Source: Cyanophora paradoxa CCMP329 (lineage: Eukaryota > Plantae > Glaucophyta). Taken from it: a DNA stretch of 64,000 nt. The notes beneath the pieces were generated by a model. The model ran no database searches, had not been told where the DNA came from, and saw only the letters and a list, made by a program, of their open reading frames with translations. Location: NCBI GenBank assembly GCA_004431415.1, contig QPMI01000557.1, positions 24,313 through 88,312 of the forward strand, read 5' to 3'. Position 1 is the first letter of the stretch; the number at the start of each line of letters is the position of its first letter. The position numbers and the translations under genes were made by a program. Below, one piece after another: positions 1 to 64,000 of the stretch.

Positions 1-203
1 GACCCCAGAAGCGAGTCCCAATGTTCCTCGACGTATTTATATACGTCCTGCTTGCGCGTCGTTGCCTTCTTGCTCGCTTTCAGCAACGCGCGGATCGCCG
101 TCTGCACAGCGCTCGCCCTGCCGCGCGGGCCGCTGCTCAGCTAGCGAGCTGCAGCAGCGAGCCGCGGTAGAGCGTACCAATCGAGCTCTTCGTGGGGCGC
201 CAT
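1..203 (-). CDS. 5' end of a host gene running off the window; N-terminus resembles an Ash2/Polycomb-like winged-helix motif
   Basis: ATG at 203; splicing a GT-AG intron (~118-177) gives MAPHEELDW-ASAVQTAIRALLKASKKATTRKQDVYKYVEEHWDSLLG, open to the window edge. The family resemblance is a weak inference. Confidence 0.45.
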
Positions 204-1258
204 CTGGTTGATAAGCAACGTCCGACGCGAGCGCGGCAAGTCTCGAAATCGTCTACCCCCGCCGCGCCAGCTCTAGCCGCGAGTCCGAGGGAGTCTAGCC
301 GCCGTTAATCGGCCTTGGGGAAAGGAGAGGCCCTTAGGTCTGTGCGTATCTTGTGGCAAACTTCAAATTGATTTTATAGACAAAATTTTTAGACCTAGGT
401 ACCCATTTTCGACCCTAGGGAGCACGATGGCGGCGCTACTTTTCAAATGCGACACCTCTAACAAGCACTAACAGCACGTCGAGAAGCGTCGAAAAGCATT
501 TTCCCGGAAAAAAACTCAAAGCGCAAATCACATTGGCCTTCCAAGTCGAAATTTGAAAATTATTAATTTCAAGAGACCGCATCCCATTCGCTAGGAATTA
601 GTGTCCAAATTAACGGGGCGCCACGATGTCGGCCTGCAAATTTGTATGAGACAGGGTCGCAGTGTGCCACGATGTGGGATTTAAAAGTATTTGATGCGTT
701 GATTGAAAGATATTTGAAATAAACAATTTAGACAGAGCCTTATTACTGCGAATTACATTCAAATGATTCATAGATAATTATTAACCACCTCCAAAAAGCG
801 CCGAAAGTCGTTTCCATTCAGCTGAACTTCGGAAACGACCAATGGGCCCCTCGGGGCCTGTGCTCGGTACAACTGCGGCCGATTGGGCCCCGCATCGATC
901 TCTGTACCCTTGCGGCACAATTCTGTACCCTCTTTACTTGAGTGTGTACCCTTGCCGAGTGGACCCCCCTGTTTCTCCTCCCCCCTCCCCCGTAACCGCG
1001 CGCGGTTGCGGGCCCCCGTTTAAAAACAAAGAGCTCCCACCCTCACGCCTTGAATTCGAAGCCCCAAGACCCAAGGCCACTCCTGCTCCGCAGGGACTCG
1101 CTTGTTAGCAGCCGGAGCCCAGTCGGACCGGCACAATCCGAGCGCTTGCGCATGCTGCTCATTTACTGTTGTTTGCGAGCGTGCTGCGTCTTCATTTGTA
1201 CTTGTATCTGAAACTGACCTCACCTGACCTGACCTGCCTGCCTGAGCCTGCACCCTTC

Positions 1259-4200
1259 CTACTGCTTTCCTACGCCGGATCTTGTGTCTGCCGCTAGCCG
1301 AAGCGCGCCTCCCGCGCCGACTTCCCTCCCGCCGTCTCCGTCTTGGATTTCCTGCGGGGCCCGTGAGCGCCCCGCCCGTCGCCCCAGGGGCGGGAGCGCA
1401 GCACGGGCGCACATCCGGGAGGCCTTGTGGCCCGCGCCGGATGGCGGCGCGCTGGCGACGGCGGCGGCGGATGCTGCGGTGTCGCGCGGGGCGGAGGCGT
1501 GGGGCGCGTCGAGGGCGCGCAGCTGGTCCTCGAGCTCGCCGAGGCGTATGCCGACGCGCGTGCGGCGCTTGCGCTCCGCCTCCTCCTCCTCCTCGTCACG
1601 GCGCGGGGCCTGGCGGGCGGGCGGCGTGGGCGGGGCGGGGCAGGGCCCCCGCGGCGGGGCGGGGCGGACGGGCTCGGCGGCCTCGAAGGTCTTGCGTATG
1701 ATCTTGTCGAAGCCGATCGCCTGCTTCGCCAGGCTCTTCGGCTTCAGCGGCGGGTGCAGAATCTGCGCCCCTGTCACCACGCCCCCCGCCGCCCCCGCAG
1801 CAAGCGCGCGGCAGCACGTGGTAGGGCGTGAACTGCGTCGGGGTGGGGGGTGAGGGGCCGGGGCGGGTGGGGTGCGGGGCGCGGCCGCACGGCGGGGTCG
1901 CTGTCGGGCTCGGCGACGCTGACGGTGCTCGCGATGGTCGTCAGCGTCGCCGCGCTCGCCGCCGGCGACTTCAGCGAGGAGGTCTCCCCCGCGCCCCGCC
2001 CCGCCGGCACCTCTGCCCGCCCTCAGCGCGGCGCCGGCGCGGGGCCGGGGCGGAGGCCGGGGGCGCGCCGGGGTGGTCGGTGTCGTTCCAGACGCGGATG
2101 GTGCGGTCCCATGAGCAGGAGAGGTACTGGCGCCGCTCGGGGACGTGCACGATGGCGCGGACGGCGTCGGCGTGCCCGGTGTGGATCTGGAGCGCCTCGC
2201 CGGCCACGGGGTCGTACAGGCGGATGTTGAAGTCCTGACTCGAGGCGGCGAGCACGTAGCCGCGGCGGAGGTCGATCCCCAGCGCGTTCACTCCGCCCCC
2301 GCGCGATTTCATCAGCTGCAGCATCGCCCCGCTCTTCGCGTGCCACGTCCGCACTGTCTCGTCCTCCGAGCCCGTCACCTGCGCCCCGCCCTCACGCCCG
2401 CCCCGCGCCCCCGCCCGCCCCCCGCACCCACACGTGGTGCACGGGGTTCCACTTGATGCACCTGCCGGCGGCTCGCGCGGGGCGGGGAGGCGGGGGCGGG
2501 GCGCGGGGGGCGCACGTGACGTCAGCGGTGTGGCCGGTGAGGACGAGGAGGGCCTGCCCCGAGTCGAAGTCCCAGACCTGCACGCCCCCGCTCGCCAAGT
2601 GGCGGCGCGGCTCGGGGCGGCGCCGGCGCCCGCCTTGGCGAGCTTGTCGGCGGAGGAGGTGCCGATCTCGTCGCCGTCGGGGCTGTAGTCGACGCCCGTG
2701 ATGAGGTCCGTGTGCGCCTTGGCGATGACGTGCGCCGCCGTCCCCGTCACCAGGTCCCAGTACCGGATCGACATGTCCCACGAGACCGAGACCTGGGGCG
2801 CGTGAGGGGCGCGCGGCGGCGGCTCGGGGCGCGGCCCCCGGCGCACGACGATGTCCTCGACGACGACGAGGCCCACAATGCGGTCGCTGTGGCCCTCCGT
2901 TGCCTCCCCGGACCCCGCCGCCGCCCCCGCCGGCCCGCGACCCCCCCCGGGGGTGGGCCCGGCGGGGCGCGCCTGGGTGCGGAAGATGAACTTTGGGGTG
3001 TCGGACATGTCCATCTGCAGGCTCCCGCTCGCCGTCGTCCACACGCCTGCGGACGCTGGGGCCGGCGGGGCGGCGCGGGGCCGCGGGGGCGCGGGGCGCA
3101 CGGATGGTGCAGTCGTCCGAGGCGGTGACGAGGGTGCCGGAGCGCTTGACGGGGAGGCCCGAGGGGGTCCCCGGCGACCCCAGGTCCTCGCTGTTGGTCA
3201 CGAACGTCCCGTCCCGCTCCACTGCCGCCCGCCCCTCCTCCTCCCTGTACTCCCGGAACGCCATGCAGAGGACGGACCCGGCGTGCTGCGGCCCGTTGGC
3301 CCCACCCTGCCCCCCGCCCCGCCGCCCCCGCGCACCTGCGTCTTGATGACCTCCTGGCTGGGGGAGAGTGAGGCGGGGGGCGGAAGGGGGGCGGGGCGGG
3401 GCGGGGGCACCAGGAGTAGAGGTCGGTGGTGACCTGGGAGGAGGCCTCCCAGCGGCGGACGCTCCCGTCGGCGGAGGCGCTGTAGACGGACGAGCCGTAG
3501 GCGACGCACAGCGACTCCACCCACTCCTCGCCGCCCCGCACGATCCGCTTCGCCCCGCACCCGTTGAACTGCGCCGCCCCGTCGCCCCCCGCCCCGCCTG
3601 CGCGCCGCCGGCCGGGGCACCTTCCAGAGGACGAGGTGGCGCCCGGAGGTGGTGCCGACGACTTCCTGCGGGGGGCTCGCGGGGGCGGGGGCGGGGGCCG
3701 GCGGGGCGCGGGGGGCGCCTGGGTGTCGGGGAAGGGGAAGAAGGCGAGGTAGGCGGCGTCGCCGCACTCGGGCGGGGCCAGCGAGGGCACGAACTCCGTC
3801 ACGTTCATCCCCGTCCGCGGGTCGTACACCGCCGGCTCCGGCGAGCTGCCCCGTCTCACGCCCCCGCCCCCGTCCCCGCCCCCGCGCCCCCGCGCACCTC
3901 GCGGCGATGAGCAGCTGGCGGGTGGCCGGCACGTAGCAGACCCCCGTGATCGCCTCGCTGCCGGCCCCTCAGCGCCGGCAGCCGGGTGGCGCGGCGGGGC
4001 GCGAGCGCACCTGAAGCCCTCGAACTTCTGCAGGGCCTTGCCGTCCTGGGACCAGATCTGGGGGCGGGTGAGGGGGGTGCGGGAGGGGTGGGGGCGGGGG
4101 GCGGGGCGGGCCTTGGCGGAGCCGTCGAAGGAGCCGGTGATGAGCCAGTTGTTGACGTTGTCGAAGGCCACGCACGAGATCGCCCCGTCGTGCGCCCGCA

Positions 4201-5317
4201 TGATCGTCGTGTACTGCCGCCCCCGTCACCCCCGCCCACTCCGCCCCATCCCCCCCCCCCCATCCCCCCCCTCCCCCCCCTCCCCCCCCCTCCCCCCCCC
4301 CCCCCCCCCCCCCCCCCCGCCGCCCCATTCCGCCCCGCCCTGTTCCGCCCGGCGCCACACCTTCCGTGGGTTCTCGGAGTCGTAGATGCAGACGGTGCCG
4401 TCGTAGCTGGCGAGGGCAGTGTGGGCGAGGCGGGGCGGGCAGCGAGGCGGGCGCACCCGCCCGAGTAGATCTTGCCGTGGTCGCTACACACGATGCTCCG
4501 GATGAGATCCTGCGGTGCGCCGGCGTGAGGGCCGGGGCGGGGGCGGGGACGGGCGCCGGGCCTTGTGGGACTTGAGGGTGTGGAGGAGCTTGAGGGGGAT
4601 CTTCTCCTGGGTCGACTTGACTACCAGGTTCCCCTCCTCCTCAATGCTGTACACCCGCATTTCCTTGTTGAAGCCTGCCGCCCCGCCCTCAGCCCCGCCC
4701 GCCCCGCGCGCCACTCCCCCCCACCTGCTATCAGATAGTTCTTCTTGTGCTCCAGCGCGAGACAGTAGATCGGCTCGTTGATCTGCGCGCGCAAAGATTC
4801 GGGCCGCGCAGAAAGCCGGCGCGGGCGTCCCGCGCACCTTCTCCGTCCATGTCACCTCGCACTTGTTATTCCACACCTTGATCTTCCCATCAACGGAGCT
4901 CGAGAAGAGCAGCCGGTTCAGCGTGCTTCGCTCAGCTGTCAGCGTCCGGGGAGCCGCAAACATCGAAGGGGATGCGCACCTGTAGATCAAGCCAGTGACC
5001 CAGCCGGAATGCTCATGCAGCGTTCGTAGAAACTCCCCGGTCTCGCTGTGCCAGACCTTGATGCGAGAGTCTGGCGGAGATGGGTGAGCCGGGTCAAGAA
5101 TACGGGCGATGCACGCGAGCGCAGCGCCGCAAGCGTTAGCTATGGGGCACTTAAGCGCAGCCAGCGCCTCTCGACACACGCCCGGCGCTTGCAGAGCCCG
5201 GGGCACGCCCTAACCTGCCAGTCCGGTGTAAAGTTCACGCCGGAACGGGTTGATGGCGACAGAGAGGATGTTCGAATCGGCTGCTTCGTGCAGCACCCTC
5301 CTTACTTCTAAGCTCAT
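1259..5317 (-). CDS. Multi-exon WD40-repeat protein
   Basis: ATG at 5317 (MSLEVRRVLHEA...). Many WD repeats across exons: IKVWHSETGEFLRTLHEHSGWVTGL, AHDGAISCVAFDNVNNWLITGSFDG, AHTDLITGVDYSPDG, GHADAVRAIVHVPERRQYLSCSWDRTIRVW. The 3' end is approximate. Confidence 0.8.
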
Positions 5318-5622
5318 CGTTAGCTAACTTACAACAGAGGCCGACGACCTGCGGCCTAGAAGCTACTCGGATTCCAGGGTCCAATTGGTTTCGTCGGCCT
5401 AGCGCAATGAATTGGCAGGCCGCAGGGGGAGCTGCAGCGCCGCGCGGAGCGAAAGCCAGCTGCGGGCCTGCGGCTGAGCTGCCAGCTGTCGGGGTACGCA
5501 AACGTGCGAAGCCAGAACCAGCCACCACTGGAGGCCAGGCACTCACTAGACGCAGACGCGCAAGCCCACGCACAAAACGACGACAGGAGGACGTGCAGCC
5601 CTAAGCGGGCAGCTGCTGCGAA

Positions 5623-7374
5623 ATGGCGTCCCCAAGCGCGACGATGAGCGGGGCCCAATCCGTTCTCATGCAAGAGTACGTGAGCAAGTTGAACAGCAAG
5701 AAGTGAGCCGCCCTTGGCGCGCCTCTGCGCTCTCCTAGCTAGAGCTGCGACTAGCGTGCGCCGAGCTGCGCTCGGCCGCGAGGTCGCCTGGCCGCCATCT
5801 GGAGGAAGGCGTTTTGTATGCTGCACGCTGGGCCGGAGGCAGCTTGCTAGCTGGAGAGGATTGGACGATCTGACACCGCGCTTCGCAGGAACCTCCCACG
5901 ATACCTGAACATGGACAACGTATCGCCAGCGACGAGGCTTTTGGAGAAGAGGAGGCAGATGTTTGAAGTGCAGGAGGCGTTGGAGGCGCAGAAGGAGGAG
6001 TTCGCGAGGAGAGAAGAGCTGTTCAAGCGAAGGGAAGAAGCGCTCAAGAAGAAGGACCTTGAGCTGCAGGAATCCCTTATCAAGTTCAGCAAGTTCCTGC
6101 AGGCGAGCCCGCCGCGCGTCGCCGCCGGGAGCGGGGCTGGTGGCGCCTCGTCTCCCCTGGTTTGATTCTGACGACCTGCGCCGTACGCGCGTGCAGGAGA
6201 ACGACGCTAAGCGGCAAAGAGCGGAGAAGAAGGTAGGCGAGGCGCGGCGGAGGGGCCGGGGCGCGCGCTGAGGGTGTGAGCAGGCGGCGGACGAGGTGGC
6301 GCTGCGTGTGAAGCGCGAAGGGGAGATCGCGAAGCTGCGAGCGGAGCTCGAGAAGCTGAAGAAGGACAAGCAGACGAGTTACACGATGCTGGGCAAGGGT
6401 GCGCGCGGGTTGATAGCGTGGCGGGGCGGGGGCGGGGGTGGGGAGCGAGGGGTCGGGGCTGGCAGGGATGAACTACCAGAAGTTCCTGGAGAGCGTGCTG
6501 GAGGTGACGGAGGAGTACCCCGAGATCAACGACCTGCTCATGCGCTACGCCACCCTTGAGGCCACGAACCGCGACCTCGTCGATAAGGCCCGCCGCCCCG
6601 CGCGCCGCGCCGCGGGCGGGCGGCTGAGGGGCGCGCAGGCGGCGAAGAGCGCGATGGAGATGGAGAACCACAGGAAGATGCTCTCGGACTTCGTCAAGGA
6701 GAAGATGAACGAGATCCTGGGGTACAACAACGACATCGCGGCGCTGCAGAAGGAGCTGGAGCGGCGGACGCTGGAGGCGCAGAACCTGCAGGCCAAGCTC
6801 GACCAGGACGTGCAGGAGCACGCCAAGAAGACCACCGAGCTCGGCCAGATCCGCATGTGCGCCGCCCGCTCCGCGCCCCCGCCTCGCGCCCCGCCTCTCA
6901 GGCGGCGGCAGGGCGTGCGAGAACATCTTCCAGCGCGTCTTCTCCCGCAAGGGCCCCAACTCGCGCATGCCGCCCCTCGAGGGCAGCACCGAGGAGCGCA
7001 TCCTCGGCCAGCTCAAGGTCAGCGCTGCCCCACCCCGCCCCGCCCCACTTTCTCCGAACCCCTGGCGCAGCACATCGGAGAGAAGATGGACGACTACTGG
7101 AGCATCGTCAAGGGGGTCCGTCGACGCCGCCGCCCCCGCCCCCCCCCCCCCCCCCCCTCGTCTCCCCGCCGCCGCCCATGACGCGCCCCTGCAGGCCTCA
7201 AAGGAGTCTCACAAGGGCGCTGCCGCAGCGGCCTCCGCCAGCGCAGGCGTGCCGGCCGCAGCCGTAGGGGGAGGCACTGTGGGGGGCGGGGCGAGCCAGC
7301 GCAACGCAGAGCCCGCCACCCGCGCCGGCCCAGGAGCCTACTACGGAGGCAGCAACTCCGTTGTAGCTCGATAG
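5623..7374 (+). CDS. CFAP73: CFAP73/CCDC42-family (DUF4200) cilia/flagella coiled-coil protein, multi-exon
   Basis: Spliced peptide SPATRLLEKRRQMFEVQEALEAQKEEFARREELFKRREEALKKKDLELQESLIKFSKFLQ|ENDAKRQRAEKK and YQKFLESVLEVTEEYPEINDLLMRYATLEATN match the family pattern. Confidence 0.85.
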
Positions 7375-7444
7375 CTACGGCGACCCGCAGCGAGATGTCG
7401 GACATTCACCACAGTTTCTGACACTGCTCTAGTGTTTCCCCCTA

Positions 7445-7616
7445 AGGGTCCGGCACCCCCCGGGTTCCAGCACGTAGCGTGTAGCTACCGTGTGAAGAGC
7501 AGCTCCGTAGGGTCCGGCACCCCCCGGGTTCCAGCACGTAGCGTGTAGCTACCGTGTGAAGAGCAGCTCCGTAGTCCCCCCCCCCCCCCACAGTGCTGCT
7601 CTTCACACGGTAGCTA
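7445..7616. repeat. Two tandem 64-bp direct repeats followed by a 22-bp inverted copy across a poly-C spacer
   Basis: agggtccggcacccccc...gagcagctccgt starts at 7445 and 7509; gctgctcttcacacggtagcta (7595-7616) is the reverse complement of part of the unit. Confidence 0.85.
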
Positions 7617-7866
7617 AGTCCCAAGTTCTTGATCCCACCCCTCCATCACGTCTTACGCCCCTGTCCGATCTTTCTCGACGCTTTAGTCCTTGAATAAAGC
7701 AGAGAACTGTGTCCTTTGGCGCGAGGATCGACCTCTAGCAGCTGCGATTCGTCTTCGAGAACTGTGGGGCGCCATACTATGATACGTTGGTAGGGGGCAT
7801 CTGGGTCCGGAAGCGTGACGGGATGGAGATGGGTGAGCGGAAAGGGAGGGAATAAGAGGCTACAGG

Positions 7867-8395
7867 CTACTTCTTCTTGGGCCTCTTCTCGTTCTCGTCG
7901 GGCGGCACGTAGTTGGGATCGGGCGGAGTCCACGTCGCCGTGTGCCGGTATAGAGGGAAGAGTGTGCTGTCCTGCACCATCGCAGCTTTTCGGAGATCCG
8001 ACGGGAGCGCCCGAATCGCTGACTGCTTGCAGCGCAGCATCCTGTTCATCGCGCCCATCTGCCGATTGTGCTCGAGCAGCATCTCCCGGCTGTACCGCTT
8101 CGCCAGCGCCATGTTCGCTGCAAGCTCCTCGGGGCTTCGCTTTGGAAGCGGATCCTGTGGAAACTGATAGAACTTGAGCCAAACCTGCGGGGCCGCGAGT
8201 GTCATGCGAGCTGCGGAGGGCTTCGCGGCCGGGCGCGAGCGAGCGTTTGGGACGACGGCCGCAATGACGCACCTCCGTCTTCCAATCGCGTTTCGGCCCC
8301 TCCTTAGCCGAGCGGCGAACCGCCGTTCCCTCCGCTTCCTTTGCGAGGCGCATCGGCATGGCGCCGCGCGCGAGGCCGGCGCTTCGCCGCAGCAT
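7867..8395 (-). CDS. MRPL40: Mitochondrial ribosomal protein mL40 (MRP-L28 family), two exons
   Basis: Arg-rich presequence MLRRSAGLARG; core YSREMLLEHNRQMGAMNRMLRCKQSAIRALPSDLRKAAMVQDSTLFPLYRHTATWTPP. Confidence 0.7.
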
Positions 8396-8923
8396 CGCTT
8401 TCCTTAGCTTGCCTGCAAGACGGCTCCGCCGCTGTGCCGCTCTGGAGCGATTTCTGTTAATGCCGTGAACGAAGTGTGCTCTACCCTGCGCCTTCGTTCG
8501 CTGCGGTTTAGGTTCGCCGCGCCTCCGGTTCGTATTCCGCCAGGGGGATCGCGCCCCCCTTCCAAGTTCAGATGGCCCTAGGCCTGCTGCGCATGCGCAT
8601 TCCCGGCCGCAGTGCCTTGCCCAGCCGTAGGTCACCGTTGTCGACGCAGTGCGTTGTCGACGTCCGCAGTTCAACGGTTAGTATGCCCGTGTTTTTAATG
8701 TGCAATATTGATGCCCATGCTCAGCTCGCCTCGCTAGCTCCATTGAACCATGCTCAGCGGCTGTAGTCTCCGGATCCCCACTGCCAGCTACATTGACCAT
8801 GATCGTCCAACGGTCAAGAGGGCCTCCGCGGCCGAGCCCTGGGGATTCGCAGAACTGCGGGCGGTGCAGTGCGCATGCGCAGAGCCTAAGAGGCGGCAGC
8901 TAGGTCAGGCGCGCGAGCTGCGG

Positions 8924-11900
8924 TCAGCCCTCCTCGTCCTCCTCGGCGTTCTTCAGCCAGTCAAGGAAATCCTCCGTCTGGTGGGGCGTCAGCAGGGCTG
9001 AGAGGGCGGGCCTTGGCGGGCGGGCCTTCTTGAGGTAGGCGGCGCTCTGAGCGTCGCCTGCCTCGGCCATCTTGGTGGTGATGGCCACCCACTTGTCCAG
9101 CGCCTTCTCCGTGAAGACCTCGGCGTCGTAGAAGAGCTGCCGGGCGGGCGTCACGCGGGGCGGGGCGGGGCGGGGAGGGGCGGGGTGGGGCGGGGCGGGG
9201 CGGGGCGGGGCGGGGCGGGGGCGCCTTGACGAGCATGCTGTAGGCCTTGTCGGAGAGGGCGCTGAAGAGGGCGCTGCCGGCGCAGAAGGCGACCAGAGCC
9301 TTGACGCACTCCACGCGGTCCCCCACCGTCCGGATGTACTTGTTTGGCAGCTCCGCGAAACCCTCCAGCATCTGCCCCGCCTCAGCGCCGCCGCGGCGCG
9401 CAGGCACGGCGGGGCGGGAGGCAGGCGGGGGCGTGCCGTCTCGACGGCCTTGAGGAGGAGCTTGGGCTTGTCGGGGGAGACGCCGGGGAGGCGCTCCATG
9501 GCCTCGAGCATGCCGGCGACGATGTTCGTCGCGCAGTCCACCGCCTCCGCGTTGAACGAGAACTTGAGCCCGTTCACCTGCCCGCGCGCGCGCGCCGTCT
9601 GCCGCCACCGGTGCCGCGAGGGGCGGGGCGGCGCGCCTCGAGGATCGTGTTGTCGACGCGGTGCCGCTCGACGATGCCGCGCACCACCGTCGCCCGCACC
9701 TCGCTCCCGAACCCTGCCGACGCCTGGGTGGCGCTGCGGGGCGGGGGCGGGGGCGGGGGCCGGGGCGGGGCGGACGGGCGATGGGGTCCTCCTCCTCCTC
9801 GTCGTTGTCGTCGCCGGCCTCGTCGGCGCCCTCGTCGTCGCTCCCGCCGCTCTCGCTCGTGCTCTCCTCCGCGCTCGCGGCCGACCCGGGGCGGCGCCGG
9901 CGCGAGGGCCCCGCCTCCCCCGCCAGCACCGCCTCGAACCGCTCCACCTCCTCCTCGCCCGCTGCCCGCGCACCGCTCGCCGCCGGGCCCCGCCCGACGC
10001 CGCCCGGGGGCGCACCGAGGGCGTTGGCGGGGGAGGGCGAGTCGGCCTCGAGCGCCTCGAAGAGGAAGGCGTGCCCGCCGGGCCCCGCCGCGTCCGCCGC
10101 CGCCGCGGGGCCCGCATCGGGGCCCGCCTGCAGCTCGGGGGCGGCCCCCGCGGCCGGCGGCGACTTGCCGAACCCGTCCTCCTCCTCCTCCCCGAAGTCC
10201 TCCTCCTCCTCCTCCTCCTGCGCCGCGCGTCGCCGGGGCGCCGGGCGGGCCCTCGCGGGGCGCGCACGGCTCTCCGGGGCGTGGAGGTGAGCATGGCGTA
10301 GGGCTGCACGCGGTGCCCGGGCCCCACGACGACCTGCCCGCCCCGTCGCCCGCCGGCGCGGCGCCGGCGCGGGGCGGCGCGCCTTGAACGAGACGACGCT
10401 GCCCGGGGAGAGGACGCTGCCGGCACACAGGCGCGCCCCACTGCAGACGATGCAGTGCGAGAGGCGCACGCCGTCCTGCGCGGGGGCTCGGGGCGGGGCG
10501 CGGGGCGGGGCGCGCGGGGCGGGCCTCGATAACAGCGTCGTCCCAGACGAAGGCGTCCTCCATGAGCACGTCCGCCCCGATGTGCACGTTCCGGCCCACC
10601 ACCGACCGCCGCACCACCGTCCGCTCCCCGACCGCCGCCCCCCGCCCAAGCACCGTGTCCTCCCCCACCCGGCACGTTCTGGCCCGCCCCGCCCCTCACG
10701 CCGGCGCGGCGAGGCGGGGCGGGGCGGGGCGGGCGCACCGGGCGAGCTTGACGTCGGGGGCCTTGTAGACCCCGGGGCGCGTGTACGTGTACGTGTCTGC
10801 GGCGCGCGCTCGGTGGCGCAGAGGCCGCGGCGGGGTCTGCGCACCGGCCCCGTCCACGCTGAACTCGGGCGTGATTGGGTACACCCAGCGCCGCACAATG
10901 TGCGAGCTGCGCGCGTAAGGCGGGGCGGGCGGGCTGGGGCGGGCGGGCGGGACCTAATGGCGGCGTAGGAGCGGAGGTCCTTGACGCGGAGGGCGTACTC
11001 GCTGTGGAGGACGTGCGCGTGCACCTGCTCGCCCCGCACCTCCGCGTCCGCCTGCAGCACCGCCCGCAGGAAGTCCCGCTGCGCCCCGCCCTCACCGCCC
11101 CGCCACCAACGCCGCGCCCGGCCCCCGCACATGGATGTCCTGGTAGTCGAAGTTGTCCTGGAAGTTCACGAGGACCTGCGCGCCGTCGGCCCCGCCCGCC
11201 CCGCCCCACGCCGCCCCGCGCCCCGGGCGGGCGGCGCGCGCCTCGGGGGAGCAGACGTAGATATGGGAGTCGACGAGGTCCGTCCGCAGCGCCACGTCCG
11301 TGAACTCGCGGAGCACGTCAGCGCCCACCTGCGCCGGCCCCTCACGCCCGGCCCGCCCCCGCCCCCCGCGAGCCCCCGCCCCCCGCGATAGCGGCGCCGC
11401 ACCTTGACGTGCCGCGGGGGCCCCTTGCCCTCTTCCTCCTCGTCCACGTCGGAGAGCAGCTGCGGGGGGATCGGGAGGGGGGTCCGCGAGCCGGCCGGCG
11501 GGTCGGCAGACCTCGTAGCGGAGGACGCGGTTCGTGGCCGGCACGAGCGTCACGCACACGTCGTCCTCCCCCGCCGACCTGCCGCCCCCTGTGAGGCGTG
11601 CTGGAAGGCGGCGCGACGGCGCGGGGCACCGGGCGCCGCTGGTGGCGGGGAGCTTCTTGAGGATCATGGTCATGATGTTGGACTTGTCCTTCTCGCGGCG
11701 CGCCCTGGCGGGGGCCTCGGGGGCAGGGGGCGGGGCGGGACGGGGGCGCACTTGTGCTCGGCGACGACCTTGGCGACGTTGAGGTTGGTGATCACGTCGC
11801 CGAAGACGAGCACGAAGTCGCCCCGGATGAGGCTCTTCCCGTCGATCTCCCGCAGCGCGTCCCCGATGCTCTCGCACCCCTCCGCCACCACGATCTGCAC

Positions 11901-12426
11901 CGCCGGCGCCCCCGGCAGCTTCGACGACATCCACTTCGACGCCCTGCGCCGCCTCATCGCGCCGGCGCCGGAGCAGCCGCCGTCCGGCTCCGGGCGGCGC
12001 GCACCGCACGTGTTCCTCGACAAGCTTCGGGAACGCGCAGCAGAAAATGAATATCTCCTGCACTCCAGAAGCCGCCAGGAACTCCAGCGTGTAGTCTATC
12101 ATCGCGACATTCACGAGCGGCAGGAGCGTCTGCACGGGAGGCGGCGCGGTGCGTCAGGCACGTGCGAGTTGATGCGGTAGAGTGGTGCACGAGCCGGCGG
12201 AGGCCGGTGCAGCGCGCTCGAGGACCGCTCGCACCTTCGGCCGCTCGAACGTGATCGGCCTGAAGCGCCGGTTGAAGCTGTCCGCGAGAAGTACCGCCTG
12301 CAACGGAACACGCGCTGGAGTGAGCCGGCGCTCGCGCGGCATCGGGGTGGTGGCCCGCACCTGCAGCACATCCTCGCGCTTGATATCCGTCAGGTCTCCT
12401 CCCCGCGATTTGCTTTTCTTGCTCAT
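8924..12426 (-). CDS. EIF2B5: Translation initiation factor eIF2B epsilon subunit, multi-exon
   Basis: [23 protein letters not shown]|[23 protein letters not shown]; [25 protein letters not shown]; FQDNFDYQD; RRWVYPITP; hexapeptide repeats; W2 domain NGLKFSFN ... [14 protein letters not shown]. Confidence 0.93.
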
Positions 12427-12690
12427 CGCAGCAGCGGTAGGATGCGCCCGGTGCGCCGGTGCGTGTGCGCCGGGCGCGCCGGTGCGCCGGGTGCGGTGCG
12501 GGAGGGGTAGTGCAATTCTGTCGAGCTTGCACGGCGGTTCCACGTACAGATCGCGGACGACGAGCTGGAACTTGCCGCGCACTTCGAGAGCTTTGAGCGA
12601 GTTCCTATCGGCTTCCCGGACCGTGCATTGACCATCGCATTGCGGCACATATACAGCACGCCTGACTCGTTCGCAGTAGCACCTTTAAGA

Positions 12691-15191
12691 ATGTCATTTC
12701 TAAAGAAGCTCGGACTCGGTTCCTCGCACGTGCGTCGTGCCGTATTAGCGGACGCCGCGCCTGCCCACGCTAATGTACGCAGCTTGAGGACCGCATCGAT
12801 TTATGCACGAGCGATATGCTCCTCGCACCGGACTGGCCGGCCAACCTGGAGGTTACTGACCTTATCAACGGCTCCGGTTCGATCTGTGATGTTGCAGGCA
12901 AGTGCGGGCGGGCGATGAGATCCCGCGGCCGGCAGAGAAAGGCCCGCGCGAGGCGATGAAGGCCCTGCGTAAGAAGATCCGCGACAGGAACCCCAAGGTT
13001 GCGGTCCTGGCGCTGACTGTGCGTACGCCGCCTCGTCGCCGCCGCCCTCGCTGAGCGTTGGGGCGCGAAGCTGGTGGAAACGTGCATGAAAAACTGCGGG
13101 GTGCGCGTGGCGGGGCAGGGGCGGGCGGGGGGCGGCGGCTGACTGGCCGGCAGACGCGGTTCCACGTGCAGATCGCGGACGAAGAGTTCATGGAGGAGCT
13201 GGTGAAGGTGGCGACGGGGCGGCGCGGCGGCGAGGCGGAGGAGAAGGCGCTGCAGCTCGTGCGCGCCTGGGGCGAGGCCTTCAGGGAGCGGCGCGAGGAC
13301 CCCGTCCTTGGCGCATTCTACCGCGCCTACGCCGAGATGCGCTCCCGCGGGATCACCTTCCCCCCCGCGGAGGGCGACGCAATGGCCGTCCCGCGCCGCT
13401 CGCAACGCGCCGAGATGGACCTCACCGCCGGCGAAGCGGCCGCCATCCGCGTGGCCGGCGGCGGCGCCCCCGCTGCAACCGACGACTTCATGGACGAGCT
13501 CGACGACTGGCGCTCCAACTCGCCGACCCGCCGCGGCCGCGCCGCCCGCTCCTCCCGCTCCGTTCGCACCGCCGGCTACTCCGAGGCGCGCCCCGCCGCC
13601 GCGCCGCGGGGGCGAGGGTCGCCGACGCGGGCGGGGCAGGCGCCGCAGCGCTCGGAGGCCGTCTCGGATGCTGCGTACGCCGAGTACCTGGGGCGCTCCG
13701 GCTCGGCCGCCCCGCGCCGCTCCGCCGCACCCGCGCCCCGCCCGCAGCCGGCGGCGGCGGCGCGCGCGCAGGCGGCGCCCGTGCTCGAGGTCAACCGGCA
13801 GAAGCTGGAGGGGGACCTGGAGGCGCGCGGGGCGCGGGGCCGGGGCGGGGGCGGCGCTGAGGGGGGCCCCAGGTGGTGCGCACCAACTGCGAGCTGCTCT
13901 CCGAGATCGTCGCGGCGTGCGACCCGCAGCGGGAGCTCATCACCGAGAACCCCATCGCCAACGAGCTCCACGCACGCCCCGCGCCCCGCCAGCCCCTCGC
14001 CCCTCGCTGACCCCGGCGCAGGAGTCGTGCACGGCCATGTCCATGCGCGTCATGGTGCGCCGCCGCCTCCGTCACGTGCGCCGGCGCCGGGGCCGACGGG
14101 CGCGCAGGAGCTGCTGGAGGAGCTCAGCGGGCAGCCCGACATGGACGAAGTCCTCCTCGCGCAGGCGCTGCTCCGCCCGCCCGCGCCGCCCCGCGCCGGC
14201 CTGACAGCCGCGCAGCTGCTCGCCGTGAACGACGACCTTCAACGCGTCTTTACCGCATACGAAAACGTGCGCCTGCGCCGCCGTCGGCGGCACGGCCGCG
14301 CTGAAAACGAGGGCCGGCGCAGGCGCGCGTGGAGGGGATGCAGCGGCAGCAGGCCCCGCAGCAGGCGGCGCAACAGCGCAGCTCCCGCTCCGCCGACGCG
14401 CCCCTCATCGACCTCCAAGGGCCCGACTCTGTCAGCGTGAGCCACCTGCGCCCTGCACGACTCCTCTCTAGCACCGACCGGCGGCCCCCGGCACCTTGCA
14501 GGCCAGCTTGGCTGCGATGAACCTGCAGGGCCGCCCCCCCGCCGCGTACACGACGCCGGCGCTGGCGGTGCGTGGGACGCCGCGGGGCGGGCGGGGCAGG
14601 GGAAGGGGCCGAGGCCGGGGCGCAGGACGAGGAGGAGGAGGCGCCCCTGCGGGGAAGACCACCCTCGCACTCGCCCGCGGCCATCCCGCCCCCGCCTCCG
14701 CCCCAAGGTCCCCCCGCCCCCGCCACCGCCACCGCGCCAGCCACGGCCCATGAACCGGCGCGCAGCGTTCCTCGCCGACGCCGACGGCTTCGCGCCGCAC
14801 CTGGCGGCACCGGCGCCGGGCGTGCGCCCCGCCACGCAGGAGGGCTGGGACTTCTCCGCGCCAGCTCCCGCCGCCGCCAGCGACTTCGGGGGCAACCCGT
14901 TCGCCGGGCCCCCGCCGCCTCCCGGGACAGAGCCGGTCAACGTCGACGGTGCGCTCGCCGCCGCCCCAAGGGAGGCGCGCGCGGCCGACGCCGGGCTCAG
15001 ACTTCGACGCCTTCCTCAACGCAAGCCGGACGTCGAACGCTCCGCTGCCAGGCGCCACGACTGTCGACGTGCCTGCCTTTCACCCGCAGGCCGCTGCTCC
15101 TTGATCCTCACCCCCTTTGCAGCGGGCGGACATGGAGGAGTTCGACAGGTTCCTCGCCGGCAACGCGGTCCCGCAGACGCACACCCGCTGA
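12691..15191 (+). CDS. TOM1-like VHS/GAT domain endosomal sorting protein, multi-exon
   Basis: VHS: TSDMLLAPDWPANLEVTDLING, AMKALRKKIRDRNPKVAVLALTLVETCMKNCG, EKALQLVRAWGEAF. GAT: LLAVNDDLQRVFTAYE. NPF motif and C-terminal EEFDRFLA. Confidence 0.85.
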
Positions 15192-15380
15192 CCGCGGAGA
15201 CCTCGTCAGCGACAGTCGTCCTCCTCCGAGTTGATGAGCGAGCGCAGACCTGATATATATCCATCTTGCATTTGTGTTCTAGTTATTCAGGCGTGCACGA
15301 TCACTCTTTGCTTCCTAGGTTTCAAGGCTTATGGCTTTCGTCACTATTCTGAGCCGTTGAAACACAGCCTAGGCCGATGG

Positions 15381-17610
15381 CTCGCAGGGACATGCGTATG
15401 GCGGCAATGGCCATGGGTCCTCGCCCGCCAACGTTTGGCTTCGACGAGCTAGAGCGAGAGATGCGGGGGCACGCCAGGGTCAGAATTGACAGCGAGTGGT
15501 CTCTCGCACACGGAAAGTCCGTTTCGGAGCCCGACCTGGGCCGTCGCATGCGAACCGTGCGAGATCAAATTCTCGTAGGCAGTGACCGGATTCTGACGGA
15601 AACGACGCCGCCCAGGTTCGCAGTGCTTCGCAACGAAGTGCATACTGCAAAGTGCAAAGAGCAAGTTTGTGGTGTCGACGTCCATCATGGCATGGACCGT
15701 CGGCGCTGGACCGTCGGAGCCTCGGAGCGCTCGCGGCCGCCCGCGCAGTGCTAGCGCGGCCGGGCTCCGGTTGCCCGGCAGCTGCAGTGCAATTGCAATC
15801 ACGTCTTCTTTAGACGGCTTGAAGCGCCCAAATAAACCCATTCGGGCCCCACAGAAGGGCGGGGCGACCTGCGCTTTCTTCAGCGGTCTGGGGGGATACC
15901 CTTGCGACTTGCAGCTCTGAGACAATCGGGAGCAGGCAGCGCGTCTCCCCTTCGACAGAACGAAGCACCAGCAACTCGGTTCAAGAGCTGGCTGCCGCGC
16001 GCCCGGGAGGCGCGCACGACGGTGAGGCCGAAGTCTCGCTGCCATCCTTCCTTTGACGGCGGCACCCAGTCGCGCGGCTCATACATCGCTGCACGCTGCA
16101 GGAGTTCCGCGTGAATCAGGGTGCAATGGCCTCGGAAGCTCCCCCTTGCGACCCCGCGCGCGCCAGCTGCGATGTGAAGCGGCATCATCCACCATACGAA
16201 CAGCGCGCGTTCGTTCATTGAAGAGGTATTCTCGTCGATGCTTGCCTTCGTTTGTGACGAAGCCCGCGACTCGCCCAGCCGGCGTGGAGAACGTGAAGTC
16301 ATGATCAGTATCCGCGCCTCGACTGACGCCCTCAGCTCCGGGCTCTTCTGCAAGCCGTTCGGGGCTGTTTTACAGCTCTGTCGTTCATTCTGCGCCTCGG
16401 CAATGTGACGGACCATTCAACCCGCTCAACCGCCGCCATCAACCGCCAGCTTCGCGAGCTACTCCTACAAGTGTCTTGAGCTTCAGCGAGCACAGCATAC
16501 AATCGTGGGCGTGGAACCGCCTGCTTCGTGGAGCTGCGTCGCTTGGAGGAGCATGTGCGTCGTGTTTCTCCGCCATGCGCCTCATGGGTTGATGACCTGG
16601 GCTGCAGAATCGCCTTTGTAAAGACTTTCACGCTTATGTAGCTTCCAATCCCTCGATGCGCACGTCCCCAACCGCTGAGACTCGAACAGCAGGGCAGGCG
16701 CGTCCGACGTTTTTCGAGCTCTTCATCAGGAACAAGCTTCGGCTGGACATTGCAGGCGTCTCGAATGATGTTGTCTATGTCGTGGACTAGTTTAAGAGCC
16801 TAGGTGTCTCGCAGGGACATGGGTCTTCGCCCGCCAACGTTTGGGGCTTCGACGAGCTAGCGCGAGAGATGCGGGGGCACGCCAGGGTCAGAATTGGCAG
16901 CGAGTGGTCTCTCGCACACGGAAAGTCCGTTTCGGAGCCCGACCTGGGCCGTCGCATGCGAACCGTGCGAGATCAAATTCTCGTAGGCAGTGACCGGATT
17001 CTGACGGAAACGACGCCGCCCAGGTTCGCAGTGCTTCGCAACGAAGTACGTACTGAAGAGAGCCACGTTGGTGGTGTCCATGGACCGCTCGCGGCTCCGG
17101 TTGGGGCGCCCTGCGGCCGTGTGATGATCACGTTCCGAGGCTCGCATCTCTCTAGACGGGTCGGATTCAGGCTGCCGCTCCAGTTGTAGCGCTAAGAACG
17201 CTCAAATAAACCTATACGGGCGCCACACAAGGGCGGGGCGGGATCCGCGCGCTTTCTTCAGCGACCTGGGGGGATACCCTTGCGGCTTTGCAGCTCTGAG
17301 GCAGTCGGGAGCAGGCAGCGCGTCTCCCCTTCGACAGAACGAAGCACCAGCAACTCGGTTCAAGAGCTGGCTGCCGCGCGCCCGGGAGGCGCACACGACG
17401 GTGAGGCCGGAGTCTCGCTGCCATCCTTCCTTTGACGGCGGCACCCAGTCGCGCGGCTCATACATCGCTGCACGCTGCAGGAGTTCCGCGTGAATCGGGG
17501 CGCGATGGCCTCGGAAGCCCCCCCTGACCGCAGCGTGAGCGTGATTTACACCAGCGGCCAGCCCCCCGCCGCGGTCAAGGATCCGTCGTATGAACAGCGC
17601 GCGTTCGACG
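15381..17610. repeat. Imperfect tandem segmental duplication (~1.4-kb period)
   Basis: Blocks ~15414-15648 and ~16821-17058, and ~15871-16140 and ~17249-17520, are near-identical; spacers between blocks are diverged. Confidence 0.9.
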
Positions 17611-17693
17611 CTGATCGAAGGTGAATTGCTTGGGGCGCTTTCGGTCGCTGGGGGGCTCGCCCTATGATCGCCCATTAGGCGGATCGCGACTCG

Positions 17694-20600
17694 TTGAACC
17701 TGTCCACTCTCACCACGCGTCTGAGGCCGGCGCGCAGGACGGAACAGCATCAACACACTCTCGAGAGGGCAAGGGACTCCACGGTGGACCACCCCCTTCG
17801 ACCTGGCGTTGCGATTGCGGGCAGCGAGGAGGCCGTCTCCGAATCCCCCCGAAGCTCCTCACTGGAGACGTTTGTGAAGTTCATCGTCCCATCAGAACTC
17901 GAAAGCAGCGCCTCTCGTGCCCCGCCGTCGGAGATCGAATCTTCGGATGTGCCCAGCCCAACCAGCACCGACAGCAGCCGCCGGCTTCTTGGATGCGACA
18001 TCTGTGGACGGGAATGTCTCACCACGCAAGCCCTCATCTCGCATCGCAAGAGTTGCGAACAACGTCTCGGCACTTCGGGCATTTCCGGCCAAGCAAACAC
18101 GACGTGCCCACCGTTCGGGGCGACGAAGGTCAAACCGGCGCGGGCTCAGGCGACGGCTAGTGATGGCGCTTCTGCGGCGGAGCAGTGCGCGGCCACGGAA
18201 GAGGATGGCGACGGCGCGCAGCGCCGGCTAGACGGCGACGAGGCGCTCGAGGGCTCCGAGTGCGGCGCTCACGAGTTCGAAGCTGTCGGCGAGAACTCGC
18301 TGGGCTCGTCGGCGGACGCAGCGCTCCCTTTCGTGTGCCAGCGCTGCGGCAAGGCTTTCACGACGATCTTCGGTCTCGGGCGCCACAACGGCTGGTGCCC
18401 TCTTCGCCCCGGCGTCGCCCCAGGCGCCGCCTTGAACGCGCTGCCTCCGCCCGGACCGGCGGTGGCGGCGACGGGGCCGGCGGTACTTGCAGGGACGAAG
18501 AAGCCGAAGAAGGGGCGCTGGTCAAAGGAGGCGTCGCCGACGTCGGCGAGCCTCCCGCCGCCCTCCCCGAGCGCCGTGCCGTCCTCGGCGCTGCCCCCTC
18601 CGATGATCACCCCCGGCGTCCCCCCGGCGGCCTCGGCGGGGAGCCCGCGCGGGGGCCCCCTCGTGCCTCCCAACCTGGCCCCGGAGCTCATCGCCGCCAT
18701 CTCCCGCGCCGGGCCGGCCGTCCGCTGCGACGCCTGCGGCAAGGTCTTCGGTAGCGCCCAGGTGCCTTCCCCGCCGGCGCCGGGCCGGGATGGGGCGCTG
18801 AGGGGGCGGCAGGGCCTGGGGCAGCACCGGCGGCACTGCGCGGGGACGAGCCCCGTGCAGCGCGGGCGCAAGGGGAGCGAGGGGGAGGAGGAGTCGGCGC
18901 TCTCGCCAAAGCCGGAGCCCGGCCGCGACGAAGCGCACGGCGAGGCCGCGGACGCCGCCCGCTGCCCCCACTGCCGCAAGCGCTTCGGCAGCAGCGGCAG
19001 CCTCCGCCGCCACCTCAGCCGCTGCCCTCGCCTGCGTGCCGAGGGCGCCGGCGGGAGCGAGGGGGAGCAGAGCGAGGCGGAGAGCATGGAGGCGCCGCTC
19101 GACGTGCCCGAGCCGCCCGTGCGCCCGCCCCGCCGACAGCGCCCCGCCCCGCCGCCCCGCCCGAGCCGCCGCCAGATCAAGGAGGAGGCCTCTGCCGACG
19201 AGGCCGGCCCCGGCGGGGAGGCCCTCGCCTCCTCGCCCACGGGCCGGGAGGCGGCGCGGGAGCGGGCACGGGGGCGCCGCAGCGGTTTCGCGTGCGCGGT
19301 GTGCGGGCGGACGCTGATGACGCGCTCCGGCCTCGTCATCCACGAGCGCCACTGCAAGGGCCCCGCCGACGAGCCGGCCGACGAGCCCGGCCCCGCCCCG
19401 TCACCCTCTCGCCGCGGGCCCCTCCCACCCCCTCCGAGGCGCCGGCGCCGGTCGAAGGCGGGGCGGGCGGCGGGTGGAACTGCGAGGCGTGCGGGCAGGT
19501 GCGGGGCGGGGCGGGCGGGGCGGGCGGGGCGGGGCAGGGCACCGACGGGGCGCAGGTCTTCCGCACGGAGCTCGACTTCGGGAACCACCGCCACTGGTCC
19601 GCCCCGGGCGCGCCTCACGCGCGACCGCCCCTGACGGCGCCCCCCCAGGTGCACCGGGCCCTTCGACGCCCGCGCTTCGTCCGGCAGCGCGGCGACAAGC
19701 AGGCCGCGTCGCCGCCTGCGGAGGCGCGTGCCTCGGAGGCGACGAGTGCGCGGGGCGGGTGCGAGGGCCGGGGCGGCGCTGACGGCCCAGCAGCGCCGAC
19801 GGAGCGCGAGAGCGAGCGCTCGGCCGGCACCCGCTCCCTCACCTGCTCACGCTGCAAGAAGACCCTCATCTCCGTCCAGGTGCCCCGCCCCTCCCCGCTG
19901 CCCCAGCCAGCGCCGAGCGGGGCGCGCAGGGCCTCGTCATCCACGTCAAGTTCTGCAAGGGCGGAGAGGCGGCCGCGGCGCCCCCGCCGCGCCGCAGGGT
20001 GCGCAACCAGAAGCAGCAGCAGGCGCGGGAGGGCGGGTCGGAGGACGGGGCGAGCAGCGGGGGCTCGGGGGACGAGACGCCGGCGGCGGCAACAGGGAGC
20101 TGGCAGCGGGCCGCCTCGCGCCCCTCGGCCCTCTCGCCGCGCGACGCCGCCGACGCCGACGCGGAGGAGCCGCTGCACGGCTCCCCGCCGGGCTCGCCGT
20201 CGGCGGGGGCGGGCCTGCGGAGCCCCTTCTCGTGCGTGCGGTGCGGGAAGACGTTCGGCAGCGCGCAAGGCCTGGGCGGGCACCGCAGCTACTGCAACGC
20301 CACCAAGGCCAAGGGCGCCGGCCGCCCGGGCCCCGCCCCGCCCGCGACGACGAGGAGCTCCCGGGCGGGCCCTCTCCGCGCGCCGCCTCGCCCGCGGAGG
20401 GGCGGGGCAGGAGCCGCCGGCGCGGCGCGGCGCGAAGCGCACGCGGGCGGCCCTGGAGGAGAGCCTCGATGAGGGCCGCCTCGGCGGCCCGCCGACCCGA
20501 GGAGGCCGCCCCGCGCCGCCCACGCCGCCCGGACCCCATCTCCCTCCACTCCCCCGCGCCGCAGCGCCGGAGACGCCCTCGCCGACCGGGGCGCGGCGCG

Positions 20601-21232
20601 AGGCGTCGGGAAGGCGGCGTGCGCTGGAGAGCCCGGCGGGGCGGCGGGGAAGCGGGGCGGCGGGTGGGGCGGCGGGCGGCTCGGGGGACGCAGACGGGGT
20701 GGAGGAGCTGGAGGGGCGGGGAGCGGGGAGGAGGGACACGAGGGGGAGGCCCACGGCGCCGCCCTCGCCCTCTTCAACGTCTCCGCCGCCCCTCGCCCGT
20801 CGGGCCCGGCCCCGCCTCGCCGCGCCCCGAGCCGGGCCCCGGGGGCGCCCCGCGGCGGCTCGAGGCCGACAGCGAGGTCGCCGGCCTCCTCCTCTTCCTC
20901 GTGCGCCCCGCCCCGCCCCGCCCCGCCCCGCCCCGCCCCGCCCCGCTCACCCGCCCGCAGAACGCCGCCCCGTCGCCGCAGGGCTCGGGGGGCCGGCGGC
21001 CTGGGGCCCGGGCCCACTCACCGTCGCCAAGCCAGGCGAGTGTGCCGCCGCGGCGCGCCCCGCAGAGGGGCCTCTGGTGCGCTGCCCGCGCCGCCCGCGC
21101 GGACCCTCCGCTCACTCCCGGCAGGAGGCGAGCCCCGCGCCGCCCCCGAAGCAGCCCGTCTCCCTCCGTATGGTGCCCGCCCCCGCTCGCTCGCTCCCGC
21201 CCGCCCTCACCCCGCACCCGCAGGACCCCTAA
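17694..21232 (+). CDS. Multi-zinc-finger protein with about eight dispersed CxxC...HxxxC (C2HC) fingers; start codon uncertain
   Basis: CDICGRECLTTQALISHRKSC, CQRCGKAFTTIFGLGRHNGWC, CDACGKVFGSAQ|GLGQHRRHC, CPHCRKRFGSSGSLRRHLSRC, CAVCGRTLMTRSGLVIHERHC, CSRCKKTLISVQ|GLVIHVKFC, CVRCGKTFGSAQGLGGHRSYC. Confidence 0.75.
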
Positions 21233-22205
21233 ACAACATAATTCGCAGCTTTTTCCCTTTTTTCCGTGTCGTGAGTGTTATTGATGATGAGCAGCCTCCG
21301 TCTTTTTCTGTAGACAATCAGCACGCAGCCCTTCATCTTTTTACTCCTTTTTTTGCCTGCACATGTACGATTCAGGGCGAGATGCCACAGACAAATCAAA
21401 GATCGAGCGCGCCGGCGCTCTTCGCGCCCTCCCGCAGAGGCAAAACGACAGAGGCAGACGGGCGGGGCTCTTCGGTGCTGGGCGGGGCGGTGGAAGGCTA
21501 GCTATCTAGCTAGCGCGAGCGGCGAGGGACTCGGAGGCGGTGGAGCGGTGCGCGACCGGCACGGGAAGGGAGGCGCCTCGAGACCTGGCGGCTGAGCGGG
21601 GCTGAGGCAGCCAGCGCCAGCCCGGCCGCCGAACGCTTCAAGATCCGATCCGATGATCGCAAGCCTCGGACCTGGGAGCTCAACTTGCAAGGCCGCGGCC
21701 GCCGCGCCGCGCGGGCGGGTTGCCGGCCCGGCGCCGGCCCGGGGCGGACGGCGGGGTTCCGAGGCTCAGATCCGATGATCATCACCGTGGCACACCGACC
21801 GTCGGACGTCGAATTCGAATTCGAAACCGTTGAACCGCCGGCCGGCCGGCGCCCAGCCGGCGCCGCGGCCGCCGCGGCGCGACCCGTGATCTTGACGGGC
21901 CGTCGGACACACTGCATGGGCACATGCGAGGGATCCGAATCCGATGATCATCGGATCCCAAGATTTCTCACGGATCAGATCTAGACTCAGTAGTAGAGTT
22001 GCATGTGGCTTCCCGGAAGTTCCAGGCCCCGAGGTGCATGTGATTTCTCACAAATTCCTCAGTTTGTTCCCGCGCGCAGTCCCGGACTATCACGTGTGCC
22101 TGCTTGCGCGCCCCTCCTGCTGTTCCCCCGCTGCACCCCCTTGGGCGCGGAGGGCAATGCGGGAGAGACGGGTGTGGAGCGCATTGGGTGCAGGAAGGCG
22201 CGGTC

Positions 22206-23573
22206 CTAGAGCTCGAAGACCTCCTGGGCGGGGTCCATGTCTGCGCCGCGTCAGGTGGCGCCGGGGGGCGGGGGGGGGGGGGGGGGGGGCGCTCACTGAA
22301 GTTGGCGGAGAGCTGGGGGATCTGCTCGAAGCCCTTCTGCTTCATGAAGTCCCGCAACGAAGAGACGATGTTCGCGTGCGGCTGCGCCTTGCCAGCCGCC
22401 ACCGCGCAGTCGATCGTCATCTGCCCGCCCGCCCCGTCGCCGGCGAGCCCCGCCCGCCCCGCGGGGACTCCCGCACGCGCGGGCGGGCACCTTGAACGCG
22501 TACGTCATCGCTGCCTCGCCGAGTCAGGACCCTGCACTGGCGAGAGGAAAGACAGCACGTACCGCCGGCTGCCTTGCCACCGAAGTGGGCGTCGGCGGAG
22601 CCTGCGGGAGGAATCAGGGGGCGGGGGGAGGGGGGGGGGCCGGCTCACACTGCTCGTCGAGACAGCCCGAGTAGAGGATGACCTTGGGGCGGTCGCCCGG
22701 GCCGGCCCGCGTGCCATACCCGGCGGCGGCGCTGTCCATCTGGGCGGGGGTGCACGTCGGCTGCCGGGCGGGCGGGGCGGGCGGGGGGCGGGGACCTGGA
22801 GCTGGACGTCTCCCATGGCGACCGCCCGGCCCGCCCCCGCGTGCTGCCGCCCCGTCACCCCCCGCCCCGCCCCGGCCCCCCCCCGGCCCCACGCACGGGG
22901 ATCTTGTTCAGGTCCGCCGGACCGCCCAGACTGCTCATCTTGCTGACGAGGCCGCCTAGCATGCCCCCGGCGCCCCCGCCGCCCCCGCCCAGCATCCCCA
23001 TCACGCTCTGCACGGGGCTCGCCTGGGGGGCCCCGCCGGGGGCGCCCCCCATGGCCCCCATGAAGCGCTGCGCCCCCCGCGGCTCAGGGGCGGGGGAGGG
23101 GGGCGGGGCCGGCGGGGCGGGCGCCTGGGCCATGCCGCCGAAGCTGCCACCGAGGTTGTTGGCCATCTGCGGGCCCCTCGGCGGGGGCGAGGGCGGGGAC
23201 GGGGCGGAGCGGAGCGAGCGGGCGCACCATGTGCGCGACCTGCGACATGATGATCGCCTGCAGGTTCGGCCCGCCCCCGGGCTGCATCAGGCCCCCTGCC
23301 GCCCCCTCAGCCCCCGCCCTGCCGCCCGGCACGCTGACCCCAGTCGGGCCCCGCACCGAGCATGCCCATCATGCCGCCGGCGCCCTGCATGCCCCCCATG
23401 CCGCCGGGGGCGGCGAGGGCGGCCGGCGGTTTGGGTCCGCTGCTTTTGCTGCTGCAGCAGGAGAGGATCATGGCGAGGATGCCTGCCGGGGCAAGCGAGT
23501 CAGAGCAAGCGAGTCAGACGAGGGAGGACGCTCCAGGGGCCGCCTCTGGAGAGCACGCCCGCACCCCCGTTGC

Positions 23574-23630
<57 letters not shown>

Positions 23631-24147
23631 TCATGGCAGGGGCCGGGGCGCCGCCCCCACCGAAGTTCATGTTTGCCTGCGGGGGGTGAGGGGAGCGGGG
23701 GCGGGGTGGGGTGGGGCGGGGCGGGGCGGCGGGGGCACCATGGGGTCGCTGAGGGTGTTGGAGACGGCCTGCGAGAAGCCCGAGCTCGGCTTGATCCTGC
23801 ACGCCCCTCAGCGCCCCCCGCACCCCCGGCGCCGCCTCGCGCACGTGAACTCTGCCCGCCCCGGTCCTCCCCGTCGGCGGCCGCCAGGCGGGGGCGGGGG
23901 CGGGGGCGGGCGGGGGCGGGGCGCACCGAGGTCCATGCCGGAGCCGGAGTGGCAGCTGCGGGCCGGTGGCGGTGAGGCGGGTGGCGGCGGCGGGAGGCCC
24001 TCGGCGGCGGGCCCGGCACCAGTCAAGGACGACGGTGACGAGCACGCCCGCCGGCACCGCCTGCACCAGCAGCCGGCTGCGCCCCGCCCCGTCACCTCCG
24101 CCCCGCCCCGGTCGCCTTAATCGGGTCCCCCTCCCACCCCCCCCCCC

Positions 24148-24180
<33 letters not shown>

Positions 24181-25185
24181 CCCACCCCAACCCTCAACCC
24201 CTCACCCCGCCCCATCCTCCCCCTCCCCGCCCCCCCGCACTTGCTGCGTACGCAGGGGTGAGCGTGACGAAACAGCAGTGGGGCACCGGGCGATGCCGCA
24301 CAGTTCGTCGTCGAGAATAACGCCGGCCGTCTGCGCGCACCCACACGCCCCTCTCAACGTCCGGCGGGGCAGCCGGCAAGGCGCGGCGGCACCTTGCAGT
24401 CGAGCGGGCAGATGCACTTGGGTACGAGCAGTCAGCAGGTGCCGCAGGCGCTCTCGCGTTGGCAGCTCGCAGCCAACGCACCTCGTCCTGCCTGCAGGCG
24501 GCGTCAGGGGAGGCGGGGCGGGAGCCGCGGGCGGCGCGCACGAGTCCTTCTCGTCGCCGGTGCGGTCGGCCACCTGGCTGCCGTGCCCGGAGAACTGCGC
24601 CCCAGCTCGCCCACGCCGGCCAGCCCCGCTGGCGGGGGCCGCAGCGCCGCACCTGGAAGAAGAGTCTGTCTCCCGGACGAGCGCCTTGCACGAGCCACTG
24701 CAGCCCTGCGCCTCCGCTCAGCGCCCCCGCAGCGCTTGTCCGCTGAATGTTTACCGTTCAGAATGTTCTGCTTCGTGGGCTGCCCTTGGGGCCCGCGGCT
24801 CGGCTCCTCGACGACCTGCGAGGGCGCCGATCGGTGCCGCTCCGCGAGTGCAGCGAGCACCGATTTCCGCGCCATCATAACGTTGGACTCAGGGTAGCCG
24901 AAGTGAGTTGTGATCAGCTGCTTCCTACGCGCGAACGTCAACCAGTTCTTCCCGCCGTTCAAGCTCGTGCGCACCAGGTGTAGCTGTCGTTGACCTACGA
25001 AAAACCTTTTAAAAAGCTGAATTCGAAAATTCAATCTTGTTAAACGCACGCATCCTGAGAGCTTCCCGGACGTCCACGTTTCGTAGTTGATTCCAACTGG
25101 GAAATGTGAGAACTTCGCGGCGTCTTTCGCATGTATTCGCTTCTATTGCACTTTCCAGCTGACCGATAAGCGCTTTCTTGGACAT
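22206..25185 (-). CDS. Metacaspase (peptidase C14B) with no prodomain and a long Q/G/P/M-rich interdomain linker
   Basis: Spliced MSKKALI|VGINYETWTSGKLSGC; GDRLFFQ|FSGHGSQV (catalytic His); VVLD|CCHSGSGMDL (catalytic Cys); p10 VILYSGCLDEQ...ADAHFGGKAAG|AMTYAF...KGFEQIPQLSANF; stop at 22206. Confidence 0.88.
23575..23628 (-). repeat. (CAG)18 microsatellite encoding polyQ in the metacaspase linker
   Basis: 18 perfect ctg units on the + strand. Confidence 0.9.
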
Positions 25186-25386
25186 TTTTGAAGAGAAAGG
25201 CGTGCGTTACGCGGGTTCTCAATTAGATCGAGGGCCGGATCGGATAATCTTGCTCGCGGGGCGCTCCTCGTTGCCGGGCGGCTCGTTTGCGGCAGGACGG
25301 ACGATTCGCCTGGCGTTGCACTGAGTGACGCGTACCCGTCGCGCTTTTTTTCGCGGCTTAGCTCCTGCCGGCTTGGCCTTCTTGGC

Positions 25387-27743
25387 ATGGTGACGTTCAT
25401 GGAGCTCGGTCTTGACGGCTGGCTCGTGGAGACAGTTCGCAACATGGGCATCGCTCGTCCCACGCCGATCCAGGAGAACTGCATCCCGCCGATCCTGGAA
25501 GGTAGCCAAGCAGTGCGCAGCGCCCACGCTCCCGCCCCCCGCTCACGCCCTTCAGGCCGCGACGTGCTTGGCGCGGCTCAGACGGGCAGCGGCAAGACGG
25601 CCGCGTTCGCGCTGCCGATTCTCCAGAAGCTGTCTGAAGAGCCCTTCGGGATCTTCGCGCTCGTGCTCACACCCACGCGGTGCGCCAGCTGCGCAGCGCA
25701 CACCGGCGCCCGCTTAGCTGCGGCCCTCGCGCGCGCGGGGATCTGAGCTCTGTGCGTTCTTGACGAGAGGTGCGCACAGGGAGCTCGCCTTCCAGATCGC
25801 GGAGCAGTTCCGAGCCTTTGGGGCCTCCATTGGCCTGCGCGACGTCGTGATCGTCGGCGGCATGGGTGCGGCCGCGCCGCACCGCCGGGTGCCGCCGGGA
25901 GGGCGAGGGTCGGGCGGCCGGCGCAGATATGATGCAGCAGGCGATCGCGCTGGCGAAGCGGCCGCACGTGGTCATCGCGACGCCGGGGCGGCTGCTGGAT
26001 CACATGCGGAGCTCGAGCACGGCGGACTGGTCGCGCCTTCGCTTCCTGGTGTGCGACGAGGCGGACCGGCTGCTGGCGGGGAACGTGGCCGAAGAGGTGG
26101 CGGAGGTGCTCGCGCGGCTGCCGGCCTCGCGCCAGACGCTCCTCTTCTCCGCCACCGTCAGCGAGGCCCTCGAGGAGCTCCAGCAGGCCCGTCCCGCCCC
26201 CCGCCCCCGGCCCCCACCCCAGCCTCCTCACCCGCCCCCAGCTCTCTCCGCGCAAGCCCTTCTCGTACAGCGCCCCCTCGGCGTGCGCGGCGGGGCGGGG
26301 CGCCGGCGGGGCGGGGCGGGGCGGGGCGGGGCGGGGCGGGGCGGGGCGGGGCCGACGGGGCGCAGGGGCTCGACGGTGGAGGGCCTGCGGGAGGAGTACA
26401 TGTTCATGCCGGCGAAGGCGCGCTCGCCGGGGTGGCGCGGCGCGGCTGGGCGAGGGCGAGGGCGGGGCGGCGCAGGTGAAGGACGTGTACCTCGCCCATC
26501 TGCTCCGCCGCCACGCCGACACCACCGCCATCGTCTTCGCCCCCTCCTGCCGGTCCCCCGCCCGCCCCGCCGAGGGGGGGGGCGTCCGCTGAGGCGGCGC
26601 AGGGCCTGCGAGTACGTCGCGCTGCTGCTGCGCGAGCTCGGCACCCGCTGCACCGCCCTCCACTCCTACGCCAGGCCCGCACTCCCCGCCCCGCCGCCCC
26701 GCGCCCGGAGCGAGGGGGCGGCAGCCAGCCCGAGCGGCTTGCCGCGCTCGCCAAGTTCAAGAACGGCGTCGTCTCCGTGCGGCCCGGCCCCGGCCCCGCG
26801 GCGCCCCGCGCCTGACGCCCGCGCAGGTGCTCGTCGCGACGGACGTGGCGAGCCGGTGCGGGGGCGCGGGGCGGGGCGCGGGGTGGGCGAGCGGGGCGGC
26901 AGAGGGCTGGACATCCCGACGGTGGGCCTGGTGGTGAACTACAACGTGCCGGCCGTCGCCAAGGAGTACGTCCACCGCGTCGGCCGCACCGCCCGCGCCG
27001 GTCCGCGCCCCGCCCCGCCCCCCCCCCCCCCCCGCCCTCCCCCCCCCGCCCTCCCCCCCCCCCCCTTTTCGGCAGACGGGGGCGCTGAGCGGGGCAGGGC
27101 GGGGCGGGCGGGCGGTGACGCTGGTAACGCAGTACGACGTGGCCCTCGTGCAGGCCATCGAGGCCTTCACCGGCGCGCCCCGCCCCGCCGCCCCCGCCCG
27201 CGCCCCTCCCCGCCCGCGCCGAGGCGGGGCGGGGGGCAGGAAGAAGCTCGGGGAGTACGGGGCGGCCGAGGCGGAGGTGCTGGAGGACATCACGGAGGTC
27301 GTCACCGCCCGCCGCGCCGCTCGCCTTGTTCGCGCCCCGCCCCGCCCCGCCCCGCCCCGCCTCACCCCCGCAGCGCCTCGTGGAGAGCGGCTTCGGGAGA
27401 AGCAGAAGGAGCGCAAGGAGAAGGCTGCCCGCCGCGCAGCCCGCGACGTGCGCCCCGCCGCCCCACCGCCGTGCCGCCGCCCTCACCCGCCGCGCAGGCC
27501 GGCGATGGCGGCGCAGGCGAGGCCGCCGCCCCCGCAAAACGCCGCCGGGAGGAGGGGGGCAGCGAGGGCGGCGCCCGGCGCGGCCACAAGAAGCAGAGCA
27601 GCGAGGAGAAGCAGAGCATGGCGTGCGGGGGCGGTGGCGCGAGGGATGGGCGTGGCGGGCGCGGCGGCTCGCAGGCAAGTGGGCGTGCGTCGAAGGGATC
27701 GCAGCGAAGATCCAAGCCCAAGAAGCGCACCACGCCTGGCTGA
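25387..27743 (+). CDS. DDX49: DEAD-box RNA helicase DDX49/Dbp8, multi-exon
   Basis: [97 protein letters not shown]. Confidence 0.92.
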
Positions 27744-28840
27744 CCCCGCTTTCACCGCCCTCCTCTATTCACAAGCAAATTCAGAATTCGAACCAGAATT
27801 CACTGCGCCGGGTCGAAGCGCTGCCGGACAAACCTTGGGGAGTGGGGACTCCACGGCCGGCCCGGCGGGAGACTGAGAGATCCCGCAAGCCTTGAAGCTC
27901 AATTGCAAGCTAGCGCTGTGGCCCGCGCCCGAGATCACGCGCGTGCGCCCGGGCCCGCACGGACATCGATGTTTCAGAATTATCGGGCCGCCGTCACGCT
28001 TACTTCATTTGCACGGCATGGTCAAAAAAAAACCGTTGAACCTCGTGATCAGCCGCTGAGCTTGAACTTGTGAACTTCGGAAGCCTTGAAGCCTCAGGGC
28101 CTTTTTCGAAGCCCTGCATGAGCTCGGCGGTGCGCGGGCACCAAGCTGCAAGCAAGTACAGGACTTTCGCTGATTGCGATATCGTCTCGCAGTTGCCACC
28201 AATGCTTCAGGCACAGAAGCTCGGCCTCGCTACGCCACGGACTACGCAGGCGACACGGGGGTCGCCTCGCGGCCGACGCCTCCATCTAGCAGAACGTCTA
28301 AGACCGCCAACAGCGAGGACCCATGGGGCGCTATCCTGAACACGAGCGAAAGCGCCCAGTCCCAGCAGCTAGGCAGGAAGCTCAACGAACGCTTCACAGG
28401 CCCGGTCATCTAGGGATTCAACTAGGGCTACCCATTTTTTCCTCTAGATGAGCACGAGTTGGCAGGCCGGCACCACTAGATGGCAAGCGGTTCCGGGAGA
28501 TCCTGTCCGGCGAGCAGCGGGCCGTGTAGCTCGCTAGCTATGTTCTGTTATTAGTATAAACACTGCCCGCGCCCGCGCCGCTGTCCGCTGCATGAGTGGC
28601 ATGTCAATGGTCCGACGGTCAGTGCGAGGAGCGGCGGGCCGCAGCAGCACGATAAGTCGCGACAGTTATGCTCTGGCTATCCATGGCCAGCGCCTCTGTA
28701 TGATCCCTATGTCCCCGCTCTCGAAGTGCGCGCGCCCGCGGGCCGGCGCGCGCCCGAAGTTCGCGCTCGCTTCCCTTAGGTGCGCCATCGGCTTTCTTTA
28801 GCGTTTCAGATGGTCCCTGGACTCTCCCGTTAGGTAAGGA

Positions 28841-29530
28841 AGGCCAGGTTCGCGCGCGCCGCGCGCCCTCGCCGCCTCCCCGCCCCGCAGAGAGCCGCCC
28901 CGATGCCCGCGCGCAGGCCCGATCAAGCCCCGCGACCGGCCGCCCGCCCGCCTCGCCCCGCCCCGCGCCGCCCCCCCGCCTCGCCGGCGGGGCCAAGGCC
29001 AGGTCCGCGCCGCCCTCGCCGCGGCCGCCTCCCCGCCCCGCAGAGAGCCGCCCCGATGCCCGCGCGCAGGCCCGATCAAGCCCCGCGACCGGCCGCCCGC
29101 CCGCCTCGCCCCGCCCCGCGCCGCGACCGCGCCGCCCCCCCCGCCTCGCCGGCGGGGCCAAGGCCAGGTCCGCGCCGCCCTCGCCGCGGCCGCCTCCCCG
29201 CCCCGCAGAGAGCCGCCCCGATGCCCGCGCGCAGGCCCGATCAAGCCCCGCGACCGGCCGCCCGCCCGCCTCGCCCCGCCCGCGCCGCGACCGCGCCGCC
29301 CCCCCGCCTCGCCGGCGGGGCCAAGGCCAGGTCCGCGCCGCCCTCGCCGCCTCCCGCCCCGCAGAGAGCCGCCCTAATTCCCGCGCGCAGGCCCGATCAC
29401 GCCCCGTGACCGGCCGCCCGCCCGCCCGCCCCGCCCCGCGCCCCCCCGGTGCGGGCCAAGGCCAGGGGCCAAGGTGCGGGCCGCCCGCCCCGCCCCGCCC
29501 CGGCGAGCTAAGGCCAGGTCCGCGCCGCCT
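28841..29530. repeat. GC-rich tandem array, ~153-165-bp unit, ~4 copies
   Basis: cagagagccgcc recurs at 28888, 29041, 29206, 29362. Confidence 0.9.
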
Positions 29531-29687
29531 GCCCCGGGGCCCCGCGCAGACCCGCAGCGTGCGGGTAGCTTTAGTTGGCAGTTAGCAGTACTAGTTAGCC
29601 GTAGGCATGCAGCTGGATTTTGTGTTTATAATTACGATGTCACAGTGTCCGGATCCGTGGCCGATACCGAAATTTTACATTTTAATT

Positions 29688-30135
29688 TGACATTTTCGGG
29701 GATGCATCTCAAGAATATCTGAAATTCTGGCGAGCACGAGATTCTGGCGGCAATTCGGGGCAAGGCGGTTTCCGGTTTCGACATTTAATTTTCCCGGAGA
29801 AAAGCCAACAATCTCAAGAATGTCAGAAATTCTGGCGAGATTCTGGCAACAATTCGGGGCAAGGCCGTTTCCGGTTTCGACATTTTCCCGTAGAAAAGCC
29901 AACAATCTCAAGAATGTCAGAAATTCTGGCGAGATTCTGGCAACAATTCGGGGCAAGGCCGTTTCCGGTTTTGACATTTTCCCGGAAAAAAGCCAACAAT
30001 CTCAAGAATGTCAGAAATTCTGGCGAGATTCTGGCAACAATTCGGGACAAGGCGGTTTCGGGTTTTGACATTTTCCCGGAAAAAAGCCAACAATCTCAAG
30101 AATGTCAGAAATTCTGGCGAGATTCTGGCAACAAT
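29688..30135. repeat. 94-bp tandem array (~4.5 copies), ending at the virus left junction
   Basis: ctcaagaat recurs at 29708, 29813, 29907, 30001, 30095; the last unit stops at ggcaacaat. Confidence 0.92.
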
Positions 30136-30695
30136 TGTTGTATACGCATGGACCTCACACCCGGGCAATTCCGCTTCGCTCCATAGCCCCCGATTCCATG
30201 CGTTTCAAGTGTATACCTCCAGCGTTTCATTAGTTATTTCACCATATACGTCTACCCCACCGATCCAGCTACGTCTACTATCCGATTCCCTAGGTCGAAG
30301 CCTAGCAATATCTGACGACTATACAAGGCAGAGGAGACAACAAGAATAGGCGAAGAGGAGCGCTGCCCCCATGAGCGCGGTCTGCAGAGCAACGTGGCAG
30401 AATAGTCTAGACGATATTAATGTGTACAATGAAGCTATCAGAGGAAACACGTTTAGCTTAATTTTAGGCGATAATGAAGTGTACATCGAAGCTAACAGAG
30501 GAAGCACGTTTAGGTTAATTTTAGGCGATATAGATGAGTACGATGAAGCTAACAGAGGAAGCACGTTTAGGTTAATTTTAGGCGAAATGATGAGAACATT
30601 GAAGCAACCAGAGGAAAAGCGTTTAGCTCTATCTAGGCGATAATGATGAGTACATTGAAGCACTTCGTGTCCCAAGAGCGCTCTGGTGCGGCCTC
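30136..30695 (+). repeat. Left terminal inverted repeat of the virus (560 bp), with four internal 56-57-bp tandem units
   Basis: Reverse complement of 57796-58355; I noticed one mismatch (30457). Internal units start at 30431, 30488, 30545, 30601. Confidence 0.96.
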
Positions 30696-30774
30696 TGGAG
30701 GTGTGTCGATGGCTTTATCTTTGTTTTAAATGTTTTAATTCGGAGGGTCAAGTTCACGAGAAAACTTTGCGGAC

Positions 30775-30890
30775 GCCGTGACGTGATGCTGTGACGTGGC
30801 GAGAAAACGGCGAGATACGTGACACACAAAAGATTGGCGCTGATAGTGCGCTGATAGTGCGCTGATAGCTAGCACTACTATAAATGCATT
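30775..30890 (+). promoter_or_regulatory. Candidate RNA Pol II-type promoter upstream of polB
   Basis: TGACGT at 30779 and 30792; ATTGG (reverse CCAAT) at 30833; three 11-bp gcgctgatagt repeats; TATAAA at 30879; polB ATG at 31031. Confidence 0.45.
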
Positions 30891-31030
30891 TGCGTACGCG
30901 TTTACACCGCCACCTTGCAGTTAGTTGCATGGCTTAAAGGTTTCTCGCATACATACTAGCAATCAGAGATTGACTGCGATTAATTCGCAAAAAGTTTTCG
31001 GCCATCCAATATTGTAGAGACCTATTCATA

Positions 31031-31725
31031 ATGGACAGGAACAATCTGAGAGCTGAAATTCGGAGTCTAGCGCAGGAGCTACACAATCTAAGGTACATTA
31101 ACGGAACATATTTGAACACACTGATGCGACTAGCAGACCCACAGAGGGGAACCCACACACAAAATCTTCGAGCTAATCTGTCAACATTGCTTAGACTTAG
31201 ACAGACGAACCGGCCGCAGCGCCCTTTGTACCAGTCATGGATAACAAGTCATTTTGAGAACGAACGCAATGCTCGAATTGAAGCCACGCGAGAGTTTGAT
31301 GAAATTGTAGAGTATGGGATCTCGAATTTATTTCGCGAGACAGGTCGAGGCGATACCGTGTTAAATTATACTCATTATGCATATCCGGGGTTGTTATTTA
31401 CCAAGGATGTTTTGGATATTGAACCGACTCCAATGCCAGAGCGGGTTAAAGAGATCACGATTGAGTTTCTGAGAGAGCTGCGAATTCCAGAGAAAATAGG
31501 ATCAAGCGTTCTAATTCGGTTTCATTTCGATAACTTTCGCATGTATCGCACTCAACTAGCAACAATCGAAGAGGGCACAATGCAGTCGCTCTTGTCAAAT
31601 CTGGCTGAAAAGATGGAACAATGGATGCTAGCGCAGCAGCCATATGAAGACAACGACCTTTGGCCAGTAGTGAAAATAGAGGTGCTCATTGCAGAGAACG
31701 CTGCAGGCGCACTTGGAAACGTACC
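31031..31725 (+). CDS. polB: N-terminal part of viral protein-primed DNA polymerase B (possible terminal-protein region), interrupted by the LINE
   Basis: ORF reads ...AAGALGNVP into the TSD and joins in frame with 38196 (KLPFNGK...) when the LINE and one TSD copy are removed. Confidence 0.88.
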
Positions 31726-32285
31726 CCCCGGAACCTGGCGAGGCACGTAGCGGCACAGCGGCAGCAGCGCGGAGCGTGGTACGCACCTTTTCTTAGCCTC
31801 TGCGTGATTCTGGAACTCTCCTGCCTTCGGGCGCAAACTCTCTGCCGTATGGCGCAAACTCGTGTTACCGTCCCTGTTGCCCTGCGTGCGCACTCACGTG
31901 TGCATTGCCTTGAACTCCGTTCGGCAGCCGAAGCTGAAAAGTACGAAGCCCTGGCCACCGGTGTCCGCACGGCGTCATCCGTCAGTTGTGCTTTCGCCTC
32001 TAACTCCTGTCAAGCATGTTCTCGTTACATTCTACGTCATACATACGCTCAGCTCAGCTCTCGCGTGCGGGCATCGACTTGGGCAGTTACCGTTACGTGG
32101 GTTGTGCGAAGTGACTCTGCTGACGGCCGATTAACTGCGCACTCTGTTATTTTTACAGCTGATGCCAAGCCAAGCTCTCGGGTTTTCGGCTCTCATCTCG
32201 TAACCCTTATACCTCTTTTCGTCGCTGGGACTGCCCCCCCGCCCAACATTCATCGCCTTCGTGCACCGCCGTGGCCTGATTAAAT

Positions 32286-34217
32286 ATGGTTAACATTGCA
32301 TCCTTGAATGTGGGAGGGCTCAACAGTCCCAACAAGCTTCAGAAATTTGTGGAACGTTGCCGGAAGTTTGCCATTGCCCACAAGATAGACATCCTCTGCT
32401 TACAGGAAACTAAGCTGCGGGAATTTGATGCTGCTGGCCACGCCTTAGGAAAGCTCGAAAAGATTGCAACTGCCTGGCGAGGCCCATTCTTCCACTCTGC
32501 TCCGACTCAATCCCGCTCCACTGGTGTTGCCATCATGGTCACACCCTTCTTCGCTGCAGAGCACGAGGTTACGCTTGCTCGTCAGGATTCTGATGGACGC
32601 TTTATATCCGTATCTATTGCGTTTAAGGCATCGGGTTCCTTCCCGGCTACGAAAGTACTCTTGGCTTGTGTCTATGCCCCCGCTAGTAATAACAGAGACC
32701 GCCTGGACTGGTGGCAGTCTTGTGTGCAGGCTGGGTATCTCTCCGCCACTATGCCTATGCTTCTTATCGGAGACTGGAATCACCGCACTCCAAAGCCTAA
32801 TTCCCTGCAGCGCTCGTACCTTCGCACAACGATGACCTTCCACCAGCTTGATGATCTTGCGAACCATGCTCCGCCGCCTCCTGCCGGCGAGCCTGCATCT
32901 GCTTTCGCCCCAACTTATTCGCGCATTGTTAGCCTTAAAGCTGTTAACTCGCGCCTCGACTTTGCTCTTGCAACCAAGTGGTTCCAGCGCCGCCTTGCCA
33001 CGTACTCGCTCCTAGCGCCGTCTGATGCGCTCCATCTTCAGCTTGACCACCGTATTGTTGTTCTCTCCTTTTCAGGCCCTCGTGTGCACCGTCACTCGCC
33101 CCGGTCCCGCGTGCAAGCGTTCCCGTACGATTTTGTCAGCAACCTGCCTGGACAGTACTCTCAGCGCGGCGACCCAGTCTGTCTTGACCCAGCTCTGCGC
33201 AAGCGTACGGAAACGCACTTAACTCAGTTCCTGAACACTGTCCTGCAAGAACGTGGGGACAATGGGGTAGTTGTTGATGCTGCCGCCTTTGATGACACAT
33301 GGCGCGCATTCTGTAAGCGGCTCTGCAAAATGGCACGTAAACACAGAGCACATGTGATAAGCAAGCTATACACGCATGAGCGCGCGGCGTACAAGGCGCT
33401 GGGCGATGTCGAGGTGAAGATCTACCGCTTGCCGCCCGGCTCCGATGCTGTCGCGCTGTACCGCGAGCGCACCCAGAGGCTTGAATCCCTGCGCGAACTT
33501 CAGAAGAAGGTCTCTCTCAACAATCGCCAGCTCGCTAGACTTCAGCACCGGCTCACGTTTGAAAGCGGCTCTAAGCGCGACTGGGCGCGGCTCGCCAAGC
33601 CCTCCTCCGTTGTTCCCCCGCCACTGCACTTCACCTCGGATGGTTCCACTGCTGTCGCTGTTGAGCCTGCCGCGGTTGCGAACTATTTGGCTAGGAAGCT
33701 TGAAGAACTGGGCGCTCCTACCCCTGCTTTCCTGTTGACTCAGACCTCTATCCTCGACTCTCTCTGCCCCCCTCCTGAACCCCCCGAGGACCCTACTGTT
33801 GATATCCCCCTTCCTGCTGCCCAGGATAATCCTTCCGCTGCTGCTTTCATTCAGCAATTTGGGGACGACCTCTTGCCTCATGTTCAGGGCACGGTCCCTC
33901 CTGCCTGGCGCACCCAGTCTAAAATCTCACCTGATGACGTAGCTTTTTCCATCAGTAAAGCATATGCCCATGGGGCGCCAGGCCCGGATGGGATACCCGT
34001 TGGTGTCTTTAAGATGCACATTAAACCTTGGTCTGTTTTCCTGGCTGCCTACTTCCAGAAGGTTGCTTTTCAAGGCTTCCTTCCTGATTTTATGCGTGAC
34101 TTGACCTATACTTTCATCTGGAAACGGGCTGGCCTACCCACTGATGCCTCGAAATACCGACCTATTGGAGTCTCTAACACGCTCCTGCGCCTTTTGAGCG
34201 GACTATGGTTACGCTAG
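32286..34217 (+). CDS. LINE ORF2 part 1: AP-endonuclease and RT N-terminus
   Basis: SLNVGGLN, DILCLQETK, GVAI, GRF, VYAP, IGDWN, SRLDF, DHR; then APGPDG and KYRPIGVSNT. Confidence 0.92.
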   Translation: MVNIASLNVGGLNSPNKLQKFVERCRKFAIAHKIDILCLQETKLREFDAAGHALGKLEKIATAWRGPFFHSAPTQSRSTGVAIMVTPFFAAEHEVTLARQDSDGRFISVSIAFKASGSFPATKVLLACVYAPASNNRDRLDWWQSCVQAGYLSATMPMLLIGDWNHRTPKPNSLQRSYLRTTMTFHQLDDLANHAPPPPAGEPASAFAPTYSRIVSLKAVNSRLDFALATKWFQRRLATYSLLAPSDALHLQLDHRIVVLSFSGPRVHRHSPRSRVQAFPYDFVSNLPGQYSQRGDPVCLDPALRKRTETHLTQFLNTVLQERGDNGVVVDAAAFDDTWRAFCKRLCKMARKHRAHVISKLYTHERAAYKALGDVEVKIYRLPPGSDAVALYRERTQRLESLRELQKKVSLNNRQLARLQHRLTFESGSKRDWARLAKPSSVVPPPLHFTSDGSTAVAVEPAAVANYLARKLEELGAPTPAFLLTQTSILDSLCPPPEPPEDPTVDIPLPAAQDNPSAAAFIQQFGDDLLPHVQGTVPPAWRTQSKISPDDVAFSISKAYAHGAPGPDGIPVGVFKMHIKPWSVFLAAYFQKVAFQGFLPDFMRDLTYTFIWKRAGLPTDASKYRPIGVSNTLLRLLSGLWLR

Positions 34218-35812
34218 CCAATCCAATCTTGCAACTCATCATTCCTGAAGATCAGTTTGGATTTGTACAAGGTCGGGATGTTCATAAAAACATCTTTGCA
34301 GTGCTGGCCACGTATACACGCATCCGCTACGCCAATTATGATTGTGTTATTGGGTTCGACTCGGATCTCAAGTCTGCCTACGATCTGTTGCTCTGGGTTA
34401 TTATGGCGCTCGTTCTCCATGTTCAACAGTGGCCCTGGCTTATCCGACGGATGCATCACTGCTTGTACAACCCTAGAGCTCCCCTCCGTGCACGTGTATT
34501 TGCGAATGGGCTCTTCTCTTCTGTTTTCTCACGTCTTGTGGGCACCATTCAAGGTGGTCCCTGGAGCCCAGTTTCTTTCATTCTCTCGATCAGCCCTCTA
34601 CGTTCTCTCTTGCTTTCGCTCACTGATATACCCCGCCCTGTTGGCACCCCCCTTGTCCAGTTTGCTGACGATATTTATCAACTGTTCCTGCTCCGCGCCC
34701 AGGGGCTATCTCTGCGTGACTCCCTCTTGGCTATCCATGCACGTTTTGGCTCTTTTAAACCTCTCTCTGGTCAGCATTTATCTATGGAGAAATCTCTTGC
34801 AATCGTCCTCAGGGAACCTGCTCCCTCATCTTTGGATCTTGATCCTGCTGATCCCCTGCCTTTCCCTGTTCTTCGCGCCTCTGAGCTCGACCCCGCCTGC
34901 CATAAGCAGCTGGGTTTCCCGCATCAGCTCCTTCTTGATCGTGAGCATCATCAATCATGGAACATGATTCAGTATAAAGCGACCTTCTTTACGGAGACAG
35001 CTGTTGATTTCCAGTCCTCCCTTCTTGGACGGGGTCGCATAGCCTATGCCTTCTGTCAGGGCGTATTGAGCTTCTATATTCGGGCAGTTCCAGCACCCCC
35101 TCTTATTCTCCGGGCTATCTCAAAATCCCTACAGACCTTCGTCTGGAAGCGTTCTTCGAATTCTGATGCGTTCATCTTACCCCATCAGGGCATGACCACT
35201 GCTTCGTGTCGGCCTGTATCTCTCGGTGGTCTCGGAGCACCCTCCCCTGAACACTTCCAGCTGGCCTTTGCCGCAAACTCTTTGGAATCGTGGCTTGCTT
35301 CCCCGGCAGCTCTTCCTGGTCGAGAAATTATTGAGGCTTTCACGGAGAATGGTGGTTTCGGGCTCTGGCTTCCTTTTCTCAACAGGACTGATCGCCTGGT
35401 GAAACCACTGTGGCCTCCGCCTGCTGACCCGTTCTTTGCCATCTTCGAAGCTTGGCGGACTATTTTCGATGTCAAGAAGCCCTGCTGCGCTTGGGATTTC
35501 CTGCGTATGCCGATCATGCACCCCTGGTATAAGAAAGACACGTACTATGAGCGTGACTTCACATTTTCGCTGCTTTTCCGTCTCGGCTTCCGTTTCAACT
35601 ATCAAATTTGGGATTTCTCTGGAGAACATACCTCTATGTCGAGCCCTCCTATCCCGAGCAACTGCGCGACCAGCTGCATGCGCTCAATAATCGACTTGCG
35701 CAAGAGGTTTGGCGTTGTGGTAAAACTGCAGACTGGAAACACGAACCTGGAGGTCTCGCTATCGGCCCTTTCTCGAAACTTGCTGCTGAGCGCGTCTCGC
35801 TCCAGGGAGTAG
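34205..35812 (+). CDS. LINE ORF2 part 2: reverse transcriptase core (-1 frame relative to part 1)
   Basis: QFGFVQGR, DLKSAYD, GTIQGGPWSP, QFADD, EKS, GGLG. Confidence 0.93.
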   Translation: MVTLANPILQLIIPEDQFGFVQGRDVHKNIFAVLATYTRIRYANYDCVIGFDSDLKSAYDLLLWVIMALVLHVQQWPWLIRRMHHCLYNPRAPLRARVFANGLFSSVFSRLVGTIQGGPWSPVSFILSISPLRSLLLSLTDIPRPVGTPLVQFADDIYQLFLLRAQGLSLRDSLLAIHARFGSFKPLSGQHLSMEKSLAIVLREPAPSSLDLDPADPLPFPVLRASELDPACHKQLGFPHQLLLDREHHQSWNMIQYKATFFTETAVDFQSSLLGRGRIAYAFCQGVLSFYIRAVPAPPLILRAISKSLQTFVWKRSSNSDAFILPHQGMTTASCRPVSLGGLGAPSPEHFQLAFAANSLESWLASPAALPGREIIEAFTENGGFGLWLPFLNRTDRLVKPLWPPPADPFFAIFEAWRTIFDVKKPCCAWDFLRMPIMHPWYKKDTYYERDFTFSLLFRLGFRFNYQIWDFSGEHTSMSSPPIPSNCATSCMRSIIDLRKRFGVVVKLQTGNTNLEVSLSALSRNLLLSASRSRE

Positions 35813-36861
35813 CTCTCTGTCGCGTTCGCCTTCTTCCTGACACACAGCTCGCTTTCCATGAGATTGACGTGCCCTGCAATGTTTCGATTGACAGTCCCGT
35901 TGCCCTCCCCGATGTGCTTGCGATCCGGCCCGCGGCCCGTGCGATCGACTTCATTCCCGTGCCTGCGCATGCGCTTAGCCTTGTTAAGAACGCTTGCAAG
36001 TTGTCCTCCATGCCCGCACTCGTCCGGTTCCTCATGAAGTCGTTGCAGCTTTCCGACCTTGCACTCCGTCCGCTGCCACCGTCGTCTTCCCGTACGTTTG
36101 CGTTCTACTCTGACCGCGAGAACATCAGCGATCGCTCAAAGGAAGAGCTGCGCCTCTCTAAGTCGGTTGCGTACAAGCTGCCTGCTGCCCCGTCGCGTTT
36201 CACGGTTCACGACGTGTACAAGTACCTCTCCTCCCACGCTTTCATGGCGCCGACGACCGCTGAGACTAAGTGGCGTGCTGATCTCTCTCCTAAGTTCCTC
36301 TGGCCGCCAGGCTACGATGCTCGCACCGATCGCTTCCCCTGGTTCAATACGGTTATCCCCGACCTGCGCTACGCTCTCACGCAGCGCGTCCTTGACGGCT
36401 ACTTTGCTCTGCGCTACAACACCCTCCGCACATCGTCCCGCATGGCTGCTATGGCTGCGCGTGATCTTCAGCGTCCCGCTTCGGCGAATTTGCTTGACAG
36501 TGAGCTTCTCTCTTCGCTATGTCCGGTCTGCCACCGGTACTGCAACGCACTGCACGTCTTTGCTCTTTGCCCCGTAGTGCAGCAGTTTTGGTCGCTTATC
36601 TTCCATGCCTGCAGCTCCAGCCGATGCCCATTCCTTCTGCACGATTCGTTGCCTGGCTGCTCACTGGCTCGGTCCGTTTCTCTGATACTTGGATGTTTTT
36701 GCAGAACTGGGAGTGGCAGGTTGTTCGGATTCTTGGTCTGCACGTCATTTTCCGCTCGTATTCTCTGGCCTATCGTACAGGTCGCTCTGAAGCTGCTGCT
36801 ACGTTTGCGATGGACCCTGACATACAGCTGCCCCTTACGCCTTCCTCCAAAACCGGTTTGA
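35608..36861 (+). CDS. LINE ORF2 part 3: zinc-binding (zf-RVT-like) region
   Basis: FTVHDVYKYL...KW...W and CPVCHRYCNALHVFALCPVVQQFW, typical of L1-clade ORF2 C-termini. Confidence 0.8.
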   Translation: MGFLWRTYLYVEPSYPEQLRDQLHALNNRLAQEVWRCGKTADWKHEPGGLAIGPFSKLAAERVSLQGVALCRVRLLPDTQLAFHEIDVPCNVSIDSPVALPDVLAIRPAARAIDFIPVPAHALSLVKNACKLSSMPALVRFLMKSLQLSDLALRPLPPSSSRTFAFYSDRENISDRSKEELRLSKSVAYKLPAAPSRFTVHDVYKYLSSHAFMAPTTAETKWRADLSPKFLWPPGYDARTDRFPWFNTVIPDLRYALTQRVLDGYFALRYNTLRTSSRMAAMAARDLQRPASANLLDSELLSSLCPVCHRYCNALHVFALCPVVQQFWSLIFHACSSSRCPFLLHDSLPGCSLARSVSLILGCFCRTGSGRLFGFLVCTSFSARILWPIVQVALKLLLRLRWTLTYSCPLRLPPKPV

Positions 36862-37919
36862 AGACGGCCACTCTGATGTCTGCCCTGTTTCGCGAGCTCG
36901 ACGATTTTATGGACATGCTTCCTCGCCGTTTACCTCGTTTCAAAGCTACTTACGTCCGTGGGGACTTCCGTTTCATCTCTACAGCTGACCCATCTCACTC
37001 TTCGTTTTGTTCTAACCTCTTGGACGCGGCTCGTGCTTATGACCATACCCTAGCCTCTTTTGAGCACTGCGAGCATATCACTCAGCCTGCCCCTAGCCCC
37101 GATTTAGCTCCTAGCTCCCTTGTTGCTCAGTTTGCCTATGCCAGTGCACGGCCTGTTCTATTGCAGCGGCTCGAAAAAGAGGATCTTGAAGGCTATGAAT
37201 CCTCCCCTGACACTGGATCAGACTCCTCAGAGCTTTCCGACCTGGGCCCTGATGAACCTGATGATTCTTCTACAAGCTCCTCTTCGGATGACGACGACCC
37301 TCCTGAGGCACCGGACCCTGCTCCTGCTCCTGACCCTCTACTTCCTCCGTCTCCTTCGCCCTCTCACACTCCCCCTCACCCCCCGCCGGACTTTGACACT
37401 GAGGACGAGCCGCCTCTTCGCCGTCGCCGTGTCGATGCTTTGGACCCTCCTGCGCCAGCTCCTGGCGTTCTCGATGATGATGCTGATGATCCCAGCTCGC
37501 CTCCGCTCTCTCCTCAAGTTATTATTGACCTCCTTGATCCCGAACTTGAAGCTTTATTTCTTTCTTCCCCTGAAATTGCTGCTGATATTACTGCGGATGC
37601 TCCCAATGTTGGGGGCCATTCGTCGTCTCTTCCTTCTTCCTCTGTTCCTATGGACACTGATCCTGTCTTGGCTCCTGATTTCAACCTGAAGCGCCGTCGA
37701 CCCTCTACCCCTGCTCCTCCTTGCCTCTCGGATGCCTATGGTTACCCAGACGGTACTATTGACCCATCTTTTCTTCCTTCCGTTAAACGTTTGCATCTTT
37801 CCTCTCCTGCTGACCTTTCAGTTCTCAGTGATGATTCGGGTTCTCCTGTGGTGCTCATTGACTATGATGCTGAAGCTGATGCCATGGACCTTCAATTTCT
37901 CTCCTCGACTGGGGTTTAA
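36519..37919 (+). CDS. LINE ORF2 part 4: acidic, Pro/Ser-rich C-terminal extension
   Basis: Long open frame in -1 relative to part 3; D/S/P-rich, with basic patches LRRRR and KRRRP. Confidence 0.6.
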   Translation: MSGLPPVLQRTARLCSLPRSAAVLVAYLPCLQLQPMPIPSARFVAWLLTGSVRFSDTWMFLQNWEWQVVRILGLHVIFRSYSLAYRTGRSEAAATFAMDPDIQLPLTPSSKTGLKTATLMSALFRELDDFMDMLPRRLPRFKATYVRGDFRFISTADPSHSSFCSNLLDAARAYDHTLASFEHCEHITQPAPSPDLAPSSLVAQFAYASARPVLLQRLEKEDLEGYESSPDTGSDSSELSDLGPDEPDDSSTSSSSDDDDPPEAPDPAPAPDPLLPPSPSPSHTPPHPPPDFDTEDEPPLRRRRVDALDPPAPAPGVLDDDADDPSSPPLSPQVIIDLLDPELEALFLSSPEIAADITADAPNVGGHSSSLPSSSVPMDTDPVLAPDFNLKRRRPSTPAPPCLSDAYGYPDGTIDPSFLPSVKRLHLSSPADLSVLSDDSGSPVVLIDYDAEADAMDLQFLSSTGV

Positions 37920-38195
37920 AGCTCTAAACAGGATCGGGAATACCCCAGGCCGGCATTAGGAAGAGGCCCGCATTGGGATTTCGCCGATTGTTTTCCAGGT
38001 TTGCGTGTATGAGCGCCGGACCGCCGGGGCATACATGGTGAACTGTATAGGCGCCCGTCTGCGCCGCCACTACCCTTGTCTGGTTGGTTCACTGTCGATT
38101 GTGCTTCGGGCCTTCGGGTCCTTCGCCTTTCGTCAAAACCGCACAACCGGCTTGGGCGTGTCTTATACATACTCTTCTTCTTCTGGAAACGTACC

Positions 38196-40827
38196 GAAAC
38201 TCCCATTCAATGGCAAAGCCCTGACCATGAATAAGATCTACTGTCCGATTTCACCAGAAGACAACTGTGTGCTTGAGTGTTTTGAATATGTGAAGCTAAA
38301 CCCTGGAAGAATAAGCCTTGATCGAATTTACAAGCAACTTCAGAGACTGGACTACGGAGGGATTAGAACACAGCTAGGACTGCGGCGAGGAATGATATCA
38401 GTTGATGTGCCAACGATTAATAAGCTGAGCGCTTTTTACAGAGTAGACACGAGTGTTTTTGAGTTTTCGCAAGGAAAATTTAAGCCGCTTTTTGCAACCG
38501 ATCTAGGATTTGAAAAGCGTGCTCACCTTTGTATTGTCGAGGCGCACTGCTACCTGATTAAGGATAAAAGAACAACTGAAATGGAGAAGTGCAGTGCCTG
38601 CGGGAAAATGCAGTTCGAACTGGAAAGACACAAGCTAACCTGTCAGTTTTGTGCTAGATGTCGTTGCGCCTACAATCCAATTGAAGATCACACAAACAAA
38701 TGCGTTGCCGCCATCAGAAACAAAGGTGTTATTGGAAGAAAGATTACCCCTTGCGAAAAGGAGAGTGAATTTACAGCGATGGATAGCGTGATAGGGGCAG
38801 ACTTTGAAACATTTCCTTGTGATGGCAAGACCCACGTTCCATATGCAGTTGACACAGACATAATTTCCAAGGGCGAAATTGTAGGAACCAAGATGTTTTA
38901 CGGTCCTGAAACATTAAATGAATTCATGCTATGGCTGGATGGATGGACAGAGAAGACCACAGTAGTATTTTACAACGGTGCGGGGTTTGATCTGATATTC
39001 ATATACCGATGGCTGATTGAGAATAGGCCAGACAGCCAGGTGAACGTCATGCGTTCCTCGGGAAAGATTAAGAGCATGAAATGGAAGACGACAGCAGGAG
39101 GAGAGTTGACGAGTTTTGACCCATGCCTACATATTCAAGGTTCACTAAAACAGGCTGGAAAGGACTACGGCTGCACGACAATCAAAGGAGACTTTGACCA
39201 TCGCAAGATCAAGACGTGGGCAGACGTTGAGACATACAAGGAGGAATGGGGAGAATATCTAAGAGCCGATGTGCGATCAATGACGGAGTTATACATGAAA
39301 TATTCGAGTACGAGCTTTGAGCTATTCGGAATAAATGTGAATTCCAAACAAACACTTACAGCCTCATCAATGGCGTTTCAGATTTACCGGCAGCTGATGA
39401 AGACAGAGCTGCAACTTCCAAAATACAGCGAAGATCAGATTTTTCGCAGAGCAATTTACGGAGGTCGCTGTTTACCATTCAAACGCAAGTTTGTCTCGAA
39501 GGGACCAGATGATTACTTGGTAGATCTGGATGTGGTCTCTCTATATCCGACCGCGATGTACTTTAACCAGTTTCCTACAGGTAAATTTAAGCTAATCAAT
39601 GAACCGGAGGCTTTGGAGCGTTTTAGAAAGTTTATGCTTAGCAGAAAAATGGAGCAACTGTTCATTGCGAGCATCAGTGCGAAAATTCCTCAAGATCTTG
39701 TGCTTTCTCCGCTCCCTCGTCACGAGTCGAATTTGGGCTGGTCGAACCTGAAACCGATCGAGCGCGAGATGTATACATCGGTTGATATCTACAGGGCGAT
39801 AGCGCTTGGGGTCGAAATAACAGAGGTTCATGAGGTGTATTTATTTGAAGGAAAGGAGAGAATGTTTAAAGATTATATCGAGAAGTTATACTGTATGAAA
39901 GCACGATCAAGGAAGGGCACAGCTCAATACGCAACAGCAAAGATTCAATTAAATGGTCTTTACGGAAAATTTGCCCAGAGACCTGTGATCGAAACAACAG
40001 AGCTAGTTTCTAATTACCGCCGATTTAAGGAGCTACAGCGGACATCTACGATTACAGACATCGAAATTGAGAGTGAAACACGGATGTATGTGACATATGA
40101 AGTACCTGAGAGCAAACGTGATGCTTGTGTGTCGAAGCCATGTTTTATTGGAGCATTTATTCTGTCCTACAGTCGCGAGATAATGGACAGGTTCCTAGTA
40201 AAAATGAACTCTTATAAAGATATCGAAGCCATGCCGTTTTACACAGACACAGACTCGCTAGTGGTGCACAGGAAATTTGCAGAGTTGGTGAGTGATTGCA
40301 TGAAGCGACCTTACTCTGTGGAGGGGATGTCAGAAGAGGAGGCAAACAGGGCGATATGCGAGAACGAGCTGGGAAAACTAGATTACGATATCCAGGGGCA
40401 CATCGTGGAGGCGTATTTCGTTGGACCCAAGGTGTACAGTTGTCGGTACGTGAAAGCGAACGGTGAATCGGACGTGCATGTGCGTGCCAAAGGAATACCA
40501 AAAAGCTGGATCGAGGAGAACTGGCTTTCGAGTAATCCGGAGATGAGGAAGGGGCACCTCGAATCTCGGGTTGCTTTGGAAGCGTTCAAGCAAATGCTTG
40601 AGAGCCGGTATCAGCCGGAGTGCAAAATAGAGTCTAAACTATCTCGTGTCTTCAAACCGAATGGAAAGCAACGCGAGGAGGGGATAGGTTTTAGTTCAAT
40701 CATTCAGATTCCATTCAGCAGAGTATTAAATAAGACGGAATACACAAAGCGAAAGATAATTTCGGATGACTATTACAGCACAGTTCCTCATGAGTACATC
40801 AGCCAAAATTCAGGAGACATACTATGA
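38196..40827 (+). CDS. polB: C-terminal part of viral protein-primed DNA polymerase B (exonuclease and polymerase domains)
   Basis: ExoI ADFET, ExoII FYNGAGFDL, ExoIII YLRADV, YGGR, motif A DVVSLYP, motif B KIQLNGLYGKF, motif C YTDTDS, GPKVY; Cys/His cluster upstream. Confidence 0.96.
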
Positions 40828-41926
40828 TCCAGAAACAGGGCTTCAGTCGGCCACACGTATTGCAAAGAAGTTGAAAATACCAGTTTCCAGGGTTAGAGAA
40901 GTGCTGGAGAAATTATCGACAGCGCAAAGATTTGCGAGGCCGCAGAAAGAGAAACCATTCACAAGTATAACATACGACAAAGCAGAGAAATACTACGAAG
41001 TAGATCTAATCGACGTGACTCCATACGCCAAAACAAACCGCGGCATTCACTTTATAATGAACGGAATAGATGTGACGACGCGCAAAGCGTATAGCATACC
41101 TATGAAGACGAAATCGGAAAGCACTCTGCTAGCCAGTTTGAAGAAATTGATTGATGAACTGCCCTCGAAGCCGGACGTCATTCAGACAGATCAGGAGTTT
41201 AAGGGAACCGCAGCAGCAATGCTGGCGAGTATGGGAATCAAGCATAATGCAGTGGAGGCGCATCGCCCGCAAGCAAACGGCAAAATAGAAAGATTTAATG
41301 GTACGCTTAAGCGCATCATTGCGAAGTACATGGATGCGTACGACACGGACAGATATATTGAAAAGCTGCCTGCTTTTGTGCGCAACTATAATTCGGCAGA
41401 ACATAGGTCAATTGGTACATCGCCAAACGCTGCAGCAGAGAATCCGAAGGAAACTATTGCACGCAACGACTACCAGAGAGAAGTGTACGAGCAGCAACAC
41501 TACCTGAAGGAGGACGAATTTAAAGTAGGCGATAGCGTGCGGGTGCAGCTAGAGAAAAAACGTTTCGACAAATCTTCAAAGCCGACGTATTCAAAAGAAA
41601 TCTATACGATTATGGAGATAGGTGGCTTTGGACCGCTGCTCAAATTTACGCTTTCGGGCTACAACAAAGCGGTGAACTACCAGCAACTTTTAAAGGTCCC
41701 AGTAGATTCAGAGGAACGTCGTGCGGGAAATGCAGCACAGAGAGCAATGCAACGACGAAAGAAGGAGCTAAATCTGATGCGAGAGAACTTAGATCGAGTG
41801 GACATAGAAAAAAATAAGAGGCTGCTTCGCCTTCAAAAGCAACTTGCGACAGCTGGAACTGACAAGTTAAATCCTGGTGGAATATTAGAAAGAACAAAGA
41901 CCAGAAGGTACATCAAAGGGCTATAA
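40790..41926 (+). CDS. int: Retroviral-type (rve, DDE) integrase of Polinton type
   Basis: YYDP N-terminus, EVDLID (D), IDVTTRKAY, QTDQEF (D), NGKIERFNGTLKR (E), YNSAEHRSIGTSP, FKVGDSVR, FDKS...YSKEIYTI. Confidence 0.95.
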   Translation: MSTSAKIQETYYDPETGLQSATRIAKKLKIPVSRVREVLEKLSTAQRFARPQKEKPFTSITYDKAEKYYEVDLIDVTPYAKTNRGIHFIMNGIDVTTRKAYSIPMKTKSESTLLASLKKLIDELPSKPDVIQTDQEFKGTAAAMLASMGIKHNAVEAHRPQANGKIERFNGTLKRIIAKYMDAYDTDRYIEKLPAFVRNYNSAEHRSIGTSPNAAAENPKETIARNDYQREVYEQQHYLKEDEFKVGDSVRVQLEKKRFDKSSKPTYSKEIYTIMEIGGFGPLLKFTLSGYNKAVNYQQLLKVPVDSEERRAGNAAQRAMQRRKKELNLMRENLDRVDIEKNKRLLRLQKQLATAGTDKLNPGGILERTKTRRYIKGL

Positions 41927-42188
41927 CAACACATTGTTGGAGGGACTCTAGAAACGCTAACTTTTCGTAAATTCGACTGCGATAGCGACGATTTGCCTCT
42001 AGATGATTCTCGCTGTTGTTCTGCTGGTACCTCGAGCTGGCTTCTATGTGTCGTCTGCGAAATTCTGGATCTTCATTGTAACGACGGCGATGGTATTCTG
42101 CACGCTTTGCTTTTCGTGCAGCAGCGATTTCAGGGGTTACAACAATTGGTTTGCGACCACGCTGTTTAGTTGATGATTCAACATCCAT
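41913..42188 (-). CDS. Small basic viral hypothetical protein
   Basis: 91-aa ATG ORF with RGRKP and EYHRRRYNEDPEFRRR; converges on and overlaps the integrase stop. Confidence 0.6.
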   Translation of the reverse strand: MDVESSTKQRGRKPIVVTPEIAAARKAKRAEYHRRRYNEDPEFRRRHIEASSRYQQNNSENHLEANRRYRSRIYEKLAFLESLQQCVVIAL

Positions 42189-42297
42189 GTTTGCGGGTTT
42201 TTCGTCACAAACAATGTGCGAAATCTTTTTATGGCATAAATCGCAGGTTTGTGTTGCGTTAAAAATCGAACATAAAATCCGAGATATAATTCAAAGA

Positions 42298-42582
42298 ATG
42301 GAAGCAGACAAGCAGCGTCGCTGCGCCGCAGGAACAATTCGATTTGGGAAGTACCGCGGTGAAACTCATTTGAAGGTTGTTTTAACCGATCCAAAATATG
42401 CCGAATGGTTATTATCTTGGGAACATCTCCGTGAGTACGATAAAAGGCAGTTGCAGCGTGCTTTTGAGATTTGTCAATCGAATGATCTAGCAACAGTCAA
42501 CGGGATGCTTGAACATGTAGAGCGAGAGAGGAAACCAACTGTAGAGGATCTTACAGATTTGCCTGATTTTGACATGCCTTAA
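42298..42582 (+). CDS. Small protein with FGKYxG...DPxYxxWL motif (exonuclease X C-terminal/DUF3820-like domain); start may be further upstream
   Basis: IRFGKYRGETHLKVVLTDPKYAEWLL. Confidence 0.65.
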   Translation: MEADKQRRCAAGTIRFGKYRGETHLKVVLTDPKYAEWLLSWEHLREYDKRQLQRAFEICQSNDLATVNGMLEHVERERKPTVEDLTDLPDFDMP

Positions 42583-42626
42583 AGAGATCGCAATCTCAGA
42601 TTGTAAAGTCGCAGACAAGCCGCCAG

Positions 42627-43148
42627 ATGGAGGTCACTATTCCTGAAGGCGCTGTAGCAATCCCGATTGGTGGTATCCGGAATCATCGTCGAGTAATTGT
42701 AGCTTATGCATTAGTCAGTCAAGACGATTCTCAACGTGTTCTTGGATACCGCTGGAGTTTAAATAAATATGGATATGCCAGAACCATGATCAATGGAAAG
42801 ACCGTGTATTTGCACAACTACATCAGCGGCAACTTGGAGAACGGATTGACTGTTGATCACATAAATCTGAACAAACTTGATAATCGTCGCGAGAACCTGC
42901 GACTGGCAACAAAGCGGCAGCAGAATTTGAACCAAAACCGACGGGTCACAAACACATCAGGATTTATTGGAGTTAGCTTACATCAGCAGATTGGTAAATG
43001 GGAGGCGCGATATCGGATAAATGGTCGCAAAAAGCACATCGGTTACTTTACCACTGCTGAGGCAGCAGCTCGTGCCAGAGACACCTTTGCCCTTCAGCAT
43101 ACTTCCGAATCTGATCGTCCATTTCTGCGTCTAAATTTTACAACCTAA
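42627..43148 (+). CDS. HNH homing-type endonuclease with C-terminal AP2 DNA-binding domain
   Basis: VYLHNYI...TVDHINLNKLDNRRENLRLAT..QNLN; NTSGFIGVS...GKWEARYRINGRKKHIGYFTTAEAAARARD. Confidence 0.92.
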   Translation: MEVTIPEGAVAIPIGGIRNHRRVIVAYALVSQDDSQRVLGYRWSLNKYGYARTMINGKTVYLHNYISGNLENGLTVDHINLNKLDNRRENLRLATKRQQNLNQNRRVTNTSGFIGVSLHQQIGKWEARYRINGRKKHIGYFTTAEAAARARDTFALQHTSESDRPFLRLNFTT

Positions 43149-43766
43149 TCCTTCTCCCTCCATCGCATTCTTCAGTTGCGACCCAGTAGCATTTGGCTCA
43201 GAAACATTGGGAGTTGCTGGTTTAACCTCGGCAGAGTCAAGCGATTGCTCGGCTTTAGCTTTTTCGTTTTTCAGATACCGCAAATCCGGCATGTCAACAG
43301 GTCTATGTTTAAACATCTCGCTACGAAGCATCTCCCTAATTTTCGAACGTTCTTTTTTCTCTTTTACGTAGCTCTCGATATTAGCTGATCGAGCCTCAAG
43401 ATCTCGCAATTTAGCTGTTAGTTCCTCGATCTGACTCTTTGATACTGTTGCTGTCTTGATTTTTGGCCCTGAATAACGTGGTTCAGACGCCATTGCTTGG
43501 ATAATTCTAGCAGCATCATCATCAATATCGGACTGCATTTCAGTAACAGTTTTAGCCTGGCTTTGTCGATCGTCAACCGCACTTGCGTTAGCTGCTGCCG
43601 AGGCGATCGTTTTCGCTACAGGGGCATTTAATTGGGGGTTACTTGCGAGTTCCCCGCTAGGATTAGCAACAGCTGCGCCTTCAGTCGACCCACTTTCAAC
43701 TAGTGGTTCAACAACATTGACCTTGCGTCTTTCACGATATCCCTTTTTAGGAACGCCTCTTGCCAT
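43131..43766 (-). CDS. Viral hypothetical protein (basic N-terminus, predicted coiled coil)
   Basis: 211-aa ATG ORF co-directional with ATPase and MCP, preceded by an AT-rich spacer. Confidence 0.7.
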   Translation of the reverse strand: MARGVPKKGYRERRKVNVVEPLVESGSTEGAAVANPSGELASNPQLNAPVAKTIASAAANASAVDDRQSQAKTVTEMQSDIDDDAARIIQAMASEPRYSGPKIKTATVSKSQIEELTAKLRDLEARSANIESYVKEKKERSKIREMLRSEMFKHRPVDMPDLRYLKNEKAKAEQSLDSAEVKPATPNVSEPNATGSQLKNAMEGEGLGCKI

Positions 43767-43775
43767 CTTATTTTA

Positions 43776-44522
43776 TTAAGATAAGATTTTAAATCGCCTC
43801 TTTTTGGGATGAACAGGCGAAGACTCTTCTTTTTTAGACTCTTCTTCTTGTTTTAGCCATTTAGAGAAACGAAAACTCTTATCTTCAACCGCTTTATCGA
43901 TATACCAGGCAGTATCATACTTCGTTCCATCAAGTACTAGACACTGATAATCATGCGCCCAAGTTTCGAACAAGGCTAAGAACTCATCCTTTGGGAGATG
44001 TGAAAACTCTCTATAAATTGTCTCCAGTTCGGTGTGATTAGAGTAACTGAAGAAAAAACAATAGTCAGAGTTCGATCTTATAGATTGACTTAATGCTGTT
44101 AGTTTTTGGGTCATAAGAATCGTACTTATATTAAAATGTCGGCCCTGCGTAAAAAGTCGATTTACAGCCTTGCTATTTCGCAGATCCACTGTTTCAGAGG
44201 CGGCAACAAGATCGTCCAAGACTAGCAATATCTGCGGCGCTTTCTTTTTGTTTTCAATCAAATTGCGCTGTGAATCAATGATTTCTGCAACGATAGATGG
44301 CTGAAAATCGTCGTAAAGCTCTTTAGTTATTGCAGAATACTCGCCGTTGAATTTGGTGGCGGTAAACACAACGACTCGATTAATCTTTGGATATAACAGT
44401 CTAAGTAAATGCTTTGTGCAATAGAAAGACTTGCCGCTATTGGACTTCGATATAAATAGGGCTTTGAATGGTACCCTCATATCGCTAGGCTGGAACTGTG
44501 CGAGCTCGTCTGACCCATCCAT
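43776..44522 (-). CDS. A32-like (FtsK/HerA superfamily) DNA packaging ATPase
   Basis: Walker A variant ISKSNSGKS, Walker B LLVLDD, QGRHFNIS, LMTQ, IRSNSDY. Confidence 0.93.
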   Translation of the reverse strand: MDGSDELAQFQPSDMRVPFKALFISKSNSGKSFYCTKHLLRLLYPKINRVVVFTATKFNGEYSAITKELYDDFQPSIVAEIIDSQRNLIENKKKAPQILLVLDDLVAASETVDLRNSKAVNRLFTQGRHFNISTILMTQKLTALSQSIRSNSDYCFFFSYSNHTELETIYREFSHLPKDEFLALFETWAHDYQCLVLDGTKYDTAWYIDKAVEDKSFRFSKWLKQEEESKKEESSPVHPKKRRFKILS

Positions 44523-44542
44523 CAAAAAGATAGTCGGTGAAA

Positions 44543-45931
44543 TTAGAGGTTCACCTTACGAAGACCCGCAGCATCAACAATTAGTACAGTGTGAAGGAGA
44601 GCTCGAACCTGGACGTAAATCTTGTTGTTTGCATCGTATGCAGCAGGGTTCATGATATTCAGGAAGCAGCTGCTGGAGTTCGTCAGATCTACGAAACCAG
44701 TTTGAGCAGCATTTCGAATCGATTTATCCCCACTAATGCAAAATGGCAATCCAGTCAGCACGTACCTATTCAAAGGTGCATCTAGATTGGAGCACTTGAA
44801 GACATCAGCGATGAGTTCGGCACCTTGCAGGAGAGGAACGGGCTCATTTGAATAAAGTCTCTGGCCATTCAATTCGCAGGAAATAGTAATATCGCGAGCA
44901 TTAGCCTCGGTTTTGAGGACACTGTGTTTTCCATCAGTTTGGTTCATGTTTGGCTGCTTGCGAATGCTAACGAACAGGCCGTAGCAAAGTCCACTGATTT
45001 GAGACAGATTAATCCGGGTGGGCGCTCCCGCACCAGCATAAGTAATTGAATCAGCATCAACCCAGCCGACATCGGTAGCGGGAATTGCGATTCCAGACGT
45101 TTTGACTTTCTCAATCACCTGGGCAAAAGTGGCCTCATCAACGTTGATACAATGAGCAATAATCTTTGGATTAGAAAGCTCCGGATTGGCAGGGGTGACA
45201 CTGAGAACATTGGGAGTTATATTCTGGCCGATGTTTGCAGGGGAAGCAGCAGCGGCTCCAACACTACCAAGGCCATCTTCTTTAGTGGCATCACCGCCGA
45301 TGGCATATTCTGTTACAAACCTACCACCATAGCTGGTTTCAACAAAGCCCTGGGCACGATCACGGAACCAAACCTCGACAGACACCTCGCCAGAAAGAGC
45401 ACCAATTGGGAGCACAGAACCCTCCCAGGGACATGGGATTTTTACACTGAAAATACCTCCAGTGCGATTGCTCCCCTGAGGTGGCGTTCCATGGAGCCAG
45501 CCACCAGAGCGGTATTTCTTTTTGAGCTGTGCATCATCATTGAAAATCAGAGCGCTGTGAACAAGCCAGTCCTCGGGGACAATGTAGCTGTAGGAAGCAT
45601 ATTTGATTTCAATTCGCTTTACAAGAGCACCAACAGACCGCAGATAACCAGTGCGAACCAGGTCAGTGTCACCAGTAAAAGCGGTCAACTCGGGCAGGGT
45701 AAACTGGAGTTCGAGCCCCTGAAGGAAGTTGTATCTGGGAAGGAAGTAGGTGACTCGTTTACCGAAGCAGTCTCCATAGTCATTGCTTGGGTTGACAACA
45801 ACACGAACAGGCTTGGTTTGGCTCGTTAGACCCAACATAAGCTCATTGTTCATAAAGAAGTCCTTCGCTTCCTGCGGAGTTGTCAGGAGCTCTTTGAGGC
45901 CGAGCCGCTGCAAATTTTGAGTGACATCCAT
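44543..45931 (-). CDS. Major capsid protein (probable double jelly-roll)
   Basis: 462 aa, between ATPase and minor capsid gene; FGKRVTYFLPR...LELQFTLPEL, VKRIEIKY, LPIGAL..EVSVEVWF, GFVDLT resemble Polinton-like/NCLDV MCP motifs. Confidence 0.82.
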   Translation of the reverse strand: MDVTQNLQRLGLKELLTTPQEAKDFFMNNELMLGLTSQTKPVRVVVNPSNDYGDCFGKRVTYFLPRYNFLQGLELQFTLPELTAFTGDTDLVRTGYLRSVGALVKRIEIKYASYSYIVPEDWLVHSALIFNDDAQLKKKYRSGGWLHGTPPQGSNRTGGIFSVKIPCPWEGSVLPIGALSGEVSVEVWFRDRAQGFVETSYGGRFVTEYAIGGDATKEDGLGSVGAAAASPANIGQNITPNVLSVTPANPELSNPKIIAHCINVDEATFAQVIEKVKTSGIAIPATDVGWVDADSITYAGAGAPTRINLSQISGLCYGLFVSIRKQPNMNQTDGKHSVLKTEANARDITISCELNGQRLYSNEPVPLLQGAELIADVFKCSNLDAPLNRYVLTGLPFCISGDKSIRNAAQTGFVDLTNSSSCFLNIMNPAAYDANNKIYVQVRALLHTVLIVDAAGLRKVNL

Positions 45932-45976
45932 CGAATTATATAATTGCTGTGAAAGAAAATAATTCTGCCGCTTAGC

Positions 45977-46933
45977 TCAGTTTGACGAATTGATCCAAGG
46001 ATATGTCTTCGATCTTTTCTGTAGCTGAAGTTTTGCAAGTTCGTAAACAACATCACCATTGGGTTCGTCAGGACCATAACGAATTTCGAGAATAAATGAC
46101 ACAGGAGCTCCATTTAAATCAGCGATTCGCTGCATAAAATCGTATATCTCAATAGTCACAGAGTACAGGTCCAGCTTTGAATAAACATACTTATACAAAG
46201 GAGTTGCTTCAGTTGAATCATAGTAGGCTGTTTCGCCTGGACGGAGGGCGCTGGGAATGCTGAGCTTTGAGAAAAAGCCAGGAATTGAAGTATTGGGCAT
46301 ACTGACAAGGTCACCAATTTCAGGAATGCGAAGTAGCACATGATCATCGGGAGTGACATCAGGCTCATAAGCGCCTGCTATATATTCAGTATTTATAGAT
46401 AATGTCTTTGACCGAATCGGTAGAATTGATCGCAAGCCTAGCAGCTTTGCAGTTCGCTGAGCCCTAGCAACAGCCTGGTAGTTTCTGATTTCCCGCCCAC
46501 CCAGGTTCGGTGCCAACATCAGAGCAATAAAGAACTCGAAGCTAGCTGTGAACCCTATTGATTTAACTGCTGAATTATACGTGCACGTGATACCAGTCCC
46601 CGTCAACCTTTCGTTTATCTTTGTCACAAGCGAGGTGACGTCGTAATTTCCAGATGGAATTGTAATGTTATTCCAGGCTCCAAAACCTGGCTGAGGTGGG
46701 TCGGGTCCCTCATTTGCAGGATCATATTTGCACCAATATATATACGTGTCAAACACTAAATCCTCTGCTGGATCGAGTGCATCAACTGTGCTCATTGTGT
46801 TGGGGATCTCAGCTGATACCAAGCGCACAGCTTTTACATCCTGATAAACTTTAGGCAGTCTTACTTTAAATTTTGAGGTGGATGTCAGCTCATCCGCTTG
46901 GTGGCTTGCAATGCAGACGTAGTCCGTCGGCAT
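45977..46933 (-). CDS. Minor capsid (penton-like) protein 1
   Basis: FKVRLPKVYQDVKAVRLVSAEIPNT, ITIPSGNYDVTSL, LLGL, VTIEIYD...DLNGAPVSFILEI. Confidence 0.8.
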   Translation of the reverse strand: MPTDYVCIASHQADELTSTSKFKVRLPKVYQDVKAVRLVSAEIPNTMSTVDALDPAEDLVFDTYIYWCKYDPANEGPDPPQPGFGAWNNITIPSGNYDVTSLVTKINERLTGTGITCTYNSAVKSIGFTASFEFFIALMLAPNLGGREIRNYQAVARAQRTAKLLGLRSILPIRSKTLSINTEYIAGAYEPDVTPDDHVLLRIPEIGDLVSMPNTSIPGFFSKLSIPSALRPGETAYYDSTEATPLYKYVYSKLDLYSVTIEIYDFMQRIADLNGAPVSFILEIRYGPDEPNGDVVYELAKLQLQKRSKTYPWINSSN

Positions 46934-46960
46934 CTTTTTTATATCAGTTAGAGAATAAAA

Positions 46961-47878
46961 ATGGTCGAAGACAAGCATCGACGCTGCGTCAGGCTCAGCT
47001 TTGACAGTAGAGACAGAAGGCCAATCGATTCAGAGGCAAACTTTGTGCTAGAAATAAATGAACCTATAATCAATCCAGTTGCTGTTCGACTTACCCAGTG
47101 TGAGTTCGCAAACAGCCTTTACACGAGCATTAGAGATGAGTATCTTTCGATCACCTTCCCCAACATTTGGACGGAAAATCTGGCAGTTTTTGAGCCTGGT
47201 ATAATTACTACTGCAAATATGGGCGAAACAGATCTTTACAACTTTGGCCTATCGTTTAAGTTTGAACTGGGGGGAATCGTAATAGCATATTTCAAATTGT
47301 TTCGGGACCCAGAGACACTGAAGATGTCTGCCTATTGCAACCGTTCCTGCACAGTAACCTGCCAGTTCAAAGCTCTATCGAATCTGCTAGGGCTGAACCG
47401 AAATGAGCCCCTCCAGCTGTCTCCTATCGTGTTTGAAGGAGGACAAAGATCAGTAACTGCAGCTGAGCGATATCTCGAGGTTGCTGGCATTCCAGTAACA
47501 CCTTCACACCCTGAATATGGCGTGGATTTCACCGAAAGAATGCGGAGTGAGCCACTTGGTTATGCTGTCGAATTTCCAAAGATAATTGACATGAACAGCG
47601 ACCAGTATCTATTCCTAGTCTGTGAAGAGCTTCGACCATTTGCTTCAAAGCTTCGCCGTGGGGCCAAAACAATGTGCAACTACGGGCTTGCTCGAATTCA
47701 AATGAGTCAGGACGTTGGCAAATTCGTTTATATAAATCAGGATCATCAAAGCGAATGGATCCCCATCGAAGAGCGTCTTGTGCTGACTTCCTTGCGACTG
47801 CGCATTGTAGACAGAGATGGTGATGATGTATTACTGAATGGATTGCCATGGTCTGGGGAGCTCCAGTTCATCACTTAG
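46961..47878 (+). CDS. Minor capsid (penton-like) protein 2
   Basis: FDSRDR...NFVLEINEPIINPVAVRL...FANSLY, LLGL, YLFL, LARI, LTSLRLRIVDRDGDDVLLNGLPWSGELQF. Confidence 0.78.
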   Translation: MVEDKHRRCVRLSFDSRDRRPIDSEANFVLEINEPIINPVAVRLTQCEFANSLYTSIRDEYLSITFPNIWTENLAVFEPGIITTANMGETDLYNFGLSFKFELGGIVIAYFKLFRDPETLKMSAYCNRSCTVTCQFKALSNLLGLNRNEPLQLSPIVFEGGQRSVTAAERYLEVAGIPVTPSHPEYGVDFTERMRSEPLGYAVEFPKIIDMNSDQYLFLVCEELRPFASKLRRGAKTMCNYGLARIQMSQDVGKFVYINQDHQSEWIPIEERLVLTSLRLRIVDRDGDDVLLNGLPWSGELQFIT

Positions 47879-47895
47879 GGAAAGTCGCCAGAGTT

Positions 47896-48136
47896 GCAGA
47901 CAAGCAGCGACCGCTGCGCCAAACTGATTTGAAAAGTCGCAGACAAGCCGCTCGCTCGGCTGCGCCTGGGTTGCGCCCCGTTTTATTTCTTGGCACAATA
48001 TATAAAAAATGTCGCAGTTGATGCCCATAGCTCAGATTGAAAAGTACTTACCGTTGATGCGGGACAAAAAAGTATCACTTGTTGCGATTGGAGATAAGCC
48101 AAGCACAGTCGGCAGACAAGCTGCCTCGGCTGCGCC
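47896..48136. terminator. Cluster of three GCAGACAAGC-N6-10-GCTGCGCC motifs between convergent genes; candidate terminator
   Basis: Copies at 47896, 47939, 48112; two have clear self-complementary stems. Function is inferred from position. Confidence 0.4.
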
Positions 48137-48145
48137 CAAACAAAC

Positions 48146-49846
48146 CTAGGTTTTCTGCAAGCTTACCGCCGATTTGGTCCTGACGGAATCAAAAAGGAGC
48201 TCGCAACCAGAAACACAACTTGGTATCAGCGAAGAGAGAATTACATTAAGAGGCGACTGGGAGGGCGTAATGGAGCACCATTTTGGGAGAAAGATAAATC
48301 TGGCAGAACTATTCCAACACGTCTTGGACTCTCTCTGATTTCCTGGGCATTCATGCCGCCGCCTAATTAATGTAACGTCCCGGAAATCAAGCCGGAATGC
48401 ATTCACATTTATAAATTCGTTTGTTATAATTTGCACATAGTTATATACCTGTGGGGTGAACAAATGCGAGTCACTATGCATTAGATCGAAGCCTGCCATT
48501 GTTGGGTTCGCAGCAAGCACATTTGCTAGGACCGTATTTTCAAAAAGCCTCCCATCTTGGACATATCCTAAGTTGGTCAGAATGCTGAAATTAAATAGGA
48601 CTCCGGCAGCAAATGCTGGCCCATACATAATGATTTGATGTAGCTCAAAAGGCTTGGGAAACTCGACTTTAATCCAGGGATTAGGTAAAGTGCCCCCTTG
48701 GAACCCTGTTGAGTTGGGTCGCACATGAGAAGGTGGGTGCAATTCCTCAAAGTCGTTGCTTGTAATGTTTGCATCTGGAATTATAAACCAGTTGACATCA
48801 AATGGCGGCTCAACTGTTAAAGAAGACGATATGATTAGTCTCTCATCGTTCAGTAGGTCATAGTTCGCCAGTAGAAAGCTGCAGAGTGCATTTATTTTAG
48901 CATTTATTTCGATTTGTTTCAGCCATAAATCTGTCGTGGAAATCAAATAAGAAATATTCGATGGGGAGGCATCGTCAAGCTTGCTCATGACTGCAGCTGG
49001 TAGCGGAACACTTAAACGCCAGTATCTTGTTAGATTCCTATCCGCATCAACTGGAAGCAGTTCCTGCATTTGAAAGTGCGATTCCAGCTCGCTACCAGCC
49101 ATTAGCATAGAAATGATTGGGCTGCCTGAGAGGGATAGGATCCAGCCCAGTGCGCCCCAGCCTGACGTCTCCGAATTCGAAAAGCCTGCAGTCAATTGCT
49201 CACTGGCTTGGACTTCACCACAGCTAATGCTCACAAGAACAATTGGATCTTCTGCATCGTAAATTTTACTGGCGTGGCTGAGTGCAGCAACTGAGGGATT
49301 ATTCAAACAGGCAATTGCCCCGTCAACAAGGTTTTTGTCCCCTAGAACCTTCGGTGGAAAGAATGTAGGCGCTGCAGAAGATGCTCTCACTGCATCACGA
49401 ATCAGCGTGCTTGAATATGGCCCATCCTTCGTAAAAACTACGGGCTGCATCCGAACTGTATCAAACGCTGTTATTAATACATCTTTTGTCGATTCTGCAA
49501 TTGTGTAGTCCTGGGCAACGTCTGTGAGCACCGACTCCAGAGGGTTTGCATCATAGCGGCTGCCTGAGAGCAAGCTTGTCAGTGATCTTGGATTTGCAAA
49601 TATTGTTGGCAGGTTCGTTTGATATAGACTCAAGATATCACCTGCAGAATATCGGTAAGCAAGAACAGAGCCTGGAGCTGATGGGATCGCCAATCCGGCC
49701 GCTATTATTGCCCCTGTTGAGGTGCCTGCAAAGAAATCAAACAGCTGTGGTATTGCTTTCCCAGTAATCGCCTCAATCCGTTGTAGAATTCGGGCTATGA
49801 CTATTCCACGAGCACCTCCACCTGATAGTGAGAGAATGACCTTCAT
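48146..49846 (-). CDS. Patatin-like phospholipase with C-terminal extension
   Basis: LSLSGGGARG, FAGTSTG (Ser nucleophile), ASSAAPTFFP, LVDGA..NNP (Asp). ATG at 49846 after an AT-rich spacer; the C-terminal end is less certain. Confidence 0.92.
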   Translation of the reverse strand: MKVILSLSGGGARGIVIARILQRIEAITGKAIPQLFDFFAGTSTGAIIAAGLAIPSAPGSVLAYRYSAGDILSLYQTNLPTIFANPRSLTSLLSGSRYDANPLESVLTDVAQDYTIAESTKDVLITAFDTVRMQPVVFTKDGPYSSTLIRDAVRASSAAPTFFPPKVLGDKNLVDGAIACLNNPSVAALSHASKIYDAEDPIVLVSISCGEVQASEQLTAGFSNSETSGWGALGWILSLSGSPIISMLMAGSELESHFQMQELLPVDADRNLTRYWRLSVPLPAAVMSKLDDASPSNISYLISTTDLWLKQIEINAKINALCSFLLANYDLLNDERLIISSSLTVEPPFDVNWFIIPDANITSNDFEELHPPSHVRPNSTGFQGGTLPNPWIKVEFPKPFELHQIIMYGPAFAAGVLFNFSILTNLGYVQDGRLFENTVLANVLAANPTMAGFDLMHSDSHLFTPQVYNYVQIITNEFINVNAFRLDFRDVTLIRRRHECPGNQRESKTCWNSSARFIFLPKWCSITPSQSPLNVILSSLIPSCVSGCELLFDSVRTKSAVSLQKT

Positions 49847-49870
49847 TTTTAAAAGGGGGCTTATATAAAA

Positions 49871-52800
49871 ATGTCCTACATCTTGAAGAAGCCAGTGCCA
49901 CTTCGTAGATCTCCAGATTTCGTTGATGATCGACTCATAAATATTCGCGTATTTGGAAGCATCTTGGCAGACTTCAATGCTGATCGTGACATCCACAGGA
50001 CCGAGTTTAGTCGACCAGCTGCATTAATTCTGCGGAACTCCCACGTTGGTGCCCCAGATATTGCACAGAGATTCTGTCTTGGTCCCACTGAGAACTTTGT
50101 TGCTGAAATTATTGGGTCCAGGGCGTTGCCACGACACCTGCGAATTGCCTCCTCAGGCACAGTCTCCAAGTATGATTCTGGTAGATTGATATTTAGGCTC
50201 CAAAATGATAGAGGGGTCCATACATCAGCTCTACGTCTAATTGATGAATCAAATGATGTCGCAAACAAAACTGCGGCTCAAATCACTGGGCGAATTCTCC
50301 TTGGCGAAGATGCTGCAATATCAGTGCTTGCATCACAAATTCAGCCGTTCCCCTGGGACTTACTTTTTACAGCTGCACGAGAAGCAAATCTTCTTTTCGG
50401 GTTTGATGTAAATCAAATCGATACCGAGCCAGCCACCAGGTTCGATATTCCTGGATGCACCTTCGGCTCTATCTTGATTGAGGCTGACAGGCACCTGCTC
50501 CCGGCATTGCATGATAGATATGACCTAGGGCTTCGCACCAGGCAGTGGAGAAATATTCATGGAACTAATATTTATCAGGATGGTAAGAAGGTTAGCACCG
50601 AAGAGCAGGTTATCAACATTTTCAACTACTACTTCGGACCTATTGTCCCTATACCACCTCTTCCAGGGTTACCAAAGCCGCCAATCCCGGATGGACCTGG
50701 TCGAGAGCGAGTTGCTGATGAGACAGTTCCTTTCGGTCAACATATTGTCAGTTGGGAGCAAGTTCGCAATAAACCTATCTTCGAACCGAAAAAACAAATA
50801 GATGAACAGTATTTACCTCCTGAAATCGATATATTAGAGCTTGATGATTACCAATTTGTCCAGATGAGGAAGAGTTTTTACCTGACGGTTTCGACCCGCA
50901 AGAGTATGAGTATGATCAATACGACCCAAATGAGGAAGAGTATTTACCCGATGGTTTAGATCCACAAGAGTATGAGTATGAACAGAATTATGAACCCCAT
51001 GAGGAATATTTAGCAGATGGTCTCGAACCACCAGTTGTGGATTATGAGCAACCTTATGAACCCCATGAGGAGTTTTTACCAGATGGTTTACAACCGGAGC
51101 TTTTTGAGTTCTTTCCAGATTGGGAACAGATCAACAACAAACCAGCGAGATATCCACCAGAGGATCACAACCATGATTGGGATGAGATCTTGGGTAAACC
51201 TGAGAAATATCCACCTGAAGATCACAGGCATGATTGGGGCGATATCGATGGAATTCCACCTGAGTTTCCGCCAGAAGACCATTTACATATTTGGAGCGAA
51301 ATACGAGAGCAGCCCACTTTTGCATCAGCAGGAAATGTATTATTAGGAGATATTAACAATGGTGTGAGTCTCTACCAAAATATAAACACACCAGAAAGAT
51401 TACAATTAAACGATTATTATGTGAATCGTCAGGGAATCGATGCAGGCACCACAATGGACGGTGAATTGTATATTAGACCACCCACAAGGGATGTAATATT
51501 ACCACTTGGTGGTGGAATTGAAATTAAAAATACAAAACCAGGAATCTACTTAACAAACTACTACCCCGATGATGTCCCGATGACAGCAGGATTTATTTCT
51601 CTACCATCTGATCCAGCAAACTATGATAACAAAGATGCAACAATACAAATTAATGTGACTAATGTAAGCGATTTAGACGGATCAAGACCAAAATTAATAT
51701 TTAGCCGTGAGCAACTCGCAGCAGAAACACTTTTAGGAGATCGCGATGATTATAAACAATGTGAGGTAGCATGGATTAAAACAAATTATAATGGTGGAGT
51801 TCCTGAGGGTCTTTTAGAAATCAATCAGAGAGCCTCAGCGAAAAACATTCATAACGAAAATATTTCAAGAGTCGTAACAGAAGATTATTTTAGATGGGAT
51901 AATATCCCTGACGCACCCGAAAAATTCCCACCCTCAGACCATGAACATGTTAAAGCAGATATTACGGATTTTGCACATACTCATGTCAAAGCCGATATTA
52001 CGGATTTTGACCATACTCACACAAAAGCGCAAATCACAGATTTTGCCCACACTCACACAAAAGATCAAATAACAGACTTTGCCCATACTCATCTAAAAGC
52101 AGATATTACAGACTTTGCACATGCTCACACAAAAGCAGATATCACAGATTTTGCACACACCCACCTTAAAGCAGATATTACAGACTTTGCACATACTCAC
52201 CTAAAAGCAGATATTACAGATTTTGCACATACCCACACAAAAGTGGATATCTCAGATTTTGCACATAGGCACAATTGGGACGAAATAGACGAACAGCCAG
52301 TTTTTGCACAATTGAATGCAATCGGAAACGTTTTTAATGGAGTCACTCTTTACCAATCAAGTAATACACCTGAAAGATTGTATTTGAATGATCATTATGT
52401 TAGTCTCAATGGTTCATTTACAGGTGAAACAGGCACACCGATGGTGGGAACTCTTGCAGTAAGATTACCCAGGGATCCAATCGTAAATGGAGTTTATGAT
52501 GGTGATTTTAATGTAGGAGTAAATGATACTTTCCCCAGTATCTATGTTACGAATTATCACCCAGGTGAAACAGGACAAGTAGCCGATTTTTCAGCAGCTA
52601 TTCAAATAAACGTTACAGATCAAAGCGCATATGATGGAGCAAGACCTAAGATAGTTTTCACAAGGGAGAAAGTTGTAAACTACCTTCCTGTTGTGGGACA
52701 ACCCACAGACGATCACGGAAAATGTGAGATGGCATGGATTAAAACGACAACAGGTGGCGCCTTAGAAGTCAATCAGAGAATGGCGGCGAAAAACTTACAC

Positions 52801-55344
52801 AATACAACCCTTTCCGGTGTTGTTACAGATGATTACCTTACCAATAAAGGATATCTTACGACCGCGGATTTAAGCAGTTATGCAACCGATGCAGAATTAG
52901 CGGCGGCACTTGCGAATTATCTACCTCTCACAGGTGGAACTGTAACAGGAACTGTGAATGCTACCACTTTACAAATTGGTGGAACCACAATACCAAAAGG
53001 TTACGATTTTGACCAATTAGATGTGGTTTCGACAGATAGAAGCGCAAATAATTGGACTGTCAATTGGAGTCCGAGAACCGGACAAACAGGATGTTATACA
53101 ACACCACAAAATGATGAAGATTGTAGCGCTTGTTTTATGCGTTGGACAGTTCCAGAAGGTATGAAATCGTTTTACATCCAGCACATGCCGTGGTATAATT
53201 GTAGATACTTTGATATTTACGGGCAAACTGTGAATGGATATCAACATTTCTTAAAACGTATAAATGCATATCAGGAAATCCAGGCAGTCAATCAAGATGG
53301 AACACACAATACTGTTTTGTTTGCCTCAATCAACTGTGAGTTTTACACAAAGATATATATTCAAGGTCGAAAAGGTCGCATTCATCTTACGGGGGTTTTC
53401 GGTTGGAGTAGACAGAGAGCAACCGACAATGAATTGGGCATGATCTCTTGGGATAATATATTTAGCAAACCGTCATTTTATTCAGCCGCAGACCTCCCAG
53501 CAACAGCAAAATGGACAGTGGACAATTGGTTAAAATCAACAGACAATATAGAAAGATTTTGGTTTGGAAATGGTAATACGACATATATTCGTGGTTATGG
53601 AAACTCTGATAATGTTTGTGTGGAGTTTCGCAATGGCTCCGATTTAGCATTATTAAAATCATATAATAATGGTAATTTATGGGTAGGAGGAACTTTAAAT
53701 GTTACTACAAGTGTAAGCGCACCATCAATTACAGGAACTACTATAAATGCAACAACCATTGATGTTGCAACATTAAAAAGAAATGGTTATGACGTTCCGA
53801 AATTCTACGCTTTTGATGACACAGTAGCAGGTGGTGCTTATCATTCATCGGGCGGAACTTGGTCGGTTGGGTATGGAACAGCTTGGGATCCAGGATATAA
53901 TTATGGTAGTCATGTGTATAATAGTGAAAGTCAAGATGAAGTGTCTACAACAACTTGGATTCAGTATACAATTCCCACCGCATTAGTGAATGGAACAGCA
54001 TACCTTACACATTTACCATGGTTTAATTGCCGTTACTTTGAGATTTGGGGAGTCCGTAGTAATGGGGCAATAGTATTTATTACAAGAGTAAATAACTATC
54101 AGCCACATGATGGTAACGCAGACGGTCACCACAACGGGTTAAACAATGTCCCAATTTTCCTTGCCGGTCGATTTACTCACCTCCGTATTTATCCCAGAGT
54201 TGGAAGAGTTCACATTATGGGAATTGGTTTTACGCATGATCGAGCTAATAGTAGTTCATATGGTGGTCACACCGGTTTTATTCATTGGAATAATGTTTAC
54301 AGTAAACCTACTATTCCTACATCCTATCTGTCGTTAACAGATGTCACAAATTCAATTGGAAACATTACCAGTTTTGATGTGGTTTCAGGATGGAATAGTG
54401 CAACTGTTTATTTTATAGGATCTTGGGGAACAGGTTGGAAACCTACAACAGACAATCCAGTAGAAGGATTTTATAGCCACATCGAAAATGATACCACAAG
54501 TGGTGACTACATGCAAATGGAAGTTCCCAGTGGAATGCGAACCTGTCATGTCCAGTATTTCTGTTCGACGAATTGTAGATATTTTGATATTGGTGGATAT
54601 CGAAACAATAGATGGAATCACATAATGAGAGTAAATACGTATCAAAATATTTCAAATGTAGCCGATTCAAATTGGCATGATGGGTTAACATGGACATCCT
54701 TCTTTTGTGCGAATTTCTCACATATTCGATTTATTGCAAGAAAGGGAAGATGTCACGTTGGGATGATTGGATGGACAAAAGAAGTAGGAAGAACCTCACC
54801 AGCAAATGGTATGATCAGTTGGGATAACATTTTTAGTAAACCGCTGTCGGCAACTTGGGCTACCGGAGATTGGATAAACTCCGGTGATAATTACCCGAGA
54901 ATGTATTTTGGGACAGGTTCTACTACGTATATTAGAGGACATGCAACAACAGTAGTAGAGTTTCGAAATGCATCCGATGTTCACGTAGCATTTATAAATG
55001 ACGATGGTTACATGTGGGTTAGAAACTATCTCGGACAAGGTAGCGATAGAAGATACAAAACCGATATTAAAAAGATAACCGGCGCTCTTTCAGCAATTGA
55101 AAAATTAGAAGGAGTGAGTTTTAAACGAATCGGAAGTGAAAAAGACGGAACAAGATTAGGTTTAATTGCGCAAGATGTGCAACAGGTAATACCAGAAGTT
55201 GTATGTGCGAGCAATAAAGATGGTTACTTAGCTCTCGAATACACGGGTTTAATTCCAGTTCTCATAGAAGCCGTTAAAGAATTATCTAAGAAATGCAAAG
55301 GTCTACAAGATCAAATAGATCAATGGCGCAGCCAGGCTGCTTAA
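49871..55344 (+). CDS. Giant modular fibre/spike protein (~1,820 aa) with HxH repeats and C-terminal peptidase S74 chaperone; split by a -1 frameshift near 50860
   Basis: ORFs 49871-50959 and 51037-55344 join if gtccagat were gtcccagat, since the acidic EEYLPDG repeats start at the shift. Nine 12-aa HxHxKADITDFA units; C-terminal SDRRYKTDI...GLIAQDV...LIPVLIEAVKEL. Confidence 0.85.
51940..52272 (+). repeat. Coding 36-bp tandem repeat x9 (HxHxKADITDFA)
   Basis: Read directly in the ORF translation. Confidence 0.92.
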
Positions 55345-55375
55345 CTGCCGTAATAAAAATGTCACAGTATAATAA

Positions 55376-55684
55376 ATGGCGACCTATCCACTTGGTGGAT
55401 CTCCTTCTACTACTTCTGAGCCTGTCGCTCTTGCTTTTGATACTATTAAACTTGTAGCCGCGCTACAAAATGTCGAAAAAACGATACAGCAAACTAACAA
55501 ACTGTCCCCAGTTGTTCATGAATATAAAAACCTCTTGGTTAATGTCCTTGCGCAATCGGCTTATGGTGATCCTGTTGCTAAATACTCTGAGTGCGATAGC
55601 AATATCAAAGCAATGACAGCCAATATTCAAGCTCTTTCTGTTGCTTACCAAGCCCTTGGAGCGAATCTAATCACTTTGGCTTGA
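55376..55684 (+). CDS. Viral hypothetical protein, 102 aa
   Basis: ATG preceded by tataataa; tightly packed, co-directional with neighbours. Confidence 0.65.
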   Translation: MATYPLGGSPSTTSEPVALAFDTIKLVAALQNVEKTIQQTNKLSPVVHEYKNLLVNVLAQSAYGDPVAKYSECDSNIKAMTANIQALSVAYQALGANLITLA

Positions 55685-55740
55685 TGGTAGTTTGGCTTGT
55701 CTGCCGACTTTTTTTTCTTTCCTTCTTAGTAAAATAAGCA

Positions 55741-56595
55741 ATGGGCGAATATAATCGGGTTCAGTTACCTATCTATTCACTTGGATCCCCTGCAAATCAT
55801 TTTCGCCAACACGAAGTCAATGATGAGGTTCGCGGTCTGGAATCCACTGAACGACCTAATTCGAATGGTAACTCTTTTGACAAAAACTCAATGATTCGAG
55901 TAAAAGAACTTCGAGCTGACAAGAACTCAGGTGTGGTTAAAACAACTCGACTACTCGTAAGCAATGCTAACTTCTTCCAACCAATAAATGGAGGTCCTGA
56001 TGCTTATGGTGTTGATCTGAAAGCCCTTGACTTCGATAAGAATTCTGCTGCTGTTACTGTGAGATCAGGAGGAGCTTTTATTGGCGGTGGCTGCAGAATT
56101 TCAGGTCAACTCTCTTCTTCGATTGCATACAATGATGTCCCGGATTCCCTTGAACAAAATGTTGAAAATCCACAACGAATTCGGTTCTATACACCAGTTG
56201 CACAGCAACCTTTTCTTCACTTCTATGTTGCATCATCTGTCTCTCTTGAAAATTCAGAGTTGGTTTCCATTACAGGAACTGATCGTGTGAGAATGAATAT
56301 TCCTCTTCCCACAGCAATGCTTTCGATGTGCAGAGCAAACAACAATCAACCAGGTCACAATTACCTATTCTTTGTTCAAGCATCAAACCATTTTGGTAGA
56401 GGATATTGTGTTTATAACAATTTGACATTTACTTATGATTTGTTTGTCACTGAGGTAGGAGTTTATAATACTATGATAATTGGACTGAGAACAGATATAG
56501 CTGCTGTTTCAGCACTTCGTGGTGTGAATATTGCTGATATTTTTACAACCGGATTTTACCAGGAGCCAGATGTTATTGACGATCCTACTCCGTAA
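55741..56595 (+). CDS. Viral hypothetical protein, paralogue A
   Basis: 284 aa; shares GLESTE, ELRxDKNxGVVKTTxLLVxNANF and GGAxIG with the next ORF. Confidence 0.8.
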   Translation: MGEYNRVQLPIYSLGSPANHFRQHEVNDEVRGLESTERPNSNGNSFDKNSMIRVKELRADKNSGVVKTTRLLVSNANFFQPINGGPDAYGVDLKALDFDKNSAAVTVRSGGAFIGGGCRISGQLSSSIAYNDVPDSLEQNVENPQRIRFYTPVAQQPFLHFYVASSVSLENSELVSITGTDRVRMNIPLPTAMLSMCRANNNQPGHNYLFFVQASNHFGRGYCVYNNLTFTYDLFVTEVGVYNTMIIGLRTDIAAVSALRGVNIADIFTTGFYQEPDVIDDPTP

Positions 56596-56618
56596 AATTT
56601 ATATTACTTTAATGTAAA

Positions 56619-57443
56619 ATGGCTGAAATTGAACGCATCCTTACAGCTCAGCTCTCACTCGCCGCCCCAGCTACCCACGTTTTACAACACGCTACTTTTG
56701 ATGATGTGGAAGGTCTTGAATCAACAGAAGTTCAGCCGACATTAAACACCTTCGGATCTACACATAAACTTCGATTGCAGGAACTCAGATGTGATAAAAA
56801 TAATGGTGTGGTCAAAACTACAAAGTTGCTAGTTACGAATGCTAATTTTAGCGCAAATTATGGCAATCCAGATAGTTACGGCGATCCTATTTCGACTTAC
56901 TCTTTTGAATCTCGTTCTGGAGCTATAAACTGTCGAAATGGCGGCGCATATATTGGTGATGGTCTTCGTGTTGGGGGAACAATCGGAGCTCCTCTCTTCG
57001 TGAACGACACGCCAAACCCGATCGACAATCTGACGCGGATTCGCACCTATGTCCCCGGTATGAATGCCCCCTATATAATCAAGATATTCCCCATTGTTGT
57101 TAATGAGCAGACATCAGTAGTTGATTCTCTGGTTGAAATTGGTGATCATTATAAGGTAGTAGTCGATATTCCACCAGATATTTATGCACTCTGCCAGGTT
57201 GAGGGTGGTACTCCGAATATTTCAGTTGTGATCACTCCATATGATAATTTCGGGATCGCGTATCATGGTGTAAATTTCGGCCTTGAAGACTACCAGTTCT
57301 TGGTGAGAGCAACCAGGTTTGGTATCTACAAATGCATCCTTTATGCTGAAAGAACCGATGCTATTGCTAAACAGAACACATATGCAGAATATGTTGGTAC
57401 AAACAGGTATTTTCCTATATTCGGCAGCGATACGGCTCCATAG
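56619..57443 (+). CDS. Viral hypothetical protein, paralogue B
   Basis: 274 aa; paralogous to 55741-56595. Confidence 0.8.
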   Translation: MAEIERILTAQLSLAAPATHVLQHATFDDVEGLESTEVQPTLNTFGSTHKLRLQELRCDKNNGVVKTTKLLVTNANFSANYGNPDSYGDPISTYSFESRSGAINCRNGGAYIGDGLRVGGTIGAPLFVNDTPNPIDNLTRIRTYVPGMNAPYIIKIFPIVVNEQTSVVDSLVEIGDHYKVVVDIPPDIYALCQVEGGTPNISVVITPYDNFGIAYHGVNFGLEDYQFLVRATRFGIYKCILYAERTDAIAKQNTYAEYVGTNRYFPIFGSDTAP

Positions 57444-57481
57444 CCGCATTCCTTTGTTTTTTTATATTTTTCCATTAATAG

Positions 57482-57736
57482 ATGGATTTGCTTCGAAAAT
57501 GTATGGATATGTTCCATCTCAACGTCACCAGCAAATTGAATTGTAGTTGCTGCGAAACGACCATTAACCTCGAAATATCGGACACTGAGGGCTCTCGCAC
57601 CCCAGAAACTCAGGTATCGCCTATTAACACACCCGGGACTTCTAGGTCCAATTCTCCATTTACTCGAACTGACTCACCTGTACCTTGGCTTGATGCTGAA
57701 GGCCGAAGATTGTCCTGGCCACCCCAAAGCCGCTGA
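57482..57736 (+). CDS. Small viral hypothetical protein (CSCC motif, S/T-P-rich tail)
   Basis: 84-aa ATG ORF after an AT-rich spacer, ending 60 bp before the right TIR. Confidence 0.55.
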   Translation: MDLLRKCMDMFHLNVTSKLNCSCCETTINLEISDTEGSRTPETQVSPINTPGTSRSNSPFTRTDSPVPWLDAEGRRLSWPPQSR

Positions 57737-57795
57737 AAAGAAAGAAGTCGTTGCTATCAAGTTTCCGAAAGGAAAAGCAGCCAGATTAAGTGGAT

Positions 57796-58355
57796 GAGGC
57801 CGCACCAGAGCGCTCTTGGGACACGAAGTGCTTCAATGTACTCATCATTATCGCCTAGATAGAGCTAAACGCTTTTCCTCTGGTTGCTTCAATGTTCTCA
57901 TCATTTCGCCTAAAATTAACCTAAACGTGCTTCCTCTGTTAGCTTCATCGTACTCATCTATATCGCCTAAAATTAACCTAAACGTGCTTCCTCTGTTAGC
58001 TTCGATGTACACTTCATTATCGCCTAAAATTAACCTAAACGTGTTTCCTCTGATAGCTTCATTGTACACATTAATATCGTCTAGACTATTCTGCCACGTT
58101 GCTCTGCAGACCGCGCTCATGGGGGCAGCGCTCCTCTTCGCCTATTCTTGTTGTCTCCTCTGCCTTGTATAGTCGTCAGATATTGCTAGGCTTCGACCTA
58201 GGGAATCGGATAGTAGACGTAGCTGGATCGGTGGGGTAGACGTATATGGTGAAATAACTAATGAAACGCTGGAGGTATACACTTGAAACGCATGGAATCG
58301 GGGGCTATGGAGCGAAGCGGAATTGCCCGGGTGTGAGGTCCATGCGTATACAACA
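57796..58355 (-). repeat. Right terminal inverted repeat of the virus (560 bp)
   Basis: Reverse complement of 30136-30695. Confidence 0.96.
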
Positions 58356-59459
58356 AACAATGCCTCCGACCTGGCTTGAGAATTCGACATTTTCGCTGGA
58401 GAATTCGATATTTTCGCGCGCCCCCGGCCCTTGCCCCCACCAGCTGTGCGTGCAGCCCGCAGCGCCGGCCCCCGACCCCCGCCGCTGCCCGGCACGCTCT
58501 GGGCCCCGGCACGCCTCGCGCGCCCCCCGGCCCCCGCCTCCCCACCCGGCGTCCCCCTCACCCAGCTGCACATGCAGCCCGCTGGCGCCAGGTACCGGTG
58601 CAGGTGCTCACGCAGCCTGGCAGCGGGCCTCGAGGGAGTGGTGGGGCACAGGAGGGGCCGGGATGGGCCCGCGGAACCGTGCCCGTTCTCCTTCTCCCCA
58701 GGGCGGGCCCCGCGCCTGCGTCGGAGCACTGTGGAAGAACATGTATTATACGTGGATTCAGAATCTATAAGATCAGCGGGGGTGCCCGGGCCCTAGGGGG
58801 ATGGCAATGGCGAGACCAGGGCACCATGTGCCATCCACATCCGGGATCCGTTTCTTTTCGAACTGATATCTTTAGATGGAAATTAGGTTTATTAAATCAA
58901 AGTACATCATAAGAACGACAATCAAGAGGGCTTTCAGAATATATAATAAGGTCGGCGCTCGCAAGTTAACCTAACCCGTAAAGTTGAAAAGGCTGCCAAA
59001 ACGTCTGACGAGCTCTCAAACCTGACATCTGATCATGATCATGAGTCTCCCCCAACGTTTTAACTCTGTCATCATGAAAACTGACCTCGAAGGGTGACTA
59101 CATTACGACTCAACAACAGCCTTTATATTATACATAAAGACTTAAAAAAGCCTCATATATCACCCATTCACTGGGCATAGCTTGTTGGAACGAGATTTCG
59201 GAAATAATTGCGGCCGTGCCCTGACGTGGCCCACCATACCCCACCGCCGTGCCCCAACGTGCCCCACCGTGCTCGCTGCCGTGCCCCGACGTGTCCCCTA
59301 CGTAGACACATTACTCTTGAACATCGCCACACGCATGTGAGCCGCGCCGCCGCCTGCCAAGCCGCCTGCGCCGCCCGGCGAGACGCGCGCCGCCCGCCAC
59401 GCCCTCGCCCCGCCCGGCGAGCCGCCGCACCGCCGCCCGCCGAGCCCCCTTCCTGTGCA

Positions 59460-60740
59460 GCGAGCCCCGCCGTCGCGCGCCAGAGCCGCCGCCCCGCCCG
59501 CGGCCTCGCCGCCGCCCGCCGCGCCTCCGGCCCGTGCGGCGAGCCCCGCCGTCGCGCGCCAGAGCCGCCGCCCCGCCCCGAGAGCCTCGCCGCGGCCGCC
59601 GCGCCTCCGGCCCGTGCGGCGAGCCCCGCCGTCGCGTGCCAGAGCCGCCGCCCCGCCCCGCGGGCCTCGCCGCCGCCCGCCGCGCCTCCGGCCCGTGCGG
59701 CGAGCCCCGCCGTCGCGTGCCAGAGCCGCCGCCCCGCCGCGAGAGCCTCGCCGCCGCCCGCCGCGCCTCCGGCCCGTGCGGCGAGCCCCGCCGTCGCGCG
59801 CCAGAGCCGCCGCCCCGCCCCGCGGGCCTCGCCGCCGCCCGCCGCGCCTCCAGCCCGTGCGGCGAGCCCCGCCGTCGCGCGCCAGAGCCGCCGCCCCGCC
59901 CCGCGGGCCTCGTCGCCACCCGCCGCGCCTCCGGCCCGTGCGGCGAGCCCCGCCGTCGCGCGCCAGAGCCGCCGCCCCGCCCCGCGGGCCTCGCCGCCGC
60001 CCGCTGCGCCTCCGGCCCGTGCGGCGAGCCCGCCGCCGCCCGCCAGAGCCGCTGCCCCGCCCCGCGGGCCTCGTGGCCACCCGCCGCGCCTCCGGCCCGT
60101 GCGGCGAGCCCCGCCGCCGCCCGCCAGAGCCGCCGCCCGCCCCGCGAGCCTCGCCGCCGCCCGCCGCGCCTCCGGCCCGTGCGGCGAGCCCCGCCGTCGC
60201 GCGCCAGAGCCGCCGCCCCGCCCGCGGGCTCGCCACCGGCCGCCGCGCCTCCGGCCCGTTGCGGCGAGCCCCGCCGTCGCGCGCCAGAGCAGCCGCCCGC
60301 CCCGCGGGCCTCGCCGCCGCCGCCGCGCCTCCGGCCCGTGCGGCGAGCCCCGCCGCCGCCCGCCAGAGCCGCTGCCCCGCCCCGCGGGCCTCGTCGCCAC
60401 CCGCCGCGCCTCGGCCGTGCGGCGAGCCCCGCCGCCGCCCGCCAGAGCCGCTGCCCGCCCCGCGAGCCTCGCCGCCGCCCGCCGCGCCTCCGGCCCGTGC
60501 GGCGAGCCCCGCCGCCGCCCGCCAGAGCCGCTGCCCGCCCCGAGAGCTTCGCCGCCGCCCGCCGCGCCTCCGGCCCGTGCGGCGAGCCCCGCCACCGCGC
60601 GCCAGAGCCGCCGCCCCGCCCGCGGGCCTCGCAGCGCCCGCTGCGCCTCCGGCCCGTGCGGCGAGCCCCGCCGTCGCGCGCCAGAGCCGCCGCCCGCCGC
60701 GAGAGCCTCGCGCCGCCCGCCGCGCCTCTCCCTGTGCGAC
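59460..60740. repeat. GC-rich tandem array, ~80-bp unit, ~16 copies
   Basis: cgagcccc recurs about every 79-81 bp from 59461 to ~60662; this explains the long ORFs in all six frames. Confidence 0.93.
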
Positions 60741-63179
60741 GAGCCGCGCCGCCGCACGCCGCGCCGCCGCCGCCGCGCCGCCGCCCGCCGCGCTGCCACC
60801 CGGCCCGCTCAGCGAGCGGCCCATGACCTGTCTATGAGAAAACTTCTAAGCGTGGTACGAACGTTGATTTCGGTTGCTGCAAGGCCGGGTCCCTGCATGG
60901 ATCGCGCTGCGTCAGCATCTGCGCTGTGTCGCCGAGTCGCCCTGCGTGACGAGTACTCAGCCCGGGGACTCATAGGAGACATTGTACCAGAAGTGGCACG
61001 CACGAAGCTTTTCGCTCGCTAGCAGCTCGGGCTGTGTACCGGTTGCCTCTCGCCATATCGCGCTGCAACTACGGTACTCTCGCGGGGCGCCAGTTCTTGG
61101 TACTTTCTGCAACTACGCGCCGCTGCGGCAGTTGCCGCGCGGTAGTAAGTGGCGGCAGTTGCGGCGCAGTTGTACGCTGCAGTACGCAATTTGTACCGGG
61201 GTACACATTCATAAGACCTTCGTCAACGGCACTGCACAGGCTGGCTTCCTCCAGCTGACCGGGCTGGCTGACGCCGAGCAGCAGCGTCGAGCCGCGACTC
61301 CTAGCGTGCGTTTGCCTCTTGTTTATGCGCAGATTCTGTCCTGTTCACGCACATGTCGGACTAACGGACACCTGCCGCGGTCGGTCTCCCGCTGTACACG
61401 TGGCTCCAGCGTGTGCCACGCTCCCTAACTAGCTTTTTAGAGTGGACGGCGATCCTTCCGAGCGCCGAGACGCGAATTCCGTCGCCTTGCCAGGTCCGAA
61501 CAGCCGACATCTGCCTAATCCGTGCCCAACAGGCCTTCCTGACCATCGGAAATGCGCATTGATTGTGCTACTGTGCGCAGAAGCCCTCGGTTGTGCAGGT
61601 CCGCCTTGATCTTGTTGGGACTTCCGTTTGCAGGCCCGAGGCTTGCCCATAAGGCCCTACTGGACATCAATGATGATCTGACTTCCGAAGTTCGCTGTGC
61701 AGGAGCCTTCGGTTGCTCACCCGCGTTCCGCGTTCGGCGGTCTCTCTGGCTCCAGGTACGCTCGCGCCCCAGGGCGCGCTGCGCTTACTAGCAGTGTGTT
61801 CCATCCTATTTCTAGCCTATCGGCTTGCAGACCCTGAGAGCCGCTGCCGCCCCGCCCCCTCGCCCGGAGCCGCTTGTAGTGACTTCCCGCGTGCAGGTAC
61901 CTCTGGCGACACCCCGGCGCGCGCGCCAAGGTGCAAGTGGCGGGCGACAGTGCTACATACAGCCCGTTTAGCTTGTAGATAGCTAGCTACGTATCTGTAG
62001 CTTAGTAGCTCGCTAGCTAGCTAGCTAGCCGTGGTTGTACAATTGATACCGTAGTACTGGATCTTGTTGCAGGGCGCGGGTGCGGGATGCAGGTGCGGCG
62101 CGGCAGCAGGCGCAGGTGAGCACGAGATGAGCGCGAGATGAGCCCCTAGATGAGCACGAGATAGGAAAAAAAGAAAAAAAACTCATCTCGTGCCCACCTC
62201 GATGTGTCGTTTTGCCCTAGATGAGTGCGAGCAGCATCTAGGGGTTTTACCTAGGTGAGCCCTAGATGACCGGGCCTGTGCTTGGACTCGCTCGGGTCGC
62301 GCGCACAACCCTCAAGCGCGTCGGCTGCAGTCAGCGTATCTTCGAGTGCCTCTCTTACTGCTGCGGGACCACCCGACGATGGGCCGGAGGCGAGGCGCGC
62401 GCAGCGGAGGTGGCGCGGCGGGAGTCGCAGGTGCGGTGGATGGAGACGGCGTGCGGTGGATGGAGACGGCGTGCGAGGCCGAGAAGTAGACCTAGGGTTT
62501 CGATCTCGAGCTTCGGTATTCGATTTCGATTTTCGACGTCACTTGCCTATCTGTCTGAGCCCTTACGACTCGACCGGCGGCCCACTGCTAGCCAAACAGC
62601 CGCTAGGGCTAGTCCAGATGTCGTTGGTCGTGTCTGAAATGCATGAGACAGCCTGCAGCAGCGACTTTATTTCGGAATCATAGCTCCCCTAGAATTCATT
62701 TGTAGGCCTGCCGCTGCGCATGTCCGAGGCTCCTCCGAGGTTCATCGTCCGACGGTCCGGTCATCTGACTCAGCCTGGCAGTGATGCCATCATCACTGAG
62801 TCAGATGATCCCGGAGTCCGATGATCATCAGAGTATCTCACTCATGATCAGGCTTTTATTTCTTGATCATCATGGCATCGATACATATCATTTCGAAGTC
62901 GGAAATTCCAAGTTTCCAAGTTTCAAGCCTTGCCCGGCGGCCATCATATGCATGGCATGGCCAGGCTTGCACTGCAATTTATGTTGGAGCCTGGCCCTGT
63001 GGCTTCCGAACTCAGTGACTGCATTTAAAATTTGCCACGCGCTTGGCGGCAGGTTCACGGTTTCGGATTGCGCGGACACAAACTTGACAAGCATGTGCTT
63101 CATGAATTCGAAATTGCGAGCCGAAGGGTTTCGAGTCTGCAGATGGCTGACGAAGCTCAAGTAGAGGGCGAGGTCGGGG

Positions 63180-64000
63180 GCTAGGGAGGGGCGGCGAATG
63201 CGGCGGTGGCGCGGGCGAGGGCGCGGGCCATGGCCCAGCCGAGGGAGCGGGCGGGGAGGGCCGCCTCCAGCGCCCCCGCCAGCTGGCCCCCGCCCCCCGC
63301 CTCAGCAGTGCCCCCCGCCGCACACCCCCGCCCGGCCCCTGCCGCACCGTCACGACTTCCGCGACGACCTCCGCCGCCGGCGCCGATGCGCCCCGGGCCC
63401 GCGCCCCGAACCGCTCCTCCAGCTGCCCCCGCCTCAGACGGAGGGCGCCGGGGCGGGGGGGCGGGCGGACGCGCTGGGAGGGGGTGACGGCGGCGTCGAG
63501 GTCCTGCGGGGGCGGTGAGGGCGGGGGCGGGGGCGTGCGGGCGGGCGGGGTGCCTCCTCGGCGTGGAGGGCGGCCTCGAGGAGCGCCATGGCGGCGGTGG
63601 CCCCTCGCGAACGCCAGCACCTCCCGCGCCCCGCGCCCCGCCCCGTCCCCCGCCCCCGCCCCGGCCCCCGCACCACCGCCCCCACCTCCCACGGGCTCAC
63701 TGCCGCGCGGTTAGCCCGGCGGGGACAGGGGCGGGGCGGCGGGGCGGCACCGAGGTTGTCGGTCTGCTCGGAAGCGGGGTCCGCGACGAAGGGCCCGCCA
63801 GGCGGGGAGCCCCAGGCCACAGTCAGGCTGCTCCCGCGCCCGCGCCCGTCGGCTGCGCCCCGAGCGAGCGCGGTGCAGGGGGAGCACCTGCCCAGGGGCG
63901 AAGCCGGCAGCTCCTCCTCGAGCGCTGCCGGCCCTGTTGGTGCGGCGCGGGGCGCGCGCGAGGCGCTGCGCACGGCCGACAGCGAGGAGGAGGCCCCAGC
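63180..64000 (-). CDS. Probable 3' exons of an unidentified host gene entering from the right edge
   Basis: Host-like GC and short G/C-run introns with cag acceptors separating coding-like segments (DLDAAVTPSQR, LEERFGAR...EVVAEVVT); no recognisable domain. Confidence 0.35.

Follow-up and report, generated by a model that had tools for sequence, protein, structure and literature searches.

The question raised by this locus of Cyanophora paradoxa is whether mobile elements found one inside another arrived one at a time or travel together as a unit. The window (the whole stretch of DNA that was analysed, 64,000 nts) holds a 33.9-kb stack, read from the sequence as a LINE inside a polinton-like virus (PLV) inside a gene-less DNA transposon. 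The outer element spans positions 28395-62280, the virus 30136-58355 and the LINE 31726-38183, each with its own TSD. With the inserts computationally removed, the outer element measures 5660 bp and the virus 21750 bp. The initial annotation had proposed these three layers, their types, boundaries and nesting order, as well as lengths of ~5.66 kb and ~21.75 kb, and the TIR and TSD checks bear it out; the three integration signatures that it considered readable (CTT, AACAAT and a 12-bp TSD) are all found in the sequence. We conclude that the nest is real and likely the result of ordinary serial insertion. The reading that we favor, with a probability of about 0.72, is that of three separate insertions into silenced repeats, in which the 33.9-kb stack likely does not move as one piece. 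The nest is a clean teaching case, with three integration chemistries legible at one locus, in a host alga whose many PLVs have been catalogued but little described.

The outer DNA transposon

The boundaries of the outer element and its repeats, observed directly, are the following (no strand assigned).

28120..28394, left flank, a low-copy repeat (~2-3 copies) interrupted by the outer element; a 275-bp contig has exactly these ends
28392-28394 and 62281..62283, CTT TSDs flanking the outer TIRs
28395..30135, outer left arm, with a 21-bp TIR and subterminal CTAGATG motifs (sequence, and contig boundary at 28395)
28840-29442, 165-bp x3.8 array, in the left arm
29737-30136, 94-bp x4.2 array, in the left arm, ending in the left AACAAT
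58356..62280, right AACAAT (58356-61) and outer right arm, with subterminal motifs common to the left end and a 21-bp TIR
59341-60781, 80-bp x18 array, in the right arm

The TIRs form a perfect 21-bp CAC..GTG inverted pair starting with CACAG (28395-28415 and 62260-62280). Allowing up to 3 mismatches, the window has 2 matches to the TIR, and none appears in 100 shuffles; metagenome contigs have no match to it. The CTAGATG motif lies near both ends, which also have 14-15-bp subterminal motifs in common, to be compared with 14 of 2000 control host pairs that have a common 14-mer with at least 5 A/T. The left end is a two-sided break seen directly in the short-read contigs, which stop at 28394 and start at 28395 in all four runs, and the 275-bp flank contig is 2.2-3.9x deeper than the adjoining host contig (4/4 runs). 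The outer arm has a depth of ~1.3-1.9x single-copy in short-read contigs, and a copy number of ~2 is likely. Variant contigs of the arm, with 2 SNPs in X2 and 8 inserted bases in X10, suggest that the second copy has diverged and is not a fresh duplicate.

Long ORFs in the outer arrays were rejected as genes, as their frames run over tandem repeats, and a 9-mer common to the left and right arrays was dismissed as likely chance in GC-rich DNA. None of the 83 frames of the outer element passes the Pfam cut-off, and there is no transposase match. Subterminal motifs and internal tandem arrays are characteristic of non-autonomous EnSpm/CACTA elements; a 3-bp TSD is also that of Chapaev3, which may remain an alternative class. 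By its ends and motifs, and without a transposase, the outer element would work like a non-autonomous CMC/EnSpm-like element. It has the short CAC..GTG TIRs, 3-bp TSD and repeated subterminal motifs of the EnSpm/CACTA (CMC) group, for which the available text of PMC12730594 gives 5'-CAC..GTG-3' ends and a 3-bp TSD; it differs in starting with CACAG rather than CACTA or CACTG, and in having no internal CMC transposase (0/83 frames) by which to place it.

The virus

The gene content of the virus, excluding the interrupted polymerase gene, is as follows.

30136..30695 (+), left TIR, 560 bp, with internal 57-bp repeats and a TG start
40766..41926 (+), rve-type integrase (rve_3 4.5e-9; transposase PHROGs)
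42627..43148 (+), HNH-AP2 endonuclease (HNH_3 6.9e-11, AP2 8.7e-6)
43776..44522 (-), A32-like packaging ATPase (Pox_A32 2e-9)
44543..45931 (-), double-jelly-roll major capsid protein (MCP) (best Foldseek match PBCV-1 capsid, E 4.5e-17)
45977..46978 (-), likely minor capsid protein 1 (position and motif; no Pfam or PHROG match)
46961..47878 (+), likely minor capsid protein 2 (position and motif; no Pfam or PHROG match)
48146..49846 (-), patatin-like phospholipase with a C-terminal extension (Patatin 8.3e-26)
49871..55344 (+), fibre-like gene with a Peptidase_S74 end, in two overlapping frames (break near 50850-50950)
55741..57443 (+), two paralogous genes without assigned function, 34% identical
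57796..58355 (-), right TIR, with a CA end

The virus is ~90% coding. Its TIRs, with termini TG..CA, are identical at 559 of 560 bp, and such near-identity suggests a recent integration. Copies of AACAAT lie beside the virus at 30130-35 and 58356-61. Since the left copy belongs to the 94-bp tandem unit, whose array contains AACAAT 8 times, the right copy alone carries information. An alignment that would extend the 94-bp unit past the virus site is not significant (its score is matched by 8/1000 host and 60/1000 virus control stretches).

The double-jelly-roll MCP and the A32 ATPase identify a polinton-like virus (Preplasmiviricota), together with a size of 21.75 kb, 560-bp TIRs and a 6-bp TSD, where PLVs are 14-40 kb long with long TIRs and, if they have an rve integrase, a 5-6-bp TSD. 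The capsid maturation cysteine protease expected of a Polinton/Maverick sensu stricto or a virophage does not appear: the viral ORFs include no protease family by Pfam or PHROG, searches that a remote protease could escape. The MCP model (pLDDT 55) has 162 Foldseek matches at E<=0.001, the Atlas matches are Capsid_N clusters, and the protein is only 64% alike to one named Cyanophora paradoxa protein. Neither the MCP nor pPolB has a relative in the viral contigs searched. The products of 45977..46978 and 46961..47878 each have a penton-like N-terminal motif, by which we take both to be likely minor capsid proteins; they are unlike each other by BLASTP. In the phospholipase gene, the contigs of 4/4 runs differ from the window by one base at 48378, likely an assembly error.

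The LINE and the polymerase gene

The LINE interrupts pPolB, with the following features.

31031..31750 (+), pPolB 5' part, ~231 viral codons followed by 7 LINE-encoded codons and a stop
31714..31725 and 38184..38195 (+), LINE TSDs, TGGAAACGTACC, 12 bp, the sole 2 occurrences
31726..38183 (+), L1-like LINE, with an open 5' frame, APE-RT region, 3' UTR and (CTT)n tail
38185..40827 (+), pPolB 3' part, likely vOTU, Zn fingers, exonuclease and palm (DNA_pol_B_2 2.9e-59)

The element is L1/Tx1-like, with an AP endonuclease upstream of the RT, a TSD and a simple-repeat tail, and no LTR. Its 5' frame (185 codons, ATG at 31849) is open, and the APE-RT-zinc knuckle-acidic tail region is spread over four frames (32286-37919); at all three breaks between these frames, the short-read contigs are longer than the window by a single base. 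Pfam finds Exo_endo_phos (1.8e-11) and RVT_1 (2e-6, just under the cut-off), and there is a match to L1 ORF2p (1.8e-5), in agreement with the Atlas; the zf-RVT match is weak (E 0.2). Homolog searches find no relatives of the LINE, which is weak evidence. The 3' bin has ~50-120x the depth of the single-copy yardstick in short reads, so the family has likely spread far beyond viruses. The exact 5' contig is at ~2x single-copy depth (~2 exact copies), and the 5' end is kept in about 3 copies, this one included.

The initial annotation had proposed viruses with a LINE-free polB as a check, and LINE-free sister sites are observed directly: contigs of 4/4 runs join 31713 to 38184, skipping 6470 positions with 12 letters in common. 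This LINE-free joint is ~14-16x as deep as the lowest joints, where depth is only a rough guide. It had also made the nest depend on reads supporting its junctions. This stands for the LINE-free polB joint and the outer left end, the two places covered by the short-read contigs of the 4 runs; the other junctions are placed from sequence.

The polB reading frame is identical on either side of the LINE. The upstream piece ends in a helix, a Pro-Tyr loop and a strand, and the downstream piece has a Cys motif at 38260 and a His motif at 38542, 26 and 120 codons past the insertion site. Published descriptions give terminal proteins an end with that same order, and proteins of this kind are thought to be cleaved at the linker between the terminal protein (TP) and vOTU. 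By motif order, then, the 5' part is likely a terminal-protein domain, and the LINE likely sits in the linker between it and vOTU-pPolB (~25 codons), a predicted natural domain boundary. These calls are made by eye on motifs: Pfam and PDB have no match for the terminal-protein or vOTU domains on either side of the LINE, and the single-sequence fold model of the vOTU-exonuclease part has a pLDDT of 31. The likely boundary position of the LINE was not remarked in the initial annotation.

With its insertion likely at the TP|vOTU boundary, the LINE may have divided polB in two without destroying it, and with in-frame ATGs downstream at 38035 (in the LINE 3' UTR) and 38227, the split gene might still work. 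We consider it unlikely that the LINE divided pPolB at its natural cleavage linker into parts on which a LINE-bearing virus, which may even have arrived with its LINE, would replicate. The terminal-protein-like end of the left piece, the downstream Cys and His motifs, the two ATGs, an open frame in every other core gene and the presence of the LINE 5' part in ~2 exact copies agree with such a split, which is reported in adenovirids and a coral polinton, and selection for function would also leave a LINE in a short linker of a mostly coding virus. However, the domains are those called by eye above, the downstream half has no known promoter, the LINE-bearing genome is 130% of unit length, and this is a single site chosen post hoc. 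Moreover, Cafeteria virophages were free of Ngaro elements on reactivation (PMC10945749). The earlier suggestion that the LINE might travel in virions finds no support in the present data. Somewhat more doubtful is the specific proposal, built on motifs, that the LINE would have made an adenovirus-like two-gene system out of a fused PLV replicase, in a virus that still replicates and carries a rare full-length LINE. If true, a retrotransposon would have created a TP/polymerase split of a kind that has arisen repeatedly in this virus phylum, and a functional split would show how a recurrent step in polinton and adenovirus evolution can come about.

Serial insertion or a single unit

Under serial insertion, an EnSpm/CMC transposase acting in trans would have put the 5.66-kb element into one of the copies of a small intergenic repeat, with CTT as its TSD. 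A 21.75-kb PLV of a multi-copy family would then have integrated where the 94-bp array ends, by means of its own rve integrase and with a 6-bp TSD. A young, near-full-length L1-like LINE would have entered pPolB by target-primed reverse transcription, with a 12-bp TSD. The enzymes and the timing are what we infer from the ends and duplications, and this copy of the virus would presumably be unable to replicate alone. As it costs a host little to have repeats interrupted, stacks of this kind would be retained. Against serial insertion, neither a virus-free outer copy nor the empty host site has been sighted directly, and a duplication of the whole nest would also give the ~2x depth of the LINE 5' end and the ~1.3-1.9x depth of the outer arm. 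CpG ratios of 0.88-1.16 do not separate the layers, and the window has no Rfam families or tRNAs.

With perfect TIRs and a perfect TSD, the outer ends could still be used, and the initial annotation had suggested that a transposase might move the 33.9-kb unit in trans. Past or present movement of the whole composite by an EnSpm/CMC transposase, with the DNA transposon as a vehicle for the virus in a Teratorn-like element without a transposase of its own, would also fit at least two entries into the outer left end, whose first 111 bp are deeper in X2 and X13. Constructs with large cargo can be transposed, and Teratorn itself spans 41-182 kb (PMC6431247, available text). Yet the same text reports that efficiency drops above ~6 kb of cargo, no second composite is seen, and the likely second outer arm differs by SNPs and indels; with no transposase among the frames, the suggestion is left unsupported and we hold it to be very unlikely. 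If true, Teratorn-like composites could also come about in a second way, with the virus carried in trans by the ends of a DNA transposon. Least probable of all is that the nest was partly mis-assembled from multi-copy elements, or that the outer ends come from unrelated elements. The window does differ from the short-read contigs by single bases at the frame breaks, the virus junctions are not among the read joints listed, and the left AACAAT belongs to a tandem unit with no clear continuation in the right flank. Three independent TSDs nevertheless agree, the outer ends have subterminal motifs in common and no further TIR copies in the window, and reads back both the LINE-free site and the outer left edge.

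Comparison with known systems

The closest published case shows that novelty had been overstated in the initial annotation. According to the available part of PMC8547959, Cafeteria burkhardae has Ngaro1 in EMALE03 in Ngaro4, that is, a retrotransposon in a virophage in a retrotransposon, and one Ngaro retrotransposon lies in pPolB. Both nests have three tiers with an integrated double-jelly-roll virus in the middle; there it is a virophage with tyrosine-recombinase retrotransposons, whereas here it is a PLV with an APE-type LINE and an outer DNA transposon. In Halocafeteria seosinensis (10.64898/2026.07.28.741278), PLVs and virophages are nested with MULE and LINE elements, and shuttling by viruses is proposed. 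PLVs in host TEs and TEs in PLVs occur in both hosts, with a MULE there and an EnSpm-like element here; the portion of the preprint's main text available to us has no LINE in a PLV in a DNA transposon with all TSDs.

For the host itself, the excerpted Table S4 of PMC10120064 gives 366 MCP matches in the Cyanophora paradoxa assembly. Among 156 glaucophyte EVEs (PMC12220804 Table S6, machine-parsed columns, in part), 0 have a protease, 49 pPolB, 85 rve, 37 S74, 89 lipases and 4 RT. The gene set of this virus is that of the catalogued glaucophyte PLVs/EVEs; neither the locus studied here nor its nesting is described in the catalogue rows examined.

In Xenopus, as excerpted from PMC4494074, the LINE Tx1 lies in the non-autonomous DNA transposon Tx1D, a LINE in a non-autonomous DNA transposon as here, but Tx1 is target-specific and virus-free. 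Teratorn has a virus framed by DNA-transposon TIRs, as does our nest; it differs in having its own piggyBac transposase and demonstrated movement, where our outer element has no transposase match (PMC6431247, in the part available). Finally, adenovirids and the Stylophora polinton have separate TP and vOTU-pPolB genes (10.1101/2024.03.18.585575, in part). The break in our virus would fall at the same boundary, as judged from domains called by motif, and here it is made by a 6.5-kb LINE.

Nested insertions

The window carries a three-tier nest, a LINE inside a polinton-like virus (PLV) inside an outer CMC/EnSpm-like DNA transposon, each with its own ends:

28395-62280, outer element: perfect 21-bp inverted pair starting CACAG, CTT on both sides
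30136-58355, virus: 560-bp TIRs with one base different, TG..CA ends, AACAAT on both sides
31726-38183, LINE: flanked by the sole two copies of a 12-mer, (CTT)n at its end

These three sets of ends, with their CTT, AACAAT and 12-mer repeats, bear out the initial annotation, and the observation of a three-tier nest is confirmed. The interpretation holds in part: the nest stands, and nothing in these data shows movement as a unit of the 33.9-kb stack, which the initial annotation had suggested might be mobile. Within the window, the 21-bp pair gives two matches at ≤3 mismatches; 100 shuffles gave none. The AACAAT match rests on the right copy, because the left copy also belongs to a 94-bp tandem unit. 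Taking the inserts out on paper leaves 5660 bp of outer element and 21750 bp of virus. The frame of the viral DNA polymerase gene that the LINE interrupts (pPolB, or polB) is identical left and right of the LINE, and GC steps separate the layers (host 71%, LINE 55%, virus 43.5%).

The outer element and its flank

For the left side of the outer element, we compared contigs of four short-read runs (X1, X2, X10 and X13) with window 27700-30330. In all four, a contig stops at 28394 and a different one starts at 28395, lacking the 30-base overlap that other neighbouring contigs have. We take this to be a two-sided branch at 28394|28395, in which the flank 28120-28394 continues otherwise elsewhere and the element end has a second entry. 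Among the loose contig ends listed, there is no empty host site, no virus-free outer copy and neither virus junction. The flank contig has 2.2-3.9 times the depth of the adjacent host contig, and the flank is therefore a small repeat itself. This low-copy repeat (28120-28394, resuming from 62284) has a DEAD-box helicase gene on one side and a likely opposite-strand gene on the other; a search of it for TIRs, Rfam families and tRNAs found none. The interrupted repeat may be a fourth tier of the nest.

Measured against the adjacent host contig, the outer arm is 1.5-1.9 times as deep; in X2 and X13, with a flank-derived yardstick as the reference, the ratio is about 1.3-1.4. Its variants (two SNPs in X2, eight inserted bases in X10) fit a second copy, slightly diverged. 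The first 111 bp (28395-28505) form a separate contig, at about twice the interior depth in X2 and X13 and not in X1 or X10, reflecting either further elements with the same end or GC-dependent coverage. A variant of the 94-bp unit (29737-30136) has different flanks and higher depth, so related elements elsewhere carry this repeat; a 17-bp match also lies at window 497-513. CTAGATG motifs occur at both outer ends, which have 14-15-bp words in common; among 2000 host pairs compared as a control, 14 have a common 14-mer with at least five A/T. In the non-array parts, no open frame out of 83 scores above the Pfam cut-off. EnSpm elements are described with CAC..GTG ends and a 3-bp TSD (PMC12730594), and the outer element fits both. 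Judging by its ends, it would work like a non-autonomous CMC element and is a putative member of that family, since membership is fixed by the transposase.

Elsewhere in the window, 7274-7640 is a small structured repeat with an exact 64-bp tandem duplicate (7445-7572), a 22-bp inverted copy, an 18-bp inverted pair starting CACTG and no clear TSD, possibly a MITE. Positions 1-1000, with low GC (52%) and few genes, may be where a further repeat element ends.

The LINE and its vacant sites

Contigs of four runs were compared with window 29560-49500, which covers the LINE and much of the virus. The initial annotation had proposed looking in reads for LINE-free viruses with intact polB, and the LINE-free polB site is present in all four runs, as a joint from 31713 to 38184 that skips 6470 bases and has 12 letters common. 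Across the four runs, the combined depth of its two forms is 616, 1609, 700 and 770 units, where the lowest joints have, in the same order, 34-51, 110-126, 41-47 and 48-53. This suggests some 14-16 LINE-free sister sites, depth being a rough guide and not a copy number. In each run, two listed contigs cover the LINE 5' part (31952-32275): an exact one with about twice the yardstick depth, and a second, at about yardstick depth, that has 22 differences. Contigs that match the LINE body exactly or nearly so reach about 3-6 times the yardstick, and the depth of the bin with the 3' end is about 50-120 times that yardstick. LINEs usually show such a pattern, with many 5'-truncated and few long copies, and about three copies, the window LINE among them, retain the 5' part.

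The LINE has four frames, changing at 34191, 35631 and 36607, and the short-read contigs have one extra base at each change. Two of the three changes fall in short base runs; the breaks are thus likely long-read errors, and ORF2 may be whole at about 1880 codons. It is also possible that the changes are specific to this copy. A long extension of about 430 codons, acidic and rich in proline, follows the zinc knuckle (36609-37919) and has no Pfam or PHROG match.

The virus and its interrupted polymerase

A Pfam scan of 24 viral frames matches pPolB, an rve integrase, HNH-AP2, an A32 ATPase, patatin and an S74-tipped fibre, and no maturation protease. A 462-aa protein has a predicted fold resembling NCLDV double-jelly-roll capsids, at modest confidence (pLDDT 55); it has one close relative only, at 64% identity, from Cyanophora paradoxa, which makes that glaucophyte or a close relative the likely host. 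The gene set agrees with what Table S6 of PMC12220804 lists for glaucophytes, in our reading of its parsed columns 156 EVEs with 0 protease and 4 RT matches; another survey reports 366 matches to the major capsid protein (MCP) in C. paradoxa (PMC10120064). By its genes, the window virus appears to be a PLV of the catalogued kind. The fibre-like gene (49871-55344) lies in two frames, about 1830 codons if both are one gene, with internal repeats of 66 bp and 36 bp and Peptidase_S74 at its end. Contigs of all four runs link 44498 to 48107 and 48139 to 44544, which we read as sister viruses with the capsid block (MCP and two likely pentons) arranged otherwise or placed elsewhere. Further joints bypass the HNH-AP2 region (41841-43764).

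In this virus phylum, pPolB is described as a polyprotein of terminal protein (TP), vOTU protease and polymerase that is likely cleaved between TP and vOTU; adenovirids and a coral polinton have it divided between two genes (10.1101/2024.03.18.585575). By eye, the left piece closes, just before the LINE, with a predicted helix followed by a Pro-Tyr loop and a strand, and a Cys motif and a His motif follow 26 and 120 codons past the LINE site. These motifs place the LINE likely in the TP|vOTU linker, a position that the initial annotation missed; the sequences beside the LINE have no Pfam or PDB match for either domain. Because of this likely position, the motifs around it and in-frame ATGs at 38035 and 38227, pPolB may be split rather than destroyed. 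We consider such a putative split unlikely: the second half would have no known promoter, the LINE would bring the genome to 130% of unit length, and virophages reactivated in Cafeteria are reported with no Ngaro retrotransposon (PMC10945749).

Origin of the nest

The read comparison, over window 27700-49500, supports the outer left edge and the vacant LINE site; the virus ends come from the assembled sequence. The simplest account is three separate insertions, each of which would have landed in a repeat and persisted because it was in a repeat. Against it, a duplicated nest would likewise produce the doubled depth of the outer arm and of the exact 5' part of the LINE, and the two are indistinguishable here. 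The likely second copy of the outer arm is diverged, while the window virus looks young.

Comparison with known systems

The published C. paradoxa assembly is about 100 Mb, from long reads and likely haploid (PMC6704402), and its repeats are reported to be methylated (PMC12344493). In the mostly open literature that was searched, we found neither a LINE-in-PLV-in-DNA-transposon combination nor a LINE placed at the TP|vOTU boundary, although supplementary tables may list this locus. The initial annotation knew of no such combination, and our search agrees for the exact one; a virus-centred three-tier nest is already published, with Ngaro1 inside an endogenous Cafeteria virophage (EMALE) inside Ngaro4, plus a Ngaro in pPolB (PMC8547959). 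Other reports describe PLVs inside host TEs and TEs inside PLVs (10.64898/2026.07.28.741278), retrotransposons in PLVs (PMC12220804, PMC10120064) and small transposons inside viruses (PMC6004678, PMC11957031). The bolder split-gene reading is testable, and the PLV nest resembles described systems, the nearest composites being Tx1 in Tx1D (PMC4494074) and Teratorn (PMC6431247).

Follow-up and report, generated by a model that had tools for sequence, protein, structure and literature searches.

A LINE within the pPolB gene of a single endogenous Polinton-like virus copy in Cyanophora paradoxa

The locus and its endogenous virus

The window (the whole stretch of 64,000 nucleotides from Cyanophora paradoxa that was analysed) consists of host DNA with 71% GC and short-intron genes (WD40, eIF2B-epsilon, VHS, C2H2 and DDX49-like helicase), and it contains an island with 43–46% GC. 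The helicase exon is 100% identical to one EukProt gene model (P0277) and at most 63% identical to any other, which places the host among eukaryotes distant from the animals, fungi and plants sampled. The island (30136–58355) measures 28,220 nt with the insert described below and 21,750 nt without it. Its size and ends are those by which Polinton-like viruses (PLVs) are recognised (15–40 kb, terminal inverted repeats, short target duplication), and so are its genes (protein-primed polymerase, pPolB, with terminal protein and vOTU; integrase and packaging ATPase). The island is a PLV of the type with pPolB and an rve integrase, and the virus appears to have integrated recently, because its 560-nt ends are near-identical. 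All features are listed in Table 1. No Rfam match was obtained within 28000–61000.

Canonical Maverick/Polinton elements carry a maturation protease of the Ulp1/adenain type and have AG...CT ends. The present element, unlike these, ends in TG...CA, and no protease family was detected in its scanned ORFs at E values up to 1, several of these ORFs being without assignment. Polinton-like viruses have already been mentioned for a Cyanophora-like glaucophyte (available parts of PMC12220804 and PMC8502044).

The first-pass annotation of this DNA had described the integrase and capsid genes as open, and both reading frames are. The second of them likely encodes the major capsid protein, an assignment taken solely from a feature search in which the Atlas feature score to the Capsid_N/Capsid_NCLDV clusters was 0.98 and the recognition value was 1835, below the threshold of 2300. 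A single-sequence fold reached a pLDDT of 32, and no relatives of this protein were found in viral contigs or in 88 loci around distant pPolB relatives.

Table 1. Positions of viral and LINE features in the window.
Feature	Position	Strand	Remarks
Virus target duplication, left	30130..30135		6 bp, AACAAT; identical word at 58356-58361
Left terminal inverted repeat	30136..30695		560 nt, starts TG; 1 mismatch in 560 versus right repeat
pPolB 5' piece	31031..31725	+	231 aa; helical N-region and predicted terminal-protein-like domain (residues 119-225, Tyr205)
LINE target duplication, 5' copy	31714..31725	+	12 bp, TGGAAACGTACC
LINE (APE endonuclease-RT-zinc finger)	31726..38183	+	6,458 nt, 54.7% GC; polB strand
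LINE lead	31726..32283	+	560 nt; 185-codon open frame ending 2 nt ahead of pol ATG
LINE pol ORF	32286..37919	+	About 1,878 codons, four frame pieces
LINE 3' UTR	37920..38183	+	264 nt; (TTC)3 tail at 38175-38183
LINE target duplication, 3' copy	38184..38195	+	12 bp, TGGAAACGTACC
pPolB 3' piece	38196..40827	+	vOTU-like protease (Cys24, His near 118), exonuclease and polymerase motifs
Retroviral-type (rve) integrase	40766..41926	+	Open; PF13683, E 4.5e-9
HNH-AP2 endonuclease	42627..43148	+
A32-type packaging ATPase	43776..44522	-	PF04665, E 2e-9
Likely major capsid protein	44543..45931	-	Open, 462 aa; feature search
Patatin-like phospholipase	48146..49846	-	E 8e-26
Phage-like tail-fibre gene with S74 chaperone end	49871..55344	+	One frame change near 50850
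Right terminal inverted repeat	57796..58355		Ends CA
Virus target duplication, right	58356..58361		6 bp, AACAAT

Anatomy of the insert

The insert is an APE-type non-LTR retrotransposon (LINE): it is bounded by a target duplication, ends in a simple 3' tail, has no LTR, and encodes APE and then RT in one pol frame. Its length increases to 6,470 nt if one duplicate is counted with it. The 12-mer TGGAAACGTACC that forms the duplication occurs exactly twice in the window and is absent from the minus strand; chance alone would place the same 12 nt on either side of the insert with a probability of about 1e-6. Assignment of (TTC)n as the target instead of the tail was considered and rejected, as there is no TTC run ahead of the 12-mer at the empty site.

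Within pol, the APE domain (PF03372, E 2e-11), the RT (PF00078, E 2e-6) and a CCHC finger follow each other in order, and the LINE pieces fit HMM positions 1–242, 448–542, 549–886 and 1116–1154, also in order. An extension of about 400 aa with an acidic, Pro/Ser-rich end lies past the zinc finger, and an Atlas search with the residues beyond the finger gave no match. The best match among solved structures was human L1 ORF2p (E 4e-6), and the element would, judged from its sequence, work like an L1-group LINE. With the RT, 280 library proteins were retrieved at E ≤0.001 and one at 1e-10, the best 150 being 23–37% identical; the top relatives that were looked up carried no name (ten of ten). A word-index search, which is a weak one, with the first 643 aa of the LINE among longer proteins gave no match. 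No further piece of the LINE is present within the window.

The pol ORF is interrupted by one-base frame breaks near 34191, 35631 and 36607. At all three, other LINE copies found in public contigs are one base longer, each time within a short one-letter run; consensus error and mutation are therefore equally likely, and the breaks were rejected as proof of an old LINE copy. Neither these breaks nor the frame change in the fibre gene had been noted in the first-pass annotation.

Public contigs were taken from four of 24 runs (X1, X7, X9 and X15; tail region from X1 and X9), X15 being RNA only by guess. In record 9 of X15, positions 31724–32408 are matched without difference and are preceded by 956 letters further upstream that are unlike the window; the 30 letters shown of this upstream part fit the composition of the LINE strand (7% of LINE 30-mers, versus 0.5% for host and 1% for virus). 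The copy in the window is likely 5'-truncated and joined over few shared letters. The open frame in its lead, which is possibly the end of a lost ORF1, matched no Pfam family at the cut-off. Roughly, and by depth, identical LINE 5' ends exist in about two copies (one of them, in record 9 of X15, with the other upstream sequence), the ORF end in about eight and the 3' UTR in at least 50, the UTR being common to many more copies than the ORF.

The interrupted polymerase gene

A LINE that splits a viral polB, with an ORF of 1,108 codons restored by its precise removal, had been proposed from the letters alone, and this was borne out. The upstream piece (695 nt) and the downstream piece (2,632 nt; PF03175, E 3e-59) together give 3,327 nt, i.e., 1,108 codons plus stop, in register and without internal stop; translated separately, they yield 231 and 876 aa, neither with an internal stop. 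In the interrupted gene, the upstream frame runs to a stop at 31750, inside the LINE. In-frame ATGs for the downstream piece are located at 38035 (in the LINE UTR) and at 38227, and the frame is open from both. The closest 11 pPolB homologs have 1,059–1,189 aa and start 180–290 residues ahead of the downstream piece. An N-terminus HMM was prepared from 12 uninterrupted homologs (the top 13 without P0012, whose N-terminus is much longer); the 231-aa piece scored 35.9 bits against it, versus 9.0 for the best of 2,000 shuffles.

The uninterrupted joint was found directly in public contigs, which connect 31713 to 38184 and leave out 6,470 nt, 12 letters being compatible with either side. It was present in all three of the non-RNA runs examined (X1, X7 and X9) and absent from X15. 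The joint depths were 717+344 (X1), 227+122 (X7) and 398+218 (X9), and the contigs taken as single-copy had depths of 73, 22 and 45, respectively. The empty site thereby amounts to about 14–16 times the single-copy depth (ratios 14.4, 15.9 and 13.8), a rough value since depth does not equal copy number.

The AlphaFold model of the 231-aa piece (from a 15-sequence alignment) had a mean pLDDT of 73, with mostly 79–93 over residues 121–220, and the modelled domain comprises four strands and two helices. Its best matches among solved structures were Y-family LF/PAD domains (Z 8.2–9.0, rmsd 2.9–3.6 over 95–106 residues); matches to viral models with Foldseek were weak (mavirus pPolB, E 9e-3; adintovirus proteins, E 3e-3 to 2e-2). 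Terminal proteins of polintons and adenoviruses have been reported to be marked by the LF/PAD fold (bioRxiv 2024.03.18.585575, in the part available). Tyr205, kept in ten of 13 homologs, occupies the loop that would be expected to hold the priming residue. The upstream piece is predicted to be a terminal-protein-like domain, and its earlier designation as a candidate terminal protein is supported by the fold and by the conserved Tyr.

G226, five residues ahead of the break, corresponds in the alignment to a GG motif that all 13 uninterrupted homologs possess; the window has AG. Downstream of the break follow a vOTU-like Cys and His, which all 14 rows of the alignment retain. A self-cleavage step that separates the terminal protein from the vOTU has been predicted, and natural gene splits have been reported at this position (available part of bioRxiv 2024.03.18.585575). 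By analogy with deubiquitinase specificity, the GG motif may mark the position of cleavage. The LINE would have broken the predicted linker ahead of an intact vOTU-like protease-polymerase and left both pieces domain-complete. The prior for a hit within 30 nt of this seam is 0.3% per hit in the element, as reckoned after the fact.

Flanks of other LINE copies

At 38184, at least nine contigs in X1 and at least eight in X9 continue in a manner unlike polB, as do three more in X15. Agreement between the flanks was 0.45 among the contigs listed, which is the chance level (0.47–0.48 for unrelated flanks; 5–95% range 0.44–0.52). Three records of X1 (5, 7 and 8, with 2,016, 1,688 and 4,127 nt and a depth of 71–79) contain 62–82 letters of the LINE end, followed by other DNA of single-copy depth. 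The polB flank accounts for one of at least ten flanks at the LINE tail and lies below the bar for target specificity, which is set at more than 20% of flanks in one sequence type (PMC4494074, in part). Loose ends at 37927 and 37943 indicate that other elements share the 3' UTR of the LINE, and the counted flanks may belong to such elements.

The probability of a hit by chance is 0.02–0.38, given 8–100 insertions, 15 virus copies and 68–110 Mb, the last being contig totals and not a measured genome size. A 24-mer from the LINE tail had no matches in viral contigs. No RT was found in 88 loci around distant pPolB relatives (22–38% identity), which are mostly free viral contigs and hence uninformative in this respect.

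Discussion

The most probable reading, in our judgement, is that the LINE entered one copy of a multi-copy endogenous PLV by an untargeted insertion, which is likely to be a dead end for that copy. The virus, flanked by its 6-bp duplication and bounded by near-identical 560-nt ends, would have integrated recently. As suggested by the anatomy of the insert and by standard target-primed reverse transcription, the LINE endonuclease would then have cut with a 12-nt stagger; reverse transcription would have begun at the (TTC)n tail, stopped early, and been completed by joining at a short microhomology resembling TACC. Other virus copies have this site intact, and many unrelated flanks follow the LINE tail. 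If the LINE loosely favours DNA that is AT-richer and probably silent, the odds of a virus hit in a genome with 71% GC would be higher. The downstream polymerase piece would have lost its promoter and the element exceeds its normal length by 30%, so that autonomous replication would be abolished and packaging poor; uninterrupted sibling copies would be unaffected and could supply polymerase in trans.

This copy of the virus is likely disabled, having no evident promoter for the downstream piece, an oversize of 30% and only a single copy. The packaging limit of adenovirus lies near 105% of normal length; the LINE-bearing element is at 1.30 times its normal length. There is no sign that the LINE-bearing virus multiplied, because identical 5' ends number about two by depth and one of these has a different upstream sequence. 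Insertion as a route by which endogenous viruses are inactivated, as had been suggested for this locus, corresponds to a known route of decay (available parts of PMC12220804 and bioRxiv 10.64898/2026.07.28.741278). As separate observations, pointing away from inactivation, the pieces are domain-complete, two in-frame downstream ATGs are present, and a contig of X15 (depth 3.9) leads from the tail into polB. The contigs of X15 cover the LINE but few viral bins, and they provide no evidence on expression.

It is possible, though rather doubtful, that the LINE family has a preference for endogenous viruses or AT-rich heterochromatic islands with no fixed target word. The majority letters of the X1 flanks contain 10 G+C in 28, versus an expectation of 24.5 for host DNA of the window (0 of 2,000 draws as low), 9.8 for virus-like DNA and 16.3 for low-GC host tiles (3%). 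For X9 the value was 15 in 28 (0.4% for host draws), and the majority letters of X15 were also too low in G+C for average host DNA. These values were derived under an assumed consensus rule, and X1 and X9 likely share loci and are not independent; low-GC host intergenic DNA or other transposons would explain X9 and X15 equally well. Taken together, they hint weakly at flanks with more A+T than host genes, of a composition compatible with viral DNA or with intergenic DNA of low GC. A more distant polB family is also present in these runs, as seen from the loose end at 38227, and the flanks of single-copy depth could be other viruses. A precedent exists in Cafeteria burkhardae, about one in four of whose virophages carry Ngaro retrotransposons, with 91% of type 1 located inside viruses; the frequency here is lower, with about one in 15 copies of this virus hit (available part of PMC8547959).

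A much less probable alternative is that the split gene still works, with a free terminal protein made from the viral promoter and a protease-polymerase made from LINE read-through, as in adenoviruses. The LINE at the seam would then have supplied a stop and an in-frame start as well as a read-through transcript, and thus have converted a fused polymerase into a working two-gene layout of the adenovirus type, an outcome that we consider improbable. It is favoured by the proximity of the break to the GG-aligned seam, which is improbable a priori (albeit reckoned post hoc), by the conservation of Tyr205 and of the vOTU-like Cys and His, by the match of the N-terminal piece to LF/PAD domains, and by the open frame from the ATG at 38035, together with record 16 of X15, which runs from the tail into polB. 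The same split is found in adenovirids and in a coral polinton, but stand-alone terminal proteins have extra helices that are absent from fused ones (bioRxiv 2024.03.18.585575, in part). The motif reads AG instead of GG, X15 is RNA only by guess and its contig reaches 27 letters into the LINE, and the downstream ORF would be the third on the LINE transcript of an element that is 30% oversize; being a single copy, this element shows no sign of selection or spread.

Misassembly, by which the LINE would have been placed into a collapsed virus copy, is very unlikely. None of the contigs listed bridges either LINE-virus junction with 31 letters on each side, and the element has several one-base deficits of the kind typical of long-read consensus error. 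Against this, the exact 12-bp duplication agrees with the empty-site joint, the tail is at the correct end, microhomology is present at the 5' end, and record 16 of X15 (depth 3.9) runs across the 3' junction with no deviation, 27 of its letters belonging to the LINE. Just beyond the target, the depth in X9 (615.8) equals the sum of the two empty-site contigs exactly, so that no junction contig is present there; this run neither confirms nor excludes the insertion, because contigs drop rare variants.

The proposed Tx1-like specificity of the LINE for the site TGGAAACGTACC in viral polB is hardly tenable: the clean 12-bp duplication lies within a multi-copy target and families of the Tx1 clade do target other repeats (PMC4494074, in part), but about 14–16 sites are empty by depth, at least nine unrelated flanks agree only at the chance level, some of them in kilobase contigs of single-copy depth, so that the scatter over unrelated sites named beforehand as evidence against targeting was largely observed, and Tx1 is no more than a candidate clade for an element whose best RT relatives are 23–37% identical and unnamed. 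Tx1 has been described as an animal clade (available part of PMC4494074).

In relation to known systems, the untargeted insertion preferred here resembles the Ngaro case in that a GC-richer retroelement of 6 kb has entered an endogenous virus that is AT-rich and flanked by TIRs, in a protist whose own DNA is GC-rich (PMC8547959, in part). It differs in that Ngaro elements use a tyrosine recombinase and have split direct repeats, whereas the present element is an APE-RT LINE with a target duplication, and in that a preference for viruses is only weakly hinted at. Disruption of PLV genes by RT elements of 4–9.5 kb is likewise known from cryptophytes and ochrophytes; phage-like fibre and patatin genes occur in PLVs, those of glaucophytes included, but the nested elements are often flanked by long direct repeats, unlike here, and in the parts of the source covered none is located at the terminal-protein seam (PMC12220804). 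In Halocafeteria, LINE and MULE insertions are known in PLVs and virophages, with LINEs embedded in endogenous PLVs and a transposon disrupting a viral replication gene, the disruptor of that gene being a MULE and not, as here, a LINE (available part of bioRxiv 10.64898/2026.07.28.741278). The adenovirids and the Stylophora polinton also have the gene divided between terminal protein and vOTU, but in a fixed and expressed two-gene layout, whereas a single recent insertion has placed the pieces 6.5 kb apart in the window (bioRxiv 10.1101/2024.03.18.585575, in part). PLV abundance and repeat methylation are treated as background in PMC10120064 and PMC12344493 (in the parts available).

The LINE itself shares APE endonuclease, RT, CCHC zinc finger, 12-bp duplication, simple tail and 5' truncation with the L1/Tx1 group; it departs from that group in the low identity of its RT to library proteins, in the acidic extension and in having no fixed target. 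Retroelements nested in PLVs and virophages of protists, LINEs included, have been published before. Among the publications that the literature searches listed, none describes a LINE inserted at the terminal-protein seam, although supplements (e.g., Fig. S7 of PMC12220804) may hold one.

Conclusions

On the most probable reading, the locus adds a further clear example of an endogenous PLV being eroded by a host retroelement, with filled and empty sites coexisting in one organism. The LINE belongs to a deeply divergent and apparently recently active family. If this family were biased towards viral islands, it would be the LINE counterpart of Ngaro, and the case would matter more. If the split polymerase worked, the locus would show a way in which a separate terminal-protein gene of the adenovirus type can originate, and gene fission by a retrotransposon would then be a mechanism for a split that has more than one origin in the virus group.

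Retrotransposon tail and extension

Positions of the features described are collated in the table. When public contigs were compared with the window, the depth ratio (contig depth relative to that of contigs taken as single-copy) was about 50 for the LINE 3′ UTR versus about 8 for the LINE ORF, both values being rough, with depth not equating to copy number. Other sequences were joined to the 3′ UTR at 37927 and 37943 in these contigs, one such variant at about 40 times single-copy depth, and the LINE tail is possibly used by a SINE-like or sister family. Two backward joints (37 and 85 nt) were recorded within the tail in sequencing run X9, which suggests tandem LINE-tail fragments at other places in the genome. 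The polymerase extension downstream of the zinc finger, ending C-terminally in an acidic Pro/Ser-rich tract, was without match in Pfam and in Atlas, a protein feature-cluster search resource.

Features of the window
Feature	Position	Length	Remark
Host helicase gene	25387–27740		numerous very short, GC-rich introns
Virus flanks	28840–30135, 58362–60781		165-nt and 80-nt GC-rich arrays
Tandem repeat within virus TIR	30371–30643, 57848–58120	57-nt unit	90-codon frame open throughout
LINE extension	36600–37919	~400 codons	
LINE 3′ UTR (depth)	37927–38183		
Backward joints	38150–38186		X9
Second polB, loose ends	38227–38267		X1, X9
Variable virus region	41841–43135		HNH-AP2 and adjacent small genes
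Fibre-like viral gene	49871–55344	~1,800 codons	S74 chaperone end

Virus and its setting

The virus borders on a tandem array with a 94-nt unit and is flanked by GC-rich arrays of 165 nt and 80 nt. A 12-nt word is common to its right flank and the 94-nt unit; its integration target may be another repeat or a heterochromatic block. Several helicase introns, read by eye, apparently carry GC donors.

The fibre-like gene contains acidic 22-aa repeats and 12-aa repeats of the KADITDFAHTH type, with a single frame change near 50850. Because several public contig joints omit 250–740 nt near the HNH-AP2 and adjacent small genes, this region differs among virus copies. A second polB of the same type, more diverged, was seen at loose ends of contigs from runs X1 and X9; the genome therefore likely holds a further virus family besides this Polinton-like virus.

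Follow-up and report, generated by a model that had tools for sequence, protein, structure and literature searches.

How Polinton-like viruses (PLVs) find cells has so far been inferred rather than shown, and a gene of ~1,820 codons in Cyanophora paradoxa CCMP329 raises the question of whether one such element encodes its own attachment device. We analyzed a 64,000-nucleotide stretch of contig QPMI01000557.1 (here called the window), for which an original prediction had described a phage-style, self-chaperoning fibre. On the basis of the results below, we consider it likely that this gene, which belongs to an integrated Polinton-like element, codes for a homotrimeric fibre by which the virion attaches.

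The element that carries the gene is endogenous and integrated, with Polinton-like anatomy, and has a pair of terminal inverted repeats (TIRs):

30135 to 30695, no strand assigned: left TIR, 561 nt, 100% complementary to the right arm
57796 to 58356, no strand assigned: right TIR, partner of the left arm

The element measures 28,222 nt as found and 21,752 nt (21.8 kb; within the Polinton-like range of 14 to 40 kb) without a nested retroelement of 6,470 nt (~6.5 kb). It carries Pfam matches to pPolB (DNA_pol_B_2; E value, 3e-59), an integrase (rve_3; 4.5e-9), an A32-type packaging ATPase (Pox_A32; 2e-9), and a patatin family. The polymerase gene is interrupted by the retroelement, and this copy may therefore never make particles unaided. 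The ORF adjoining the ATPase gene (44543 to 45931; 462 amino acids [aa]) is a capsid candidate with one EukProt homologue (P0126; 64%) and no sequence match in Pfam, PHROG, or PDB; viral contigs yielded no full-length relative of it either. No clear 6-bp repeat was seen at the TIR ends, where a target site duplication of 5 to 6 bp is expected; such duplications are absent from many rve-type PLVs. Pfam returned no protease family in 20 scanned ORFs, among which a maturation cysteine protease (i.e., a virophage trait) was sought and a diverged one could escape. Two short ORFs beside the fibre gene (55741 to 56595 and 56619 to 57443) are paralogues (34% identity; E value, 3e-43).

The fibre gene appears in the window as two ORFs (49871 to 50959 and 51037 to 55344):

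49871 to 55344, + strand: whole fibre gene, ~1,820 codons
50858 to 50859, + strand: one-base frame break of the window; one base more in contigs of public runs

The extra base occurs in all depth in seven of the eight public runs (X1, X3, X11, X4, X12, X16, and X19); in X2, just a fraction of the depth carries it. It restores the frame, in favor of the single fibre gene originally predicted. In the window, the first frame meets a stop at 50957 to 50959, while the second ORF has only a GTG opening, without an ATG near its start, in a frame that is open from 50848. Two features described below, the acidic repeat and a W linker, continue across the break. Another one-base gap of the window, at 48378, is not present in the contigs of any of four runs, which points to assembly error. 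Thus, the frame break is most likely an assembly error of the window; a programmed frameshift was dropped as an explanation because the contigs are already in frame. The gene was predicted to take a quarter of the viral genome, which holds when the 6,470-nt retroelement is left out (5,474 of 21,752 nt; 25.2%) but not for the 28,222-nt element as found (19.4%). No full-length relative of the protein was found in viral or metagenome contigs, and the 7,991 scored candidates yielded one partial match only.

Five module-scale joints were listed within the gene at 85% likeness (54832 to 53483, 53432 to 54502, 54221 to 55035, 51638 to 52751, and 52290 to 51308) and were not listed at 94% likeness in four other runs. 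Since in two cases the joined positions correspond to each other in sister modules, the joints may represent diverged copies placed on the wrong repeat, and we treat them as leads. The summed contig depth varies along the gene and cannot rank its parts.

All of the modules of the original prediction were found in the claimed order. The C-terminal end contains the following features:

53440 to 53685, + strand: linker and module C1, predicted trimer core
54811 to 55020, + strand: linker and module C2, 46% identity to C1
55042 to 55326, + strand: Peptidase_S74 intramolecular chaperone; Pfam, PHROG, and PDB matches; Ser1336 and a Lys five residues on

The predicted S74 chaperone is well supported: aa 1336 to 1389 match PF13884 (E value, 2.6e-16; 60.1 bits versus a curated cutoff of 22), and the Ser/Lys pair is kept (SDRRYK; aa 1336 to 1341). 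The 25 PHROG rows listed for the protein are mostly tail or fibre families, and among PDB sequences it matches one tail collar fibre and one subunit of a long tail fibre, as expected for the phage-type fibre modules that had been proposed. Only the His repeats and the C-S74 end show this likeness to phage records. The two W...FGxGxTTYIRG...VEFRN domains correspond to C1 and C2, the latter being covered by PHROG matches to phage tail fibres, with start points at aa 1236 to 1305.

Trimer prediction was run on the B1-C1 fragment (52990 to 53703; aa 652 to 889), that is, on 238 of ~1,820 residues, and gave a score of 0.65 versus 0.00 for the best of three controls. Contact agreement between the runs is 70% or more (pLDDT, 62 or more), with confident contacts limited to the linker and the TTYIRG module (residues 149 to 238 of the fragment). 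The mark used, calibrated on two copies rather than three, was reached by 21 of 30 solved one-chain pairs and 0 of 23 single chains from microbes. For eukaryotes, the corresponding counts were 17 of 29 and 0 of 30; only one of seven proteins without an older solved relative reached it. Because module C resembles phage fibres, the pass may come from the memory of the model. The trimeric fibre fold of the original prediction is thereby predicted as a shaft for this fragment only.

The N-terminal half is built from repeats and a duplicated domain, as follows:

49871 to 50847, + strand: N-terminal region; no Pfam match; one WxxIxxxP-type linker at aa 295
50869 to 51087, + strand: four acidic 22-aa repeats, EE[YF]L[PA]DG, with a 66-nt period
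51112 to 51312, + strand: three WxxIxxxP and PPEDHxH repeats of the phage tail-fibre shaft type; PHROG and PDB matches
51319 to 51888, + strand: domain A copy 1 (A1), ~190 aa; no homologue found
51928 to 52272, + strand: nine 12-aa (36-nt) units with 10 HxH; candidate metal-stitched shaft
52300 to 52836, + strand: domain A copy 2 (A2), 42% identity to copy 1

From its position, we infer that the N-terminal region is the capsid-anchoring end. The four acidic repeats and the PPEDHxH repeats were both as predicted; the former start at 50869, 50935, 51001, and 51067, and the three copies of the latter start at 51154, 51211, and 51268. Contigs of all four of four runs include one with an additional 66-nt acidic unit. 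The PPEDHxH repeats match PHROG tail proteins (phrog_9574, E value of 7.8e-7; phrog_5231, E value of 1.7e-9) and tail collar fibre gp4 in PDB (9d93; whole-sequence E value, 1.6e-4). Ten WxxIxxxP-type linkers are distributed over both ORFs.

A domain duplicated on both sides of nine HxH repeats was likewise recovered: A1 and A2 (aa 82 to 284 and 410 to 600 of the 51037 ORF; E value, 1e-50) flank the nine units, and the trimmed pair scores 137 bits versus at most 23.5 in 60 shuffles. No homologue of domain A was found among 1,213 candidates of 364 to 2,000 aa, which is weak evidence, and it has no Pfam match. In Atlas, domain A gave scores of up to 0.86 and ~100 shared features, some of them with phage fibre families (i.e., leads). 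The second ORF contains 13 HxH, where 2,000 shuffles averaged 2.1 and never exceeded 9, and 10 of the 13 follow a strict 12-residue period. The Pfam PTR family (PF12789) falls on this stretch with an E value of 6.6e-6 and 26.5 bits, 0.5 bit below the cutoff of 27. A single-chain AlphaFold model of 51100 to 52960 reached a pLDDT of only 32.

The candidate for receptor recognition is domain B, which is present in three copies:

53038 to 53424, + strand: domain B1; predicted CBM/galactose-binding-like jelly roll (AlphaFold2 and fold searches)
53851 to 54249, + strand: domain B2, by sequence identity to the other B copies
54415 to 54792, + strand: domain B3, by sequence identity to the other B copies

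The copies share 32 to 39% identity (E values, 2e-22 to 6e-32), and B1 against B2 scores 95 bits versus at most 25.4 in 100 shuffles. Three domains of ~120 aa had been predicted; the number stands, but each is ~135 aa long, and the WxNxxSKP motif assigned to them is a WxxIxxxP-type linker outside B. The AlphaFold2 model of B1 (pLDDT, 86) is closest in Foldseek to CBM29 and CBM6 (E value, 7.7e-5; TM, ~0.5; identity, 9 to 13%). The VIA fold search placed 3nqh_A residues 325 to 460 first (Z, 12.8; rmsd, 2.0; 113 aligned) and reelin, Eph, MAM, and CBM35/CBM6 next (Z, ~10). B is therefore predicted to be a CBM/galactose-binding-like jelly roll (i.e., a beta-sandwich), in line with the lectin-like fold expected of the triplicated domain. 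Such a fold is by itself no proof that B binds glycans, since Eph ligand-binding, MAM, and reelin domains use it without sugar. B had no Pfam match at E values up to 10, to a named CBM family or otherwise, a profile search of PDB sequences returned only NECAP1 (E value, 0.005 over 41 positions), and Atlas gave a best score of 0.78 and no family. A 21-residue genome-contig match was not confirmed by the B profile.

Relatives of B form a family of 113 representatives at 50% identity, of which 17 carry S74, 29 carry a GXX run (at least 5), and 42 carry either. Pfam scans of 44 B-carrying representatives revealed collagen in 12, S74 in 7, ricin-B lectin in 2, and F5/8 and PTR in 1 each. Conserved columns of the family include several aromatic ones of a surface type (e.g., W19, W23, W65, and H103; exposure presumed). 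Because an unnamed domain is unsearchable by words, B cannot be called absent from print. For every B copy, identity to outside proteins (37 to 43%) is roughly on a par with identity to its sisters. From a quick tree of 121 B domains, we hand-picked 37 rows for a careful tree, in which B2 and B3 group together (94/85, unstarred) and B1 stands apart; the trees neither establish nor reject a single clade for B1 to B3 (p-AU, 0.48). Diversification by domain duplication, as originally proposed, thus fits A1/A2 (no closer outside relative of A was seen) and C1/C2, and the B copies point neither way.

If the protein is an attachment fibre, its N-terminal region would anchor it to the capsid, and the C-terminal S74 domain would start trimer folding and then cleave itself at Ser1336, both by analogy with phage fibres. 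By the same analogy, the HxH motifs of the three chains may meet on the axis, clamp metal ions, and stiffen the shaft. The models suggest that the linkers and C modules would wind as a three-chain shaft and that each of the three B domains would form a CBM-like jelly roll, which makes nine in a trimer. With three diverged versions of B, the fibre may then bind surface glycans, most likely host-cell ones, and would gain avidity and some breadth.

The fibre could instead be real with B directed at host-engulfed bacteria or at glycosylated fibrils on a helper giant virus, the small virus entering by hitchhiking. Five of the eight viral loci with B relatives are giant-virus contigs (named GVMAG), Sputnik is described as entering on its helper's fibres in a preprint (10.1101/2022.07.28.501842), and another report proposes that a virophage fibre binds cyanobacterial lipopolysaccharide, with entry by bacterivory (PMC12724248). 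We nevertheless rate this as clearly improbable: independent host attachment has been inferred for fibre-bearing PLVs (PMC12220804; PgVV preprint, 10.1101/2022.07.28.501842), and our searches found neither a helper virus nor phagotrophy of the host. A purely structural or protective fibre seems very doubtful. In that case, B would be a spacer or a protein-binding jelly roll, as the tie of Eph, MAM, and reelin domains with CBMs in the fold search would allow, and receptor binding would fall to the penton or to the two neighboring paralogous ORFs, which share a GGAxIGxG motif. This motif presumably belongs to viral fibre shafts. However, B is a mobile module that accompanies ricin-B, F5/8, and PAN domains, and its family keeps the candidate surface aromatic columns.

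That the two ORFs are separate genes, or that this copy is a frameshifted relic without a full-length fibre product, is extremely improbable. The first-frame stop and the interrupted polymerase would fit such a reading, rare variants can drop from contigs, and X2 has the extra base in part of its depth only. Against this stand the full-depth extra base in the other seven runs, the repeat and linker that span the break, the second ORF's missing ATG, and the gap at 48378, likewise a probable assembly error. An attachment fibre encoded by one long gene remains the preferred reading.

Domain B is a small, well-folding candidate binding domain. With its three diverged versions and more than 100 relatives, it opens the receptor question to testing on glycan arrays. 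Its family would also allow the annotation of many "hypothetical" giant-virus proteins. A tentative and rather unlikely extension is that Polinton-like viruses, giant viruses, and bacterial surface proteins exchange B as a still unnamed family of glycan-binding domains, and that the many integrated copies of the element both swap and renumber their fibre modules; a single host genome would then serve as a library of fibres that differ in target, its giant-virus enemy perhaps among these targets.

Phage-style S74 fibres on PLVs are already known, while the domain B family is so far without a name. S74-capped, modular, phage-like fibres are reported to be near-ubiquitous in PLVs (Bulzu et al. 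2025, PMC12220804), so finding a fibre of bacteriophage type in a eukaryotic virus is no longer the surprise that was implied. Like those fibres, the protein described here is large and modular, with a single C-terminal Peptidase_S74, repeated glycan-binding-type domains, and PTR repeats, and some elements in that study are also endogenous PLVs containing a nested retroelement. The architectures listed there include Laminin_G_3, collagen, avian adenovirus fibre, BppL_N, and chlorovirus repeats, whereas domains A and B here are Pfam-less; a near-cutoff PTR match and S74 occur in one chain here, and PTR and S74 are joined in none of the rows listed. PgVV virions contain a fibre-like protein (10.1101/2022.07.28.501842). 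This protein, the PgVV/Gezel-14T Ltf found in virions, is likewise the longest ORF of its PLV, with repeats and phage fibre likeness; compared by description, it differs in its T4 gp36-like repeats and in a main text without the words S74 or chaperone.

A literature search found no paper that combined a Polinton-like fibre, histidine, metal, and trimer, and one on the 9d93 collar fibre found nothing relevant. HxH recurs in phage fibres (the T4 gp37 tip, Alteromonas R22Y, and collar fibre gp4), and a WDxIxxxP-PPSxHxH unit of our protein aligns to 9d93. gp37 binds iron, as summarized in PMC11705849; the present protein differs in its thirteen HxH, ten of them strictly periodic, with a putative metal role. 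Domain B resembles the CBM6, CBM29, and CBM35 galactose-binding-like jelly rolls in predicted fold but differs in its ~10% identity and lack of a profile match. The C-terminal chaperone is shared with pb1, the L-shaped fibre of phage T5, and with S74 fibres related to it (PMC4690869; PDB 6f45), down to the Ser-Lys spacing (Ser1264/Lys1269 in pb1). The glycan site of pb1 has been proposed at its intertwined tip, whereas here separate jelly rolls are predicted to be strung along the shaft.

The fibre gene (49871 to 55344, + strand) lies inside an island of 38 to 58% GC, surrounded by host sequence that is mostly 60 to 83% GC and carries eukaryotic genes (WD40, DEAD helicase, VHS, and C2H2 fingers); the host is probably a microbial eukaryote with a gene-dense, GC-rich genome. 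The island boundaries are marked by two inverted repeats:

30135 to 30695: left inverted repeat (561 nt, perfect)
57796 to 58356: right inverted repeat (561 nt, perfect)

The genes encoded between them include pPolB, rve integrase, HNH-AP2, A32 ATPase, and patatin. Since these repeats and the pPolB/integrase/ATPase gene set correspond to the anatomy of a Polinton-like virus (PLV), the island, judged by that anatomy, is an endogenous PLV. No clear target duplication of the element was found at the inverted repeats, both of which contain internal 57-nt repeats; a 94-nt tandem repeat (29686 to 30136) adjoins the left one. A non-LTR retroelement (endonuclease plus RT; 6,470 nt), itself spread over several frames, is nested in the pPolB gene (31714 to 38195) and is flanked by a 12-nt target duplication (31714 to 31725 and 38184 to 38195); ORF 31031 to 31750 is the N-terminal part of the polymerase gene, stranded by this insertion. 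Excluding the retroelement, the fibre gene takes up 25.2% of the remaining 21,752 nt of the element, in agreement with the original prediction of a quarter of the viral genome. A candidate capsid ORF (44543 to 45931) had no match in family searches and one homologue (64%) in a eukaryotic proteome set. Four further ORFs had no family match:

45977 to 46978 (-): ORF of about 300 aa adjoining the capsid candidate
46961 to 47878 (+): ORF of about 300 aa adjoining the capsid candidate
55741 to 56595 (+): paralogue, 34% identical to the next
56619 to 57443 (+): second paralogue

The products of the first pair both have motifs suggestive of penton-type proteins. The paralogues have the N-terminal half in common, with a GGAxIGxG motif, and are possibly short fibres.

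The fibre protein is mostly as originally predicted but of a known kind. Every predicted module was found, with scores far beyond those of shuffled controls. At the N terminus, an unmatched region is followed by four acidic repeats of 22 aa and by three WxxIxxxP-PPEDHxH units. Next come A1, nine units of 12 aa that together hold 10 HxH, and A2; a short linker of helical appearance then leads to B1, C1, B2, B3, C2, and the S74 chaperone. The WxxIxxxP-type linker occurs 10 times in the gene, including one copy in the first ORF. Peptidase_S74 is clear, with Ser1336 and Lys1341 kept (numbering of the ORF starting at 51037); their spacing equals that of the T5 pb1 catalytic pair (PMC4690869). No counterpart of the pb1 sensor Arg/Asp could be mapped. 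The His repeats match PTR slightly below the Pfam cut-off and also match PHROG tail proteins and the solved phage collar fibre 9d93. According to a summary in PMC11705849, HxH motifs of T4 gp37 bind iron. Those of the fibre gene are candidate metal sites. The protein matched 1,571 phage records, always partially (none at 80% query coverage), and the 25 matches listed fall either on the His repeats or in the C-S74 end.

In the window, the frame changes immediately before the acidic repeats, giving two ORFs (49871 to 50959 and 51037 to 55344). Among 24 listed public sequencing runs, 20, all labelled organism A, contain 50% or more of the sampled words, and the window itself may derive from one of these; 8 of the 20 were compared. 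An extra base at 50858/50859 represented all of the depth in X1, X3, and X11 (85% likeness, two placements summed) and in X4, X12, X16, and X19 (94% likeness), and part of the depth in X2. A second one-base gap, at 48378 in the patatin gene, was likewise missing from 4/4 runs. These two sites make an assembly error the most probable cause of the frame break. A small share of the probability stays with a mutation confined to this element copy, since rare variants get dropped from contigs. Separate genes in error-free relatives, the outcome named beforehand as contradicting a single fibre gene, were not found in the run contigs. The run contigs fall into every likeness class (in X1, 638 at ≥99%, then 634, 742, and 452 at <90%); thus, the organism contains many diverged element copies.

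Diversification by domain duplication, as predicted, fits A1/A2 and C1/C2, which look like internal duplicates. For the B copies, the data point neither way: B1, B2, and B3 form long branches, outside proteins are about as close as sister copies, and a single clade is neither rejected (p-AU = 0.48) nor demonstrated. The number of repeats seems to vary among element copies, because a contig with an additional 66-nt acidic unit occurs in 4/4 runs at 94% and because all six HxH-region joints with computable spacing are multiples of 36 nt, a pattern that repeats placed out of register would also produce. Larger module joints disappeared under stricter contig placement.

Domain B has no family in Pfam or PHROG. 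Its AlphaFold2 model (46 sequences; pLDDT 86) is a beta-sandwich, for which Foldseek ranked CBM29 and CBM6 at the top. VIA-align placed a Bacteroides glycoside hydrolase domain first (Z = 12.8; rmsd 2.0; 113 aligned), followed by CBM35/CBM6 tied with Eph, MAM, and reelin domains (Z of about 10); viral fold matches include phage host-specificity and receptor-binding proteins. The predicted fold thus fits a lectin without proving one. A search with residues 640 to 1328 against 1.84 billion representatives returned 116 matches; 113 contain B, many being fragments, and of these 17 carry S74, 29 a collagen-like run, and 42 either. A 5,217-aa protein (P0002) contains 11 B copies, with a WxxVxNRP linker after every one, as well as HxH motifs and a signal-peptide-like start; S74 was looked for in it and not found. 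Judging by its N-terminal domain, this protein may be bacterial. Eight viral contigs (26 to 31% GC), five of them named giant-virus bins, carry one B each.

Three copies of residues 652 to 889 (B1, linker, and C1), modelled without an alignment of our own, scored 0.65 as a trimer (best control, 0.00), with contact agreement of at least 70% and pLDDT of at least 62. In its calibration, which used two copies, not three, the mark was reached by 21/30 proteins solved as pairs versus 0/23 single chains and, for eukaryotes, by 17/29 versus 0/30 (1/7 without an older solved relative). The confident contacts all lie within residues 149 to 238 (linker plus C1). B1 has none among the contacts named, a hint that the B domains may be separate lobes hanging off the shaft.

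At its C-terminal end, the product of the patatin gene (48146 to 49840, -) is extended by a stretch that resembles discoidin on visual inspection and has no Pfam match; patatin-discoidin fusions are described in some PLVs (PMC12220804). The same paper (Bulzu et al. 2025) describes S74 genes as ubiquitous among the PLVs of most groups of eukaryotes. Often S74 lies at the C terminus of modular proteins that reach 3.9 kaa and also contain Laminin_G_3, collagen, PTR, and further repeats; these are interpreted as host-attachment fibres, and nested retroelements are reported too. In other sources, PgVV virions contain a fibre-like protein (10.1101/2022.07.28.501842), a tail fibre gene is common to Tetraselmis PLVs (10.1101/2025.10.09.676808), giant-virus islands are enriched in S74, collagen, and F5/8 genes (PMC13620141), and a virophage fibre is reported to bind cyanobacterial LPS (PMC12724248). 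The module architecture found here is not among the published ones compared with it; the supplements of the two preprints may describe similar domains. To these known systems, the present analysis adds this architecture, an unnamed family of predicted CBM fold (B), now open to annotation, and the duplicated orphan domain A. It also shows that the runs do not share the window's ORF split.
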